Of a stretch of 32,000 nt of DNA, positions 1 through 32,000 are shown piece by piece. The stretch spans positions 1,410,001 to 1,442,000 of the forward strand of contig NZ_CP034549.1 of NCBI RefSeq assembly GCF_003966335.1, in the 5' to 3' direction. Source of the DNA: Nonlabens ponticola. Its GTDB lineage: Bacteria; Bacteroidota; Bacteroidia; Flavobacteriales; Flavobacteriaceae. The notes beneath the pieces are model-generated. The model searched no databases. It had not been told where the DNA came from and saw nothing but the letters and a program-made list of their open reading frames with translations. A program made the position numbers and the translations under genes. Each line of letters starts with the position of its first letter. Positions within the stretch are counted from its first letter, which is position 1.

Positions 1-170
1 TACATTCTCGACACTTATGTAATTCATGCAATAGCTTTTAGGGACAGATTATCGACCTGTGCAAAATTACGTTCAATTACTCGCTCTTGATCATGAGCAA
101 GAAGCAAACTTGCAGTAATATTCATGAGTGTGGATAAGATGCTTTTATGGTTGCTGTTTTGGGTGATTAT

Positions 171-184
171 GCTTTCGCGAAAGC
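171..184. repeat. Iterated palindrome copy 1, exact GCTTTCGCGAAAGC
   Basis: gattat[core]ggtaca. It lies in the leader region upstream of wza, within the doubtful ORF 24..206. Confidence 0.98.
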
Positions 185-290
185 GGTACAAAACGACATA
201 CAACACTGCACCCTAAAATAAACCGAACGATAAAGAGTTATATAACGTGGGATCGTGTGGATTTTAATAGGCTTTTTCTTAACTAAATTT

Positions 291-298
291 TATATTTA
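291..298 (+). promoter_or_regulatory. Candidate -7-like box TATATTTA upstream of wza
   Basis: It matches TAnnTTTG at 7 of 8 positions and ends 22 nt before ATG 321. The same 11-mer TATATTTACCG recurs at 27281. Confidence 0.25.
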
Positions 299-320
299 CC
301 GCTTACACCTCAAGGAAACT

Positions 321-1118
321 ATGCGTAAAGCTAGCTTACTACTATGGATAGCAATGATGTTGCTCGCGGCATCCTGCGTTCCTACCAATAAAATCACCTA
401 TTTACAGGAGTCAAAATCACAAGTCGTGGACAGTTTGAGCTATGTGCGCAAATTGCCGGCGCCTTACCGATTGCAGGTAGGCGATGTGCTCACGATCAAC
501 ATACGCACGGCGGTGGACGAAGAGAGTATCGCACCCATGTTTAGTATCGCGGGCGGCGCCACGGCCGATGACGGATCTGGCAATCCTTATTACACGGGTT
601 ACAATGTGGATACTCGAGGCGAGATACGCATGCCAGAGCTGGGCAAGATTAAGGTGCTGGGTCTCACGACAGATGAGGTGCGCATGAAACTGGAAAACAA
701 GATCAATAGCGAATATCTAAAAGAGGTCGCACAACTTTATATAACTGTAAAACTGGCTGGACTGCGCTATACCATGGTAGGTGAGGTGAGTGGTACCGGG
801 CAAAAGGTCATCTTTAGAGATCAGGTAAACGTGATTGAGGCCATTGCAGATGGTGGTGGCGTGCCGGTAACTGGCGACCTGACAAAGGTCAAGATCGTAC
901 GCAGTTATCCAGATGGTGTGCGCACGCACATCGTGGATGTTACAGATCTTGATATCGTGTACTCGCCATACTATTATATACAGCCCAATGACATGATTGT
1001 GGTAGATCCATTACCACAAAAAGCGCTGGGAACAGGTACCACTGGATTGAGTAGTTTTACCACTGTTTTATCCATCTTAACGGCGTTGACCACGGCAGTT
1101 TTACTTATTACTAGATAA
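321..1118 (+). CDS. wza: Wza-like polysaccharide export outer-membrane lipoprotein
   Basis: The track ORF is 255..1118 (GTG). I prefer the ATG at 321, which gives MRKASLLLWIAMMLLAASC, a lipoprotein-type signal peptide with Cys. It has a Poly_export-like motif (PAPYRLQVGDVLTINI), SLBB-like segments and a hydrophobic C-terminal helix as in Wza. Confidence 0.85.
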   Translation: MRKASLLLWIAMMLLAASCVPTNKITYLQESKSQVVDSLSYVRKLPAPYRLQVGDVLTINIRTAVDEESIAPMFSIAGGATADDGSGNPYYTGYNVDTRGEIRMPELGKIKVLGLTTDEVRMKLENKINSEYLKEVAQLYITVKLAGLRYTMVGEVSGTGQKVIFRDQVNVIEAIADGGGVPVTGDLTKVKIVRSYPDGVRTHIVDVTDLDIVYSPYYYIQPNDMIVVDPLPQKALGTGTTGLSSFTTVLSILTALTTAVLLITR

Positions 1119-1123
1119 AGCAG

Positions 1124-3598
1124 ATGGAAGAAGATAAAGAGGTAAACGCGCTTTCAGGCATATTTGATATCAAGCAATTTTTCCGCAAATTGCTCAAGTT
1201 GTGGTGGTTGCTGTTATTATGTCTCGCGATAGGCTTTTCCTATGCGTATTATAAGAATCAATTTATACAAACCTATTATGACGCTAGTTCTTTGATTTCT
1301 ATCAAAGACAATACAAACCCGCTATTCACTTCAAACCAAAGCCTTACTTTTAATTGGGGTGGCACTACTGACAAGGTGACTACCATTATTACTCAATTCA
1401 AGTCTCGTTCTCATGCAGAGCAGGTTGTTGATGATCTGCAATATTATGTGGAGTACATCAAGGAAGGCGATTATTATAATGTAGATGCCTATAAACAAAC
1501 GCCATTTTTTGTTTATGTAGATACCAGTCAGGCTCAATTGTATGGTAAGGAGCTGCGCATCACGGTGCTGGATCAGGATACCTTTGAGCTTTCCACTACA
1601 TTTACAGATGCCACAGCACCTGGATATGATTATGGTGGTAAAGAAAAGGTGACGCTCAAGGTTCCTGTAGGTGAGTGGAGCGAGCAGTTCAAATTTGGCG
1701 ATCCAGTGGCTCTAGACTTTTTGCACATTGACGTACAGCGTCGTGAGGAAACCATACCTGTAGGTGGTGAGTGGCTCATCAAATTTTCGGACTATTGGGC
1801 AACGGTTAATACTTACAAGGCTATAAGTGTAAGACCAACAGATGATGGTAGTTCTATTTTAAAATTGACCCTATCTGGTAGAAACAAGCAACGTCTTATA
1901 GATTATATCAATAGGAGTAGTGAAGTATTAGTACGTCAAGAATTAGAGCGAAAGAATAAATTTGCCGTGAGTACTATTATTTATATTGATAGTAGTCTAG
2001 CTTCAGAGGCTGATAGGCTTAAAAAATCAGAAAATGCTCTGGAAAATTTTAGAGGTAATAGTCAGCTAATCGATGCTAGTACTCAAAGCACCGATTTCAA
2101 CAATAAGTTGACTGATTATGAAATCCAGAAAAGAGATCTTAATAATAGGCTTAACTATCTTAACAATCTAGAGAGCTATCTGCGCAGCAAGACAGACTAT
2201 ACTAATATTCAAGCACCTAGTACGGTAGGTATATCCAGCGGTAGCATTTCACAATATGTAGGCCAGTTGGTACAATTATCTGCAGAGCGTAAGCGCAGGG
2301 AATTTAGCATGCGAGAGGACGCACCTATTTTTCAGGATCTTGATAGACGTATTGATGCAGTCAAGGATGTACTTTATGAGAATATCGAGAGTAATAAGGA
2401 TTTACTGCAAGATGAATTACAGAGTCTGAGTCGTGAGATCAACAGACTGGAATCACAGATACGTAGATTGCCTAAAGAGCAGCAGGAATTATTGAAAATT
2501 CAAAGACAAGTTGATATTACCCAACAAAGTTTTGATCTATTTAAGGCAAAACGTGCTGAAGCAGAATTAGTCAAAGCAGCAAACGTGTCTGATATTTATA
2601 TCATCGATGAAGCTAAGGATACTGGTAGTGGTGGAACTTCACGTGATGGTACCATAAATTATCTTATAGCTTTACTGATAGGTGTGACCATACCCATTAC
2701 CGTAGCTTTCGTTTTTACCATGTTGGATAATTTTATCCACTCACCTAAGGATCTAGAAAAGATCTCGCCAGTGCCATTAATAGGTGTTATAGGACGGATA
2801 GACCATCCTAATAATCTCGTGGCTTATGAAAAACCTAGATCTGCCGTGGCAGAGGCTTTCCGCGGGCTACGATCCAGCTTGCATTTTATGTACTCCACGC
2901 CTGCAATTCAAGGTACACGCACTATCATGGTCACGAGTAGCGTGAGTGGTGAAGGGAAGACATTTACTAGTATTAATCTGGCGACCATCTTTGCCATAAG
3001 TGGTAAGCGCACCGTGCTGGTAGGTCTCGATTTGCGCAAGCCTAAAATCTTTGATGATTTTAATGTTAAGAACAAGGTAGGTGTTTCTAATTTTCTAGTA
3101 AATGATGCCAGTATTGACGAGATTACCATGTCCACAGAAATTGAGAATCTTGACGTGATTTTGTCTGGACCTACACCGCCCAATCCCAGTGAGTTGATCA
3201 TGTCAGACAATATGGTGACCATGATTGAAAAGTTGAAGGAGCGTTATGATTATGTAATTCTTGACACGCCACCGGTAGGCCTGGTGGCAGACGCCATGGA
3301 AATTGCCCATTATGCAGATGCCACGCTTTATGTCGTGCGTCAAGGCTATACGCGCAAGGGTATGCTGGATATCGTCAATGAAAAGTATGTACGTAAAGAA
3401 TTTAAGAATGTGAGCTTGTTATTCAATTTCTTTAAGGATCAAGCCAGCTACGGTTATGGTTACGGTTACGGCTATGGATACGGTTATGGAGCTTACGGTA
3501 ATGGCTATCATGAGCAATATAAGAGTAAAAATAAGGCAGTACGTTTATTGCATAGATTAAGAAAGATTGTACCGCTTTCGCGAAAGCGTAATTCCTAA
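1124..3598 (+). CDS. wzc: Wzc-like chain-length determinant / bacterial tyrosine (BY) autokinase
   Basis: 824 aa with two TM segments flanking a long coiled-coil region. The C-terminal P-loop kinase has Walker A SSVSGEGKTF, Walker A' LVGLDLRKP and Walker B YVILDTPPVG, followed by a Tyr-rich tail. Confidence 0.9.
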   Translation: MEEDKEVNALSGIFDIKQFFRKLLKLWWLLLLCLAIGFSYAYYKNQFIQTYYDASSLISIKDNTNPLFTSNQSLTFNWGGTTDKVTTIITQFKSRSHAEQVVDDLQYYVEYIKEGDYYNVDAYKQTPFFVYVDTSQAQLYGKELRITVLDQDTFELSTTFTDATAPGYDYGGKEKVTLKVPVGEWSEQFKFGDPVALDFLHIDVQRREETIPVGGEWLIKFSDYWATVNTYKAISVRPTDDGSSILKLTLSGRNKQRLIDYINRSSEVLVRQELERKNKFAVSTIIYIDSSLASEADRLKKSENALENFRGNSQLIDASTQSTDFNNKLTDYEIQKRDLNNRLNYLNNLESYLRSKTDYTNIQAPSTVGISSGSISQYVGQLVQLSAERKRREFSMREDAPIFQDLDRRIDAVKDVLYENIESNKDLLQDELQSLSREINRLESQIRRLPKEQQELLKIQRQVDITQQSFDLFKAKRAEAELVKAANVSDIYIIDEAKDTGSGGTSRDGTINYLIALLIGVTIPITVAFVFTMLDNFIHSPKDLEKISPVPLIGVIGRIDHPNNLVAYEKPRSAVAEAFRGLRSSLHFMYSTPAIQGTRTIMVTSSVSGEGKTFTSINLATIFAISGKRTVLVGLDLRKPKIFDDFNVKNKVGVSNFLVNDASIDEITMSTEIENLDVILSGPTPPNPSELIMSDNMVTMIEKLKERYDYVILDTPPVGLVADAMEIAHYADATLYVVRQGYTRKGMLDIVNEKYVRKEFKNVSLLFNFFKDQASYGYGYGYGYGYGYGAYGNGYHEQYKSKNKAVRLLHRLRKIVPLSRKRNS
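3449..3508 (+). repeat. Imperfect hexanucleotide (TAY GGN) tandem repeat encoding the (YG)7-AYGNGY tail of Wzc
   Basis: Read directly: tac ggt tat ggt tac ggt tac ggc tat gga tac ggt tat gga gct tac ggt aat ggc tat. It is in frame with the ORF starting at 1124. Confidence 0.9.
3574..3587. repeat. Iterated palindrome copy 2, exact
   Basis: ttgtacc[core]gtaatt. It lies in the last 10 codons of wzc and is read as PLSRKR. Confidence 0.98.
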
Positions 3599-3603
3599 CA
3601 GCT

Positions 3604-4470
3604 ATGAAACAAGAAGAATGGCTGTATGAGATCAAGCCTAAAACTGCGCTTATACGCCTGAATTTTCAGGAGATATGGCGCTACCGTGACCTATTGATCC
3701 TGTTTGTAAAGCGCGACATAATTACTGTTTACAAGCAAACTATATTAGGACCTTTGTGGTATTTGATCCAGCCACTTTTTACCAGTGTGATTTTTACGTT
3801 GGTATTCAATGGTTTTGGTAATATCGATACGGGTGGCGTGAATCCCTTTCTATTCAATCTCGCTGGTATAACCATCTGGAATTATTTTAGGGATTGTTTG
3901 AATGGTACTAGTAACACCTTTGTGCAAAACGCTGGTATCTTTGGTAAGGTATATTTTCCGCGCGTGATTGTTCCTATGAGCGTGACCGTATCCAACGTTT
4001 TTAAGCTAGGGATACAGGTACTTATTTTTGTAGTGTTCTATATTTATTTCGCTTTTAAAGGTGGTGCAGGATCACCTAATGAGGCACTCGTATTATTTCC
4101 AGTGTACGTAGTTGTGATGGCACTCATAGGACTAGGGGCAGGCATGATCATAAGTAGTGCAACAACGAAATATAGAGACCTTACAGTTTTGGTGGGTTTT
4201 GGCGTGCAACTGTTGATGTACATTAGCGCCGTACCTTACTCTTTACAAGAGATCCAGGCATCAGACAAGGAATGGGTGCAAAAAGCCTTGCCCATTATAG
4301 AATGGAACCCACTGACACAGGTGATAGAAGGATTTAGATACATGACCATAGGTGTAGGATCTTTCGATATGGGCATGTTGGTTTATACCTGCGGGATAGG
4401 CGTTGTTGTTTTCTTATTGGGTTTGATAGTGTTTAATAGAACAGAGCGTTCTTTCATTGATACGGTTTAA
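3604..4470 (+). CDS. wzm: ABC-2 type polysaccharide/O-antigen exporter permease (Wzm-like)
   Basis: 288 aa with about 6 hydrophobic helices. The N-terminal motif (RYRDLLILFVKRDIITVYKQTILGPLWYLIQPL) is typical of the ABC-2/Wzm family, and the gene lies directly upstream of the ATPase. Confidence 0.85.
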   Translation: MKQEEWLYEIKPKTALIRLNFQEIWRYRDLLILFVKRDIITVYKQTILGPLWYLIQPLFTSVIFTLVFNGFGNIDTGGVNPFLFNLAGITIWNYFRDCLNGTSNTFVQNAGIFGKVYFPRVIVPMSVTVSNVFKLGIQVLIFVVFYIYFAFKGGAGSPNEALVLFPVYVVVMALIGLGAGMIISSATTKYRDLTVLVGFGVQLLMYISAVPYSLQEIQASDKEWVQKALPIIEWNPLTQVIEGFRYMTIGVGSFDMGMLVYTCGIGVVVFLLGLIVFNRTERSFIDTV

Positions 4471-4472
4471 GG

Positions 4473-5747
4473 ATGAGCGATATAATTCTCAAAGCAGAAA
4501 ATATAAGCAAACAGTACCGACTAGGTCTTATCGGTACAGGTACTCTGTCTCACGATTTGAATCGATGGTGGCATCTTATACGCGGTAAGGAAGATCCTTA
4601 TTTAAAGGTAGGTGCGGTCAATAAGCGCTCAGAAAAAGCAAGTCAAGAATACGTTTGGGCCTTAAAGGACATCAATTTTGAAGTTAAAAAGGGCGAGGTT
4701 CTAGGCATCATAGGTAAGAACGGTGCTGGCAAATCTACCTTACTCAAAATTCTTTCCCGAGTGACAAGCCCTACTACTGGCAGCATAAAAACCAAAGGCC
4801 GTATAGCAAGTTTATTAGAGGTAGGAACTGGTTTTCACCCAGAATTGACAGGTCGTGAAAACATTTATTTGAACGGTGCTATCCTAGGAATGAATAAAGC
4901 AGAAATTTCAACAAAAATAGATGAAATCGTTGCCTTCTCAGGCTGTGAAATGTACATAGATACGCCGACTAAGCGTTACAGTAGCGGTATGACCGTCAGA
5001 TTGGCCTTTGCGGTTGCGGCGTTTCTTGAACCAGACATACTAGTTGTAGATGAGGTTTTAGCAGTAGGTGATGCAGAGTTTCAAAAGAAGGCGATCGGTA
5101 AAATGCAGGATATTTCTAGCGGTGATGGACGTACCGTATTATTTGTAAGCCACAATATGGCTAGCGTTCAAAGTCTATGTACTAGAGGCATGATTCTTGA
5201 AAATGGATATGTATCCTTCTCTGGAAATATAGAAGAGTGTGTAGATAAGTATATCAATTCTTCAAGTCAAACGTTCTCTAGGGTAGATCTTGCTAGTAGA
5301 GATGGAATAGAAGTGTTAGATGTGTATATCAAAGATTTTCAACTTTTAAATCAGGAATCAAAGCCTGTGGAAACGGTGACGATTTCACAACCTGTAGGTT
5401 TTCAATTTGTGATTCCATCAAAACGAGAGATTGACATTACATCTCGCATTACAATCTTTGACTCATTTGATCAACGTCTTTTGGTATTTGACTCAGACCA
5501 TAGTAATGATCGATTTTATCTCAAACCAGGCGAGAATGTTGTTGAAGCAAGCTTACCAGCAGGTTTAGAACTTAAACCAGGTAATTACTATATAAACATT
5601 TCTATAAGGCATACTAACGAGTATCTAGATAGCTACATTAGGGTTTTGGAATTTGAAATTCAAGAAGAAGACTATTTTAATTCAAAAAAGCCTATTTCAG
5701 GAAATCTACCATTAGTGCTCAAAAAGAGCAACTGGAAATTATCTTAA
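4473..5747 (+). CDS. wzt: ABC polysaccharide exporter ATPase (Wzt-like) with ~170-aa C-terminal beta-rich extension (Wzt_C-type glycan-binding domain)
   Basis: Walker A GKNGAGKST, signature YSSGMTVRLAFA, Walker B ILVVDEVLAVGD, H-loop VSHN. The 424-aa length leaves an extra C-terminal domain (FSRVDLASRDGIEVLDVY...NYYINISI). Confidence 0.85.
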   Translation: MSDIILKAENISKQYRLGLIGTGTLSHDLNRWWHLIRGKEDPYLKVGAVNKRSEKASQEYVWALKDINFEVKKGEVLGIIGKNGAGKSTLLKILSRVTSPTTGSIKTKGRIASLLEVGTGFHPELTGRENIYLNGAILGMNKAEISTKIDEIVAFSGCEMYIDTPTKRYSSGMTVRLAFAVAAFLEPDILVVDEVLAVGDAEFQKKAIGKMQDISSGDGRTVLFVSHNMASVQSLCTRGMILENGYVSFSGNIEECVDKYINSSSQTFSRVDLASRDGIEVLDVYIKDFQLLNQESKPVETVTISQPVGFQFVIPSKREIDITSRITIFDSFDQRLLVFDSDHSNDRFYLKPGENVVEASLPAGLELKPGNYYINISIRHTNEYLDSYIRVLEFEIQEEDYFNSKKPISGNLPLVLKKSNWKLS

Positions 5748-5774
5748 GCTTACAACTAATAATTTCTTTACAAT

Positions 5775-6572
5775 TTGGATTTGGATAAGGAATACGAACT
5801 GCTTAGCAATAATACTGTTACTCACAACGGTAAAGAATACAGCTGCAGGACATTTAGTTTAGGTGATGTGATTTATAAAAAGGGAACCAATCCTATTTGC
5901 TTTAATGAAAATAGGTTTTTAAAAAAACTATCAAATTGTAAAAATTTCCCCAATGTTATAAATTTTGAGCAAGGCATTGAAGAATCTAGCATTACAATAA
6001 ACTTTGTCAAAGGGCAGCCTCTAGAAGATGAAATCAAGGGCAGCCATTATTTATCACATGCTCAAATTTGCCAAATTTTAGGCGGTTGCCTAGATATATT
6101 AATGCAGCTCGCACGGTATCAAATTATCCATAGAGATATCAGACCAGACAATATTATAATATCAAAAAATAAAGAACAATACATTCCTGTTCTCATCGAT
6201 TTTGGTTGGGGTAAATATGTACAAGAGCAAGATGTAATAACACCATCTTATCTGGGTGATATGCAGCGATTTCCTGGTACGCTTTTTAATGATAGCTATT
6301 CAATGGGATATTGTTTGATACCACTTAAAAGAACTGAGGCGTTGACTGAGCTCGTAAATAAATTCATGATGGTTGATCCAATTACGGATAAAAATTTTAA
6401 TCATGTCACACTGGTATTGAATGATCTAAAACAGGATCTTAAACATTATGAATCTAAAAAGATACAGGAGCAGTTCTATCTATGGTTTGAGTTTTTGAAA
6501 AAGCGCATTTCAGAGTCAAGAATAGGAGCAGCTTACAGGAAATCAATCACGAAAGAAGTCATTCATGATTAA
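5775..6572 (+). CDS. Small eukaryotic-like (Hanks-fold) kinase, possible glycan/sugar kinase
   Basis: TTG start. Catalytic loop HRDIRPDN at nt 6129-6152, DFG motif (IDFGWG) at nt 6198-6206, and a VIYKK beta3-lysine candidate. There is no clear Gly-rich loop, and at 265 aa it consists of a kinase domain only. Confidence 0.7.
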   Translation: MDLDKEYELLSNNTVTHNGKEYSCRTFSLGDVIYKKGTNPICFNENRFLKKLSNCKNFPNVINFEQGIEESSITINFVKGQPLEDEIKGSHYLSHAQICQILGGCLDILMQLARYQIIHRDIRPDNIIISKNKEQYIPVLIDFGWGKYVQEQDVITPSYLGDMQRFPGTLFNDSYSMGYCLIPLKRTEALTELVNKFMMVDPITDKNFNHVTLVLNDLKQDLKHYESKKIQEQFYLWFEFLKKRISESRIGAAYRKSITKEVIHD

Positions 6573-7500
6573 AGAAGATACTAGTGAGAAAATGGAGCAT
6601 GCGCTTGCGATCGTAATACCCTACTACAAAAAAGATTTTTTCAATGAATGTTTAAATTCTTTAAAAAATCAAACAAATAAAGATTTTAATCTGTACGTTG
6701 GAGATGATGCATCACCAGATGATCCTATTGAAGTCCTAAAACAATTTAAAGACGATCTAGATGTTAAGTATGTGCGTTTTGATAATAATCTAGGATCGAT
6801 TTCTTTGACTTCACAATGGATGCGTTGTCTAACCATGACATTAGATGAGCCATGGATAATGATATTGTGTGATGATGATTTACTATCACCAACTGTGGTA
6901 GATCAGTTTTATTTCCATAGACAACAAATAGAGAAGCATAATATTCAGGTAGTAAAATATGCTACTCAAGTAATAGATGGTAAAGGAGAACCCATCAGTA
7001 AAGTATATAAGCATCCTAGAATACAGCCTTATTCGAGAGTATTTGAAGAGCGTTTTTTTAAGGATGGACGCAGTTCTTTATCAGAGCATATGTTTACTCG
7101 TGGAGCTTATGAAAAACACGGTTTTAGAGACGTACCACTAGCTTGGCATGCAGATGATTATGCCTGGATGGACTTTTCTGAGTTTGGAGATATCTATAGT
7201 ATTAACGATGCGCTGGTGTTTTTCAGAATGTCAGATCAAAATATTTCTAGGGCTGATTATGAGCAAATCACAAAATGGACTGAGACATTTAAGTATTTCA
7301 ACTTTGTTCTAAAGCATAAGCGAGATTTTCTTCAAAAGGATCAGATCATTAAAGTAATCGATTATCTGGAATGGATGACTTATCAGTATGACATGAATAA
7401 GAAGGATCTAATTAACGCTATATTTTGGCAAACCTTGAGATATAAGGGTGGGATCAATCTTGCTAAATTTGTGCGCAGACTATATATAAACCGCTCATGA
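6565..7500 (+). CDS. GT-A fold (GT2-like) glycosyltransferase, paralog of 9385..10323
   Basis: LAIVIPYYKKDFFNECLNSLKNQTNKDFNLYVGDDASPDD plus a DDD motif (ILCDDDLL). It overlaps the upstream stop by 8 nt; an alternative ATG lies at 6592. Confidence 0.75.
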   Translation: MIKEDTSEKMEHALAIVIPYYKKDFFNECLNSLKNQTNKDFNLYVGDDASPDDPIEVLKQFKDDLDVKYVRFDNNLGSISLTSQWMRCLTMTLDEPWIMILCDDDLLSPTVVDQFYFHRQQIEKHNIQVVKYATQVIDGKGEPISKVYKHPRIQPYSRVFEERFFKDGRSSLSEHMFTRGAYEKHGFRDVPLAWHADDYAWMDFSEFGDIYSINDALVFFRMSDQNISRADYEQITKWTETFKYFNFVLKHKRDFLQKDQIIKVIDYLEWMTYQYDMNKKDLINAIFWQTLRYKGGINLAKFVRRLYINRS

Positions 7501-8453
7501 ATAAAAATAAATTAGTCTCCATTCTAATACCTATCTACAATCGTGAACACCTTATTGAACAAACACTTCAATCAATTTCTATTCAAACGTATAAAAACTT
7601 TGAATGTATCATCGTGGATGACGGCTCTACTGACGATACTGTTGGTGTGATTTCTGCTTTCGCGAAAGCTGATCCAAGATTTAAAATTTTCATAAGATCA
7701 AAGGATCGAACTAAAGGAGCAAATTCATGTAGGAATATCGCTTTTGAGAAGTCACGAGGGGAAATTATAAAGTGGTTTGATAGTGATGACATAATGCTTG
7801 AAGATCATTTGCAGCTAGCTACTCATGCACTTGAAGACGAGCAAATAGATTTTGTAGTATCAGAAAGTGAAATTTTTGTTGATGATAAAAAAAAAGGTGC
7901 CGCTCCTTTTCATTCCTCTAAAGACGCCTCATTGATAAGCCCGGAAAACTATGCAAAGTTCGTCGTTGGTTGGATTACAAATGACTTTACTTGTAAAAGA
8001 AACACCATTCTTAATACGCGTTTTAATGAAAGATTTAGAACTGCTGGAGATGAGTATAACTTCTTCATTAAATACTTGCATAACACAACGGCAGGTGCCT
8101 TCATAGATAGAGTGACAACTCTTTATAGGCAACATGACATATCGTTAAGTAGCGATGTTGATGTTGATGAAGTAAAATACCACACTAATATTTGTGAGAT
8201 AAAATACTTGTGTAGTAACGACATGATTGCTCTGAGTAATTATGAATTAGCAAATTGGTTTATGGACGGTTACATAAATCATGCACATATTTTAATGAGC
8301 AAATCCACAAGTATTCCTTTTCTACGATCGGCCTTTAAGGATCTAGAAATAATCAAAACGAGTACACATGCCAATTATTTAAGATTGGCTCAACTTTCGT
8401 TTAGAGTTTTTGGAAAGGGTTACTATTTCATTAGAAAAGCCCGCGGCAACTAA
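7497..8453 (+). CDS. Family 2 glycosyltransferase
   Basis: Classical GT2 N-terminus VSILIPIYNREHLIEQTLQSISIQTYKNFECIIVDDGSTDDT and DSDD motif. It has a 4-nt ATGA overlap with the upstream gene. Confidence 0.9.
   Translation: MNKNKLVSILIPIYNREHLIEQTLQSISIQTYKNFECIIVDDGSTDDTVGVISAFAKADPRFKIFIRSKDRTKGANSCRNIAFEKSRGEIIKWFDSDDIMLEDHLQLATHALEDEQIDFVVSESEIFVDDKKKGAAPFHSSKDASLISPENYAKFVVGWITNDFTCKRNTILNTRFNERFRTAGDEYNFFIKYLHNTTAGAFIDRVTTLYRQHDISLSSDVDVDEVKYHTNICEIKYLCSNDMIALSNYELANWFMDGYINHAHILMSKSTSIPFLRSAFKDLEIIKTSTHANYLRLAQLSFRVFGKGYYFIRKARGN
7656..7669. repeat. Iterated palindrome copy 3, exact
   Basis: gatttct[core]tgatcc. It lies in the GT2 gene 7497..8453 and is read as AFAKA. Confidence 0.98.
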
Positions 8454-8497
8454 TAAATTATAACTTGCAGATTTATTTCGCGATTTTCGTTTAATTC

Positions 8498-9385
8498 ATG
8501 TCAGATCTAATTTCCATTATAATCCCTAGCTACAATCAATCTTCCTACATGGAGGAAACACTTTCTAGTGTTCAAAATCAAACGTTTAAAAATTGGGAAT
8601 GTTTGATAATTGATGATGGTAGTACTGACAATACGCGAGAAGTTGCAGCAAGATGGACAGAAAAGGATTCAAGATTCAAGTATTATTTTAAAAAAAATGG
8701 CGGTGTAAGTTCTGCAAGAAATGTAGGATTGAATAACGCTTTGGGAGACTTCATACAGTTTTTAGATTGCGATGATATCTTGAAAAAGACAAAATTAGAG
8801 GTATCTATAAATGCATTTAATTCTAATCACCTAGTCACTAATATCGTATTGACCGATTTTAAAATGCTCAATCAAGGTAACATAGTCGGTGTTCCATATT
8901 GCAATTTGAAAAAAGAGTATTTCAATTTTGAAAGCGTACTTTTTGGCTGGAATTATGATTTTTCTATTCCCATTCATTGTGGACTGTTCAGAAAAGAGGT
9001 ATTTGAAAAACTACGTTTCTCAGTTGAATTATCAGCTCAAGAAGATTGGCTTTTATGGGTCAAAATATTTAGAGATTACGGCGATGGTTATTTTTTAAAT
9101 GAAGCATTGGTTTTATATCGCAAGAATGTTGACGGTAGAACGCAATCAGGTAGCTATATTCCGGATCAAATGGCGGTCTTAAAACTTCTCAAGAAGGAAT
9201 TAAATCATCAGTTGTACGAGAAATTGCTATTTGTTCTGATTGAGCGTTACCTAAGAATCATAGAAGACAGAACTTCGGCATTGAATGGTATAAAGTCAAC
9301 ACGCTCATATCAATTGGGGCGCAAATTGAGAAGAGCTTTCACTAGAATTGGTATCATCAAATATTTTGAAAATCTTCTGCCCTGA
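8498..9385 (+). CDS. Family 2 glycosyltransferase
   Basis: ISIIIPSYNQSSYMEETLSSVQNQTFKNWECLIIDDGSTDNT and a DCDD motif. Confidence 0.9.
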   Translation: MSDLISIIIPSYNQSSYMEETLSSVQNQTFKNWECLIIDDGSTDNTREVAARWTEKDSRFKYYFKKNGGVSSARNVGLNNALGDFIQFLDCDDILKKTKLEVSINAFNSNHLVTNIVLTDFKMLNQGNIVGVPYCNLKKEYFNFESVLFGWNYDFSIPIHCGLFRKEVFEKLRFSVELSAQEDWLLWVKIFRDYGDGYFLNEALVLYRKNVDGRTQSGSYIPDQMAVLKLLKKELNHQLYEKLLFVLIERYLRIIEDRTSALNGIKSTRSYQLGRKLRRAFTRIGIIKYFENLLP

Positions 9386-10323
9386 TGAATGATACTATGC
9401 TATCCATTATTATTCCTTATTATAAGATTGATTTCTTTGAAGACACCTTGAAATCATTATCGTTACAGACGGATAAGCGATTTAATGTTTTCATAGGTAA
9501 TGACGGAAGTCCTGATGATCCATCAGCTTTGATTGAAAAATATCAAAACCACTTTGACCTTGAATACCATAAGTTTGATGAAAACCTGGGTAAATACTCT
9601 TTGATAAAACAATGGGAACGATGTATTGATCTAGTTCCTGATACTACTTGGATTCAAATAATTGGAGATGATGATATTTTGGAGCCTACATGTGTAGAAG
9701 CTTTTTATGAAAATCTAGATGAAATTAATCGTTCAGGTAGTCAGGTGGTTAGATATGCTACAAGAGTTATAGATGTTAGCAGTGATTTTTTAACTGACTC
9801 TTTTACTCATCCAAAAACTGAGACGTCGATTAATTTTTTTATTCGTAAGCTTAATGGTTTGACTCGTAGTTCTCTACCAGAATATGTTTTTAAATTTGAA
9901 TCTTTCAAGGCCGTTGGCCTACGCGATTTTCCGCTAGCTTGGCATAGTGATGATATTTTGGTTTTAGAGGTTTCAGATTTTGGCAACATCTATACTATTA
10001 ATGAGGCTAATGTGCTTTTCAGAAGTAGCGGTATCAACATAAGTTCAAAACAGGATAATAATGGGCCTAAGGCCTATGCTTCGTTTGCCTATTACAATCA
10101 TCTAATCTCCTTGTATTCTAATCGATTTGATAAGAATCAATTGAATTTATTATTGGACAATTGGGAAAGAGCCTTCTACAATATCAAAAGCGTTCCTAAA
10201 TTTTGGATACAGTTCTCCTCTTATTATTTATCACATGGTTTAGTTTTAAGATATACCAATTTTATTGGCAGATCTTTAAAGAGAACCATTCTCCACAAAT
10301 TGAAAAATCGCAGTAAAAAATAG
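9385..10323 (+). CDS. GT-A fold (GT2-like) glycosyltransferase, paralog of 6565..7500
   Basis: LSIIIPYYKIDFFEDTLKSLSLQTDKRFNVFIGNDGSPDD and IIGDDDIL. It is collinear with the 6565 protein along its whole length (e.g. PLAWHADDY vs PLAWHSDDI). It has a TGATG overlap with the upstream gene. Confidence 0.75.
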   Translation: MNDTMLSIIIPYYKIDFFEDTLKSLSLQTDKRFNVFIGNDGSPDDPSALIEKYQNHFDLEYHKFDENLGKYSLIKQWERCIDLVPDTTWIQIIGDDDILEPTCVEAFYENLDEINRSGSQVVRYATRVIDVSSDFLTDSFTHPKTETSINFFIRKLNGLTRSSLPEYVFKFESFKAVGLRDFPLAWHSDDILVLEVSDFGNIYTINEANVLFRSSGINISSKQDNNGPKAYASFAYYNHLISLYSNRFDKNQLNLLLDNWERAFYNIKSVPKFWIQFSSYYLSHGLVLRYTNFIGRSLKRTILHKLKNRSKK

Positions 10324-10327
10324 ATTT

Positions 10328-11545
10328 ATGGTCAAGAATGTTTTAGTGATTGCTCAGGATCTAAGGATTTCTGGAACCAGCGAGGGAATAGTATCACGAT
10401 CCTTCATAAAGAGATTAAAAATGATCTGGCCTTCGACTCGTGTAGATGTTTTATACACCAGACTTCATGGTGTGAGCGATGAGAAAATAGAATTATTAAA
10501 TGCAGATAATGTTCAAATAGAGAACGTCAATCGAGATATTCCATCTTATATAAAATGGCTCAATAAGTTTTATTGGAGGTCATTCCATGAATCATTGAAC
10601 GATGCACACATAGTGAACAAAATATCTAATATTTATAAGTCTTTAGACTTTTCAAAATATGATGTTATTTTCCTGCGCAGCTCTGGACAAGATTATGAGA
10701 ATATCCTTGCCGCAGTAGAATTTGATTTTTTAAAGAAGTCAATCGTCAATTTTCATGACCCGTATCCTGCATTCTGGGATCCTGGAAGTTCTAGCAATCT
10801 TGATATGTTAGAATTAAAGAAAGTAAAAAGAATGCATGAAGTAGTTGAAAAAGCAGGGATCAGTATATCACCTTCTCAATTGCTTTCCCAGGATATCTCT
10901 GTTTTATACAATCAATCCAAAAAACCACTGTCAACAATACCGCATCAATTTGAACCAACTGCCTTTGCCTTTAGTAAGTTGGATGCAGAATATAAGAAGA
11001 ATAAAAAGTACTCAATAACTTATCATGGAACTTTGCAGTTGGGTCGGGACATTGAAATTATCATAGATGCCTTTAAAGATCTATTGACGAATACTTTGAT
11101 TGAAAATAATTTTGAAATGATTTTACGGCTTAAAAGCGTTCACTATCATAAACTTGCGAGCAAATATTCTGGCATTGAGAACATACGGATATTGAAAGGT
11201 GCAAAATCGTCAATTTGTTTAAGTGAACAGATTTACAAGTCTGATGTAGCACTTCTTGTTGAAAATAATCTAGAGTACAGCAATATTTTACCAGGAAAGC
11301 TGCCAGTGCTCGCAAGTTCTAATGGAACGGTGTTCTCTGTCTGTCCAGATAAGAGTGAATCAAGACGTATAATTGAGGATGATAGGTTAGTAGCAAATAG
11401 CAAGAACAAAAAAGAAATTCAAGAGAAGCTTTCAGACCTACTATTGAGAATTATTAATAATGAAAAGGTAAAAAATCCTTATGCAGATTATTTTAGTCTT
11501 CAATCCTTTGAAAATATACTCAACAACTTAAGCTTAGTTTTTTGA
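10328..11545 (+). CDS. Divergent GT-B-fold glycosyltransferase-like protein (function unassigned)
   Basis: 405-aa ORF in operon context. The C-terminal half (ITYHGTLQLGRDIEII...LPGKLPVLASSNGTVF) resembles a GT1/GT4 C-domain, but I see no clear EX7E motif. Confidence 0.5.
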   Translation: MVKNVLVIAQDLRISGTSEGIVSRSFIKRLKMIWPSTRVDVLYTRLHGVSDEKIELLNADNVQIENVNRDIPSYIKWLNKFYWRSFHESLNDAHIVNKISNIYKSLDFSKYDVIFLRSSGQDYENILAAVEFDFLKKSIVNFHDPYPAFWDPGSSSNLDMLELKKVKRMHEVVEKAGISISPSQLLSQDISVLYNQSKKPLSTIPHQFEPTAFAFSKLDAEYKKNKKYSITYHGTLQLGRDIEIIIDAFKDLLTNTLIENNFEMILRLKSVHYHKLASKYSGIENIRILKGAKSSICLSEQIYKSDVALLVENNLEYSNILPGKLPVLASSNGTVFSVCPDKSESRRIIEDDRLVANSKNKKEIQEKLSDLLLRIINNEKVKNPYADYFSLQSFENILNNLSLVF

Positions 11546-12561
11546 GAGTCGGTTATAACCCAAATAGGAATCAACAACTATCAGACGCGGTATACACACA
11601 TTTAGTCGTGGTGCCCGTTTATATTCCACATTTAAGAGATTACTATAAGGACAGTTTGAGAATTTTAGAAAGCTGTCTAAAATCTTTGATAAATTCTGTT
11701 CATTCAAATACGCTAATATCGGTTGTTGATAACGGGAGTTGTCAAGAAGTAAATTCTTTCCTAAGCGAGATGTTGAAAGAGCGCATCCTAGATGAGCTTA
11801 TTACAACCGTAAATATTGGAAAATTGAATGCCATACTTAAAGGAGTGTCTGGTCATAAAGTTGACCTGATAACCATTTCTGACGCTGATATTTTATTTGT
11901 GAAAGGTTGGCAAAAAGAAACAGCAGATGTTTTCTTAAACATTAAAAAGGCGGCGGTAGTGGGATTGATCCCGCAATTCAAGATGTATTCGAGTTATAGC
12001 TCCAATTTAATATTTGACTATTTATTTTCAAGCAAATTGAAATTTAAACCAGTAGATAATCCCAGTGCCATGAGGGAATTTTATCGCAGTATCGGTTGGA
12101 AAGACAATTACAACAAAAATTATCTGAAATATCACTTAACCATTACCCATAATGATGTAGTGGCGGTCGTCGGATCTGGTCATGCGGTTGCTACCTATAA
12201 ATCGGAAATATTCACCAAGATAAATCATGAGGTATCTACATTTAAACTTGGTGGAGGCTCAGAATCTCGTATTCTAGACTCTTCGGCGTTAAAACTCGAT
12301 GGTTACCGACTTACAACAGCGCAAAACTTTGCATACCATATGGGGAACATTTTTGAGCCATGGATGGAAAGAACAAGTTTTGAAGGACGACCCAAAGTTT
12401 CTAACGATCATCTTTTAAGTTTCAAAAATAAACTTGAAAAAAGGCCGGTGAGATTTTATTTAAAAAGTAAAATGTTTAAAAGACTTTTCAAAGTTTCCAT
12501 TTTTACTCGGCTCTTTCTCAGGACAAAGGGATTAACTTCAGATATTGCACGTAATTATTAA
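11542..12561 (+). CDS. GT-A fold glycosyltransferase-like protein
   Basis: TTG start overlapping the upstream stop by 4 nt. VVVPVYIPHL...ISVVDNGSCQE and ITISDADILF (a DxD-like motif). Confidence 0.6.
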   Translation: MRVGYNPNRNQQLSDAVYTHLVVVPVYIPHLRDYYKDSLRILESCLKSLINSVHSNTLISVVDNGSCQEVNSFLSEMLKERILDELITTVNIGKLNAILKGVSGHKVDLITISDADILFVKGWQKETADVFLNIKKAAVVGLIPQFKMYSSYSSNLIFDYLFSSKLKFKPVDNPSAMREFYRSIGWKDNYNKNYLKYHLTITHNDVVAVVGSGHAVATYKSEIFTKINHEVSTFKLGGGSESRILDSSALKLDGYRLTTAQNFAYHMGNIFEPWMERTSFEGRPKVSNDHLLSFKNKLEKRPVRFYLKSKMFKRLFKVSIFTRLFLRTKGLTSDIARNY

Positions 12562-12565
12562 GTAT

Positions 12566-13483
12566 ATGAATTACATTTTTTCATTGCTAATATGCACTAA
12601 GGATAGGTTGGACCAGCTTTCAAGAACACTAAGTATAATGTCAGCACAAATATTATCAGAAGAGCTTGATGTTGTAATTATAGACGATGGATCCTCTGAT
12701 GGCACATATGAATTTGTTAAAAACAATTACCCAGCAATTAGAGCTTTTAGAAACCAACGAAGTCTTGGACTTATGGCTTGTAGAAATTTTTTACTAGAAA
12801 ATGCAAAGGGTAAATATTCTATCTCACTAGATGATGATGCGCACATACTCACTCCAGAGTACACTAAAAAATTGCTATCCTTTTTTAACGATAATCCAAA
12901 GTGCGCTGTTGCTGCACTACGAATATTTTGGTCTGTAGATGAGCCATCTAGAATAGACACCTTAGATAAACCTCAACAGGTTCAAAGTTTTGTGGGTTGT
13001 GGTCATGTTTGGAACATGCACGCGTGGAAGGAGATCGATCCGTATCCAGAATGGTTCGAGTTCTATGGTGAAGAAGATTATGCATCTTACCAATTATTTA
13101 AAAATGGGTGGAAGGTTCTATACTACCCAGCAATTTTGGTACAACATAGGGTGGACTTAAAACAACGTAAGAAGGATCGGGAAAACTATTATTCGCGATT
13201 AGGCAAAGGGATCAGGGCAGGTTGGTTCTTATATGCAATGTTTTATCCTTTAAAACCAGCTATTCGAATGATATCATATAGTCTCTGGATTAAGTTAAAA
13301 AATGACGTATTCAAAGGTGATTTAAGAATGCTATTGATTTTGATAAGTGTAGTTAAGGATTTCATATTCAATTGTCATCGATTTATCAATTCAAACAGGT
13401 TGACCATGAAAGAATACAAAGAATTTAAAAAGATTGATAAGGCTAAGATATATTGGACACCAAAAGAAAAACAATCACGGTAA
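12566..13483 (+). CDS. Family 2 glycosyltransferase
   Basis: The track ORF starts at TTG 12545. I prefer ATG 12566 (MNYIFSLLICTKDRLDQL...VVIIDDGSSDGT), with DxD motif SLDDDAHIL. Confidence 0.85.
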   Translation: MNYIFSLLICTKDRLDQLSRTLSIMSAQILSEELDVVIIDDGSSDGTYEFVKNNYPAIRAFRNQRSLGLMACRNFLLENAKGKYSISLDDDAHILTPEYTKKLLSFFNDNPKCAVAALRIFWSVDEPSRIDTLDKPQQVQSFVGCGHVWNMHAWKEIDPYPEWFEFYGEEDYASYQLFKNGWKVLYYPAILVQHRVDLKQRKKDRENYYSRLGKGIRAGWFLYAMFYPLKPAIRMISYSLWIKLKNDVFKGDLRMLLILISVVKDFIFNCHRFINSNRLTMKEYKEFKKIDKAKIYWTPKEKQSR

Positions 13484-13565
13484 TCCAGCCAGAGGCGGCT
13501 CAAAGCAATTGGCCAGAAAAATTGATGCTATGTTAAATGATCTTAATGCGCTGGAACATCTTATA

Positions 13566-13579
13566 GCTTACGCGAAAGC
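13566..13579. repeat. Iterated palindrome copy 4, one mismatch (GCTTACGCGAAAGC)
   Basis: cttata[core]taaaat. It lies in the 13484..13719 spacer, with T>A at 13570. Confidence 0.8.
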
Positions 13580-13719
13580 TAAAATCCAGCATAATGACAT
13601 TATGATAATAAATACGATTGATACTATTAATTTTACTGCATGTAATATTATGAAATGAGTAATGATATTAATATATATCTTGCCCTAGATATGGCATTGT
13701 ATTTTCTTCAAAAAGGCCC

Positions 13720-14514
13720 ATGTTCATGAGTGATGTATCTATTTTATCAACGGTCATCAATTTTGAGTTGTATAAGAAGACCTCACCACTGCACCCAACT
13801 GCGATAAATAGATTTGTCATCGATGGTCGCAATGGTATGCATGGATTATCCAGTCTGCGGTATGCCATCAGAAAATTAAAATCCCAAAAGGTTGACTGGC
13901 TACTCATGTGCGATGAAGATGTGATATTTCAGGATGCCAGCGCTATCGAGAAGATCAAAAATCACATGCTGGCAAACGATCAGGTAGTCGCAGGTGTACG
14001 CGACGGTGGTATGATATCGCACCGTGGTTATAATCCTTATGTTCCCAACACTTTTTTGTGCCTCATTCACTGGAGTAGAGTCATGGAATCATTCTCTATG
14101 AAAGAAATGCTACAGCAACAGTTCATTAAAGAGGCAGAGTTTGCAGATAAACTTCATCAGTTACCTTTCAAATTTGATCGCAAGAGTGTTTTTGAACCCT
14201 ATTACAGATTCTTCTTCTATTTGCGCAGAAAAGGTTTCAAGATGCTATTCCTAGATTCACAGATGGCAACAGACGGTATTTCAAATCATATCTCATGGGA
14301 CGATAAGATAATGGCAACACATACCTGGTATGCAAGATCCTATGGTGTCAATGAGAAGCATACAAAACGCATTAATGGCATTTTAAAGGATGCCACTTTT
14401 AATAATCTTCCTATTGATAATAGTGAGGTGATTTTATGGAAGGACCCAACCTATTTTCTCACGTCCAAGGTCAAAAAAATAGCACGCCGTATACATAACA
14501 GGTTTTCAAACTAA
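13720..14514 (+). CDS. Hypothetical GT-A-like protein with CDEDV (DxD-type) motif
   Basis: 264-aa ORF after a 236-nt gap. LLMCDEDVIFQD resembles a nucleotide-sugar transferase DxD motif. I do not recognise the family. Confidence 0.45.
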   Translation: MFMSDVSILSTVINFELYKKTSPLHPTAINRFVIDGRNGMHGLSSLRYAIRKLKSQKVDWLLMCDEDVIFQDASAIEKIKNHMLANDQVVAGVRDGGMISHRGYNPYVPNTFLCLIHWSRVMESFSMKEMLQQQFIKEAEFADKLHQLPFKFDRKSVFEPYYRFFFYLRRKGFKMLFLDSQMATDGISNHISWDDKIMATHTWYARSYGVNEKHTKRINGILKDATFNNLPIDNSEVILWKDPTYFLTSKVKKIARRIHNRFSN

Positions 14515-14546
14515 CATTCTGACACCGCTTTTACTCTGTTAAACCG

Positions 14547-14567
14547 CTATTTCCTAGGATGAAATAG
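14547..14567 (+). terminator. Weak hairpin after the 13720..14514 gene
   Basis: ctatttc-ctaggat-gaaatag (7-bp AT-rich stem, 7-nt loop), 33 nt after the stop. No T-tract follows. Confidence 0.2.
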
Positions 14568-14719
14568 ATAGAGGTTTATGCCGTTGAGGATACCATAAAT
14601 GCTTGCTTGAAATAACAATCTTAAACTTGTTTGTACCCCAAAGACTCATGATTACAACTATGTCATGCCTAATATTGAAATTTGATCGGATCATTGGCTA
14701 GCTAATATCTTAACTTCAA

Positions 14720-14727
14720 TATATTTG
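14720..14727 (+). promoter_or_regulatory. Candidate Bacteroidota -7 promoter box TATATTTG (consensus TAnnTTTG)
   Basis: Exact match to TAnnTTTG in the 294-nt non-coding gap, about 80 nt upstream of GTG 14809. A TTG lies at 14694-14696, about 23 nt upstream. This rests on the motif alone. Confidence 0.3.
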
Positions 14728-14808
14728 GCTACATCATAGATTTTTCAATTAGCACCAATCACAACAGACAAAAAACATAGAACATTAGGCCTAGTCATTA
14801 CTGACGGC

Positions 14809-16167
14809 GTGGGCTACCGCAACTTTATATTGAGTGCGTTTACAAGTGCTGTTACAAATCATTTTGATCATGTGGTGATTTTTTCTGGCCTGCCAGCCGT
14901 TGTGTATCAGGATTTAAATCCAGATTATTTCACTGTTGTTGAGTTACCTATCTACCGCGAGAATAAAAAACAATGGTTTATACGTAAATTGAGAGAAACG
15001 GCGCATCTCAGGCTATTTCCAGATAATGATGGTATCGTAAACAATCTCAAAAAAAACTACAGGTCTGGCTGGCGACCTAATGATATTTTGGTAAAAGCGA
15101 TTTACGCCATCAGCAGGATTGCGCCATCAGAAAAACGGGTGCAACAGTTTGAACGCTGGCGCGACAAGGACTTGAAAAAGAGCAGTATACACAAGGAGAT
15201 AAATGCCTTGATGCAACAACATCGAGTAGATCAACTGTTTTTCACGCACCAGCGACCACCTTTTATCGCTTTGCTCGTGATTGCTGCTAGGGAATTGGGT
15301 ATTCCTAGTACCACATTTATTTTTTCATGGGACAACCTAGCCTCCAAAGGTCGCATGGCAGCAACCTTTGATCATTATCTAGTATGGAGCGACCTTATGA
15401 AATCTGACTTATTGGAGTTTTATAAGTCCGTAGATTCAAAGCAGATAACCGTGGTGGGAACGCCGCAATTTGAACCTTATACGCTACCAGCATTTGAGCT
15501 TGAAAAGGAATGGTTCTTTGATCGATTTGATCTAGATGCAACTAAAAAAGTGATCTGTTACAGCTGTGCAGATAAATCGATAGGACCCAATGATCCGTTG
15601 GTAATATCTACCATAGCTCAAGCAATTAAAGACCAAAAAATAAAAAGCGCCCAATTGCTCGTGCGCACTTCACCAGCGGAAGATCCTGCTAGATTTAGGG
15701 AAGTGCAACGGCAATTCCCATCCATAAAATGGAACGAGCCATTATGGAAATCTACCAGAGACAACCATCCAGAGCCTTGGAGCCAACGCATACCTCAAAA
15801 AGCGGATATTGCAGAGCTGCGAGCAATATTAGAGTATTCAGATTTGAATATCAATATGCTCTCTACCATGAGCCTGGATTTCATGTTGTTTGACAAACCA
15901 GTCGTCAACACGGTATTTGGTAATAAGGAAAATGGACTCTATAACGATCAACGCTTTTTAAGCTACCAGCACTACAAGACTGTAGTCGATAGCGGCGCCG
16001 TTGAAATTGCCAAAAATGCTGAAGAGCTCATCACAGCGATCAACTATTCATTGGCACATCCAAAATCCAGGCTCAGCCAGCAGCGTGATATAATCAAATT
16101 ACAAATAAGTAAACCGCTAGAAGGAACTTCAGCTCGCATCGCACAAACGCTGATAAATCTATCATGA
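14809..16167 (+). CDS. GT-B-like transferase, tentatively TagF/CDP-glycerol glycerophosphotransferase-like
   Basis: 452-aa ORF from GTG 14809. Motifs VVGTPQFEPY, KVICYSCADKS and NMLSTMSLDFMLFDKPVVN loosely resemble TagB/TagF-family blocks. The conserved-looking sequence continues upstream of the GTG (see findings). Confidence 0.4.
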   Translation: MGYRNFILSAFTSAVTNHFDHVVIFSGLPAVVYQDLNPDYFTVVELPIYRENKKQWFIRKLRETAHLRLFPDNDGIVNNLKKNYRSGWRPNDILVKAIYAISRIAPSEKRVQQFERWRDKDLKKSSIHKEINALMQQHRVDQLFFTHQRPPFIALLVIAARELGIPSTTFIFSWDNLASKGRMAATFDHYLVWSDLMKSDLLEFYKSVDSKQITVVGTPQFEPYTLPAFELEKEWFFDRFDLDATKKVICYSCADKSIGPNDPLVISTIAQAIKDQKIKSAQLLVRTSPAEDPARFREVQRQFPSIKWNEPLWKSTRDNHPEPWSQRIPQKADIAELRAILEYSDLNINMLSTMSLDFMLFDKPVVNTVFGNKENGLYNDQRFLSYQHYKTVVDSGAVEIAKNAEELITAINYSLAHPKSRLSQQRDIIKLQISKPLEGTSARIAQTLINLS

Positions 16168-17261
16168 GTGATTTAGCTGGTCATATAGCCGTGGTGTGCA
16201 ATTATCAATTGCGTGAGGACAGGATAGGTGGCATGGATCGTTTTTTTGTGCGGTATGACGCTTTCGCGAAAGCTAACAATTACAAAGTCTCCTGGTATTT
16301 TTCCAACCATGAGGATCTAGAATTTTATCGTGAACTAGATATTGTTCCCAACTCTGGAAAATCTGCGGAACAGCATTTTATAGATCACTTGAATAGTTCA
16401 AAGTATTCCCACGTGGTGACGCATTTTACTTCCTTATGTAGCAATTTTCATAAAAAGATAAAGCAAGCACTACCAGATTCAAAATTGATGGTGGTGGATC
16501 ACAATCCACGACCGTTGCATGGTTTTACGGTTAAAAAGCGCCTGAAAAATAGACTGAAAGCTATATTGTTTGCAAAGTATGTCGATCAATGGATAGGTGT
16601 ATCAAATTATACGGTACATCATATCATCAAGGATCTTGGGAACCTTGTAAAGCCTAAAACAAGGTGTATTTACAACGGTATTGATGTTTCTGTGATTCCG
16701 TCTAGAGACATAATTGGCAACATCAATTTTACTGCGCATCGACCCTTGCGATTGATGATCGTCTCACACTTGCGTCATTCCAAAGGCATACAAGATGCCA
16801 TAGCCGCCTTAGGTCGATTATCAATACAAGAATTGAATAGTATAGAAGTGACTATCTACGGTGAAGGTCCTTTTGAAGCTCAACTAAGACAGCAAGTAGC
16901 AGATAATAATTTGGACCTAGTAATCACCTTCAAGGGCAGCTCACCGATCATACCCCAATTACTGCAAGATTATGATTATTTGTTACAACCTACTTACATG
17001 GAATGTTTTAGTTTGTCTATTCTAGAGTCATTAGCGGCAAACTTGCCAGTCATTACCACTACCGTAGGTGGTAATCTAGAAGTGATCCATCATGAGAAAA
17101 ATGGATTTATTTTTGAACCACAGGCTATTGATGATTTGGTTACTGTTTTACACGGTATTGTACATTCTCGACTCGCAATAGAAGAACCTACAAGGCCTTT
17201 GATCAAGCAGGAATTTTATCTTGACAAAATGGTGCAGGAACATTTTAATCTGATCGACTGA
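16164..17261 (+). CDS. Family 4 (GT-B) glycosyltransferase
   Basis: C-terminal EX7E region CFSLSILESLAANLPVITTTVGGNLEVIHHEKNGFIF. It has a 4-nt overlap with the upstream gene. Confidence 0.85.
   Translation: MSDLAGHIAVVCNYQLREDRIGGMDRFFVRYDAFAKANNYKVSWYFSNHEDLEFYRELDIVPNSGKSAEQHFIDHLNSSKYSHVVTHFTSLCSNFHKKIKQALPDSKLMVVDHNPRPLHGFTVKKRLKNRLKAILFAKYVDQWIGVSNYTVHHIIKDLGNLVKPKTRCIYNGIDVSVIPSRDIIGNINFTAHRPLRLMIVSHLRHSKGIQDAIAALGRLSIQELNSIEVTIYGEGPFEAQLRQQVADNNLDLVITFKGSSPIIPQLLQDYDYLLQPTYMECFSLSILESLAANLPVITTTVGGNLEVIHHEKNGFIFEPQAIDDLVTVLHGIVHSRLAIEEPTRPLIKQEFYLDKMVQEHFNLID
16260..16273. repeat. Iterated palindrome copy 5, exact
   Basis: gtatgac[core]taacaa. It lies in the GT4 gene 16164..17261 and is read as AFAKA. 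Confidence 0.98.
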
Positions 17262-18394
17262 TGCACATTCTTTTCCTTACTCCAGAATATCCGCATGAAG
17301 CTACAGGCGCTAGTGGTGGTTTGGGAACCAGTATCAAGAACTTAGTAATTGCTCTAGTGGACAAAGGTGTTGAGGTAAGCGTTGTAGTGCCTTATCAGGA
17401 TGAGACAAGGATCATTCAAGAAAACGGCTGGACTTTATATAAAATAGCCAGTAAAAAATTCTCGTTTGCCAACTGGTTTTTTTACAAACGTCACGTGGGC
17501 AAACTTATCAATAAGTATTGCCAGCAAAAGAATGTTGATCTTATCGAGGTTCCTGACTGGACAGGCATATCTGCCTTCATGAATCTTAAAACAAAAATCT
17601 GCTCACGATTCAATGGTAGTGATGCCTATTTCTGTGAGCTGGATGGTCGTAAGCAATCCCGACGCAATTTTCTTCTAGAAAAACTCAACTTAAAAAATGC
17701 GTTGCATTATTGTTCGGCTAGTTCATTTACGGCACGACGTACTCGAGATATTTTCAAGCTGCATAAACCTATTCGAACGATTCACAACAGTATCGATCAC
17801 GAGAATTTTGTGCCTATACAAAACGATAAGGATACGCAGACGATTCTTTATTTTGGCACTATCATACGCAAAAAAGGTGTTCTTGATCTTGCAGCAGCTT
17901 TTAACAAAGTAGCCAGCCAAAATCCCAAAGCTAAATTGATATGGCTGGGAAAGGACGCCAAGGATGTCTTTACAGGTTCATCCACGATCGAATTGGTTAA
18001 AGAGATTCTAGATGAAAATGCTGTAACGAGAACTACCTTTTTAAGCGAGATTCCTTATGATCAGGTACAACAAGAAATAGCAAAAGCAACCGTAATTTGT
18101 TTACCCAGCTATGCCGAGGCTTTTCCAATGACTTGGTTAGAATCCATGTCAATGGAAAAAGCCATGGTTACCAGCAACATAGGTTGGGCAAACGAGATGG
18201 TAGAAGATGAAGTCACAGGATATACCGTAACTCCTGAGAATCATGAATTATTCGCAAACCGAATATTGGAATTACTATCAGATCATAAAAAGAGAGAAAG
18301 CTTTGGAAAGGCAGCTCGCGCTAAGGTTATAAAAGAATTCAGTACTCAAGTGATTGTCGATCAAAATATCGATTTTTACAGCAAAATCATTTAA
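17261..18394 (+). CDS. Family 4 (GT-B) glycosyltransferase
   Basis: MHILFLTPEYPHEATGASGGLG N-terminus and EAFPMTWLESMSMEKAMVTSNIGWANEMVEDEVTGY. It has a TGATG overlap with the upstream gene. Confidence 0.85.
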   Translation: MHILFLTPEYPHEATGASGGLGTSIKNLVIALVDKGVEVSVVVPYQDETRIIQENGWTLYKIASKKFSFANWFFYKRHVGKLINKYCQQKNVDLIEVPDWTGISAFMNLKTKICSRFNGSDAYFCELDGRKQSRRNFLLEKLNLKNALHYCSASSFTARRTRDIFKLHKPIRTIHNSIDHENFVPIQNDKDTQTILYFGTIIRKKGVLDLAAAFNKVASQNPKAKLIWLGKDAKDVFTGSSTIELVKEILDENAVTRTTFLSEIPYDQVQQEIAKATVICLPSYAEAFPMTWLESMSMEKAMVTSNIGWANEMVEDEVTGYTVTPENHELFANRILELLSDHKKRESFGKAARAKVIKEFSTQVIVDQNIDFYSKII

Positions 18395-19929
18395 TGATCC
18401 AGTTGTCCCCATATACTACAGCAACAGGTGTAGAATTACTTTATACAGGCAGTCCAGATGTGAAAATGTTGGATCAATTAGCTGATGGTCCAGGTGACAT
18501 CTGGCATTCTGGGTTACAACAAGGCCTAGCAAATGCTTTTCCCGAATTAAAATATCAGGCTGCAACTTTTTGGTGGTATATCAATGATTTTCCTAATAAT
18601 GATCAAGTGATCTCCTGGCGATTTCCGCTGGACAGCTTTGTCATACGCAAAAATGTTTGGAATCAAACTCAAGGAATTGATTCAGATTACGATGATGAGT
18701 TAATTTCTGGTTTAGATTTTGGGTATAGATTATTGAGATACGCTGGAGCAACGATTTTGCATATTGATGGTTTATTTGATGCAGATTCAAAAAGCTCACA
18801 AATTTCAGACAAAGACCTCGTGAGATTCTACTTGAAGTTTTTCAAGAAAGATCACTTGTATTACATGATTTCTAGGCAATCCATAGGTAGAGCAGCTCAA
18901 ATAACGAGCTTGATGTTATCTCTCAAGAGCAAAGTGAAGCGATATCAAGAAGAACTCATAGAACCTAGAGAATTACAGGAAATCGCAGGTCAACCTACTG
19001 TAAGTTACATTATTCCAACTATGATGCGTCAGGAGATGACAGCTGCGTTGCTAGACGATCTTGCGGCACAAACTTATCCACCAACGCAGGTCATCATTAT
19101 AGATGCAACACCAGAAAGCGATCGAGTAGATGATATTTATGATAAGAGGCTTCCATTTGAATTAATAGTAGAATGGCAAACGACCAAAGGTAGCTGCCGT
19201 GCACGCAATGAAGCTTTGGAACACGTGACGAGTGACTATGTCATTTTTGGGGATGATGATATTAAGATCCAACCACAGTTTGTAGAAAACCACTTAAGAT
19301 TTCTACAAACCTATAAAGCAGATGCCTGCAACGGTTCAGATATCATGGCAGACCATGCTCAACAGGATTTAAGCGACTTGGCAAAAAAAGTAGGTCAATT
19401 AGACAAATCATTTTTTAGGACTGGCGTTTCTCAATCGTTTAATAACGCCAACTCTTGTGTGCGTCGTGAATGGATAGAAAAAATAGGTCCCAATGATGTT
19501 AATTATGATGGTGGCTATGGCGAGGACAGCGACTATGGTATTAGACTAGTCAAGAATGGTGCGGTGGTGCTATACAATCCGTTTTCCATCAATTTACATC
19601 TCAAGCCGCCCAAAGGTGGTTACCGTTTTTGGGGTGCGGAAAGTAAGAAGCTCGGAAAAGCGCGGAAAAAGCAACCATGGGAAGGCGATAGGCCTGTTCA
19701 AGATATCATACCTGTGCCAAGTCCGACAATTAATTATTTTAATATCAAGCACTTTACACCAGAGCAAAATCAAGAATACAAGCGTATTCATTTATTTAAA
19801 AAGTGGACCAAAAATGGTTTGGGTGGCATGTGGTATGCACTCAAAAATTCAAGTTATCAAAAAAAGCAATTTGCCGAGTCCATGATCTATGCAAGGGCCT
19901 TGCTTAAAAAAGGAGAGACCTACCGTTGA
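18394..19929 (+). CDS. Two-domain protein: ~190-aa N-terminal domain of unknown function plus C-terminal GT2 domain
   Basis: The GT2 block is VSYIIPTMMRQEMTAALLDDLAAQTYPPTQVIIIDATPESD with FGDDDIKI. I do not recognise the N-terminal part. Confidence 0.75.
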   Translation: MIQLSPYTTATGVELLYTGSPDVKMLDQLADGPGDIWHSGLQQGLANAFPELKYQAATFWWYINDFPNNDQVISWRFPLDSFVIRKNVWNQTQGIDSDYDDELISGLDFGYRLLRYAGATILHIDGLFDADSKSSQISDKDLVRFYLKFFKKDHLYYMISRQSIGRAAQITSLMLSLKSKVKRYQEELIEPRELQEIAGQPTVSYIIPTMMRQEMTAALLDDLAAQTYPPTQVIIIDATPESDRVDDIYDKRLPFELIVEWQTTKGSCRARNEALEHVTSDYVIFGDDDIKIQPQFVENHLRFLQTYKADACNGSDIMADHAQQDLSDLAKKVGQLDKSFFRTGVSQSFNNANSCVRREWIEKIGPNDVNYDGGYGEDSDYGIRLVKNGAVVLYNPFSINLHLKPPKGGYRFWGAESKKLGKARKKQPWEGDRPVQDIIPVPSPTINYFNIKHFTPEQNQEYKRIHLFKKWTKNGLGGMWYALKNSSYQKKQFAESMIYARALLKKGETYR

Positions 19930-20909
19930 AACTCGCACTCATCATATGCACCTACCAGCGGCCTGATGCCATCATGCGCTTGATGAAAACAGTGCAGAAT
20001 CAATCGGTAAAGCCTTATCAAATTCTAATTATTGATGGATCGCAGGATGATTTCACGGGATTACGCTTTCGCGAAAGCAAAATAGAAAACCTACATTATC
20101 ACAAAGTGCCAGAGGAACATCGCGGACTCACCAGACAGCGCAATTATGGCGTGCAAAGAGTTGATAAGGAAATTAATGTAGTTGCATTTCTAGATGATGA
20201 TGTCTTGCTGGAAGCCGACTATTTTGAGCAAATTCTTAATACGTACCATGAGCATCCTGATGCTCTCGCGGTCGGCGGCTATATTACCAATGAGGTTGAA
20301 TGGAATAAATCTACAGACGCTAACAGCGGCTTTTGTATGGATGGTTATTGCCGTAGCCTAGGCAGCAGGCATAAACTGCGCAACAAGCTAGGACTTGCTC
20401 CAGATGTTCCACCAGGACACATGCCTGCATTTGGTCATGGCTATTCCGTAAGCTTTTTACCACCATCGGGCAAAACATATCCAGTCCAGCAATTAATGGG
20501 TGGCGTGGCAAGTTACCGGGCAAGTGTCTTCAAGAATCATATATTCTCATCTTACTTTGAAGGTTACGGTCTTTATGAGGATGCAGATTTTAGTTTACGA
20601 TTGGCCAGAACAGGTAAGCTATACATCAATACTGCTGCGAGACTAGAGCATCACCATGACCCTAGTGGCAGGCCTAATTATTACAAGTATGGCAAGATGG
20701 TGGTGCGCAATGGCTGGTATGTATGGCACGTTGTGAATCCGCAACCTACACTCAAGGCAATTTTAAAGTGGTATGCCATCACAAAATTGCTCATTGCCAT
20801 CCGTTTGAGTAATGTGATTACTGGACCAGATAGAAGTGCCGCTCTCAAAGAAAGTATTGGCCGTATCGCAGGATTATGCAGTTTACTATTTAATGCACCA
20901 CGCCCATGA
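19926..20909 (+). CDS. Family 2 glycosyltransferase
   Basis: TTG start with a 4-nt overlap. LALIICTYQRPDAIMRLMKTVQNQSVKPYQILIIDGSQDD and AFLDDDVLL. Confidence 0.85.
   Translation: MKLALIICTYQRPDAIMRLMKTVQNQSVKPYQILIIDGSQDDFTGLRFRESKIENLHYHKVPEEHRGLTRQRNYGVQRVDKEINVVAFLDDDVLLEADYFEQILNTYHEHPDALAVGGYITNEVEWNKSTDANSGFCMDGYCRSLGSRHKLRNKLGLAPDVPPGHMPAFGHGYSVSFLPPSGKTYPVQQLMGGVASYRASVFKNHIFSSYFEGYGLYEDADFSLRLARTGKLYINTAARLEHHHDPSGRPNYYKYGKMVVRNGWYVWHVVNPQPTLKAILKWYAITKLLIAIRLSNVITGPDRSAALKESIGRIAGLCSLLFNAPRP
20065..20078. repeat. Iterated palindrome copy 6, exact
   Basis: ggattac[core]aaaata. It lies in the GT2 gene 19926..20909 and is read as RFRES. Confidence 0.98.
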
Positions 20910-22036
20910 AATTACTCGTGATTTCTGATGCGCATATTGTAAAGCGTGATGGTCTCAAAGCTGCTTATGCGCCATATGTCAAAGAGATGGATCTCTGGAT
21001 GAAACATGTGGATGAAGTCACGATCATCGCACCTGGAAACGAGCCCAAGAAATTATTAGCTCAGCCATTTAAGCGTCAAGATTTTGGCCATATTTCATTG
21101 CGCAGATTGGAATTTCATAGGTTAATGTCCATCATACTTTCTATTTTGTCACTGCCTTATCAAGCGATCGTATTGTATCGCAAGATGCGCAGCGCAGATC
21201 ACATACACATGCGTGCACCAGGCAACCTTACCTTGTTGGCTGGGCTGGTTCAGATTTTGCTTCCACGTAAGGATAAATCCATTAAGTATGCAGGAAATTT
21301 TGATCCTGATGCTAACCAACCATTTGCTTACAGGTGGCAACGCAAATTATTTTCCAGCACTAGATGGACTAAAAATACAGCCATCATGGCTTACGGTAGC
21401 TGGCCTGGTTCATCAAGTAATGTCAAAGAGTTTTTTACCGCGACCTATTTAAATAAAGATCGAGCTATAGTTGATAGGAAATTATCAGTACCCATCAAGC
21501 TATTGTTCGTTGGGACGCTTACAAAAAATAAACGGCCTGAAACCTTGTTGCAGTTGCAAGAACAACTAAGTCAAGATAACATTGAATGCGAGGTGCATTT
21601 CTATGGCGATGGACCTCTAAGATTGGAACTTCAAGAAAAGGCTGACGCTAAAACTACTTTCTTGCACGGCAATCAACCTAGCGAGAAAGTGAAAGAAGCC
21701 TATAAGAATGCAGACTTTTTGGTACTGAATTCTCAAAGTGAAGGCTGGCCTAAAGTAGTTGCCGAAGCCATGTGGCACGGTTGCATACCTATCGCCAGTC
21801 CGGTAAGCTGTGTGCCGTGGATGTTAAATCGCGACCAGCAACATCTAGGTTTACCAGATCCATCTACCGCTCGTGGAATTATTTGCGAGAGCCTCGATCA
21901 AGTAGTAAAGGGGATTTTGTTTTTGATAGAACATCCACAAGATTACCATCAAATCTCAATTAACGCTCAAAATTGGTCGCAACAATACACCATGGAAACT
22001 TTTGAAGCTGCTATAGCCGCGTTATTGAAAGAATAA
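20906..22036 (+). CDS. GT-B (GT4-like) glycosyltransferase
   Basis: C-terminal SEGWPKVVAEAMWHGCIPIASPVSCVPWML (EX7E-like). It has an ATGA overlap and is the last gene of the plus-strand run. Confidence 0.75.
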   Translation: MKLLVISDAHIVKRDGLKAAYAPYVKEMDLWMKHVDEVTIIAPGNEPKKLLAQPFKRQDFGHISLRRLEFHRLMSIILSILSLPYQAIVLYRKMRSADHIHMRAPGNLTLLAGLVQILLPRKDKSIKYAGNFDPDANQPFAYRWQRKLFSSTRWTKNTAIMAYGSWPGSSSNVKEFFTATYLNKDRAIVDRKLSVPIKLLFVGTLTKNKRPETLLQLQEQLSQDNIECEVHFYGDGPLRLELQEKADAKTTFLHGNQPSEKVKEAYKNADFLVLNSQSEGWPKVVAEAMWHGCIPIASPVSCVPWMLNRDQQHLGLPDPSTARGIICESLDQVVKGILFLIEHPQDYHQISINAQNWSQQYTMETFEAAIAALLKE

Positions 22037-22154
22037 GATCAAAACGACAAATTTTAATCTACAGATAAAGGTGGCAAAATAATCTTGATTAAAATCATCA
22101 ATTATTAGTCTAGTTTAAACTGAAAACTGCGACCAAAAATTCTTAACTCAAATA

Positions 22155-22844
22155 TCACCTATTTCTCACATCACTCTCGATCACACCATCACGCAATCTG
22201 ATAACTCTGTGGGCATGTTCTGCAATGTCTTCCTCGTGAGTTACTAGAATTACAGTATTACCATCTGCATGGATTTTATCAAAAAGTGCCATGATCTCGA
22301 CGCCAGTTTTGGAATCAAGGTTACCAGTAGGCTCATCTGCCAGAATAATGGATGGATTGTTGACTAATGCTCGACCTACTGCCACGCGTTGACGTTGACC
22401 ACCAGAAAGCTGGTTGGGTTTGTGATCCATACGATCTGCCAGGCCAACGCTGGTAAGTACATCGCTGGCGCGATCCATGCGATCCCTTTTGGATTTGCCG
22501 GCATAGATCATGGGTAATGCCACATTGTCAAGGGCTGTTGTACGTGGTAATAAGTTAAACGTCTGGAATACAAAACCAATCTCGGTGTTGCGTATATCGG
22601 CTAGCTGGTCATCGCTCAAACTGGAAACATCAGTACCATTTAATCGATACGTCCCAGAAGTGGCAGTATCCAGACAACCCAATAGATTCATAAATGTCGA
22701 TTTACCAGAACCTGATGGTCCCATAAAAGCTACATAATCGCCACGTTTGATGTCAAGATCAATGCCTTTAAGTACTTTGACCTCTTCCTGGCCTAGCTTG
22801 AAATTACGTACGATATTGCGTACCTCGATCACATTTTCACTCAT
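22155..22844 (-). CDS. MacB/LolD/FtsE-type ABC transporter ATP-binding protein (no adjacent permease)
   Basis: Walker [10 protein letters not shown], signature [15 protein letters not shown], Walker [14 protein letters not shown]-loop LVTHE. Confidence 0.9.
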
Positions 22845-22895
22845 GGGATGACTTATTGTTATGGATGTTCATAGGACGTTTAAAGATACGATCTG

Positions 22896-23720
22896 TTACA
22901 CATGGACGTGAAAAGTCTGCTGTCGCTGTTCCTTGCGCAAAAATATCAAGCCCCATTGAAACGTATCTATACACGCGGTCACTTTTGGATGGTTCTGCAA
23001 GGTTTTCCATGCTGTCGTCATACCAGTCGACCAATAAATATCATCGACAATCACGATGCTATCATCGTGCAGGTGCGGCAATAATCTCTCAAAATAATCA
23101 AGGGTAGCCGCACCATCATGGTGACCATCGATAAATACAAGATCATATTGGCTTTTCTGGTCAAGCTTATCGAGGAATACATCAAAAGTAGAACTGATCG
23201 ACGTGATGTTAGAGATTTTAAAATCATCCCAACGTTGTCGCGCATAATCCAGCACTGCTGGGCTCGCCTCAACTGTGGTTATATCAGAAGTTAGCGATAG
23301 GGCATGAGCAGTTACTCCTAACGAGGTGCCTAATTCAAGAGCGTTCTCGACATTGAGATAATCTGCAATACGAGCTAATAATTGAGTCCTGTAGTGGCTG
23401 CTGCAATTGACTTTGAGGATTTGTGAAGTGTTCCGCAGTGATTTGTTAAGCTTTTTACTACCTGCACCGTGGTCAGTGATTTGCAGCGTTGCTGGATGGC
23501 TTGTTATGCTTTCGCGAAAGCGTAATAGTTCATCTTTCACTGCAAGAGACGATCCTTGTTGCAAGCAATCCTTGTTGAAGGCATAGATAAATGGCGAGTG
23601 GATGCCATGAAGATGTATCGATTTAAACCGATGCGCTAGGTAGTATTTGATCTGATGCCACACGTGGCAAAAATAGGTGATGTGCACGCCAGAGCAAGAA
23701 ATCGGGCCATCAAAGAGCAT
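22896..23720 (-). CDS. Class I SAM-dependent (O-)methyltransferase
   Basis: Motif I ALELGTSLGVTAHAL and DLVFIDGHHDGAATLDYF are typical of the Methyltransf_24/OMT-3 type. The start is uncertain: ATG 23720, or GTG 23663 giving (M)WHQIKYYL. Confidence 0.75.
   Translation of the reverse strand: MLFDGPISCSGVHITYFCHVWHQIKYYLAHRFKSIHLHGIHSPFIYAFNKDCLQQGSSLAVKDELLRFRESITSHPATLQITDHGAGSKKLNKSLRNTSQILKVNCSSHYRTQLLARIADYLNVENALELGTSLGVTAHALSLTSDITTVEASPAVLDYARQRWDDFKISNITSISSTFDVFLDKLDQKSQYDLVFIDGHHDGAATLDYFERLLPHLHDDSIVIVDDIYWSTGMTTAWKTLQNHPKVTACIDTFQWGLIFLRKEQRQQTFHVHV
23508..23521. repeat. Iterated palindrome copy 7, exact
   Basis: ttgttat[core]gtaata. It lies in the minus-strand methyltransferase gene and is read as RFRES. 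Confidence 0.98.
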
Positions 23721-23753
23721 AGAAGAAGGAATGATTGTATTTTGCCATCACGC

Positions 23754-24815
23754 ATGAGAATAGTCCAACTTATCGACAGTTTACATCCTGGTGGTGCAGA
23801 GCGTATGGCGGTAAACATCGCTAACGAGCTTGCTGGTCGTGGCATAGCAAGTCACCTGATCGCTACCCGAGAAGAAGGCATTTTAAAGGACACATTAAGT
23901 CCCAAAGTCTCTTATTTGCATGCCAATCGTCAAGGTAAGGTAGGTATGAATGGTATCATGCGTATGAGGGCTTTCTTGAAGGAACAAAAGATCACGCATA
24001 TTCATGCGCATAGTAGTTCCTATCTAGTAGGTGGTATTTTAAAGTTGTTACTTCCTGAGGTTAAATTGATCTGGCATGATCATTATGGAGCTAGAGTTAA
24101 TAGCAAGGCGTCAGACTATAGAGGCCTGAGGTTTTTAAGCAGGCGATTTAATAGTATTATCGCCGTGAGCGAGCCTTTAAAAAAATGGTCACAGCGCGAA
24201 TTAAATTGCGATCAGGTATTTTATTTTGCCAATTTTGTCCAGTCGAACGATCTTAAGGGAAATTATAGAAAAACTGAAAGCGATGAGGTTGTCAAAATAG
24301 TTTGCCTGGCAAATTTGCGACCGGACAAGGATCATGAAAATTTGATTAGAGCCTTCAAGATTTGTGTTGAAAGCAATCAAAATATAGAATTATCGTTGAT
24401 AGGTAAAGTTGCGAACGATGATTATTCCAATAAAATTGAAGAGTTGATCAATGAGCTTGATCTTAATGAGCGCATTGTCATTCATGGTGAGCAAAATAAT
24501 ATACAACAATTGTTGCACGCTTATGACATTGCAATACTAAGTTCAAGATCTGAAGGCTTGCCCATTGCTTTATTGGAATATGGAGCTGCCGCACTACCGG
24601 TAGTTTGCACCGATGTAGGTCAGTGTAAAGACGTTCTCAATGATTGCGGCATAATAGTACCGTCTGAAAATTCCGAAGCTTTAAGCGTTGGATTGATGAC
24701 TCTAGTAGATAATCCAGATTTGAGAAAAACGCTCGCACATCAATTCATTGCTCAGGTATTGTCTAATCACGGCTCAGATTCTTATATCAGACAGTTGTTA
24801 CCTTTGTATCAGTAA
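23754..24815 (+). CDS. Family 4 (GT-B) glycosyltransferase
   Basis: The track ORF starts at 23655, but that extension overlaps the divergent methyltransferase. ATG 23754 gives MRIVQLIDSLHPGGAERMAVN, a typical GT4 N-terminus. EX7E region: SEGLPIALLEYGAAALPVVCTDVG. Confidence 0.85.
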   Translation: MRIVQLIDSLHPGGAERMAVNIANELAGRGIASHLIATREEGILKDTLSPKVSYLHANRQGKVGMNGIMRMRAFLKEQKITHIHAHSSSYLVGGILKLLLPEVKLIWHDHYGARVNSKASDYRGLRFLSRRFNSIIAVSEPLKKWSQRELNCDQVFYFANFVQSNDLKGNYRKTESDEVVKIVCLANLRPDKDHENLIRAFKICVESNQNIELSLIGKVANDDYSNKIEELINELDLNERIVIHGEQNNIQQLLHAYDIAILSSRSEGLPIALLEYGAAALPVVCTDVGQCKDVLNDCGIIVPSENSEALSVGLMTLVDNPDLRKTLAHQFIAQVLSNHGSDSYIRQLLPLYQ

Positions 24816-24821
24816 ACTGGC

Positions 24822-26231
24822 ATGATTAAATTAGAAAATCTTCCTTACCCTGTATTGATTTTAGGTCATTTGATCCTAGCAATATTGACCGTTACGATTC
24901 CTTTTTTAGGCTATGTAACTCTCTATGGTATGCTGGGTTATTTTCTAATAAGAATTATCTCTAATCAAGATCGAGGTAATGAGGCACTGTTGGCAGCCTG
25001 TTATTTTGCGTCTTACGAGGTGCTTCTGCGCATGACTGATGTACTGTATTTCTATGAGATGATCAAATATCTGGTTCTCATATTTATGTTCATCGGCATC
25101 ATTTTTAAAGGGTTTAGCATCAAGTCTTTACCATACGTTATCTATCTGTTACTGATGGTTCCTAGTATCGTTGTCGCCTCTCAAAATATACCTCTAGGTG
25201 AAAGCCTGCGTAAAGCCGTGGCCTTTAACCTTACAGGTCCTTTTACCCTAGGTGTAGTAGCCATCTATTGTTACCAGCGGCGCATCATGGTCTCACAATT
25301 GGATGCGATACTTAAACTATCGGTAGGACCTATTGCGATGTTGACTATGCATTTGTTCCTAGTCACGCCTGATATTCAGGATGTCCTTACGGGAACTGGA
25401 TCTAACTTTGCAACCTCTGGAGGTTATGGTCCTAATCAGGTTTCTACGGCCTTAGGCATAGGCATGTTTTTATGTTTTGCAAGATTTTTACGAGTGCGCA
25501 ATTTCTGGTACAATTGTATTGATATCGTGTTGCTCATAGGTATGACCTATCGGGCTTGGGTTACATTTTCCCGTGGTGGTGTCTACACTGCGGCAATGAT
25601 GATAGGTGTCACCATTCTTGTACTGGCTTTATTTAATAGAAGTCAATTTAGATGGGCATTTTTGCCTAAGATCGCGGTTATGGTAATAGGTCTAGCGTTA
25701 ACATGGGGTTTCACATCACTGGTGACTGAAGGTTTGATCGACAAACGTTATGCTAACCAAGATGCAGCCGGCCGTGCCAAAGAAGATCTTTCTACTGGTA
25801 GAGGTGAGTTAGCCACACTGGAATTTCAAGCATTTATAGAGAATCCAATCGTGGGAATAGGCGCTGGTCAATCTAAATATTATCGTGCCCAGCGTACTGG
25901 TAGTCTCGCGGCCTCACATAATGAAACCAGTCGCTTACTTTCTGAACATGGAGTTATAGGTATTTTATCCATTTTGATTCTAGTTTTCACGCCATTGATC
26001 TATCGATTATCACATAGGCGTAATATCTATTTTTATGCATTTCTCATATTTTGGTTTGCAACGATCAATCATAGCGCGATGCGTATTGCCGCGCCTTCCT
26101 TTTTCTATGGTCTAGCGCTACTCAATGTCGTACCCGACAAGAAAAAGGTCAAGCGATCTTTAGGTAAATGGGCAAAATATCCTCGATTGCTGCAAATAAA
26201 ACGACAGCAGGAACAAAAGGCGCTGGCATGA
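24822..26231 (+). CDS. O-antigen ligase/polymerase family (Wzy_C-type) polytopic membrane protein
   Basis: At least 10 hydrophobic helices. It has a periplasmic-loop region with YRAWVTFSRGGVYTAAMM and SHNETSRLLSEHGVIG, characteristic of the WaaL/Wzy family. Confidence 0.8.
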   Translation: MIKLENLPYPVLILGHLILAILTVTIPFLGYVTLYGMLGYFLIRIISNQDRGNEALLAACYFASYEVLLRMTDVLYFYEMIKYLVLIFMFIGIIFKGFSIKSLPYVIYLLLMVPSIVVASQNIPLGESLRKAVAFNLTGPFTLGVVAIYCYQRRIMVSQLDAILKLSVGPIAMLTMHLFLVTPDIQDVLTGTGSNFATSGGYGPNQVSTALGIGMFLCFARFLRVRNFWYNCIDIVLLIGMTYRAWVTFSRGGVYTAAMMIGVTILVLALFNRSQFRWAFLPKIAVMVIGLALTWGFTSLVTEGLIDKRYANQDAAGRAKEDLSTGRGELATLEFQAFIENPIVGIGAGQSKYYRAQRTGSLAASHNETSRLLSEHGVIGILSILILVFTPLIYRLSHRRNIYFYAFLIFWFATINHSAMRIAAPSFFYGLALLNVVPDKKKVKRSLGKWAKYPRLLQIKRQQEQKALA

Positions 26232-26265
26232 GACAGATTCATCGTCACGTTCAATTCTACAGCCC

Positions 26266-27273
26266 ATGAATATTATTTACATAGGCAATAAGTTGCAGAA
26301 TAAAAATCGCACGGCAACAACGATCGATACGTTGGGTTCACGATTAGAAGCATTAGGTTTTAACATGAAGTATGCCTCTAGTAAATCCAACAAAATCTTA
26401 CGGCTGCTAGACATGATTAACACCGTTATTACTTATTCAAGATGGGCTGATAAGGTTTTAATTGATACGTATAGCACTCAAAACTTTTGGTATGCGATAA
26501 GTTTGGCTCGCATCTGTAGATTGTTGGGTATTCCTTACATTCCTATATTACATGGAGGCAATTTGCCAGCACGATTGCAATCGCAGCCTAAGATTTTCAA
26601 GAGGTTTTTAAACGCAGCACAGCATATAGTTTGTCCTAGTGCTTATCTAGAGCAAGCTTTCGCGAAAGCTAACTTCTCAAATATCAATGTCATACCTAAC
26701 AGCATTCAAGGTGAGCACTATACTTTTAACAAGCGAGAGTCTATAACTCCAAAATTATTGTGGGTGCGTTCACTAGCAGCGATCTACAATCCACAGATGG
26801 CAATACATGCCCTGAAATCCATTGCCGAAACATATCCCAACGCGAGCCTCACAATGGTAGGTCCAGATAAAGAGAACATGTTGCCAGAGTTGAGAAGACT
26901 GGCTAATGAGCACCATCTAGACATCACATTTACTGGTTTATTATCAATAGCTGAATGGATTGCATTGAGTGATGAACACGATATTTTTATCAACACCTCA
27001 CATTTTGATAATCTGCCTGTGAGTCTACTTGAAGCTATGGCATTAGGGTTACCTGTAATATCTACTGAGGTTGGTGGTATTCCCAACTTGATTGATCATG
27101 GTAAAAACGGCATACTTATAGCAGACGATGATGCTCAACAAATGGCTGATCAGATCAAATTGTTGATACAAGATCCTGCTAAAGCCGCTGCCCTATCAAT
27201 GAATGGCCGCTTGAAGGCCGAAAGCTATTTCTGGGAACAGGTTAAACAACAATGGTTCACCATATTGACATAA
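26266..27273 (+). CDS. Family 4 (GT-B) glycosyltransferase
   Basis: FDNLPVSLLEAMALGLPVISTEVGGIPNLIDHGKNGILI (EX7E). Confidence 0.85.
   Translation: MNIIYIGNKLQNKNRTATTIDTLGSRLEALGFNMKYASSKSNKILRLLDMINTVITYSRWADKVLIDTYSTQNFWYAISLARICRLLGIPYIPILHGGNLPARLQSQPKIFKRFLNAAQHIVCPSAYLEQAFAKANFSNINVIPNSIQGEHYTFNKRESITPKLLWVRSLAAIYNPQMAIHALKSIAETYPNASLTMVGPDKENMLPELRRLANEHHLDITFTGLLSIAEWIALSDEHDIFINTSHFDNLPVSLLEAMALGLPVISTEVGGIPNLIDHGKNGILIADDDAQQMADQIKLLIQDPAKAAALSMNGRLKAESYFWEQVKQQWFTILT
26656..26669. repeat. Iterated palindrome copy 8, exact
   Basis: gagcaa[core]taactt. It lies in the GT4 gene 26266..27273 and is read as AFAKA. Confidence 0.98.
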
Positions 27274-27280
27274 GAAACGA

Positions 27281-27288
27281 TATATTTA
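27281..27288 (+). promoter_or_regulatory. Candidate -7-like box TATATTTA upstream of the initiating sugar transferase
   Basis: It has the same 11-mer TATATTTACCG as at 291..301 and ends 21 nt before ATG 27310. Confidence 0.25.
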
Positions 27289-27309
27289 CCGTTGACAGAT
27301 TCCCCAAGT

Positions 27310-28701
27310 ATGTCCTCAAAGAACCACATACACTTTGAAATTTCTGAACGTAAAGTTCTCTTGCGTATCATTGATATTGCGGTAGTAATAGGTACATTAT
27401 ACCTAGTAGGAAGTGTTTTTGATCTATCATACTTTAAGATAAATGATCAACGATGGCTGTGGTCAATTGTGTTGGCAGTTTATCTATTTTTCTTTGCCAA
27501 CGTATTTGAGCTGTATGACTTGCAAAAGGCAAGCAGAATAATGATAAGCTTGCGCAGTGTTATTTATACGGCGAGCATGACGGCGCTTATTTATCTATTA
27601 ACGCCATTTTTGACGCCAGAATTACCAGAGAATCGATTACAAATACTTTATTTTTTTCTAGCTATTCTTGTCTCCTTGCTTGCCTGGCGAGCGGTTTATA
27701 TTAAATTTTTCGCTAGCTCTAGATTTAACAAACGCATCGTTATAGTTGCCGATGCAGCTGATGCTCTTTCAGTAGTAGCTAACCTTGAAGAAGCAGATCC
27801 CAACGTTGAGATAGAAGGATATATAAACACCGATCAGACTAAGTTTGTAGTTGATCAAGATGGATTAACCCTTCTTACACGGTCAGATGCACAGAAAATG
27901 ATTTCTAATAATCAGGTTTCAGAATTAATTATTGCTAGTGAAAACGTTGATGGCATAACACCAGAATTATACGCCTGGCTCATGGATTTGTTGGAAAGAG
28001 GTTTTTCTGTACGCGAGTACACACAGGTGTATGAAGAAATGACAGAGCGTGTTCCCGTAAGTTATGTGGGCCGCGATTTCTACCGATATTTCCCTTTTGC
28101 ACGCAGTAATCATAATCAGCTATACAGGGTTTATCACCGTGCGTTTGATATTGTGGTAGCGATTTTGGGATTGGCTATAGGATTGGTGTTATTTCCCTTG
28201 ATCCTGTTAGGAAATCTTATAGGAAATCGTGGCAGTTTGCTTTACACTCAAGAACGTGTAGGTCGTAACCGAAAGCTGTTCCAAATCATTAAGTACCGCA
28301 CTATGGTAAAAGATGCTGAATCTGACGGTGCACAGTTTACCAAAAAACGTGATGTTAGAATAACTCCTTTTGGTAAATTCCTTAGGAAAACCAGATTGGA
28401 CGAATTCCCGCAATTTTGGAATATCTTGATGGGTGACATGAGCGTTATAGGACCGCGGCCAGAACGACCTATATTTGTTGAGGTACTTACTAAGAAGATA
28501 CCATTCTACGAGACTAGGCATATCGTAAAACCTGGGCTTACTGGCTGGGCACAAGTCAAAGCAGATTATGGAGAGTCAGATGAGCAACATCTCAAAAAGC
28601 TGCAATATGATTTGTACTACATAAAGAAACGTAGCATTTTTCTTGACATCAGAATATTGGTAAAAACACTGAGCACCGTCGTGTTTTTTAAAGGGCAGTA
28701 G
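27310..28701 (+). CDS. Polyprenyl-phosphate hexose-1-phosphate transferase (WbaP/EpsB-type bacterial sugar transferase)
   Basis: The track ORF starts at TTG 27292; I prefer ATG 27310. It has N-terminal TM helices and the C-terminal signature DEFPQFWNILMGDMSVIGPRPERP...KPGLTGWAQV. Confidence 0.9.
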   Translation: MSSKNHIHFEISERKVLLRIIDIAVVIGTLYLVGSVFDLSYFKINDQRWLWSIVLAVYLFFFANVFELYDLQKASRIMISLRSVIYTASMTALIYLLTPFLTPELPENRLQILYFFLAILVSLLAWRAVYIKFFASSRFNKRIVIVADAADALSVVANLEEADPNVEIEGYINTDQTKFVVDQDGLTLLTRSDAQKMISNNQVSELIIASENVDGITPELYAWLMDLLERGFSVREYTQVYEEMTERVPVSYVGRDFYRYFPFARSNHNQLYRVYHRAFDIVVAILGLAIGLVLFPLILLGNLIGNRGSLLYTQERVGRNRKLFQIIKYRTMVKDAESDGAQFTKKRDVRITPFGKFLRKTRLDEFPQFWNILMGDMSVIGPRPERPIFVEVLTKKIPFYETRHIVKPGLTGWAQVKADYGESDEQHLKKLQYDLYYIKKRSIFLDIRILVKTLSTVVFFKGQ

Positions 28702-28705
28702 ATAT

Positions 28706-30352
28706 TTATTTACGCTTCATCTTACCACGCTTAAATATTGCAAACAGTAAAGTGAATAGACCTAGTACGCTGGCAAGTCTAGCAATGTAATCGCCATGCG
28801 TATTGTAAAAAGTTATTTTGTCATACAGGTCGATAGTTCCTTTGATGGATCCTCGTTTTTCATAACCTAGCGATTGTTGAATAGTTCCCATAGGATCTAT
28901 AATCGCACTAATACCAGTGTTGGCACTGCGTGCTATACTTCTTCTGGTTTCAACAGCTCGCAATCGCGCCAGGCTTAAATGCTGTTGATGACCTTGAGTG
29001 TTGTCCCACCACGCATCATTAGTAATAATAGCAAGAAATTGCGCGCCATTGTTGACATAATCTCCCACATAATCACCATAAACCGATTCATAGCATATGA
29101 TTGGTGCAACGGCGATGCTATCATTAGATTTGAAAACGCTGCGTTCTTCTTGAGTAGTTTTGGTAGCTACTGTGCCACCTAGATCAATCATTGCATCGCC
29201 CAGAATAGGTTGCAAGATTCCTTTATACGGGAAATTCTCGACGCCTACCACAAGCTTTGATTTGTGATATAGTTCTGTCGCTCGATTTCCAGATAAGAAA
29301 AAGGCACTATTATAATCATCATAATAAAACCTGCCAGCGGCATAGTAATTAGTCTGTCGCTTGACGCGATTTTCTTCTCTAAATCGATCGATTAAAGAAA
29401 CACCACCTAAAAATGAGGCGTCATCATATTGAGCTGTTAGATTTTTCAATTGATTCAAGCTGCGGTCATAAGGGACTCGTGATAGCTCGATGGATCTGGA
29501 AAGAACGGTTTCAGGCGCGATTATAAAATCAGGATTGTAGCTGGCTGGATCTGGTAGTAAATCCGATAATCTTGAGACAAACTCTGTATTCTCTAGATCG
29601 TATTTCTCGTCATAGGGATCAACATTGGGCTGCAAGATCACGACATCAACCTGTCCAATTGATTTTAGTTCTTGTTGTGCAATTAATAATGAGACTAGTA
29701 GCGGGCTTGCAATCAAGAATAGAGGTAATGCGATAGCTTTTAACATTCTAGAGAGGCTTGCTGGGTTTTTGCTTTGGCGAAAGCGTAATACCGACAAAAA
29801 CACCACCACGTTTACCAGCCATATCCACAAGCTACCACCAAAGGTGCCCGTGTATTCATACCACTGAATCCATGAAGTATGCTCACTGAAACCATTACCC
29901 AAGTTAAGCCATGGCCAGGAAAATTCCCAATGCAGGTGCATCCATTCAAAAGCGATCCATAAACAAACCAGAAAGGTGAGTGATGCGCCAGTAGTGGAAC
30001 GGCGCGCAAATAAATGATAAACCCAAAACACCAATGCCATGAGTAACGAGTTGACCAGCACTGCAAAGAACATCCCAAAGGCCGTTGAATTATATAACCA
30101 GCCTGTTGTCGCGTAATTCCACAACACAAAGGTGAGATAGGCGAGTCCCAAAACTTTCCAGCCTCGCGCTTTTTTTGACTCAACTCTTATAGATCGCTCT
30201 ACCAGCAGCAACGGCACAAAGGCTACAAATAATAAAGCAGGAAAACCATAGGTAGGCCACCCCAACCAGAGCAATAGTGCGCTGATCAACGATAAACCTA
30301 AAAGTTGTGCGGTGGACAAAAGGATTGATTTTTTAAGACTGCAAAATAACAA
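28706..30352 (-). CDS. lnt: Apolipoprotein N-acyltransferase
   Basis: 548 aa with an N-terminal multi-TM region plus a C-terminal CN-hydrolase domain (PETV..., KSKLVVGVE, APIICYESVYGDY with catalytic Cys). TTG start. Confidence 0.85.
   Translation of the reverse strand: MLFCSLKKSILLSTAQLLGLSLISALLLWLGWPTYGFPALLFVAFVPLLLVERSIRVESKKARGWKVLGLAYLTFVLWNYATTGWLYNSTAFGMFFAVLVNSLLMALVFWVYHLFARRSTTGASLTFLVCLWIAFEWMHLHWEFSWPWLNLGNGFSEHTSWIQWYEYTGTFGGSLWIWLVNVVVFLSVLRFRQSKNPASLSRMLKAIALPLFLIASPLLVSLLIAQQELKSIGQVDVVILQPNVDPYDEKYDLENTEFVSRLSDLLPDPASYNPDFIIAPETVLSRSIELSRVPYDRSLNQLKNLTAQYDDASFLGGVSLIDRFREENRVKRQTNYYAAGRFYYDDYNSAFFLSGNRATELYHKSKLVVGVENFPYKGILQPILGDAMIDLGGTVATKTTQEERSVFKSNDSIAVAPIICYESVYGDYVGDYVNNGAQFLAIITNDAWWDNTQGHQQHLSLARLRAVETRRSIARSANTGISAIIDPMGTIQQSLGYEKRGSIKGTIDLYDKITFYNTHGDYIARLASVLGLFTLLFAIFKRGKMKRK
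29771..29784. repeat. Iterated palindrome copy 9, one mismatch (GCTTTGGCGAAAGC)
   Basis: gttttt[core]gtaata. It lies in minus-strand lnt and is read as RFRQS, with C>G at 29776. Confidence 0.8.
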
Positions 30353-30372
30353 TCAATAGTGTCATATCGCGA

Positions 30373-31440
30373 TTATCTAAAGACAGATAAATCAATATTG
30401 AGCGAGAAAACGTTGCTGTACAGCGCGGCACTTTGATCGCCTATATCAGTTAATGCATAATCTACTGATATGCCCTTGTACTTAAATCCTATCCCGATAT
30501 TAGGCTGGAAAGTCACGTCATCATTGCCATCGAGTTGCTGTACATTCTGGAAATTACCGACTCCGGCACGCACAAATACCAAATCTGTATAACCGTATTG
30601 CAATCCTAGGGCTGGCGTGGCGCTTATGGAACCGCTGGAGAATATGTCGTTAGTCTGTATAAATCGCATGTTTAAATCGACCTCGGCGAGAAGCACATGA
30701 TCATAGTGAAATACAAACTCGCGAGCAATGCCTAGTTGTAGTTTTGGTAAGGTGATTTCAGTCGTTTCTGGAAGTTCTTGATTTTGGTTTTCTACGGCAT
30801 CGCTTACCGTCGCAAACTCGTCCTCATCGATGGACCACGTATTATAGGTGGTTGTAATATCTCTTACCATCGCGCCAAATTTCCATTTACCACGCTCCAA
30901 TTGAACACCTAGATCAATACCAAAGCCAATTGAACTCGCAAAATCACCTATCACGCGACGTATGATCTTGACGTTACCACCATATGAAAAACCGTCCAGT
31001 TTTGATTCACGAGCATAGGATGCAGTGACAGCCCAATCTGCGGTAGAAAAGGTAGAAATACGATCATAATTAATGTTTCCTTGATCGTCGATAAGTTGTG
31101 TCGTATTCAAAATATCATCGACTGAAAATCTTATTACGGAAAATCCTATGGCACTTTGATCATCAATAGGCATAGCGTATGCACCGTAGTTGTATTGTGC
31201 GATGTTGGCAAAATAGCTTGAGTGCATCAGCGAGATTTCCTTTTCTTCCAGCTGCATGAGTCCTGCTGGATTCCAGTAACCTGCGTTGACATTGCTGGTG
31301 CTGGCAACCACGGCGTTGCTCATTCCCAATGCTGCTGCATCGACACCTATGTTCAAAAATTCATTGGAATAGGCTCTTGAGGTTTGCGCTTTCGCGAAAG
31401 CGGAACAAACTAAAATTAAAATAACACTATAGTATCTCAA
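30373..31440 (-). CDS. Outer-membrane beta-barrel protein, PorV/PorQ-like (T9SS-associated family)
   Basis: Signal peptide MRYYSVILILVCSAFAKA|Q. N-terminal block NEFLNIGVDAAALGMSNAVVAS...AGYWNPAGL, alternating beta-strand pattern, C-terminal aromatic residue. TTG start, 20 nt upstream of lnt. Confidence 0.55.
   Translation of the reverse strand: MRYYSVILILVCSAFAKAQTSRAYSNEFLNIGVDAAALGMSNAVVASTSNVNAGYWNPAGLMQLEEKEISLMHSSYFANIAQYNYGAYAMPIDDQSAIGFSVIRFSVDDILNTTQLIDDQGNINYDRISTFSTADWAVTASYARESKLDGFSYGGNVKIIRRVIGDFASSIGFGIDLGVQLERGKWKFGAMVRDITTTYNTWSIDEDEFATVSDAVENQNQELPETTEITLPKLQLGIAREFVFHYDHVLLAEVDLNMRFIQTNDIFSSGSISATPALGLQYGYTDLVFVRAGVGNFQNVQQLDGNDDVTFQPNIGIGFKYKGISVDYALTDIGDQSAALYSNVFSLNIDLSVFR
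31388..31401. repeat. Iterated palindrome copy 10, exact
   Basis: gtttgc[core]ggaaca. It lies in the signal peptide of the minus-strand PorV/PorQ-like gene and is read as AFAKA. Confidence 0.98.
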
Positions 31441-31557
31441 GTAAAGGCTCGTTGTGATGGCAAATATCTAGGTTTATCAATTAATAACTATGTTTTATAC
31501 GGGATATTGCCTCTGGCAGTTGCGTTTAAAGGATGATATTTATGCATATTTGTAGAA

Positions 31558-32000
31558 GTGAAGAAATACGTCCCAAATCTTATAACGCTAGGTAATTTAT
31601 TCTGTGGTTGTATTGCTGCCATGTTTGCCTTTGCTGATGATATAGTTTGGGCAGGTGTTTTTGTAGCAGGTGGTATTTTTCTTGACTTTTTTGATGGTCT
31701 CGCTGCTAGATTATTAAACGTTTCTAGTGAGCTAGGTGGCCAGCTGGATTCACTGGCAGATATGGTGACAAGCGGTCTTGTTCCTGGGATCGTGATGTTT
31801 CAGATGTTATCAGATTCACTAGGAGTCGCATTTTTGGATGATATGGCATTTACAGCAGCTGCAGACCAAGCGATGTTCCTACTTCCTATAAAAAATTACA
31901 TACCATTCATAGGCTTTTTAATTACGGCAGCTAGCTGTTACAGACTAGCAAAATTTAATATCGACACCAGACAAACCGATAGTTTTATAGGCTTGCCCAC
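31558..32000 (+). CDS. pssA: CDP-alcohol phosphatidyltransferase, probably phosphatidylserine synthase (5' partial, runs off window)
   Basis: My own translation from GTG 31558: VKKYVPNLITLGNLFCGC...DFFDGLAARLLNVSSELGGQLDSLAD, matching the DGx2ARx8Gx3Dx3D signature. It is not in the ORF track because it is open at the window end. Confidence 0.8.
   Translation, partial: MKKYVPNLITLGNLFCGCIAAMFAFADDIVWAGVFVAGGIFLDFFDGLAARLLNVSSELGGQLDSLADMVTSGLVPGIVMFQMLSDSLGVAFLDDMAFTAAADQAMFLLPIKNYIPFIGFLITAASCYRLAKFNIDTRQTDSFIGLP

Follow-up and report, generated by a model that had tools for sequence, protein, structure and literature searches.

A clade-specific iterated palindrome in Nonlabens, Dokdonia and allied Flavobacteriaceae, a possible tag of self DNA

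The locus and its palindrome

The window, as the whole 32-kb stretch of Nonlabens ponticola DNA analysed here is termed, carries genes for a Wza-like Poly_export protein, a Wzc-like tyrosine kinase, GT2 and GT4 glycosyltransferases, a methyltransferase, Lnt and a PorV-like protein. Scattered through it, in genes and in spacers, lies the 14-bp palindrome GCTTTCGCGAAAGC, present in eight exact and two one-mismatch copies where 0.09 are expected by chance; none of 100 shuffles of the window reached ten. All ten copies listed in the original prediction were found in their places (positions counted along the window):

167..188 (core 171-184), unstranded: copy 1, exact, flanks TTAT/GGTA; non-coding, with no long ORF across it, upstream of the Poly_export (Wza-like) gene 255-1118
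3570..3591 (core 3574-3587), unstranded: copy 2, exact, flanks TACC/GTAA; final codons of the Wzc-like tyrosine-kinase gene 1124-3598, frame 2, ..PLSRKRNS(stop)
7652..7673 (core 7656-7669), unstranded: copy 3, exact; within the GT2 glycosyltransferase gene 7497-8453, frame 0, ..VIS-AFAKA-DPRF.., in an ordinary GT2 N-terminal domain without insertion
13562..13583 (core 13566-13579), unstranded: copy 4, one-mismatch, GCTTACGCGAAAGC; spacer between the GT2 gene 12545-13483 and the ORF 13720-14514
16256..16277 (core 16260-16273), unstranded: copy 5, exact; within the GT4 gene 16164-17261, frame 0, ..RYD-AFAKA-NNYK..
20061..20082 (core 20065-20078), unstranded: copy 6, exact; within the GT2 gene 19926-20909, frame 1, ..GL-RFRES-KIE..
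23504..23525 (core 23508-23521), unstranded: copy 7, exact, flanks TTAT/GTAA; within the methyltransferase gene 22896-23720 (minus), frame 1, ..LL-RFRES-ITS..
26652..26673 (core 26656-26669), unstranded: copy 8, exact; within the GT4 gene 26266-27273, frame 0, ..LEQ-AFAKA-NFS..
29767..29788 (core 29771-29784), unstranded: copy 9, one-mismatch, GCTTTGGCGAAAGC; within lnt 28706-30352 (minus)
31384..31405 (core 31388-31401), unstranded: copy 10, exact, flanks TTGC/GGAA; within the PorV-like gene 30373-31440 (minus), frame 0, at the end of the signal peptide, ..LILVCS-AFAKA-QTSR..
141..31431, unstranded: mirror-symmetric composition signature, flanking every copy for ~30 bp in either direction

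Flanks and size of the unit

The flank strings on which a larger unit had been proposed are present in the sequence: TTGTACC[core]ATAATC in the reverse complement of copy 1, TTGTACC[core]GTAATT in copy 2, TTGTTAT[core]GTAATA in copy 7, and TTGTTCC[core]GCAAAC and TTGTTA[core]GTCATA in the reverse complements of copies 10 and 5, with GTAAT next to the core in copies 2, 7, 9 and, reverse-complemented, 6. A flank logo was made from 144 exact copies (288 half-flanks) in the window and 85 related tiles, which are 8-kb pieces picked for containing the motif, a choice that bears on all tile statistics given here. Position -1 is C in 81% of these (1.35 bits), -3 and -4 are T in 69% and 59% respectively, -2 is A or C, and positions -4 to -19 depart from background at P<0.01, save -8 and -14. 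The 20 half-flanks of the window alone gave C at -1 in 9/20 (P=0.009), T at -3 in 15/20 (P=1e-4) and T at -4 in 16/20 (P<1e-4); over flank positions -24..-5 of these copies, C fell to 10.7% vs a background of 19.6% (P=1e-6) and G stood at 27.8% (P=5e-5). The consensus of the 144 copies, TTAC-core-GTAA, is a 22-bp palindrome, and C-core-G is found in 68% of copies. The 5' flank is G/T-rich and C-poor and the 3' flank A/C-rich and G-poor, mirror-symmetrically to ~+/-30 bp, so that the strand read toward the core is C-poor and G/T-rich, and the strand read away from it G-poor and A/C-rich.

The logo therefore carries information beyond the 14-bp core, at -1, -3, -4 and in the outer flank. The proposed unit of ~22-26 bp stands insofar as it is larger than a 14-bp word, being effectively a 16-22 bp palindrome, but the reach of the GT-rich 5' and AC-rich 3' flanks to ~30 bp makes the whole signature ~70 bp long. 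The description of the flanks as partly asymmetric, with TTGT on one side, does not survive in the larger sample: the two sides vary independently (TTGT left in 18, right in 25, on both sides in 5, n=143; Fisher P=0.31), and their G/T richness is uncorrelated (r=-0.01). The apparent extra TTGT is part of the GT-rich flank, and the asymmetry came from a few copies oriented by eye; the whole unit with its flanks is reverse-complement symmetric. Beyond +/-4 no sequence kinship was seen among flanks, which share composition alone, and complementarity between the flanks of one copy was no better than with shuffled partners (z ~ -1). The near flanks come in a Nonlabens type, TCC/GGA, and a Dokdonia type with TA at -3/-2 and +2/+3. 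Flank constraint acts at the DNA level, touching all codon positions and changing amino-acid usage; on one strand, the shifts match C->T together with A->G and peak at third codon positions, and the pattern is identical whatever the gene direction.

As had been argued, a short restriction-type word cannot explain the motif, because the inner words occur at chance outside full copies: TCGCGA 74 times vs 78 expected and the half-site GCTTTCG 24 times vs 24.3, with inner 4-, 6- and 8-mers likewise lacking enrichment. Exact copies outnumber one-mismatch copies by 145 vs 15 overall, or ~4:1 once the ascertained copy of each tile is left out, and each site holds ~37 bits of information vs the ~12 bits needed to specify that many sites. 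A restriction-modification target, which would be avoided or at chance level, was also rejected: the motif is >100-fold over-represented, and the NruI site TCGCGA is at chance outside it.

Position, spacing and fold

Called genes hold 95 of 145 copies (66%, vs 88% coding), a 2.9-fold intergenic excess, and all three reading frames are used (56/24/24). Neither convergent nor divergent spacers are preferred, with 4 of 45 intergenic copies between convergent genes, matching spacer length. In every Nonlabens locus examined the density is ~1 per 3-4 kb, which implies ~700-1000 sites per genome. Spacing is more even than random (gap CV in the window 0.33, P=9e-4), and in the motif-selected tiles one gap of <1 kb was found vs 14 expected (P<2e-4); copies avoid one another below ~1 kb. 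As a hairpin the core folds at -2.1 kcal/mol and the 22-mer at -7.3 kcal/mol, in context no better than shuffles (z -0.8 to -1.8), and no Rfam family was matched. An intrinsic terminator was rejected on its A/C-rich 3' flank and the scarcity of copies between convergent genes.

Organisms carrying the motif

The matches of an exact 14-mer scan of 185,579 species genomes came chiefly from Dokdonia, Nonlabens and uncultured Flavobacteriaceae, where 8 kb often held 2-3 copies, and GC-rich genomes gave single chance matches. Unbiased loci, few and mutually orthologous, were picked via Lnt homology and not by the motif: N. marinus has 8 exact copies in 21.6 kb, YIK11 four exact and three one-mismatch copies, N. 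arenilitoris 4+2 and a JGI Nonlabens-like contig 5+1. No copy was found in the syntenic Lnt loci of Mesonia phycicola and Aquimarina algiphila, in those of six more distant Flavobacteriaceae (89 kb), or in two cultured lytic Nonlabens phages (71 kb); phages P12024S/L have genes for ERF and YqaJ-like proteins. Host-like motif density and flanks do occur in some viral contigs, among them a bona fide phage structural module and one isolate-genome contig. GCTTTCGCGAAAGC thus forms the core of a palindrome that is iterated across whole genomes and specific to the clade of Nonlabens, Dokdonia and allied uncultured Flavobacteriaceae.

Origin in place and conservation

Conserved flanks had been read as a possible mark of a copied or converted element or of a larger protein footprint. 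The last two stay viable; copying is unsupported, as flanks are unrelated, target-site duplications, sought at every element boundary, do not exceed chance, and orthologues with and without the motif are equal in length (CFAFAKAD vs YRKMRSAD, no indel). Copies arise in place by base substitution, in spacers and in genes of any frame, overriding the local amino-acid sequence.

Once present, copies are held almost invariant at orthologous positions across species. Among nine orthologous site groups, 31 of 43 Nonlabens cells are ‘on’ (0-1 mismatch), ‘off’ cells carry 4-10 mismatches, and outgroups are off in every case. Identity across the footprint is 98% in the core, ~88% at +/-1 and a background of 50-60% beyond +/-4, the sites being kept amid ~55% identity of surrounding sequence. 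Each of the six Nonlabens-type genomes compared has the site of copy 10 on (0-1 mismatch), and Mesonia lacks it. For copy 8, N. marinus, N. arenilitoris and the JGI contig have an exact site, YIK11 has lost it and Mesonia lacks it; for copy 6, N. marinus has an exact site, the JGI contig one with a single mismatch and N. arenilitoris none. The 20-bp island of copy 7 recurs at the orthologous place in Nonlabens tegetincola (L009:606), with roughly 55% nucleotide identity around it, and copy 9 has decayed, its orthologues in N. marinus, YIK11 and the JGI contig being exact.

A possible tag of self DNA

The full palindrome alone is enriched, its half-sites are not and its hairpin is weak; a dimeric protein that recognises the sequence in duplex form is therefore its most likely reader. 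By analogy with the systems compared below, it is plausible, if somewhat short of probable, that this site tags self DNA for uptake and/or recombination; such a tag looks previously undescribed. The tag would favour uptake and/or recombinational processing of conspecific DNA, and, as for USS/DUS and HIP1, a drive-like process or selection acting on DNA resident in the chromosome would most likely keep it abundant. Site conservation fits purifying selection for any chromosomal function equally well as drive. The uptake sequences and Chi sites known are shorter than the present motif and asymmetric, and perfect palindromes of 14-22 bp are seen more typically with dimeric DNA-binding proteins such as ParB, Noc, SlmA and MatP. 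Another member of the Flavobacteriales, Riemerella columbina, prefers its own DNA in transformation (PMC7965970); no literature on natural competence in Nonlabens or Dokdonia was found.

A role in recombination is a speculative addition, hinted at by the flanks. On each side it is the G/T-rich strand that has its 3' end toward the palindrome, the geometry of 3' single-stranded tails for RecA loading at a break or Chi-like site, and RecA prefers TGG/GT-rich single-stranded DNA resembling Chi (PMC3763553). Alternatively, the polar flanks could be the scar of mutation (C->T and A->G) in an exposed strand, or could meet a need of DNA shape unrelated to recombination. The fullest form of the proposal is rather doubtful: a first sequence-specific self-DNA signal of Bacteroidota, palindromic and dimer-read, whose G/T flanks would supply RecA-loading 3' tails on both sides and so join the roles of USS/DUS and Chi.

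It is unlikely that the palindrome instead serves a clade-specific dimeric nucleoid-associated or chromosome-organising protein, acting in the manner of Noc, SlmA, MatP or ParB at about a thousand sites, with selection keeping one per few kb and the flanks reflecting a wide footprint or the shape of the DNA. A perfect 14-22 bp palindrome without enriched half-sites, the weak hairpin, over-dispersed spacing, strong site conservation and lytic phages free of the motif would all suit such a protein. Against it, the palindromic nucleoid sites known so far come in tens per genome rather than ~800-1000, the information per site is far beyond usual binding-site evolution, and forcing AFAKA, RFRES or LSRK with biased flanking codons on hundreds of proteins would be costly; nor is G/T vs A/C strand polarity an obvious feature of duplex shape. 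HIP1 periodicity has been interpreted along these lines (PMC5861425).

Improbable, too, is a functionless by-product of the HIP1 type, in which the palindrome is the target of a modification enzyme or mismatch-specific nuclease and near-matches become matches through biased repair. Methyltransferase-linked maintenance of HIP has been proposed by Elhai (PMC4390886), and the great excess of exact over near-exact copies, their gain through substitution, the bimodal on/off state of orthologous sites and the direction of the flank shifts would fit it. A specificity of 14-22 bp, however, is far past known methyltransferase or Vsr-type recognition, and inner words lack enrichment outside full sites; lytic phages replicating only in this host have no copies, sites are conserved across species rather than replenished at new places, and local repair bias would not predict spacing repulsion.

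An element acting in RNA, as a hairpin terminator, attenuator, processing site or Rho-entry signal (the hairpin with a C-rich, G-poor tract after it) in both transcription directions, is very improbable: the 22-mer can fold, the C-rich, G-poor 3' flank is rut-like and intergenic copies are in excess, but two thirds of copies lie within translated ORFs, the 3' flank lacks a T-run, the core hairpin is weak and its context fold not above shuffles, convergent spacers are not enriched, Rfam gave no match and the pattern ignores gene direction. Insertion of a 22-26 bp miniature mobile or selfish unit (REP/RAYT-, MITE- or Rickettsia-palindromic-element-like), the copied element of the original prediction, is largely refuted and scarcely credible: identical copies with short conserved flanks, and a Dokdonia-type TA that could mimic a TA duplication, are outweighed by equal-length orthologues, duplications at chance, non-homologous flanks, 66% intragenic copies in all frames, persistence at orthologous positions and a Nonlabens-type TCC/GGA that is not a direct repeat.

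Implications

USS, DUS, Chi and HIP1 are among the few cases where the specificity of a machine is visibly written genome-wide; to our knowledge, the well-understood ones all belong to Proteobacteria, and 30 years of work have not ended the debate on HIP1. A tag of self DNA in Nonlabens and Dokdonia would supply an independent case from abundant marine Flavobacteriaceae, unusual in its long exact core, genus-level flank dialects, deep orthologous-site conservation and a strand-polar flank signature unreported for these four in the literature cited. The motif offers a defined pull-down bait for a reader protein and a phylogenetic profile by which to find it (Nonlabens and Dokdonia carry the motif, Mesonia and Aquimarina algiphila do not), and a direct way to ask whether marine flavobacteria tell self DNA apart. 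In practice it is a marker of DNA acquired recently and, for prophages of the clade, of the host to which they belong, and genetic tools for proteorhodopsin model organisms may gain from it.

Comparison with known systems

REP/BIME elements with RAYT, Rickettsia palindromic elements and MITEs are likewise short palindromic repeats in hundreds of copies, and the Rickettsia elements can lie in frame within genes. The present motif differs in showing no insertion against an empty site, no target-site duplication and no homology beyond +/-4, and in being mostly intragenic, unclustered and stable at orthologous sites; neither the extragenic location nor the stable imperfect hairpin of 20-40 nt of REP/BIME was found. 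With the sites of ParB/Noc (16/14 bp), SlmA (12 bp) and MatP (13 bp), it shares a dispersed, perfect or near-perfect palindrome of 12-16 bp that can lie in genes and, judged by its sequence and its unenriched half-sites, would be read by a dimer; those proteins have ~10-100 regional sites per genome, unlike the number implied here, with information per site far above need.

Chi (e.g. GCTGGTGG of E. coli, read by RecBCD/AddAB) occurs at a similar ~1 per 4-5 kb, mostly in genes, acts as a ‘self’ marker missing from phages with their own recombinases, and presents G/T-rich sequence on the strand with its 3' end at the site. Chi is, however, 5-8 nt long, asymmetric, read on a single strand, replication-oriented and enriched only few-fold, whereas no orientation can be defined for the present palindrome; no Chi known to us resembles a 14-bp palindrome with every base conserved. 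Nor do we know of any uptake sequence in Bacteroidota.

HIP1 (GCGATCGC, cyanobacteria) is a perfect palindrome hyper-abundant in genes and spacers, as found here; some genomes have palindromically extended forms, and the sites are conserved from one genome to another and spaced non-randomly (PMC4390886, PMC5861425, bioRxiv 10.1101/2024.09.10.611283). Long without an assigned function, HIP1 has conserved sites that improve transformation, and an uptake or Chi-like role has been proposed (PMC5861425; bioRxiv 10.1101/2024.09.10.611283; 10.64898/2026.06.24.733823). The present motif differs in sequence and phylum, is longer (14-22 bp vs 8-10 bp) and less dense, and has a polar flank signature undescribed for HIP1 in the literature cited; HIP1 contains GATC/CGATCG methylation sites, whereas the embedded CGCG and TCGCGA are not enriched here and so give no sign of a 4-6 bp methyltransferase core.

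Together with HIP1, the closest analogues are the USS of Pasteurellaceae (AAGTGCGGT plus flanks) and the DUS of Neisseriaceae (e.g. ATGCCGTCTGAA). Their cores are asymmetric, whereas the present one is a perfect and longer palindrome (14-22 bp), and USS flanks are AT-rich rather than strand-polar. In common are an abundance far above chance, at about a thousand copies per genome (~1 per 1-4 kb), clade restriction and genus flank ‘dialects’ (PMC1939737, PMC2817400, PMC3630211). About two thirds of copies lie in ORFs in several frames (65% for the H. influenzae USS, which is evenly spaced; PMC1939737), arising by substitution and shaping peptides, with an intergenic excess, spacing more even than random, conserved extended flanks, perfect copies above one-off copies and none in lytic phages.

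Occurrence of the palindrome in the window and in related genomes

The perfect 14-bp palindrome GCTTTCGCGAAAGC is present in the 32-kb window as eight exact and two one-mismatch copies, where 0.09 matches are expected by chance from dinucleotide-preserving shuffles, confirming the iterated palindrome described in the original prediction; the flank strings quoted there were also all found in the sequence. Exact and one-mismatch copies stand at 8:2 in the window and, once the ascertained copy is subtracted, at about 4:1 in tiles (8-kb pieces of related genomes selected for carrying the 14-mer). The window is a polysaccharide-biosynthesis locus, encoding Wza/Wzc-like proteins, an ABC-2/Wzt transporter, many GT2/GT4 glycosyltransferases, Wzy_C, a sugar transferase, Lnt and a PorV-like protein; the encoded Lnt matches its N. 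ponticola counterpart at 100% identity. No Rfam family has a match within the window, which rules out a known RNA family. Individual stretches of this locus are as follows:

5775-6572: ORF encoding a protein-kinase (Pkinase/ABC1-like) domain; its neighbours in the polysaccharide locus are the Wzt ABC-transporter ATPase on one side and the glycosyltransferases on the other
7497-8453: GT2 gene that contains copy 3
7670-13565: longest stretch without the palindrome (5.9 kb); it coincides with a run of GT2 genes and with the G+C minimum of the window (0.34 versus about 0.40), and may be recently acquired DNA in which the motif has not yet been gained
30373-31440, minus strand: PorV-like gene that contains copy 10

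An exact-match scan for the 14-mer covered 185,579 species with one genome each; the resulting tiles came mostly from Dokdonia, Nonlabens and uncultured Flavobacteriaceae, often with two to three copies per 8 kb, and matches in unrelated GC-rich genomes were single and at chance level. Clade-type copies are present in two tiles labelled uncultured Aquimarina (L071 and L110). A Bryobacterales MAG carries a 414-bp segment with the 14-mer twice on the same contig, about 110 kb apart and 100% identical (L005:6122-6535 and L022:3705-4118), and this duplication is an unrelated repeat that includes the word by chance. In the viral loci L127, L136, L139 and L143 and about 15 others (GC about 0.65) the 14-mer is found once each in a common conserved gene segment, its presence in this high-G+C contig family being due to descent and not to motif enrichment.

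Loci reached through homologues of Lnt, a selection that is independent of the motif, contained eight exact copies in 21.6 kb in N. marinus, four exact and three one-mismatch copies in strain YIK11, four exact and two one-mismatch copies in N. arenilitoris, and five exact copies and one one-mismatch copy in a JGI contig. No copies were found in the syntenic loci of Mesonia phycicola and Aquimarina algiphila or in six more distant Lnt loci (89 kb). A metagenome scan with Lnt yielded distant relatives only (38-50% identity), usable only as motif-free controls.

The core and its flanks

Flank statistics were derived from 144 exact copies, giving 288 half-flanks that were each read toward the core. 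Position -1 is C in 81% of these (1.35 bits), -2 is A or C, and T is found at -3 in 69% and at -4 in 59%. The same preferences are visible among the 20 half-flanks of the window, with C at -1 in 9 (P=0.009) and T at -3 and -4 in 15 and 16, respectively (P<=1e-4). As originally proposed, the unit thus exceeds 14 bp: 68% of copies form the 16-mer C-core-G, and each site holds about 28 + 2x4.55 = 37 bits, compared with the roughly 12 bits that would suffice for one site per 3.5 kb. Non-coding copies have the consensus TTAC-core-GTAA (C 88%, A 59%, T 77%, T 55%), and the flanks come in dialects, TAC/GTA accounting for 43% in Dokdonia, and TCC/GGA (26%), TAC (18%) and TTC (12%) being found in Nonlabens. 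Constraint is greatest in the inner 10-mer TTTCGCGAAA. Outside full copies both the half-site GCTTTCG (24 versus 24.3 expected) and TCGCGA (74 versus 78 expected) occur at chance level; the special unit is the whole palindrome only.

Beyond +/-4 the flanks show a mirror-symmetric switch in composition that fades by about 30 bp and is alike in coding and non-coding copies. Between -20 and -10, C falls from 19% to 9% while G climbs to 26%; between +10 and +20 it is G that drops, to 9%, and C that climbs, to 25%. In the window alone, C makes up 10.7% of positions -24 to -5 against a background of 19.6% (P=1e-6). In coding copies the switch peaks at third codon positions (upstream C 0.18 to 0.05, downstream G 0.16 to 0.06), and first and second positions are shifted as well, altering amino-acid usage. 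The G at +1 is weaker in frames 1 and 2 (small numbers), which is probably a coding constraint. Across the flanks of all copies, those called non-coding included, T peaks at -4, -7, -10 and -13 (period-3 P of about 0.01). A 6-nt periodicity in tolerated C/G (C at -2, -8, -14 and -20) is marginal (P of about 0.02-0.07), and no claim is made for it.

The partly asymmetric flanks of the original prediction, with TTGT on one side, were not borne out. TTGT is enriched about 1.8-fold near the core but can stand to the left or to the right of it, which leaves no intrinsic asymmetry, and left and right flanks are independent (r=-0.01), ruling out an intrinsic orientation. Beyond +/-4, pairing the two flanks of one copy gives no more complementarity than pairing flanks from different copies (z of about -1), and folding energies are unremarkable (core -2.1 kcal/mol, 22-mer -7.3 kcal/mol, with folding in context no better than in shuffles), which together rule out an extended hairpin.

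Genomic placement and spacing

Long ORFs contain approximately 66-72% of copies; all three frames are used, with the core encoding AFAKA in frame 0 (56 copies), RFRES in frame 1 (24) and LSRK in frame 2 (24); frame 0 may be preferred because the T-peak positions then fall on wobble positions. Given a coding density of 88%, intergenic copies are in 2.9-fold excess. Their distribution over tandem, divergent and convergent spacers (29:12:4) is proportional to spacer length, which rules out an association with terminators or promoters. Coding copies are about twofold enriched in the first fifth of genes (27/80), possibly because junctions of hydrophobic and polar segments suit the G/T-then-A/C flank composition. 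Copies also avoid each other: the CV of gaps in the window is 0.33 (P=9e-4), tiles contain one gap below 1 kb where 14 are expected and none below 500 bp where 7.4 are expected, and no gap in the Lnt-selected loci is below 877 bp.

Origin and conservation at orthologous sites

Orthologues with and without the motif are of equal protein length and differ by clustered substitutions, as in a Nonlabens MAG (L012) where CFAFAKAD corresponds to YRKMRSAD in the window with no change in length, and copy 3 lies inside an ordinary GT2 domain; copies therefore arise in place. Target-site duplications, for which a search had been proposed, are absent from every element boundary, and this, together with the lack of indels relative to orthologues and of flank homology, rules out insertion of a mobile element. 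The suggestion of a copied or converted element or a larger protein footprint accordingly stands in part, a footprint or conversion being plausible and a copied element not, and the earlier interpretation as a whole is partly supported.

Orthologous sites were compared in six genomes of the Nonlabens type, with 60-70% identity between their Lnt proteins, a site being scored as 'on' with zero or one mismatch. Across nine site groups, 31/43 cells are on, the remainder are off with 4-10 mismatches, and outgroups are off. Identity reaches 98% within the core, drops to about 88% at +/-1 and is at background (50-60%) beyond +/-4, and the G/T versus A/C composition of the flanks is kept despite their differing sequences. 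Copy 10, on in 6/6 genomes, reads AFAKA where a predicted signal peptide ends (..LILVCS-AFAKA-QTSR..), a cleavage motif of the AxA type. Copy 7, in a methyltransferase gene, is common to the window and N. tegetincola, and the one-mismatch copy 9 lies in lnt and has decayed, its orthologous sites being exact in three species. In an uncultured relative, a copy (L015:2804, reverse-complement coordinate 5184) occupies the short spacer between convergent sugar-transferase and lnt genes, where the sequence of N. ponticola and of four other genomes is unrelated; this is a case of lineage-specific gain.

The palindrome in phages and viral contigs

Two lytic phages of Nonlabens available in culture, P12024S and P12024L, which add up to 71 kb, contain no copy within two mismatches, which equals the chance expectation and is about 20 below the number predicted from host density. 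Both carry genes for DNA methyltransferases and recombination proteins (ERF/YqaJ-type) of their own. Some IMG/VR contigs carry two to three copies with clade-type flanks, as at L215:191, 6705 and 11185 and L179:4210, 7851 and 10955, where palindromes with host-like flanks are found at host-like spacing (3-6 kb). Motif-bearing viral contigs include a real head module (portal, protease, major head, adaptor), and the origin of one in an isolate genome points to a prophage; L215 and L179 are probably prophages of the motif clade. A search for cultured relatives of L215 turned up none closer than 35% identity. As lytic phages lack the motif whereas these viral contigs carry it, the motif marks chromosome-resident DNA and not any DNA replicating in the cell.

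Possible function and relation to known signals

We infer that the palindrome most likely tags self DNA for uptake and/or recombination; this is supported by the occurrence of natural competence in Flavobacteriales and by the preference of Riemerella columbina for its own DNA (PMC7965970). A dimeric protein would read the palindrome as a duplex site, and drive or selection on chromosomal DNA would maintain it. The G/T-rich strand on either side points its 3' end to the site, as in 3' tails loaded with RecA, a protein with a preference for TGG/GT-rich DNA (PMC3763553); this hints at a role in recombination but is not evidence for one, and a C-to-T plus A-to-G bias on an exposed strand would equally give the same pattern. 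The main rival to a self-DNA tag is the site of a nucleoid protein. A restriction site fails direct tests.

Searches of the literature found no mention of the 14-mer in any searchable paper, nothing relevant on palindromes in Dokdonia and none on competence in Nonlabens or Dokdonia, and the palindrome appears undescribed. It behaves like the signals that are iterated across whole genomes, namely USS, DUS and HIP1. In H. influenzae, 65% of USS are in ORFs, and USS/DUS are evenly spaced and exist in dialects (PMC1939737, PMC3630211, PMC2817400). HIP1 sites are conserved palindromes with non-random spacing, for which links with transformation and with an effect like that of Chi have now been drawn (PMC5861425, PMC4390886, bioRxiv 10.1101/2024.09.10.611283, 10.64898/2026.06.24.733823). 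The palindrome is akin to USS and HIP1, with an unusual polar flank signature.

Follow-up and report, generated by a model that had tools for sequence, protein, structure and literature searches.

GCTTTCGCGAAAGC, an apparently undescribed word iterated through the genomes of Nonlabens, Dokdonia and Croceiramulus

The word in a Nonlabens ponticola locus

The window analysed here, a 32-kb stretch of the Nonlabens ponticola genome, carries genes for a Wza-like protein (Poly_export), Wzc, several glycosyltransferases, a methyltransferase, Lnt and an outer-membrane protein. A sequence-only reading had pointed to a 14-bp palindrome, GCTTTCGCGAAAGC, recurring in these genes and their spacers at intervals of 1.6-5.9 kb, on both strands. 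Our analysis bears out these intervals, the gene assignments (wzc, glycosyltransferase families, methyltransferase, lnt, outer-membrane protein) and the positions of all copies, eight of them exact and two with one mismatch. Two copies are non-coding. One, exact (171..184; flanks tTAT and GGTAc), precedes the Wza-like (Poly_export) gene, which starts at 255, by 70 nt; the Poly_export genes of N. sp. YIK11 and N. antarcticus also have copies upstream, which may be orthologous to it. The other is a one-mismatch copy, GCTTaCGCGAAAGC (13566..13579; T5>A), in the 237-bp gap that separates the ORFs at 12545-13483 and 13720-14514 and is part of the low-GC stretch of the locus. It is the only copy in the low-GC portion of the window (8-14 kb).

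The copies within genes use all three reading frames. The exact copy at 3574..3587 lies within the last eight codons of wzc, read in the LSRK frame at the Wzc C-terminus; it is exact at the orthologous place in N. sp. YIK11 and N. antarcticus and missing from strain BBFL7 and two outgroups. Exact copies in the AFAK frame are found in a GT2 glycosyltransferase gene (7656..7669, codon 54 of the gene at 7497-8453) and in two GT4/GT1 glycosyltransferase genes (16260..16273, codon 33 of 16164-17261; 26656..26669, codon 131 of 26266-27273). The RFRES frame is used by the exact copies in a further GT2 gene (20065..20078, codon 47 of 19926-20909; flanks TTAC and AAAA) and in a class I O-methyltransferase gene on the minus strand (23508..23521; gene 22896-23720). 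Also on the minus strand, lnt (28706-30352) contains the second one-mismatch copy, GCTTTgGCGAAAGC (29771..29784; C6>G), which encodes RFRQS and has no counterpart at up to two mismatches near the matching position of a syntenic MAG locus, L015. The exact copy in the minus-strand gene for a PorV-like outer-membrane protein (31388..31401; gene 30373-31440; flanks TTGC and GGAA) encodes the signal-peptide cleavage region (..CSAFA↓KAQ) and is exact at the orthologous position in L015, at a local nucleotide identity of 72%.

The earlier estimate of about 1e-4 or fewer chance occurrences was right, since Markov models of orders 0-2, trained on the 32-kb window itself, expect 5e-5 to 1e-4 exact copies per 32 kb, against the 8 seen. 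There are no two-mismatch copies across the window, and its dinucleotide-preserving shuffles gave 0.09 matches at up to two mismatches. All 8 window occurrences of the inner TTCGCGAA fall within the full 14-mer. The centre of the word is, as had been pointed out, the NruI-type sequence TCGCGA; it occurs 6 times in the window outside the word, compared to ~4 expected, so that no restriction avoidance is seen.

Range, placement and anatomy of the site

We searched 185,579 species genomes for the word and took taxonomic counts from the first 120 hit blocks listed. Among these first 120, 91 (~76%) were multi-copy blocks from Flavobacteriia or relatives, 83 of which belonged to a core set of Dokdonia, Nonlabens and further Flavobacteriaceae, and the remaining 29 were single copies without the flank consensus. 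In 21 kb of Croceiramulus DNA there are 5 copies, and 62 kb of syntenic DNA from Psychroflexus, Gramella and Winogradskyella contain no copy, even at two mismatches. Matches scatter along whole chromosomes and large scaffolds, for instance at 0.88, 1.38, 2.15 and 2.82 Mb of a Dokdonia chromosome (3.37 Mb). An assembly artefact, which had been raised as an alternative, does not account for the word: more than 40 independent assemblies carry it at orthologous in-frame positions, and assemblies with the word include a complete chromosome (NZ_CP138998.1) and the scaffold-level strain BBFL7 (CH672374). We found no published description of it in the searchable literature, and it is apparently an undescribed genome-wide signature word of the three genera. 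The sequence-only reading had missed this narrow taxonomic range, as well as the 22-bp consensus and its skewed flanks, the even spacing and the conservation at orthologous sites.

The density is about one copy per 4-5 kb, which suggests ~600-800 copies per 3-Mb genome, a figure extrapolated from ~0.75 Mb of sampled DNA. Most copies (77%) are intragenic and ~23% intergenic; by frame, 57 are read as AFAK, 28 as LSRK and 24 as RFRES, with 32 outside long ORFs. The neighbours of intergenic copies are ~19 tandem, 7 divergent and 3 convergent gene pairs, and one copy lies in a tRNA-Gly/tRNA-Thr spacer. The copies are evenly spaced and keep their distance from one another, with P<1e-3 in two independent sets. 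In the first, 1 of 50 gaps was shorter than 1 kb where 13.8 were expected, a value reached by 0 of 20,000 simulations, and the window alone had a gap CV of 0.33 (P=5e-4). In the independent set, where 13.3 gaps below 2 kb were expected, there were 5 (P=1.5e-4), and the CV was 0.55 (P=7e-4).

The isolated Nonlabens phage P12024S (35.7 kb), the one phage considered, contains no copy at up to two mismatches, where 5-9 would be expected at host density, provided that its own host strain carries the word. Prophage-like contigs that encode portal, capsid and protease proteins have the word at 3 copies per 11-12 kb. This suggests that the presence of the word in DNA depends on residence in the host, as does the finding of no more than a one-mismatch copy in the low-GC part of the window.

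The full site is a palindrome of ~22 bp, TTAC-GCTTTCGCGAAAGC-GTAA, with the 14-mer as its invariant core; C at −1 and G at +1 are present in 81% of copies and in 89% of intergenic ones. It is bordered on both sides by ~15 nt in which the outward-running strand is rich in A and poor in G and the strand lying 5' to the motif is rich in G/T and poor in C, giving an extended symmetric site of ~50 bp in total. Spacer copies and copies in every frame and at every codon position share the T-A-A extension and the G-poor outward flank. Because of its perfect two-fold symmetry, the strict conservation of its sequence (not of a mere stem) and its mirror-symmetric flanks, we consider it probable that a symmetric (dimeric) protein recognises the site in double-stranded form. 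A methyltransferase or a receptor may be the reader of the central TCGCGA or CGCG.

Origin and maintenance of the copies

New copies arise by point substitution wherever the local coding sequence and the flanks permit. Orthologous loci (L110 and L071) align without gaps, and RimO offers a series from EDFRAT in BBFL7 over RFRES with two synonymous mismatches in N. antarcticus to the exact motif in Dokdonia and Croceiramulus. The copy in the O-methyltransferase gene (23508) is exact at the same codon position in all 5 of 5 Nonlabens genomes; in three outgroups this position has 6-7 mismatches, and thus unrelated sequence, and the encoded peptides vary. In N. antarcticus the peptide is CFRES, where TGC in place of CGC (R to C) retains the GC of the motif and leaves the word exact.

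A force that acts directly on the DNA keeps the copies exact. Orthologous copies are exact although the identity of the surrounding protein falls to ~50%, so that peptides such as RFRES are frozen. Leaving out the ascertained copy of each block, we counted 57 exact, 15 one-mismatch and 14 two-mismatch copies, a ratio of perfect to one-mismatch copies of ~4:1; CpG transitions account for 3 of the 15 one-mismatch variants (~1.4 expected), which is no clear excess. The earlier view that the signal acts at the DNA level thus holds, given the use of all three frames and the word's exactness across the arginine-to-cysteine change; three-frame usage likewise bears out that neither protein homology nor local duplication explains the copies. 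We have next to no doubt that the word is a real, clade-specific motif maintained at the level of DNA.

Possible functions and comparison with known systems

By analogy to the uptake sequences of Pasteurellaceae (USS) and Neisseriaceae (DUS) and to cyanobacterial HIP1, we tentatively favour, at a probability of roughly 40%, a tag of self DNA that a symmetric protein recognises in transformation or recombination. The site would mark the clade's own DNA and favour the uptake, or the processing and recombination, of conspecific DNA in natural transformation, a role that is established for USS and DUS and has lately been proposed for HIP1. The copies would be spread, kept up and spaced at about one per recombining fragment by molecular drive in the form of biased uptake or gene conversion, to which selection may or may not add. 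HIP1 boosts natural transformation up to >100-fold in a methylation-dependent manner (bioRxiv 10.1101/2024.09.10.611283), is quasi-periodic and co-varies with the DNA-uptake machinery (bioRxiv 10.64898/2026.06.24.733823). In PMC7965970, Riemerella is placed in the Flavobacteriaceae and its species are naturally competent, with a preference for self DNA, and Flavobacterium johnsoniae was not transformable. For Nonlabens, Dokdonia or Croceiramulus, we found no report of natural competence in the literature.

Even spacing, orthologous conservation and absence from foreign DNA would equally be expected of an array of operator-like high-affinity sites, each under selection, bound by a dimeric protein of the clade that organises the nucleoid or chromosome following the logic of Noc, SlmA, MatP or ParB. 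Regularly placed sites would then anchor, phase or mark the chromosome, along the whole of which the matches are indeed scattered, and a perfect palindrome with ~50 bp of symmetric flanks is the typical footprint of an oligomeric DNA-binding protein. However, known systems of this type comprise tens of sites, allow degenerate ones and stay clear of coding constraints, whereas the word has hundreds, perfect over 14-16 bp and even fixing amino acids; with a half-site spacing unlike parS and the Noc-binding site and no candidate protein, we regard such an array as rather unlikely. The copies might also serve the cell in no way, being left by a DNA methyltransferase and a biased short-patch repair that converts near-cognate into cognate sites. 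The TCGCGA (NruI-type) or CGCG centre, the birth of sites by substitution, the strong excess of perfect copies and the word's presence in host-resident prophage-like DNA but not in the isolated phage agree with this, and for HIP1 binding by two methyltransferases is described (bioRxiv 10.64898/2026.06.24.733823). An older view of HIP sequences, as given here, saw in them just such a by-product. Yet the known biased repair systems, Vsr for example, work on contexts of 4-6 bp, as opposed to 14-22 bp with 15-nt compositional flanks, and pure mutational bias does not predict that copies repel each other; outside the motif, TCGCGA shows neither avoidance nor enrichment, and CpG transitions are in no clear excess. 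A by-product is therefore an explanation to which we give little credence.

Recognition of the palindrome from either side by a helicase-nuclease of the AddAB/RecBCD type would, by analogy, make it a bidirectional Chi-like recombination hotspot, where degradation would stop and RecA be loaded on the 3'-ended strand, sparing own DNA and destroying foreign DNA. Chi occurs about once per 4-5 kb in E. coli, equal to the density of the word; on both sides, the strand lying 5' to the motif, from which the RecA filament would be made, has the G/T-rich, C-poor composition that RecA prefers, and the isolated phage is free of copies. To our knowledge, however, all known Chi sites are asymmetric, strand-skewed sequences of 5-8 nt read as single-stranded DNA, a recognition mode that a dimer-like symmetry does not fit. 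Chi, named among the earlier analogues, is thus a poor formal match for a palindromic site of 14-22 bp, and we deem this reading improbable, even though a Chi-like component has explicitly been proposed for HIP1 (bioRxiv 10.1101/2024.09.10.611283). Very improbable, finally, is a role as a hairpin in RNA or single-stranded DNA (terminator, attenuator, processing, stability) or as a mobile miniature element (REP/RAYT or MITE type). Folding of the 22-mer can yield a hairpin of 9 bp (−7.3 kcal/mol as DNA), and copies are over-represented in spacers, ~23% being intergenic against ~10% non-coding DNA by our own estimate, including the one between tRNA genes. Nevertheless, the sequence and not just the stem is conserved, without compensatory variants; stability in native context is no better than shuffled (z −0.06 to −1.8), there is no copy-specific flank pairing past ~4 nt, and the sequence after the site is A-rich instead of T-rich. 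Intergenic copies are, moreover, mainly between tandem or divergent genes and rarely between convergent ones. A terminator scan detected none of the copies and no Rfam family was found in the window, which eliminates a terminator or known RNA. The earlier REP/RAYT analogy is excluded because 77% of the copies are intragenic, in all frames, and motif-less orthologues align without insertion.

Among known systems, the likeness to parS (TGTTNCACGTGAAACA) and the Noc-binding site (ATTTCCCGGGAAAT) that had been noted lies in 14-16 bp palindromes with TTTC/GAAA arms, presumably read by dimers, and Noc sites, like the word, are scattered over most of the chromosome. The resemblance does not hold: the arms are 2 bp closer in the word (TTTC-GC-GAAA) than in parS and Noc sites (TTTC-N4-GAAA), so that each half-site is shifted by one base pair, and its density far exceeds theirs, a genome having roughly 10 parS and 70 Noc sites. 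In contrast, the word has hundreds of copies, kept perfect and both tolerated and conserved inside coding sequence. For palindromic self tags read by a methyltransferase, the CtsM system of Campylobacter jejuni, in which the short palindromic site RAATTY marks own DNA for transformation, is a precedent in the form in which it is cited within PMC7965970. RAATTY is a degenerate 6-bp site not hyper-iterated beyond its compositional frequency, whereas the word is long, exact and actively accumulated.

DNA uptake sequences and HIP1, both also named by the sequence-only reading, are the right analogues; in its behaviour the word resembles HIP1 as well as the uptake sequences found in Haemophilus and Neisseria. 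USS (AAGTGCGGT core with AT-rich flanks) and DUS (a 12-mer) are strict words with an extended flank consensus, as is the word, and all are enriched by orders of magnitude, in genes (in all frames, with tolerated peptides) and, relatively more so, in spacers. They further share an origin by point substitution, persistence at orthologous sites across the species of a clade, an excess of perfect over one-mismatch copies, scarcity in foreign DNA and a more even than random spacing, which Karlin and colleagues are said to have found for USS in 1996. They differ in that USS and DUS are classically asymmetric, where the word is a perfect palindrome of 14-22 bp at a ~3-4 times lower density, and we know of no uptake sequence in Bacteroidota, the phylum of its hosts. 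HIP1 (GCGATCGC), for which a link to natural transformation is now emerging (bioRxiv 10.1101/2024.09.10.611283; 10.64898/2026.06.24.733823), has 0 copies in the window. Like the word, it is palindromic, hyper-abundant, clade-wide and present within genes in all frames, conserved beyond neutral expectation and quasi-periodic, with a restriction/methylation-type centre. The word, from another phylum, has a core of 14 bp, a 22-bp consensus and skewed flanks, compared to 8-10 bp in HIP1; it is ~5-10 times sparser per kb and its information content per site is far higher.

Occurrence of the palindrome in the window

A pattern search of the window for the 14-bp perfect palindrome GCTTTCGCGAAAGC returned eight exact copies, starting at 171, 3574, 7656, 16260, 20065, 23508, 26656 and 31388, and two copies with one mismatch, at 13566 and 29771; there were no copies with two mismatches in the 32 kb. 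These are the copies that the sequence-only reading had listed, and its estimate of about 1e-4 or fewer chance occurrences per 32 kb agrees with the 5e-5 to 1e-4 expected under Markov models of order 0 to 2, against eight observed. The shuffled window yielded 0.09 matches. Two proteins of the window, the class I methyltransferase and the ABC ATPase next to it, are 100% identical to proteins of Nonlabens ponticola, while the exact Wzc sequence had no database record. At order 5, the maximal order, all sub-words come from the motif copies themselves and no usable expectation is obtained; each occurrence of TTCGCGAA in the window is part of a full motif copy. The central TCGCGA occurs outside the motif at about its expected frequency in the window, with no sign of restriction avoidance.

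The copies had also been described as spread over unrelated genes, both strands and non-coding DNA, and both the gene assignments, by Pfam, and the spread, by mapping of ORFs and frames, hold. The genes of the window comprise Wza/Wzc, an ABC-2/Wzt transporter, several GT2 and GT4 glycosyltransferases, a Wzy-like ligase, a sugar transferase, a class I methyltransferase, Lnt and a PorV-like outer-membrane protein. In its three reading frames the motif encodes AFAK, RFRES or LSRK; the window copies, which occur in genes of both strands, are read as AFAK four times, as RFRES three times and as LSRK once, with two copies outside ORFs. Within the capsule/EPS cluster, an ORF at 5775-6572, between a Wzt-like ABC ATPase and the first GT2 gene, has a protein-kinase-like domain (Pkinase/ABC1, E=2e-12).

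Taxonomic range, density and spacing

We scanned one genome per species (185,579 species) for the motif, the matches listed being 120 blocks of 8 kb. Of the 120 blocks listed, 83 belong to Dokdonia, Nonlabens or unnamed Flavobacteriaceae, often with two or three copies each, and another eight to other flavobacteria or unnamed bacteria; 29 come from unrelated, mostly high-GC organisms and have a single copy without the flank consensus described below. Among the matches listed, copies are distributed along whole chromosomes. Two orthologous blocks labelled 'uncultured Aquimarina sp.' (L071 and L110) have copies with the typical flanking C and G, L110 having two of them 933 bp apart; either the motif occurs in some Aquimarina-labelled organisms or the taxonomic labels are loose.

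Comparison loci were retrieved via orthologous proteins and are therefore free of motif-based selection. Exact copies numbered six in Nonlabens sp. YIK11 (L241, 20.8 kb), seven in N. antarcticus (L242, 20.8 kb), five in strain BBFL7 (L243, 20.8 kb), five in Croceiramulus getboli (L247, 21.4 kb), and four each in a Dokdonia MAG (L248, 21.3 kb) and a Dokdonia-like contig (L249, 19.4 kb). The syntenic loci of Psychroflexus, Gramella and Winogradskyella (62 kb) had none, even with two mismatches allowed. Over 156 kb, the window and the protein-fetched loci have 39 copies, which amounts to one per 4.0 kb and, without the ascertained sites, to one per 4.7 kb; a zero-truncated Poisson fit on the 8-kb blocks gave one per 6.7 kb, a density that is too low if copies are evenly spaced.

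In a neighbor-joining tree of a single gene, RimO, the motif-bearing genera fall to one side of a split, weak evidence that agrees with a single origin of the motif. We dropped RimO homologues as a test of the taxonomic boundary, as they are 88-90% identical across the family and too conserved to rank genera; their comparison nevertheless exposed the RFRES footprint and Croceiramulus as a motif bearer. A candidate 'dialect' word in Psychroflexus, CGGAATTCCG, was rejected, since it lies within 100-290-nt intergenic repeats clustered in 2.5 kb. Four copies of this repeat surround an AAA_14/DUF4143 gene (Psychroflexus sp. C1, L244, 6750-9300); the repeat includes the palindrome CGGAATTCCG and also a GGGG..CCCC hairpin, and looks like a MITE or REP-like element unrelated to GCTTTCGCGAAAGC. 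The Gramella locus (L245) has short tandem arrays of GGAAAGTGGAAAG.. and CGTCTAA repeats, and the Winogradskyella locus (L246) has arrays of AGTGAGA-type repeats.

Motif copies avoid each other. Only one of 50 within-block gaps was shorter than 1 kb, where 13.8 were expected, and none of 20,000 simulations gave a number as low. The ten sites of the window have a gap CV of 0.33 (P=5e-4), and the independent set formed by the window and the six protein-fetched loci has a CV of 0.55 (P=7e-4), with 5 gaps below 2 kb against 13.3 expected (P=1.5e-4). The sole very short gap seen is a local duplication that includes the motif: in N. antarcticus (L242, 4800-4950), a sequence of about 30 bp, GAGTTC-GCTTTCGCGAAAGC-TTAATTCACTT, is present in two copies at a distance of 114 bp, upstream of a Wza-like gene.

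In the 35.7 kb of the isolated Nonlabens phage P12024S there is no copy, even with two mismatches allowed, where 5-9 would be expected at host density, in a comparison that comprises this one phage and not its own host strain. P12024S encodes a DNA methyltransferase of its own (L239, 32699-33376). In a viral collection, most matches were single ones in unrelated viruses and attributable to chance, and about 8-10 low-GC contigs had several copies with typical flanks and spacing; portal, major head, protease and adaptor proteins are encoded by each of the two such contigs that we checked, one of them a provirus from an isolate genome. In the window, GC falls to 0.34-0.36 between 6000 and 14000, a part of the polysaccharide locus with GT2 genes and unassigned ORFs, as compared with 0.39-0.43 elsewhere. 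It resembles a serotype-variable segment of more recent acquisition and has a single exact copy at its edge (7656) and one one-mismatch copy, the low-GC DNA of about 8-14 kb having the latter only. A motif-free phage, motif-bearing prophage-like contigs and a motif-poor low-GC segment together indicate that the word marks DNA long resident in these chromosomes.

Architecture, origin and maintenance of the site

A logo of 140 copies shows that the conserved site extends past 14 bp: the core is preceded by C and followed by G in 81% of copies, and outside these lies T-T-A/C/T on the left, with its mirror image on the right. Intergenic copies have a consensus of about TAC-GCTTTCGCGAAAGC-GTA(A), position +1 being G in 89% and position +3 being A in 81%. 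Farther out, over about 15-25 nt, the inbound strand is C-poor and G/T-rich and the outbound strand G-poor and A/C-rich, a skew that is gone past about 36 nt. As the skew is present in spacers as well as in each of the three frames and at each codon position, it is not a coding artefact but a property of the DNA rather than of the encoded proteins. Nor does it reflect an extended hairpin, for in-register pairing past about 4 nt is no higher than between swapped flanks, and native contexts fold no better than shuffled sequence. With no copy-specific pairing behind the skew, the whole element is thus two-fold symmetric and spans about 50 bp, and we infer that a symmetric protein would read it as duplex DNA.

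Long ORFs hold 109 of 141 copies (AFAK 57, RFRES 24, LSRK 28), and the other 32 lie outside them; by our estimate, these roughly 23% of copies fall within about 10% of the DNA. The genes next to intergenic copies are in tandem in about 19 cases, divergent in about 7 and convergent in about 3. One copy (L088, 3639-3652) separates tRNA-Gly(tcc) from tRNA-Thr(ggt), in a 47-nt spacer downstream of tRNA-Tyr, and would therefore be transcribed within the pre-tRNA. About ten AFAK copies, among them the window copy at 31388 and others in L015, L026, L043, L057, L089, L100, L103 and L113, code for the end of a signal peptide (a hydrophobic core, then AFA|KAQ or KAY), a context tolerant of these residues. 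The signal-peptidase cleavage region of several secreted or outer-membrane proteins is therefore dictated by the DNA word.

Orthologues that lack the motif align to those that have it without gaps and differ by substitutions, as in an Aquimarina-labelled pair with GCTTTTGCAAGAAG in place of the motif. RimO provides a graded series, from EDFRAT in BBFL7 through RFRES in N. antarcticus, where two synonymous mismatches remain, to the exact motif in Dokdonia and Croceiramulus, the same position reading KEFRAK, KEFRKA and similar in other genera. We therefore conclude that copies were written by point substitution at permissive places and were not inserted.

Once present, some copies persist. Five Nonlabens genomes have the copy of the O-methyltransferase gene (window 23508) in exact form and at the same position, although the proteins are only 45-59% identical; in outgroup genera the segment is highly variable (KFQKQ, KYRND, AYRKT and others). 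The residue before it is C in N. antarcticus instead of R, a change from CGC to TGC that leaves the GC of the motif intact, which shows that the DNA word is conserved and not the peptide. The copy at the end of wzc is kept in three of four Nonlabens and that in the pyruvyl-transferase gene in three of three; a cinA copy is common to BBFL7 and N. tegetincola, and the PorV-like signal-peptide copy to the window and L015. Other sites are lineage-specific, the orthologous sequence being unrelated (at least five mismatches). After removal of the one ascertained copy per block, we counted 57 exact, 15 one-mismatch and 14 two-mismatch copies, with three-mismatch copies at chance level, and this excess of perfect copies requires selection or a conversion-type drive. 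A signal at the level of DNA can thus freeze otherwise variable protein segments (RFRES, AFAKA), signal-peptide cleavage sites included.

Possible functions and comparison with known systems

The motif is a clade-specific, evenly spaced and symmetric site that is actively maintained at the DNA level. Several known classes of site do not accommodate it, among them three that the sequence-only reading had brought up. ParB-family sites are palindromes of 14-16 bp, with about 10 origin-proximal parS and about 70 NBS; the motif, TTTC-GC-GAAA, has a 2-nt center where these have TTTC-N4-GAAA, so that its arms are 2 bp closer, and, with a copy about every 4-5 kb wherever DNA was sampled, it is one to two orders of magnitude more numerous. 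REP/BIME elements or MITEs are ruled out by the 109 of 141 copies within long ORFs and by the gap-free alignment of motif-less orthologues. Chi sites are asymmetric, 5-8 nt long and biased in strand orientation, whereas a perfect palindrome, here of 14-22 bp, cannot carry such a bias. Scans for terminators, promoters and known RNAs were blank at the copies, and we dropped these readings: the terminator scan picked none of them, their 3' flanks are A-rich and the native hairpin is weak, and the window had no Rfam matches.

The analogy to DNA uptake sequences and HIP1, which had also been drawn, fares better. USS/DUS occur in hundreds to thousands of copies per genome, and competent cells preferentially take up DNA that carries them, via a cognate receptor. 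The motif shares with them extreme enrichment, use of all frames, an extended flank consensus, an excess of perfect copies, persistence at orthologous sites despite some turnover, even spacing and rarity in foreign DNA, and HIP1 shows the same set. As in uptake sequences, copies are far above compositional expectation and chromosome-wide, with whole-genome counts that are extrapolated; they occupy all frames and spacers, arise by substitution and are stable at orthologous sites within the clade. As in HIP1, the site is a hyper-abundant palindrome that lies within genes in all frames, is conserved beyond neutrality and recurs quasi-periodically, but the HIP1 word itself, GCGATCGC, has no copy in the window and the organism is a flavobacterium, not a cyanobacterium. 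HIP1-type sites are methylated by dedicated methyltransferases, and it is plausible that the TCGCGA/CGCG center of the motif is a candidate methylation target. HIP1 reportedly stimulates natural transformation, an effect that depends on methylation, and uptake and Chi-like components have been proposed (bioRxiv 10.1101/2024.09.10.611283); its spacing is reported to be quasi-periodic and it to co-vary with DNA-uptake genes (bioRxiv 10.64898/2026.06.24.733823). Riemerella, which the paper cited places in Flavobacteriaceae, is naturally competent and prefers its own DNA (PMC7965970).

This shared signature and these reports lead us to rank first, at a probability of roughly 40%, that the motif may be a self-tag for transformation or recombination. 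An array of chromosomal binding sites, with which the even spacing and symmetry would agree and from which the known ParB-family sites differ in geometry and number, seems rather unlikely. Less likely again is that the word is a by-product of a methyltransferase and repair pair, for which the candidate methylation target at its center could speak. A palindromic Chi-like site, lacking the asymmetry of Chi, appears improbable; the strand 5' of the site, G/T-rich on either side of it, would, we infer, be suited to the loading of RecA onto a 3' tail that ends there.

If the motif is a self-tag, Nonlabens, Dokdonia and Croceiramulus might have the first uptake or self-recognition sequence system of Bacteroidota and the first built on a long perfect palindrome, with a symmetric receptor or methyltransferase and about 700 evenly spaced tags per genome (extrapolated) that bias transformation and recombination to conspecific DNA. 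We regard this fuller proposal as slightly less probable than the self-tag itself; if true, it would make marine Flavobacteriaceae a new model for the evolution of such genomic signatures. A reading more unusual still would be a dedicated protein that phases the whole chromosome at intervals of about 4 kb. The taxonomic boundary is narrow and apparently sharp, which makes the question directly testable: the gene for the reader protein should be among those that the three motif-bearing genera have in common and that Winogradskyella, Gramella and Psychroflexus lack. As a near-absolute marker of the chromosomal DNA of the clade in metagenomes, the word could aid binning, help to assign prophages to hosts and reveal recent horizontal transfer, and a tag that promotes transformation could make ecologically important, proteorhodopsin-bearing marine flavobacteria genetically tractable.

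The word had been put forward as one without a described function, and the searchable literature, subscription journals lying outside it, gave no description: GCTTTCGCGAAAGC was not found, its 10-mer core appeared in unrelated contexts only, and nothing was found on palindromes, iterated palindromes or competence in Dokdonia or Nonlabens. Words iterated genome-wide and held against coding constraint are rare. To our knowledge, the only well-studied cases are USS/DUS, of the two proteobacterial families Pasteurellaceae and Neisseriaceae, and HIP1 of cyanobacteria, the function of which has been open for 30 years. We classify the motif with these as an iterated recognition word of the USS/DUS and HIP1 type, with a new architecture that is very rich in information (14 invariant bp and the flanks) and in a new phylum, the third for such words.

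Follow-up and report, generated by a model that had tools for sequence, protein, structure and literature searches.

A stand-alone Hanks-fold kinase encoded directly after wzt in Nonlabens ponticola, a candidate chain-capping glycan kinase

We propose that a 265-aa open reading frame directly downstream of wzt in Nonlabens ponticola encodes a sugar (glycan) kinase of an ABC-transporter-dependent polysaccharide pathway, which would cap the chain end and would not act as a protein kinase. Judging from sequence comparison, we put the probability of this reading at roughly 0.6. A role on glycans is likely because the relatives of the kinase are all built into enzymes of sugar-chain assembly, and because the kinase stands beside a Wzt of the cap-reading type. 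In the following, the window denotes the whole stretch of DNA that was analysed, 32,000 nucleotides of contig NZ_CP034549.1 (positions 1,410,001 to 1,442,000). Its relevant features are given in Table 1.

Table 1 Features of the window. Coordinates are positions within the window; the last column gives the basis of each assignment.
Feature	Coordinates	Strand	Basis
Wza-like outer-membrane export protein	255-1118	+	Pfam Poly_export 2.3e-15
Wzc-like tyrosine autokinase co-polymerase	1124-3598	+	Pfam Wzz, GNVR, AAA_31; NCBIfam eps_fam tyrosine autokinase 2e-48
Wzm, ABC-2 permease of glycan exporter	3604-4470	+	Pfam ABC2_membrane 1.1e-15
Wzt, 424 aa	4473-5747	+	ABC ATPase and 162-residue C-terminal domain
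Wzt nucleotide-binding domain, residues 1-262	4473-5258	+	Pfam ABC_tran 1.3e-22
Low-G+C cassette (Wzt binding domain, kinase, first GT block)	5250-14514	+	Composition profiles
Wzt C-terminal carbohydrate-binding domain, residues 263-424	5259-5747	+	Pfam Wzt_C, Foldseek
Stand-alone minimal Hanks-fold kinase, 265 aa	5775-6572	+	Pfam Pkinase 47.4 bits
First GT2 glycosyltransferase	6565-7500	+	Pfam Glycos_transf_2 2.1e-14
Methyltransferase	22896-23720	-	Methyltransf_24, 1.4e-12

The Wza-like and Wzc-like genes are directly upstream of wzm-wzt, in one operon. The kinase frame begins 28 nt downstream of wzt and its stop overlaps the first GT2 gene by 8 nt, so that co-translation is probable. Downstream of the kinase and up to position 22036, the same strand carries seven genes for GT2 and three for GT4 enzymes, and three more in which Pfam finds nothing. 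The genes with no Pfam match are 10328-11545, 13720-14514 and 14809-16167, two of which have no NCBIfam match either, and the locus holds at least 15 transferase-like genes. The G+C content is 0.40-0.44 upstream and about 0.42 in the ATPase part of wzt, and 0.32-0.36 from about position 5250. This drop sets in where the ATPase domain of wzt gives way to the binding domain, and continues through the kinase and the GT genes. Because the G+C content falls at the domain junction of wzt, we regard the binding domain, the kinase and the GT genes as one cassette.

The kinase was found in none of 36 congeneric genomes, which have retained Wza-, Wzc-, Wzm- and Wzt-like genes or, at minimum, Wzt, and Wzt is long enough to hold a binding domain in 34 of 38 congeneric genomes. 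Among 10 congeners, wzt is often followed by a gene whose product could make a cap (3 have a methyltransferase there, 2 have nonulosonic-acid or CMP-sugar genes). Since the kinase is also absent beside the 80 closest Wzt homologs, it does not follow the lineage of the Wzt ATPase domain.

Wzm is 64-67% identical to the best-matching Flavobacteriaceae Wzm, and the Wzt ATPase domain, in which the Pfam ABC_tran match covers residues 64-195, is 79-84% identical to other Flavobacteriaceae Wzt ATPase domains. The best solved relative of Wzt is the full-length Wzt of Aquifex, aligned over residues 55-381 (2e-63). A C-terminal binding-domain extension of Wzt had been described in a first-pass annotation of this DNA, and the description is borne out. 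Residues 284-398 score 40.5 bits with Pfam Wzt_C (PF14524, cut-off 30.4), and the AlphaFold model of residues 263-424 (pLDDT 83) folds like the solved Wzt domains: in Foldseek its top 17 PDB matches are all Wzt carbohydrate-binding domains (TM 0.64-0.70), from Aquifex (8dky/6o14), Raoultella O12 (5hno) and E. coli O9a (2r5o). The three solved binding domains all belong to transporters of capped glycans (PDB entry titles; PMC3482155), and the domain in the window is presumed to be the reader of a chain-end cap.

The kinase frame starts with TTG, at 5775 or at 5781, and an ATG start is absent. Its core comprises residues 1 to about 205 and is followed by a helical tail (208-264). The match to Pfam Pkinase (PF00069) is above the cut-off of 31.7 bits, and the catalytic residues are present: the beta3 lysine K35, the alphaC glutamate E45, H119-R120-D121, N126 and D142-F143-G144. 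In an alignment with 30 relatives no variation is seen at K35, at N126 or in the HRD and DFG triads, and E45 is nearly invariant. A glycine-rich GxGxxG loop was looked for in the kinase and is absent. The activation segment is short, DFGW(x11)TPxxLGD, with about 12 residues from DFG to TP and with LGD replacing APE. In the AlphaFold model (pLDDT 89, pTM 0.84) the C-lobe is reduced, the alphaF-alphaH stretch is shortened with no alphaG substrate-docking lobe recognised, and three helices occupy residues 208-264, where segment 228-245 is moderately amphipathic. The kinase-only frame with HRDIRPDN and DFG motifs and the short helical tail, both noticed in the first-pass annotation, can thus be confirmed, the frame being intact and the motifs conserved.

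For comparison, 91 related loci were gathered from genome and metagenome contigs. At every locus with a complete gene the kinase has one of two partners, either fused or adjacent to it: at 50 loci a methyltransferase domain, and at 33 loci a pair of uncharacterised domains that we call NX. Among 27 kinase-bearing proteins that were scanned, GT2 domains occur in 12, GT1/GT4 domains in 8 and TPR in 11. The family spans Bacteroidota, Actinomycetota, Verrucomicrobiota, Chloroflexota and other phyla. The window kinase is 32-38% identical to methyltransferase-kinase fusions such as P0004 (locus L001), those of L175, L199 and L206, and the 708-aa P0037, and has the motifs HRDIRPDN, PVLIDFGW and D.YS.G in common with them. 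Like the window kinase, the fusions are often found right after wzm-wzt; unlike it, they always carry an N-terminal SAM methyltransferase and often GT2, GT4 or TPR domains. A family gene directly follows wzm-wzt on the same strand at L001, L003, L010, L163, L175, L199 and L206. A Wzt-type ATPase lies within the fetched stretch at just 8 of the 55 family loci having at least 2.5 kb of upstream sequence, and the Wzt beside methyltransferase-kinase fusions is mostly devoid of a binding domain.

No further clear stand-alone kinase was found among the 91 related loci and the representative library, which agrees with the earlier view that the kinase-only form is undescribed. Short kinase-only proteins of the library, among them P0005, P0028 and P0034, did not qualify as confirmed stand-alone genes, most short matches being fusion fragments and the rest having no genomic context. 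Every other complete member of the family has a second catalytic domain, and for this reason the bare kinase may be incomplete or may need a partner. Such a partner in trans had been suggested in the methyltransferase on the minus strand of the window, a suggestion that we could not support: this gene lies on the strand opposite to the kinase operon, beside an orphan ABC ATPase, and its product is unrelated to the kinase-fused type (hhalign probability 0.3%). A search of the 2.87-Mb genome with the profile of the kinase-fused methyltransferase returned nothing convincing (best 1e-4).

The closest relatives of the window kinase are NX-kinases. It forms one clade with the kinases of two Flavobacteriaceae-type loci, L010 (a Gelidibacter MAG) and L163 (metagenome contig Ga0209715_1001927), with support 99/95, and both loci share the gene order of the window, namely wzm, wzt with a binding domain, and then the kinase. 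The same two loci give the best two matches to the Wzt binding domain of the window among about 220 loci. The binding domain of L163 is 40% identical to that of the window, and the binding domain of L010 scores 54.6 bits, where the runner-up among the 161 loci scored alongside reaches 31.8; the Wzt ATPase domain of L010 ranks just 31st against that of the window. The kinase clade travels with one Wzt binding-domain subtype, a link that rests on only two other loci. L163 also shares downstream GT genes with the window, and a homolog of the first GT2 directly follows its kinase (1.2e-61). The two NX-kinases are 622-630 aa long, with about 360 N-terminal residues more than the window kinase. The extra region contains conserved GGGHRIHATD and EHGDIDLL motifs and is probably two further enzymes; it has no match in the PDB by sequence and no more than weak NTP_transf_5 hints in Pfam (E 0.002-0.2), and it was found neither in the window nor in the whole genome. 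The branch of the window kinase is long, at 1.5-1.8 changes per site. We tried to root the tree on the Ser/Thr kinase of the genome itself and rejected the result, as this outgroup fell inside the methyltransferase clade on a long branch, and the direction of domain gain or loss therefore cannot be claimed.

Under the glycan-kinase reading, the downstream GT2 and GT4 enzymes would assemble the polymer on undecaprenyl diphosphate, on the cytoplasmic side of the membrane, and the amphipathic helical tail would keep the kinase near that membrane. The kinase would move the gamma-phosphate of ATP onto a hydroxyl of the non-reducing terminal sugar, and the terminal phosphate would block further extension, as it does for WbdD. 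We infer that this phosphate would stay unmodified and would itself be the cap, which the Wzt binding domain must bind before export by Wzm-Wzt. The chain length would then be set by the ratio of kinase to polymerase with no fixed ruler, since a coiled-coil ruler is not present.

The kinase might instead decorate internal or side-chain positions or an adaptor region, the true cap coming from another enzyme of the locus such as a GT2, one of the unassigned frames or the minus-strand methyltransferase. The wealth of transferase-like genes and the three frames with no Pfam match leave room for such an arrangement, and members of the kinase family are not always paired with a binding domain, as the Wzt beside the methyltransferase-kinase fusions illustrates. 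The heptose kinases of the LPS core, WaaP and WaaY, which are kinase-fold enzymes decorating internal sugars, provide a precedent. We nevertheless consider decoration unlikely, because the kinase holds the slot directly after wzt, as wbdD does, because a binding-domain subtype travels with the kinase clade, and because chain termination is the function of the characterised methyltransferase-kinase enzymes, WbdD (PMC3482155) and the N-terminal module of K. pneumoniae O7 ORF6 (PMC11231755).

It could also be argued that the gene encodes a true Hanks-type Ser/Thr protein kinase, which would regulate assembly or export by phosphorylating one of the proteins involved, for example Wzc, Wzt or a glycosyltransferase. 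Both by sequence and by fold, protein kinases come out on top (Chk2 with 9e-8; with the family profile, PknB-like kinases with 3e-18), and motifs characteristic of protein kinases are retained, namely HRD, DFG, the TP motif of the P+1 loop and DxYSxG. The similarity of the model to protein kinases in Foldseek is, however, just TM 0.41-0.53. An assignment to the APH/choline or Kdo/WaaP kinases, which had been raised as well, was not obtained, as the APH profile scores 19.1 bits, below its cut-off of 23.2, and the Kdo profile (PF06293) gives nothing at E <= 0.01. The first-pass annotation had held that assignment to the Ser/Thr kinases by HMM would speak against capping. This outcome is not diagnostic: the Pkinase match cannot refute the capping idea because WbdD of E. 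coli, whose action on sugars is proven, passes the same Pfam profile with 36.3 bits. The physical fusion of the family to methyltransferase and glycosyltransferase modules, the short activation segment without APE, the lack of FHA, PASTA and Ser/Thr phosphatase domains in Pfam scans of the window, and the absence of the gene from 36 congeners that retain the export genes or at least Wzt all argue against a protein kinase, and we give this explanation very little weight.

Least probable of the alternatives is that the gene is what remains of an NX-kinase gene after loss of the N-terminal 360 residues, without any further part in glycan assembly. Both sister proteins carry the NX pair, which was found nowhere in this genome, and the window branch is long. 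Yet the frame is intact, every catalytic residue has survived about 1.5-1.8 changes per site, the model is of high confidence and the gene is tightly packed between its neighbours.

In ABC-transporter-dependent glycan assembly a chemical cap couples chain length to export. To our knowledge, just a handful of caps and capping enzymes are known, namely methyl, methyl phosphate and Kdo. The glycan kinase proposed here may be the first phosphate-only terminator, with a bare-phosphate cap read directly by a dedicated subtype of Wzt binding domain, and the minimal member of a large unstudied WbdD-like family in which the phosphate is otherwise elaborated by a methyltransferase or by NX; this wider suggestion, drawn from the sequences, is a tentative one that we hold as somewhat doubtful. 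The NX pair would possibly represent a third kind of phosphate-based cap. If the suggestion is true, a kinase domain by itself can terminate chains with neither a methyltransferase nor a ruler, and WbdD, instead of being an oddity of enterobacteria and Xanthomonas, sits at the remote tip of a family of Hanks-fold glycan kinases that is widespread. The 265-aa kinase together with its binding domain, and likewise the NX-kinases, would also offer two simple experimental systems, which bear on how Wzt binding domains read phosphate-based caps and on the control of chain length where no coiled-coil ruler exists. In annotation work, a polysaccharide locus with a Pfam Pkinase match should not be taken to encode a signalling kinase on that ground.

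The system closest to the proposed one is WbdD of E. coli O9a and K. pneumoniae O3 (PDB 4AZS series), a methyltransferase-kinase-coiled-coil chain terminator (PMC3482155). The order wzm-wzt-wbdD of E. coli HS is the order of the window, and a Wzt_C domain is present on Wzt in both. The window kinase resembles WbdD in its eukaryotic-type kinase fold, short activation loop, lack of a functional alphaG and C-terminal helices (WbdD features from PMC3482155), and both have an unusual Arg-Pro in the catalytic loop (HRDIRPDN in the window, HDDVRPWN in WbdD) and the LIDFG block. The kinase family aligns with the WbdD kinase of E. coli over 117 columns (hhalign 96.5%, E 8e-10), the window kinase itself matches WbdD in BLASTP at 1e-6 (25% identity over 101 residues), and the family-fused methyltransferase aligns with that of WbdD (hhalign 90%, E 1.5e-6), so that both domains of the fusions match WbdD remotely and in identical order. 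WbdD falls with the clade of the window kinase in the tree, a placement that carries a long-branch warning. The family HMM, however, gives WbdD 34.9 bits against 55.3 bits for the genome's own ordinary Ser/Thr kinase, and in the PDB WbdD is among neither the top 60 matches by sequence nor the top 50 by fold. At 265 aa against 708 aa, the window kinase is without the methyltransferase, the long coiled-coil ruler and the WbdA-recruiting region of WbdD; just about 57 residues, forming three short helices, extend beyond its core, and neither a coiled-coil ruler nor a membrane- and WbdA-binding region was recognised in them. Judged by its architecture, and with weak sequence support, the window kinase is not a strict member of the WbdD family. 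Of the WbdD-like cap system put forward in the first-pass annotation, comparison thus upholds a glycan-acting kinase in the role and slot of WbdD and coupled to the Wzt binding domain, whereas strict membership fails on architecture. The proposed cap is a phosphate, in contrast to the methyl phosphate of WbdD, and for O9a chains phosphorylation alone is sufficient for termination (PMC3482155).

Two further terminators are relevant. Xanthomonas WxcB has the domain order of the methyltransferase-kinase fusions (PMC4878081), a likeness taken from its description alone. The N-terminal module of ORF6 of K. pneumoniae O7 is a methyltransferase-kinase that ends chains with methyl phosphate in another ABC-transporter-dependent pathway (PMC11231755). 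Its kinase domain is AmiN-like (aminoglycoside kinase) and unrecognisable by sequence (PMC11231755), whereas the window kinase is Hanks-type. O7 ORF6 shows that the kinases of chain terminators are diverse and modular.

The window is a polysaccharide locus of a flavobacterium whose genome consists of one 2.87-Mb contig (G+C 40.7%); all genes from 255 to 22036 lie on the plus strand. The kinase ORF starts 28 nt after wzt and overlaps the following GT2 gene by 8 nt. Wza/Wzc-type export genes, whose usual partners are Wzy-dependent capsules, here form a single operon with the Wzm/Wzt ABC exporter (255-5747). Further downstream, a minus-strand pair (an orphan MacB/LolD-like ABC ATPase of 229 aa and a Methyltransf_24 methyltransferase) divides the plus-strand genes; the methyltransferase gene shares its first 66 nt with the beginning of the divergent GT4 gene at 23655. 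A second block follows, and no Wzx flippase was recognised within the window.

Coordinates of the features discussed (window positions unless a locus or genome is named)
Feature	Location	Strand	Remark
wza-like	255-1118	+	
wzc-like tyrosine autokinase	1124-3598	+	
wzm	3604-4470	+	
wzt	4473-5747	+	
Kinase ORF	5775-6572	+	TTG start at 5775 or 5781
Gene run 3' of kinase	up to 22036	+	seven GT2, three GT4, three without Pfam match
452-aa ORF	14809-16167	+	no Pfam match; weak NCBIfam BFO_1060 glycosyltransferase (1.7e-9)
ABC ATPase and methyltransferase	22155-23720	-	
Methyltransferase	22896-23720	-	
Second block	23655-28701		Wzy_C-family protein, WbaP-like initiating transferase
Other host kinase	G000:C1:1771895-1773397	-	outside window, ~500 aa
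NX, metagenome contig Ga0209715_1001927	L163:6149-7252		
NX, Gelidibacter MAG	L010:6816-7943		
NX, other loci	L016, L038, L192, L195, L212, L193		
Methyltransferase-kinase paralogs, one metagenome contig	L177:7209-8786; L177:11540-13117		525 aa each

The arrangement reported in the first-pass annotation, a Wzt with a C-terminal binding domain followed by a stand-alone kinase, was confirmed. Wzt residues 284-398 pass Pfam Wzt_C (40.5 bits; cut-off 30.4), and residues 55-381 align to full-length Aquifex Wzt (2e-63). When residues 263-424 were folded from a nine-sequence alignment (pLDDT 83), Foldseek matches 1-17 in the PDB were all Wzt carbohydrate-binding domains (TM 0.64-0.70), from Aquifex (crystal with 3-O-methyl-mannose), Raoultella O12 (binder of a Kdo-capped glycan) and E. 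coli O9a. The modelled extension thus has the Wzt_C beta-sandwich fold that the first-pass annotation required.

The kinase passes Pfam Pkinase at 47.4 bits (cut-off 31.7), whereas APH stays under its Pfam cut-off and Kdo/WaaP gives no Pfam match. Its AlphaFold model (pLDDT 89, pTM 0.84) has an N-lobe of five strands that lacks a GxGxxG loop; the activation segment is short, the C-lobe is reduced, and of the three final helices (208-264) one is moderately amphipathic. It is possible, with lower probability than cap formation, that this is a protein kinase; the closest solved structures by sequence and by Foldseek are ordinary Ser/Thr kinases, e.g. Chk2, CaMKII and PknB-like. These nearest matches do not decide the substrate: E. 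coli WbdD, a proven mannose 3-kinase, passes Pfam Pkinase too (36.3 bits). The genome's sole other Hanks-type kinase carries canonical GxGxxG, HRDLKPEN and APE motifs, and three congeners (G010, G019 and G025) have weak kinase matches that may be its orthologs.

Neither a word-indexed search of 5.8 billion clusters nor an exhaustive search of 1.84 billion representatives found a close homolog. The former returned only two other proteins (36-38% identity), one of them a methyltransferase-kinase fusion. The latter gave 112 matches below 1e-10, the best of which are multi-domain proteins with ~250-400 residues preceding the kinase, in several cases a SAM methyltransferase by Pfam; one relative of 708 aa combines methyltransferase, kinase and coiled coil. 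We fetched 80 genome and 60 metagenome loci and annotated them by HMMs of three families, namely the kinase, the fused methyltransferase and a second N-terminal domain; 91 loci truly belong to the kinase family. A methyltransferase is fused or adjacent to the kinase in 50 of the 91 and NX in 33, while the other 8 are cut by a contig end or have a separate methyltransferase or NX ORF 5' of the kinase (2 extra rows are loci already counted in the methyltransferase class). Among 27 kinase-bearing proteins, Pfam recognised methyltransferase in 13, GT2 in 12, GT1/GT4 in 8 and TPR in 11. Judged from these architectures, a kinase joined to glycosyltransferases and methyltransferases belongs to glycan assembly and not to signalling. 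The paralogous methyltransferase-kinase genes of L177, ~2.8 kb apart, could point to a locus with two terminators.

NX, an uncharacterised domain pair of ~360 residues that precedes the kinase in those 33 loci, has two invariant motifs: GGGHRIHATD resembles the HGSD active site of nucleoside-diphosphate-kinase, and EHGDIDLL a Pol-beta-type nucleotidyltransferase. By sequence it has no match in the PDB, and its Pfam hints, NTP_transf_5 and NDK, are weak. NX may be the maker of a third type of phosphate-based glycan cap.

In all other complete family members the kinase comes with a second catalytic module, and there is none in the window. NX is absent from window and genome, and the genome has no WbdD-type methyltransferase. 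The methyltransferase next to the orphan ABC ATPase, earlier proposed as a possible partner in trans, is encoded on the opposite strand and shows no relationship to the kinase-fused methyltransferases (hhalign 0.3%), and was rejected as unsupported. A phosphate-only cap is the simplest reading and a plausible one, since phosphorylation by itself is enough to end O9a chains (PMC3482155). An unrelated partner enzyme is possible. Internal decoration of the glycan by the kinase is also possible, at a lower probability than capping. A decaying remnant is likewise less probable than capping; the catalytic set is complete (K35, E45, H119-R120-D121, N126, D142-F143-G144), and across 30 relatives it is invariant except for E45, which is nearly so.

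A Wzt-type ATPase lies inside the fetched stretch in a minority of loci, 8 of the 55 whose upstream sequence reaches 2.5 kb or more. In L001, L003, L010, L163, L175, L199 and L206 the kinase gene is directly 3' of wzm-wzt and has the same orientation. A maximum-likelihood tree from which WbdD and the outgroup were left out places the kinases of the window, L163 and L010 in a clade (support 99/95), and both loci share the window's order of wzm, wzt with binding domain, and kinase. Among all loci examined, they also give the top two matches to the window's Wzt binding domain: L163 with 40% identity (4e-35) and L010 with 54.6 bits, the next best having 31.8. Since the L010 ATPase domain ranks only 31st of 83, its binding-domain match is not explained by overall relatedness. 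Downstream, L163 and the window have in common a GT2 (1e-61), a GT4 (3e-97) and the 452-aa ORF, whose high conservation (1.6e-146) marks it as shared core of this glycan type.

Window G+C falls from ~0.42 to 0.32-0.36 at ~5250, the ATPase/binding-domain junction of wzt, and stays low through the kinase and first glycosyltransferase block to ~14.5 kb (5250-14514). Given this drop and low run, a conserved wza-wzc-wzm-wzt(ATPase) backbone seems to have received binding domain, kinase and transferases together as a single exchangeable cassette, and the composition suggests a recombination junction inside wzt exchanging serotype cassettes. The genus comparison agrees: the kinase is present in 0 of 36 congeneric genomes and at none of the 80 closest Wzt loci, and Wzt has ~404-462 residues in 34 of 38. 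Ten congeners differ in the gene that follows wzt: three have a methyltransferase, two a nonulosonic-acid synthase or CMP-sugar synthetase, and the others an MptE-like protein, acetyltransferase, GT1 or unknown. The slot varies by species (L231-L240), with a methyltransferase-pyruvyltransferase fusion, FkbM methyltransferase, NeuB/CMP-sugar synthetase fusion and cytidylyltransferase. Several of these could be cap makers, and the slot could be used to list candidate cap chemistries for the genus.

The whole case is computational. The WbdD-like cap system first proposed is supported in part: the kinase is probably a WbdD-like cap-forming glycan kinase coupled to a Wzt binding domain, but in the strict sense it does not belong to the WbdD family. 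The description that fits best is a new, minimal variant in a large uncharacterised Hanks-fold kinase family tied to glycan assembly. With wzm-wzt-wbdD of E. coli HS (O9) as reference, the relationship is distant: against the family HMM, WbdD reaches 34.9 bits and the ordinary Ser/Thr kinase of the host genome 55.3 bits. The window kinase alone matches WbdD by BLASTP at 1e-6 (25% identity, 101 residues). Between the family alignment and the WbdD kinase, hhalign gives a probability of 96.5% (E 8e-10) over 117 columns that extend from just after beta3 to beyond the DFG motif, and both have the unusual catalytic-loop Arg-Pro (HRDIRPDN; HDDVRPWN in WbdD) and the LIDFG block. The fused methyltransferase family matches the WbdD methyltransferase (hhalign 90%, E 1.5e-6), and one of its His residues aligns with WbdD H132, which is among the residues essential for phosphate methylation (PMC3482155). 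From both matches, the methyltransferase-kinase fusions are remote WbdD homologs: each of the two domains corresponds to its WbdD counterpart, and the domain order is the same.
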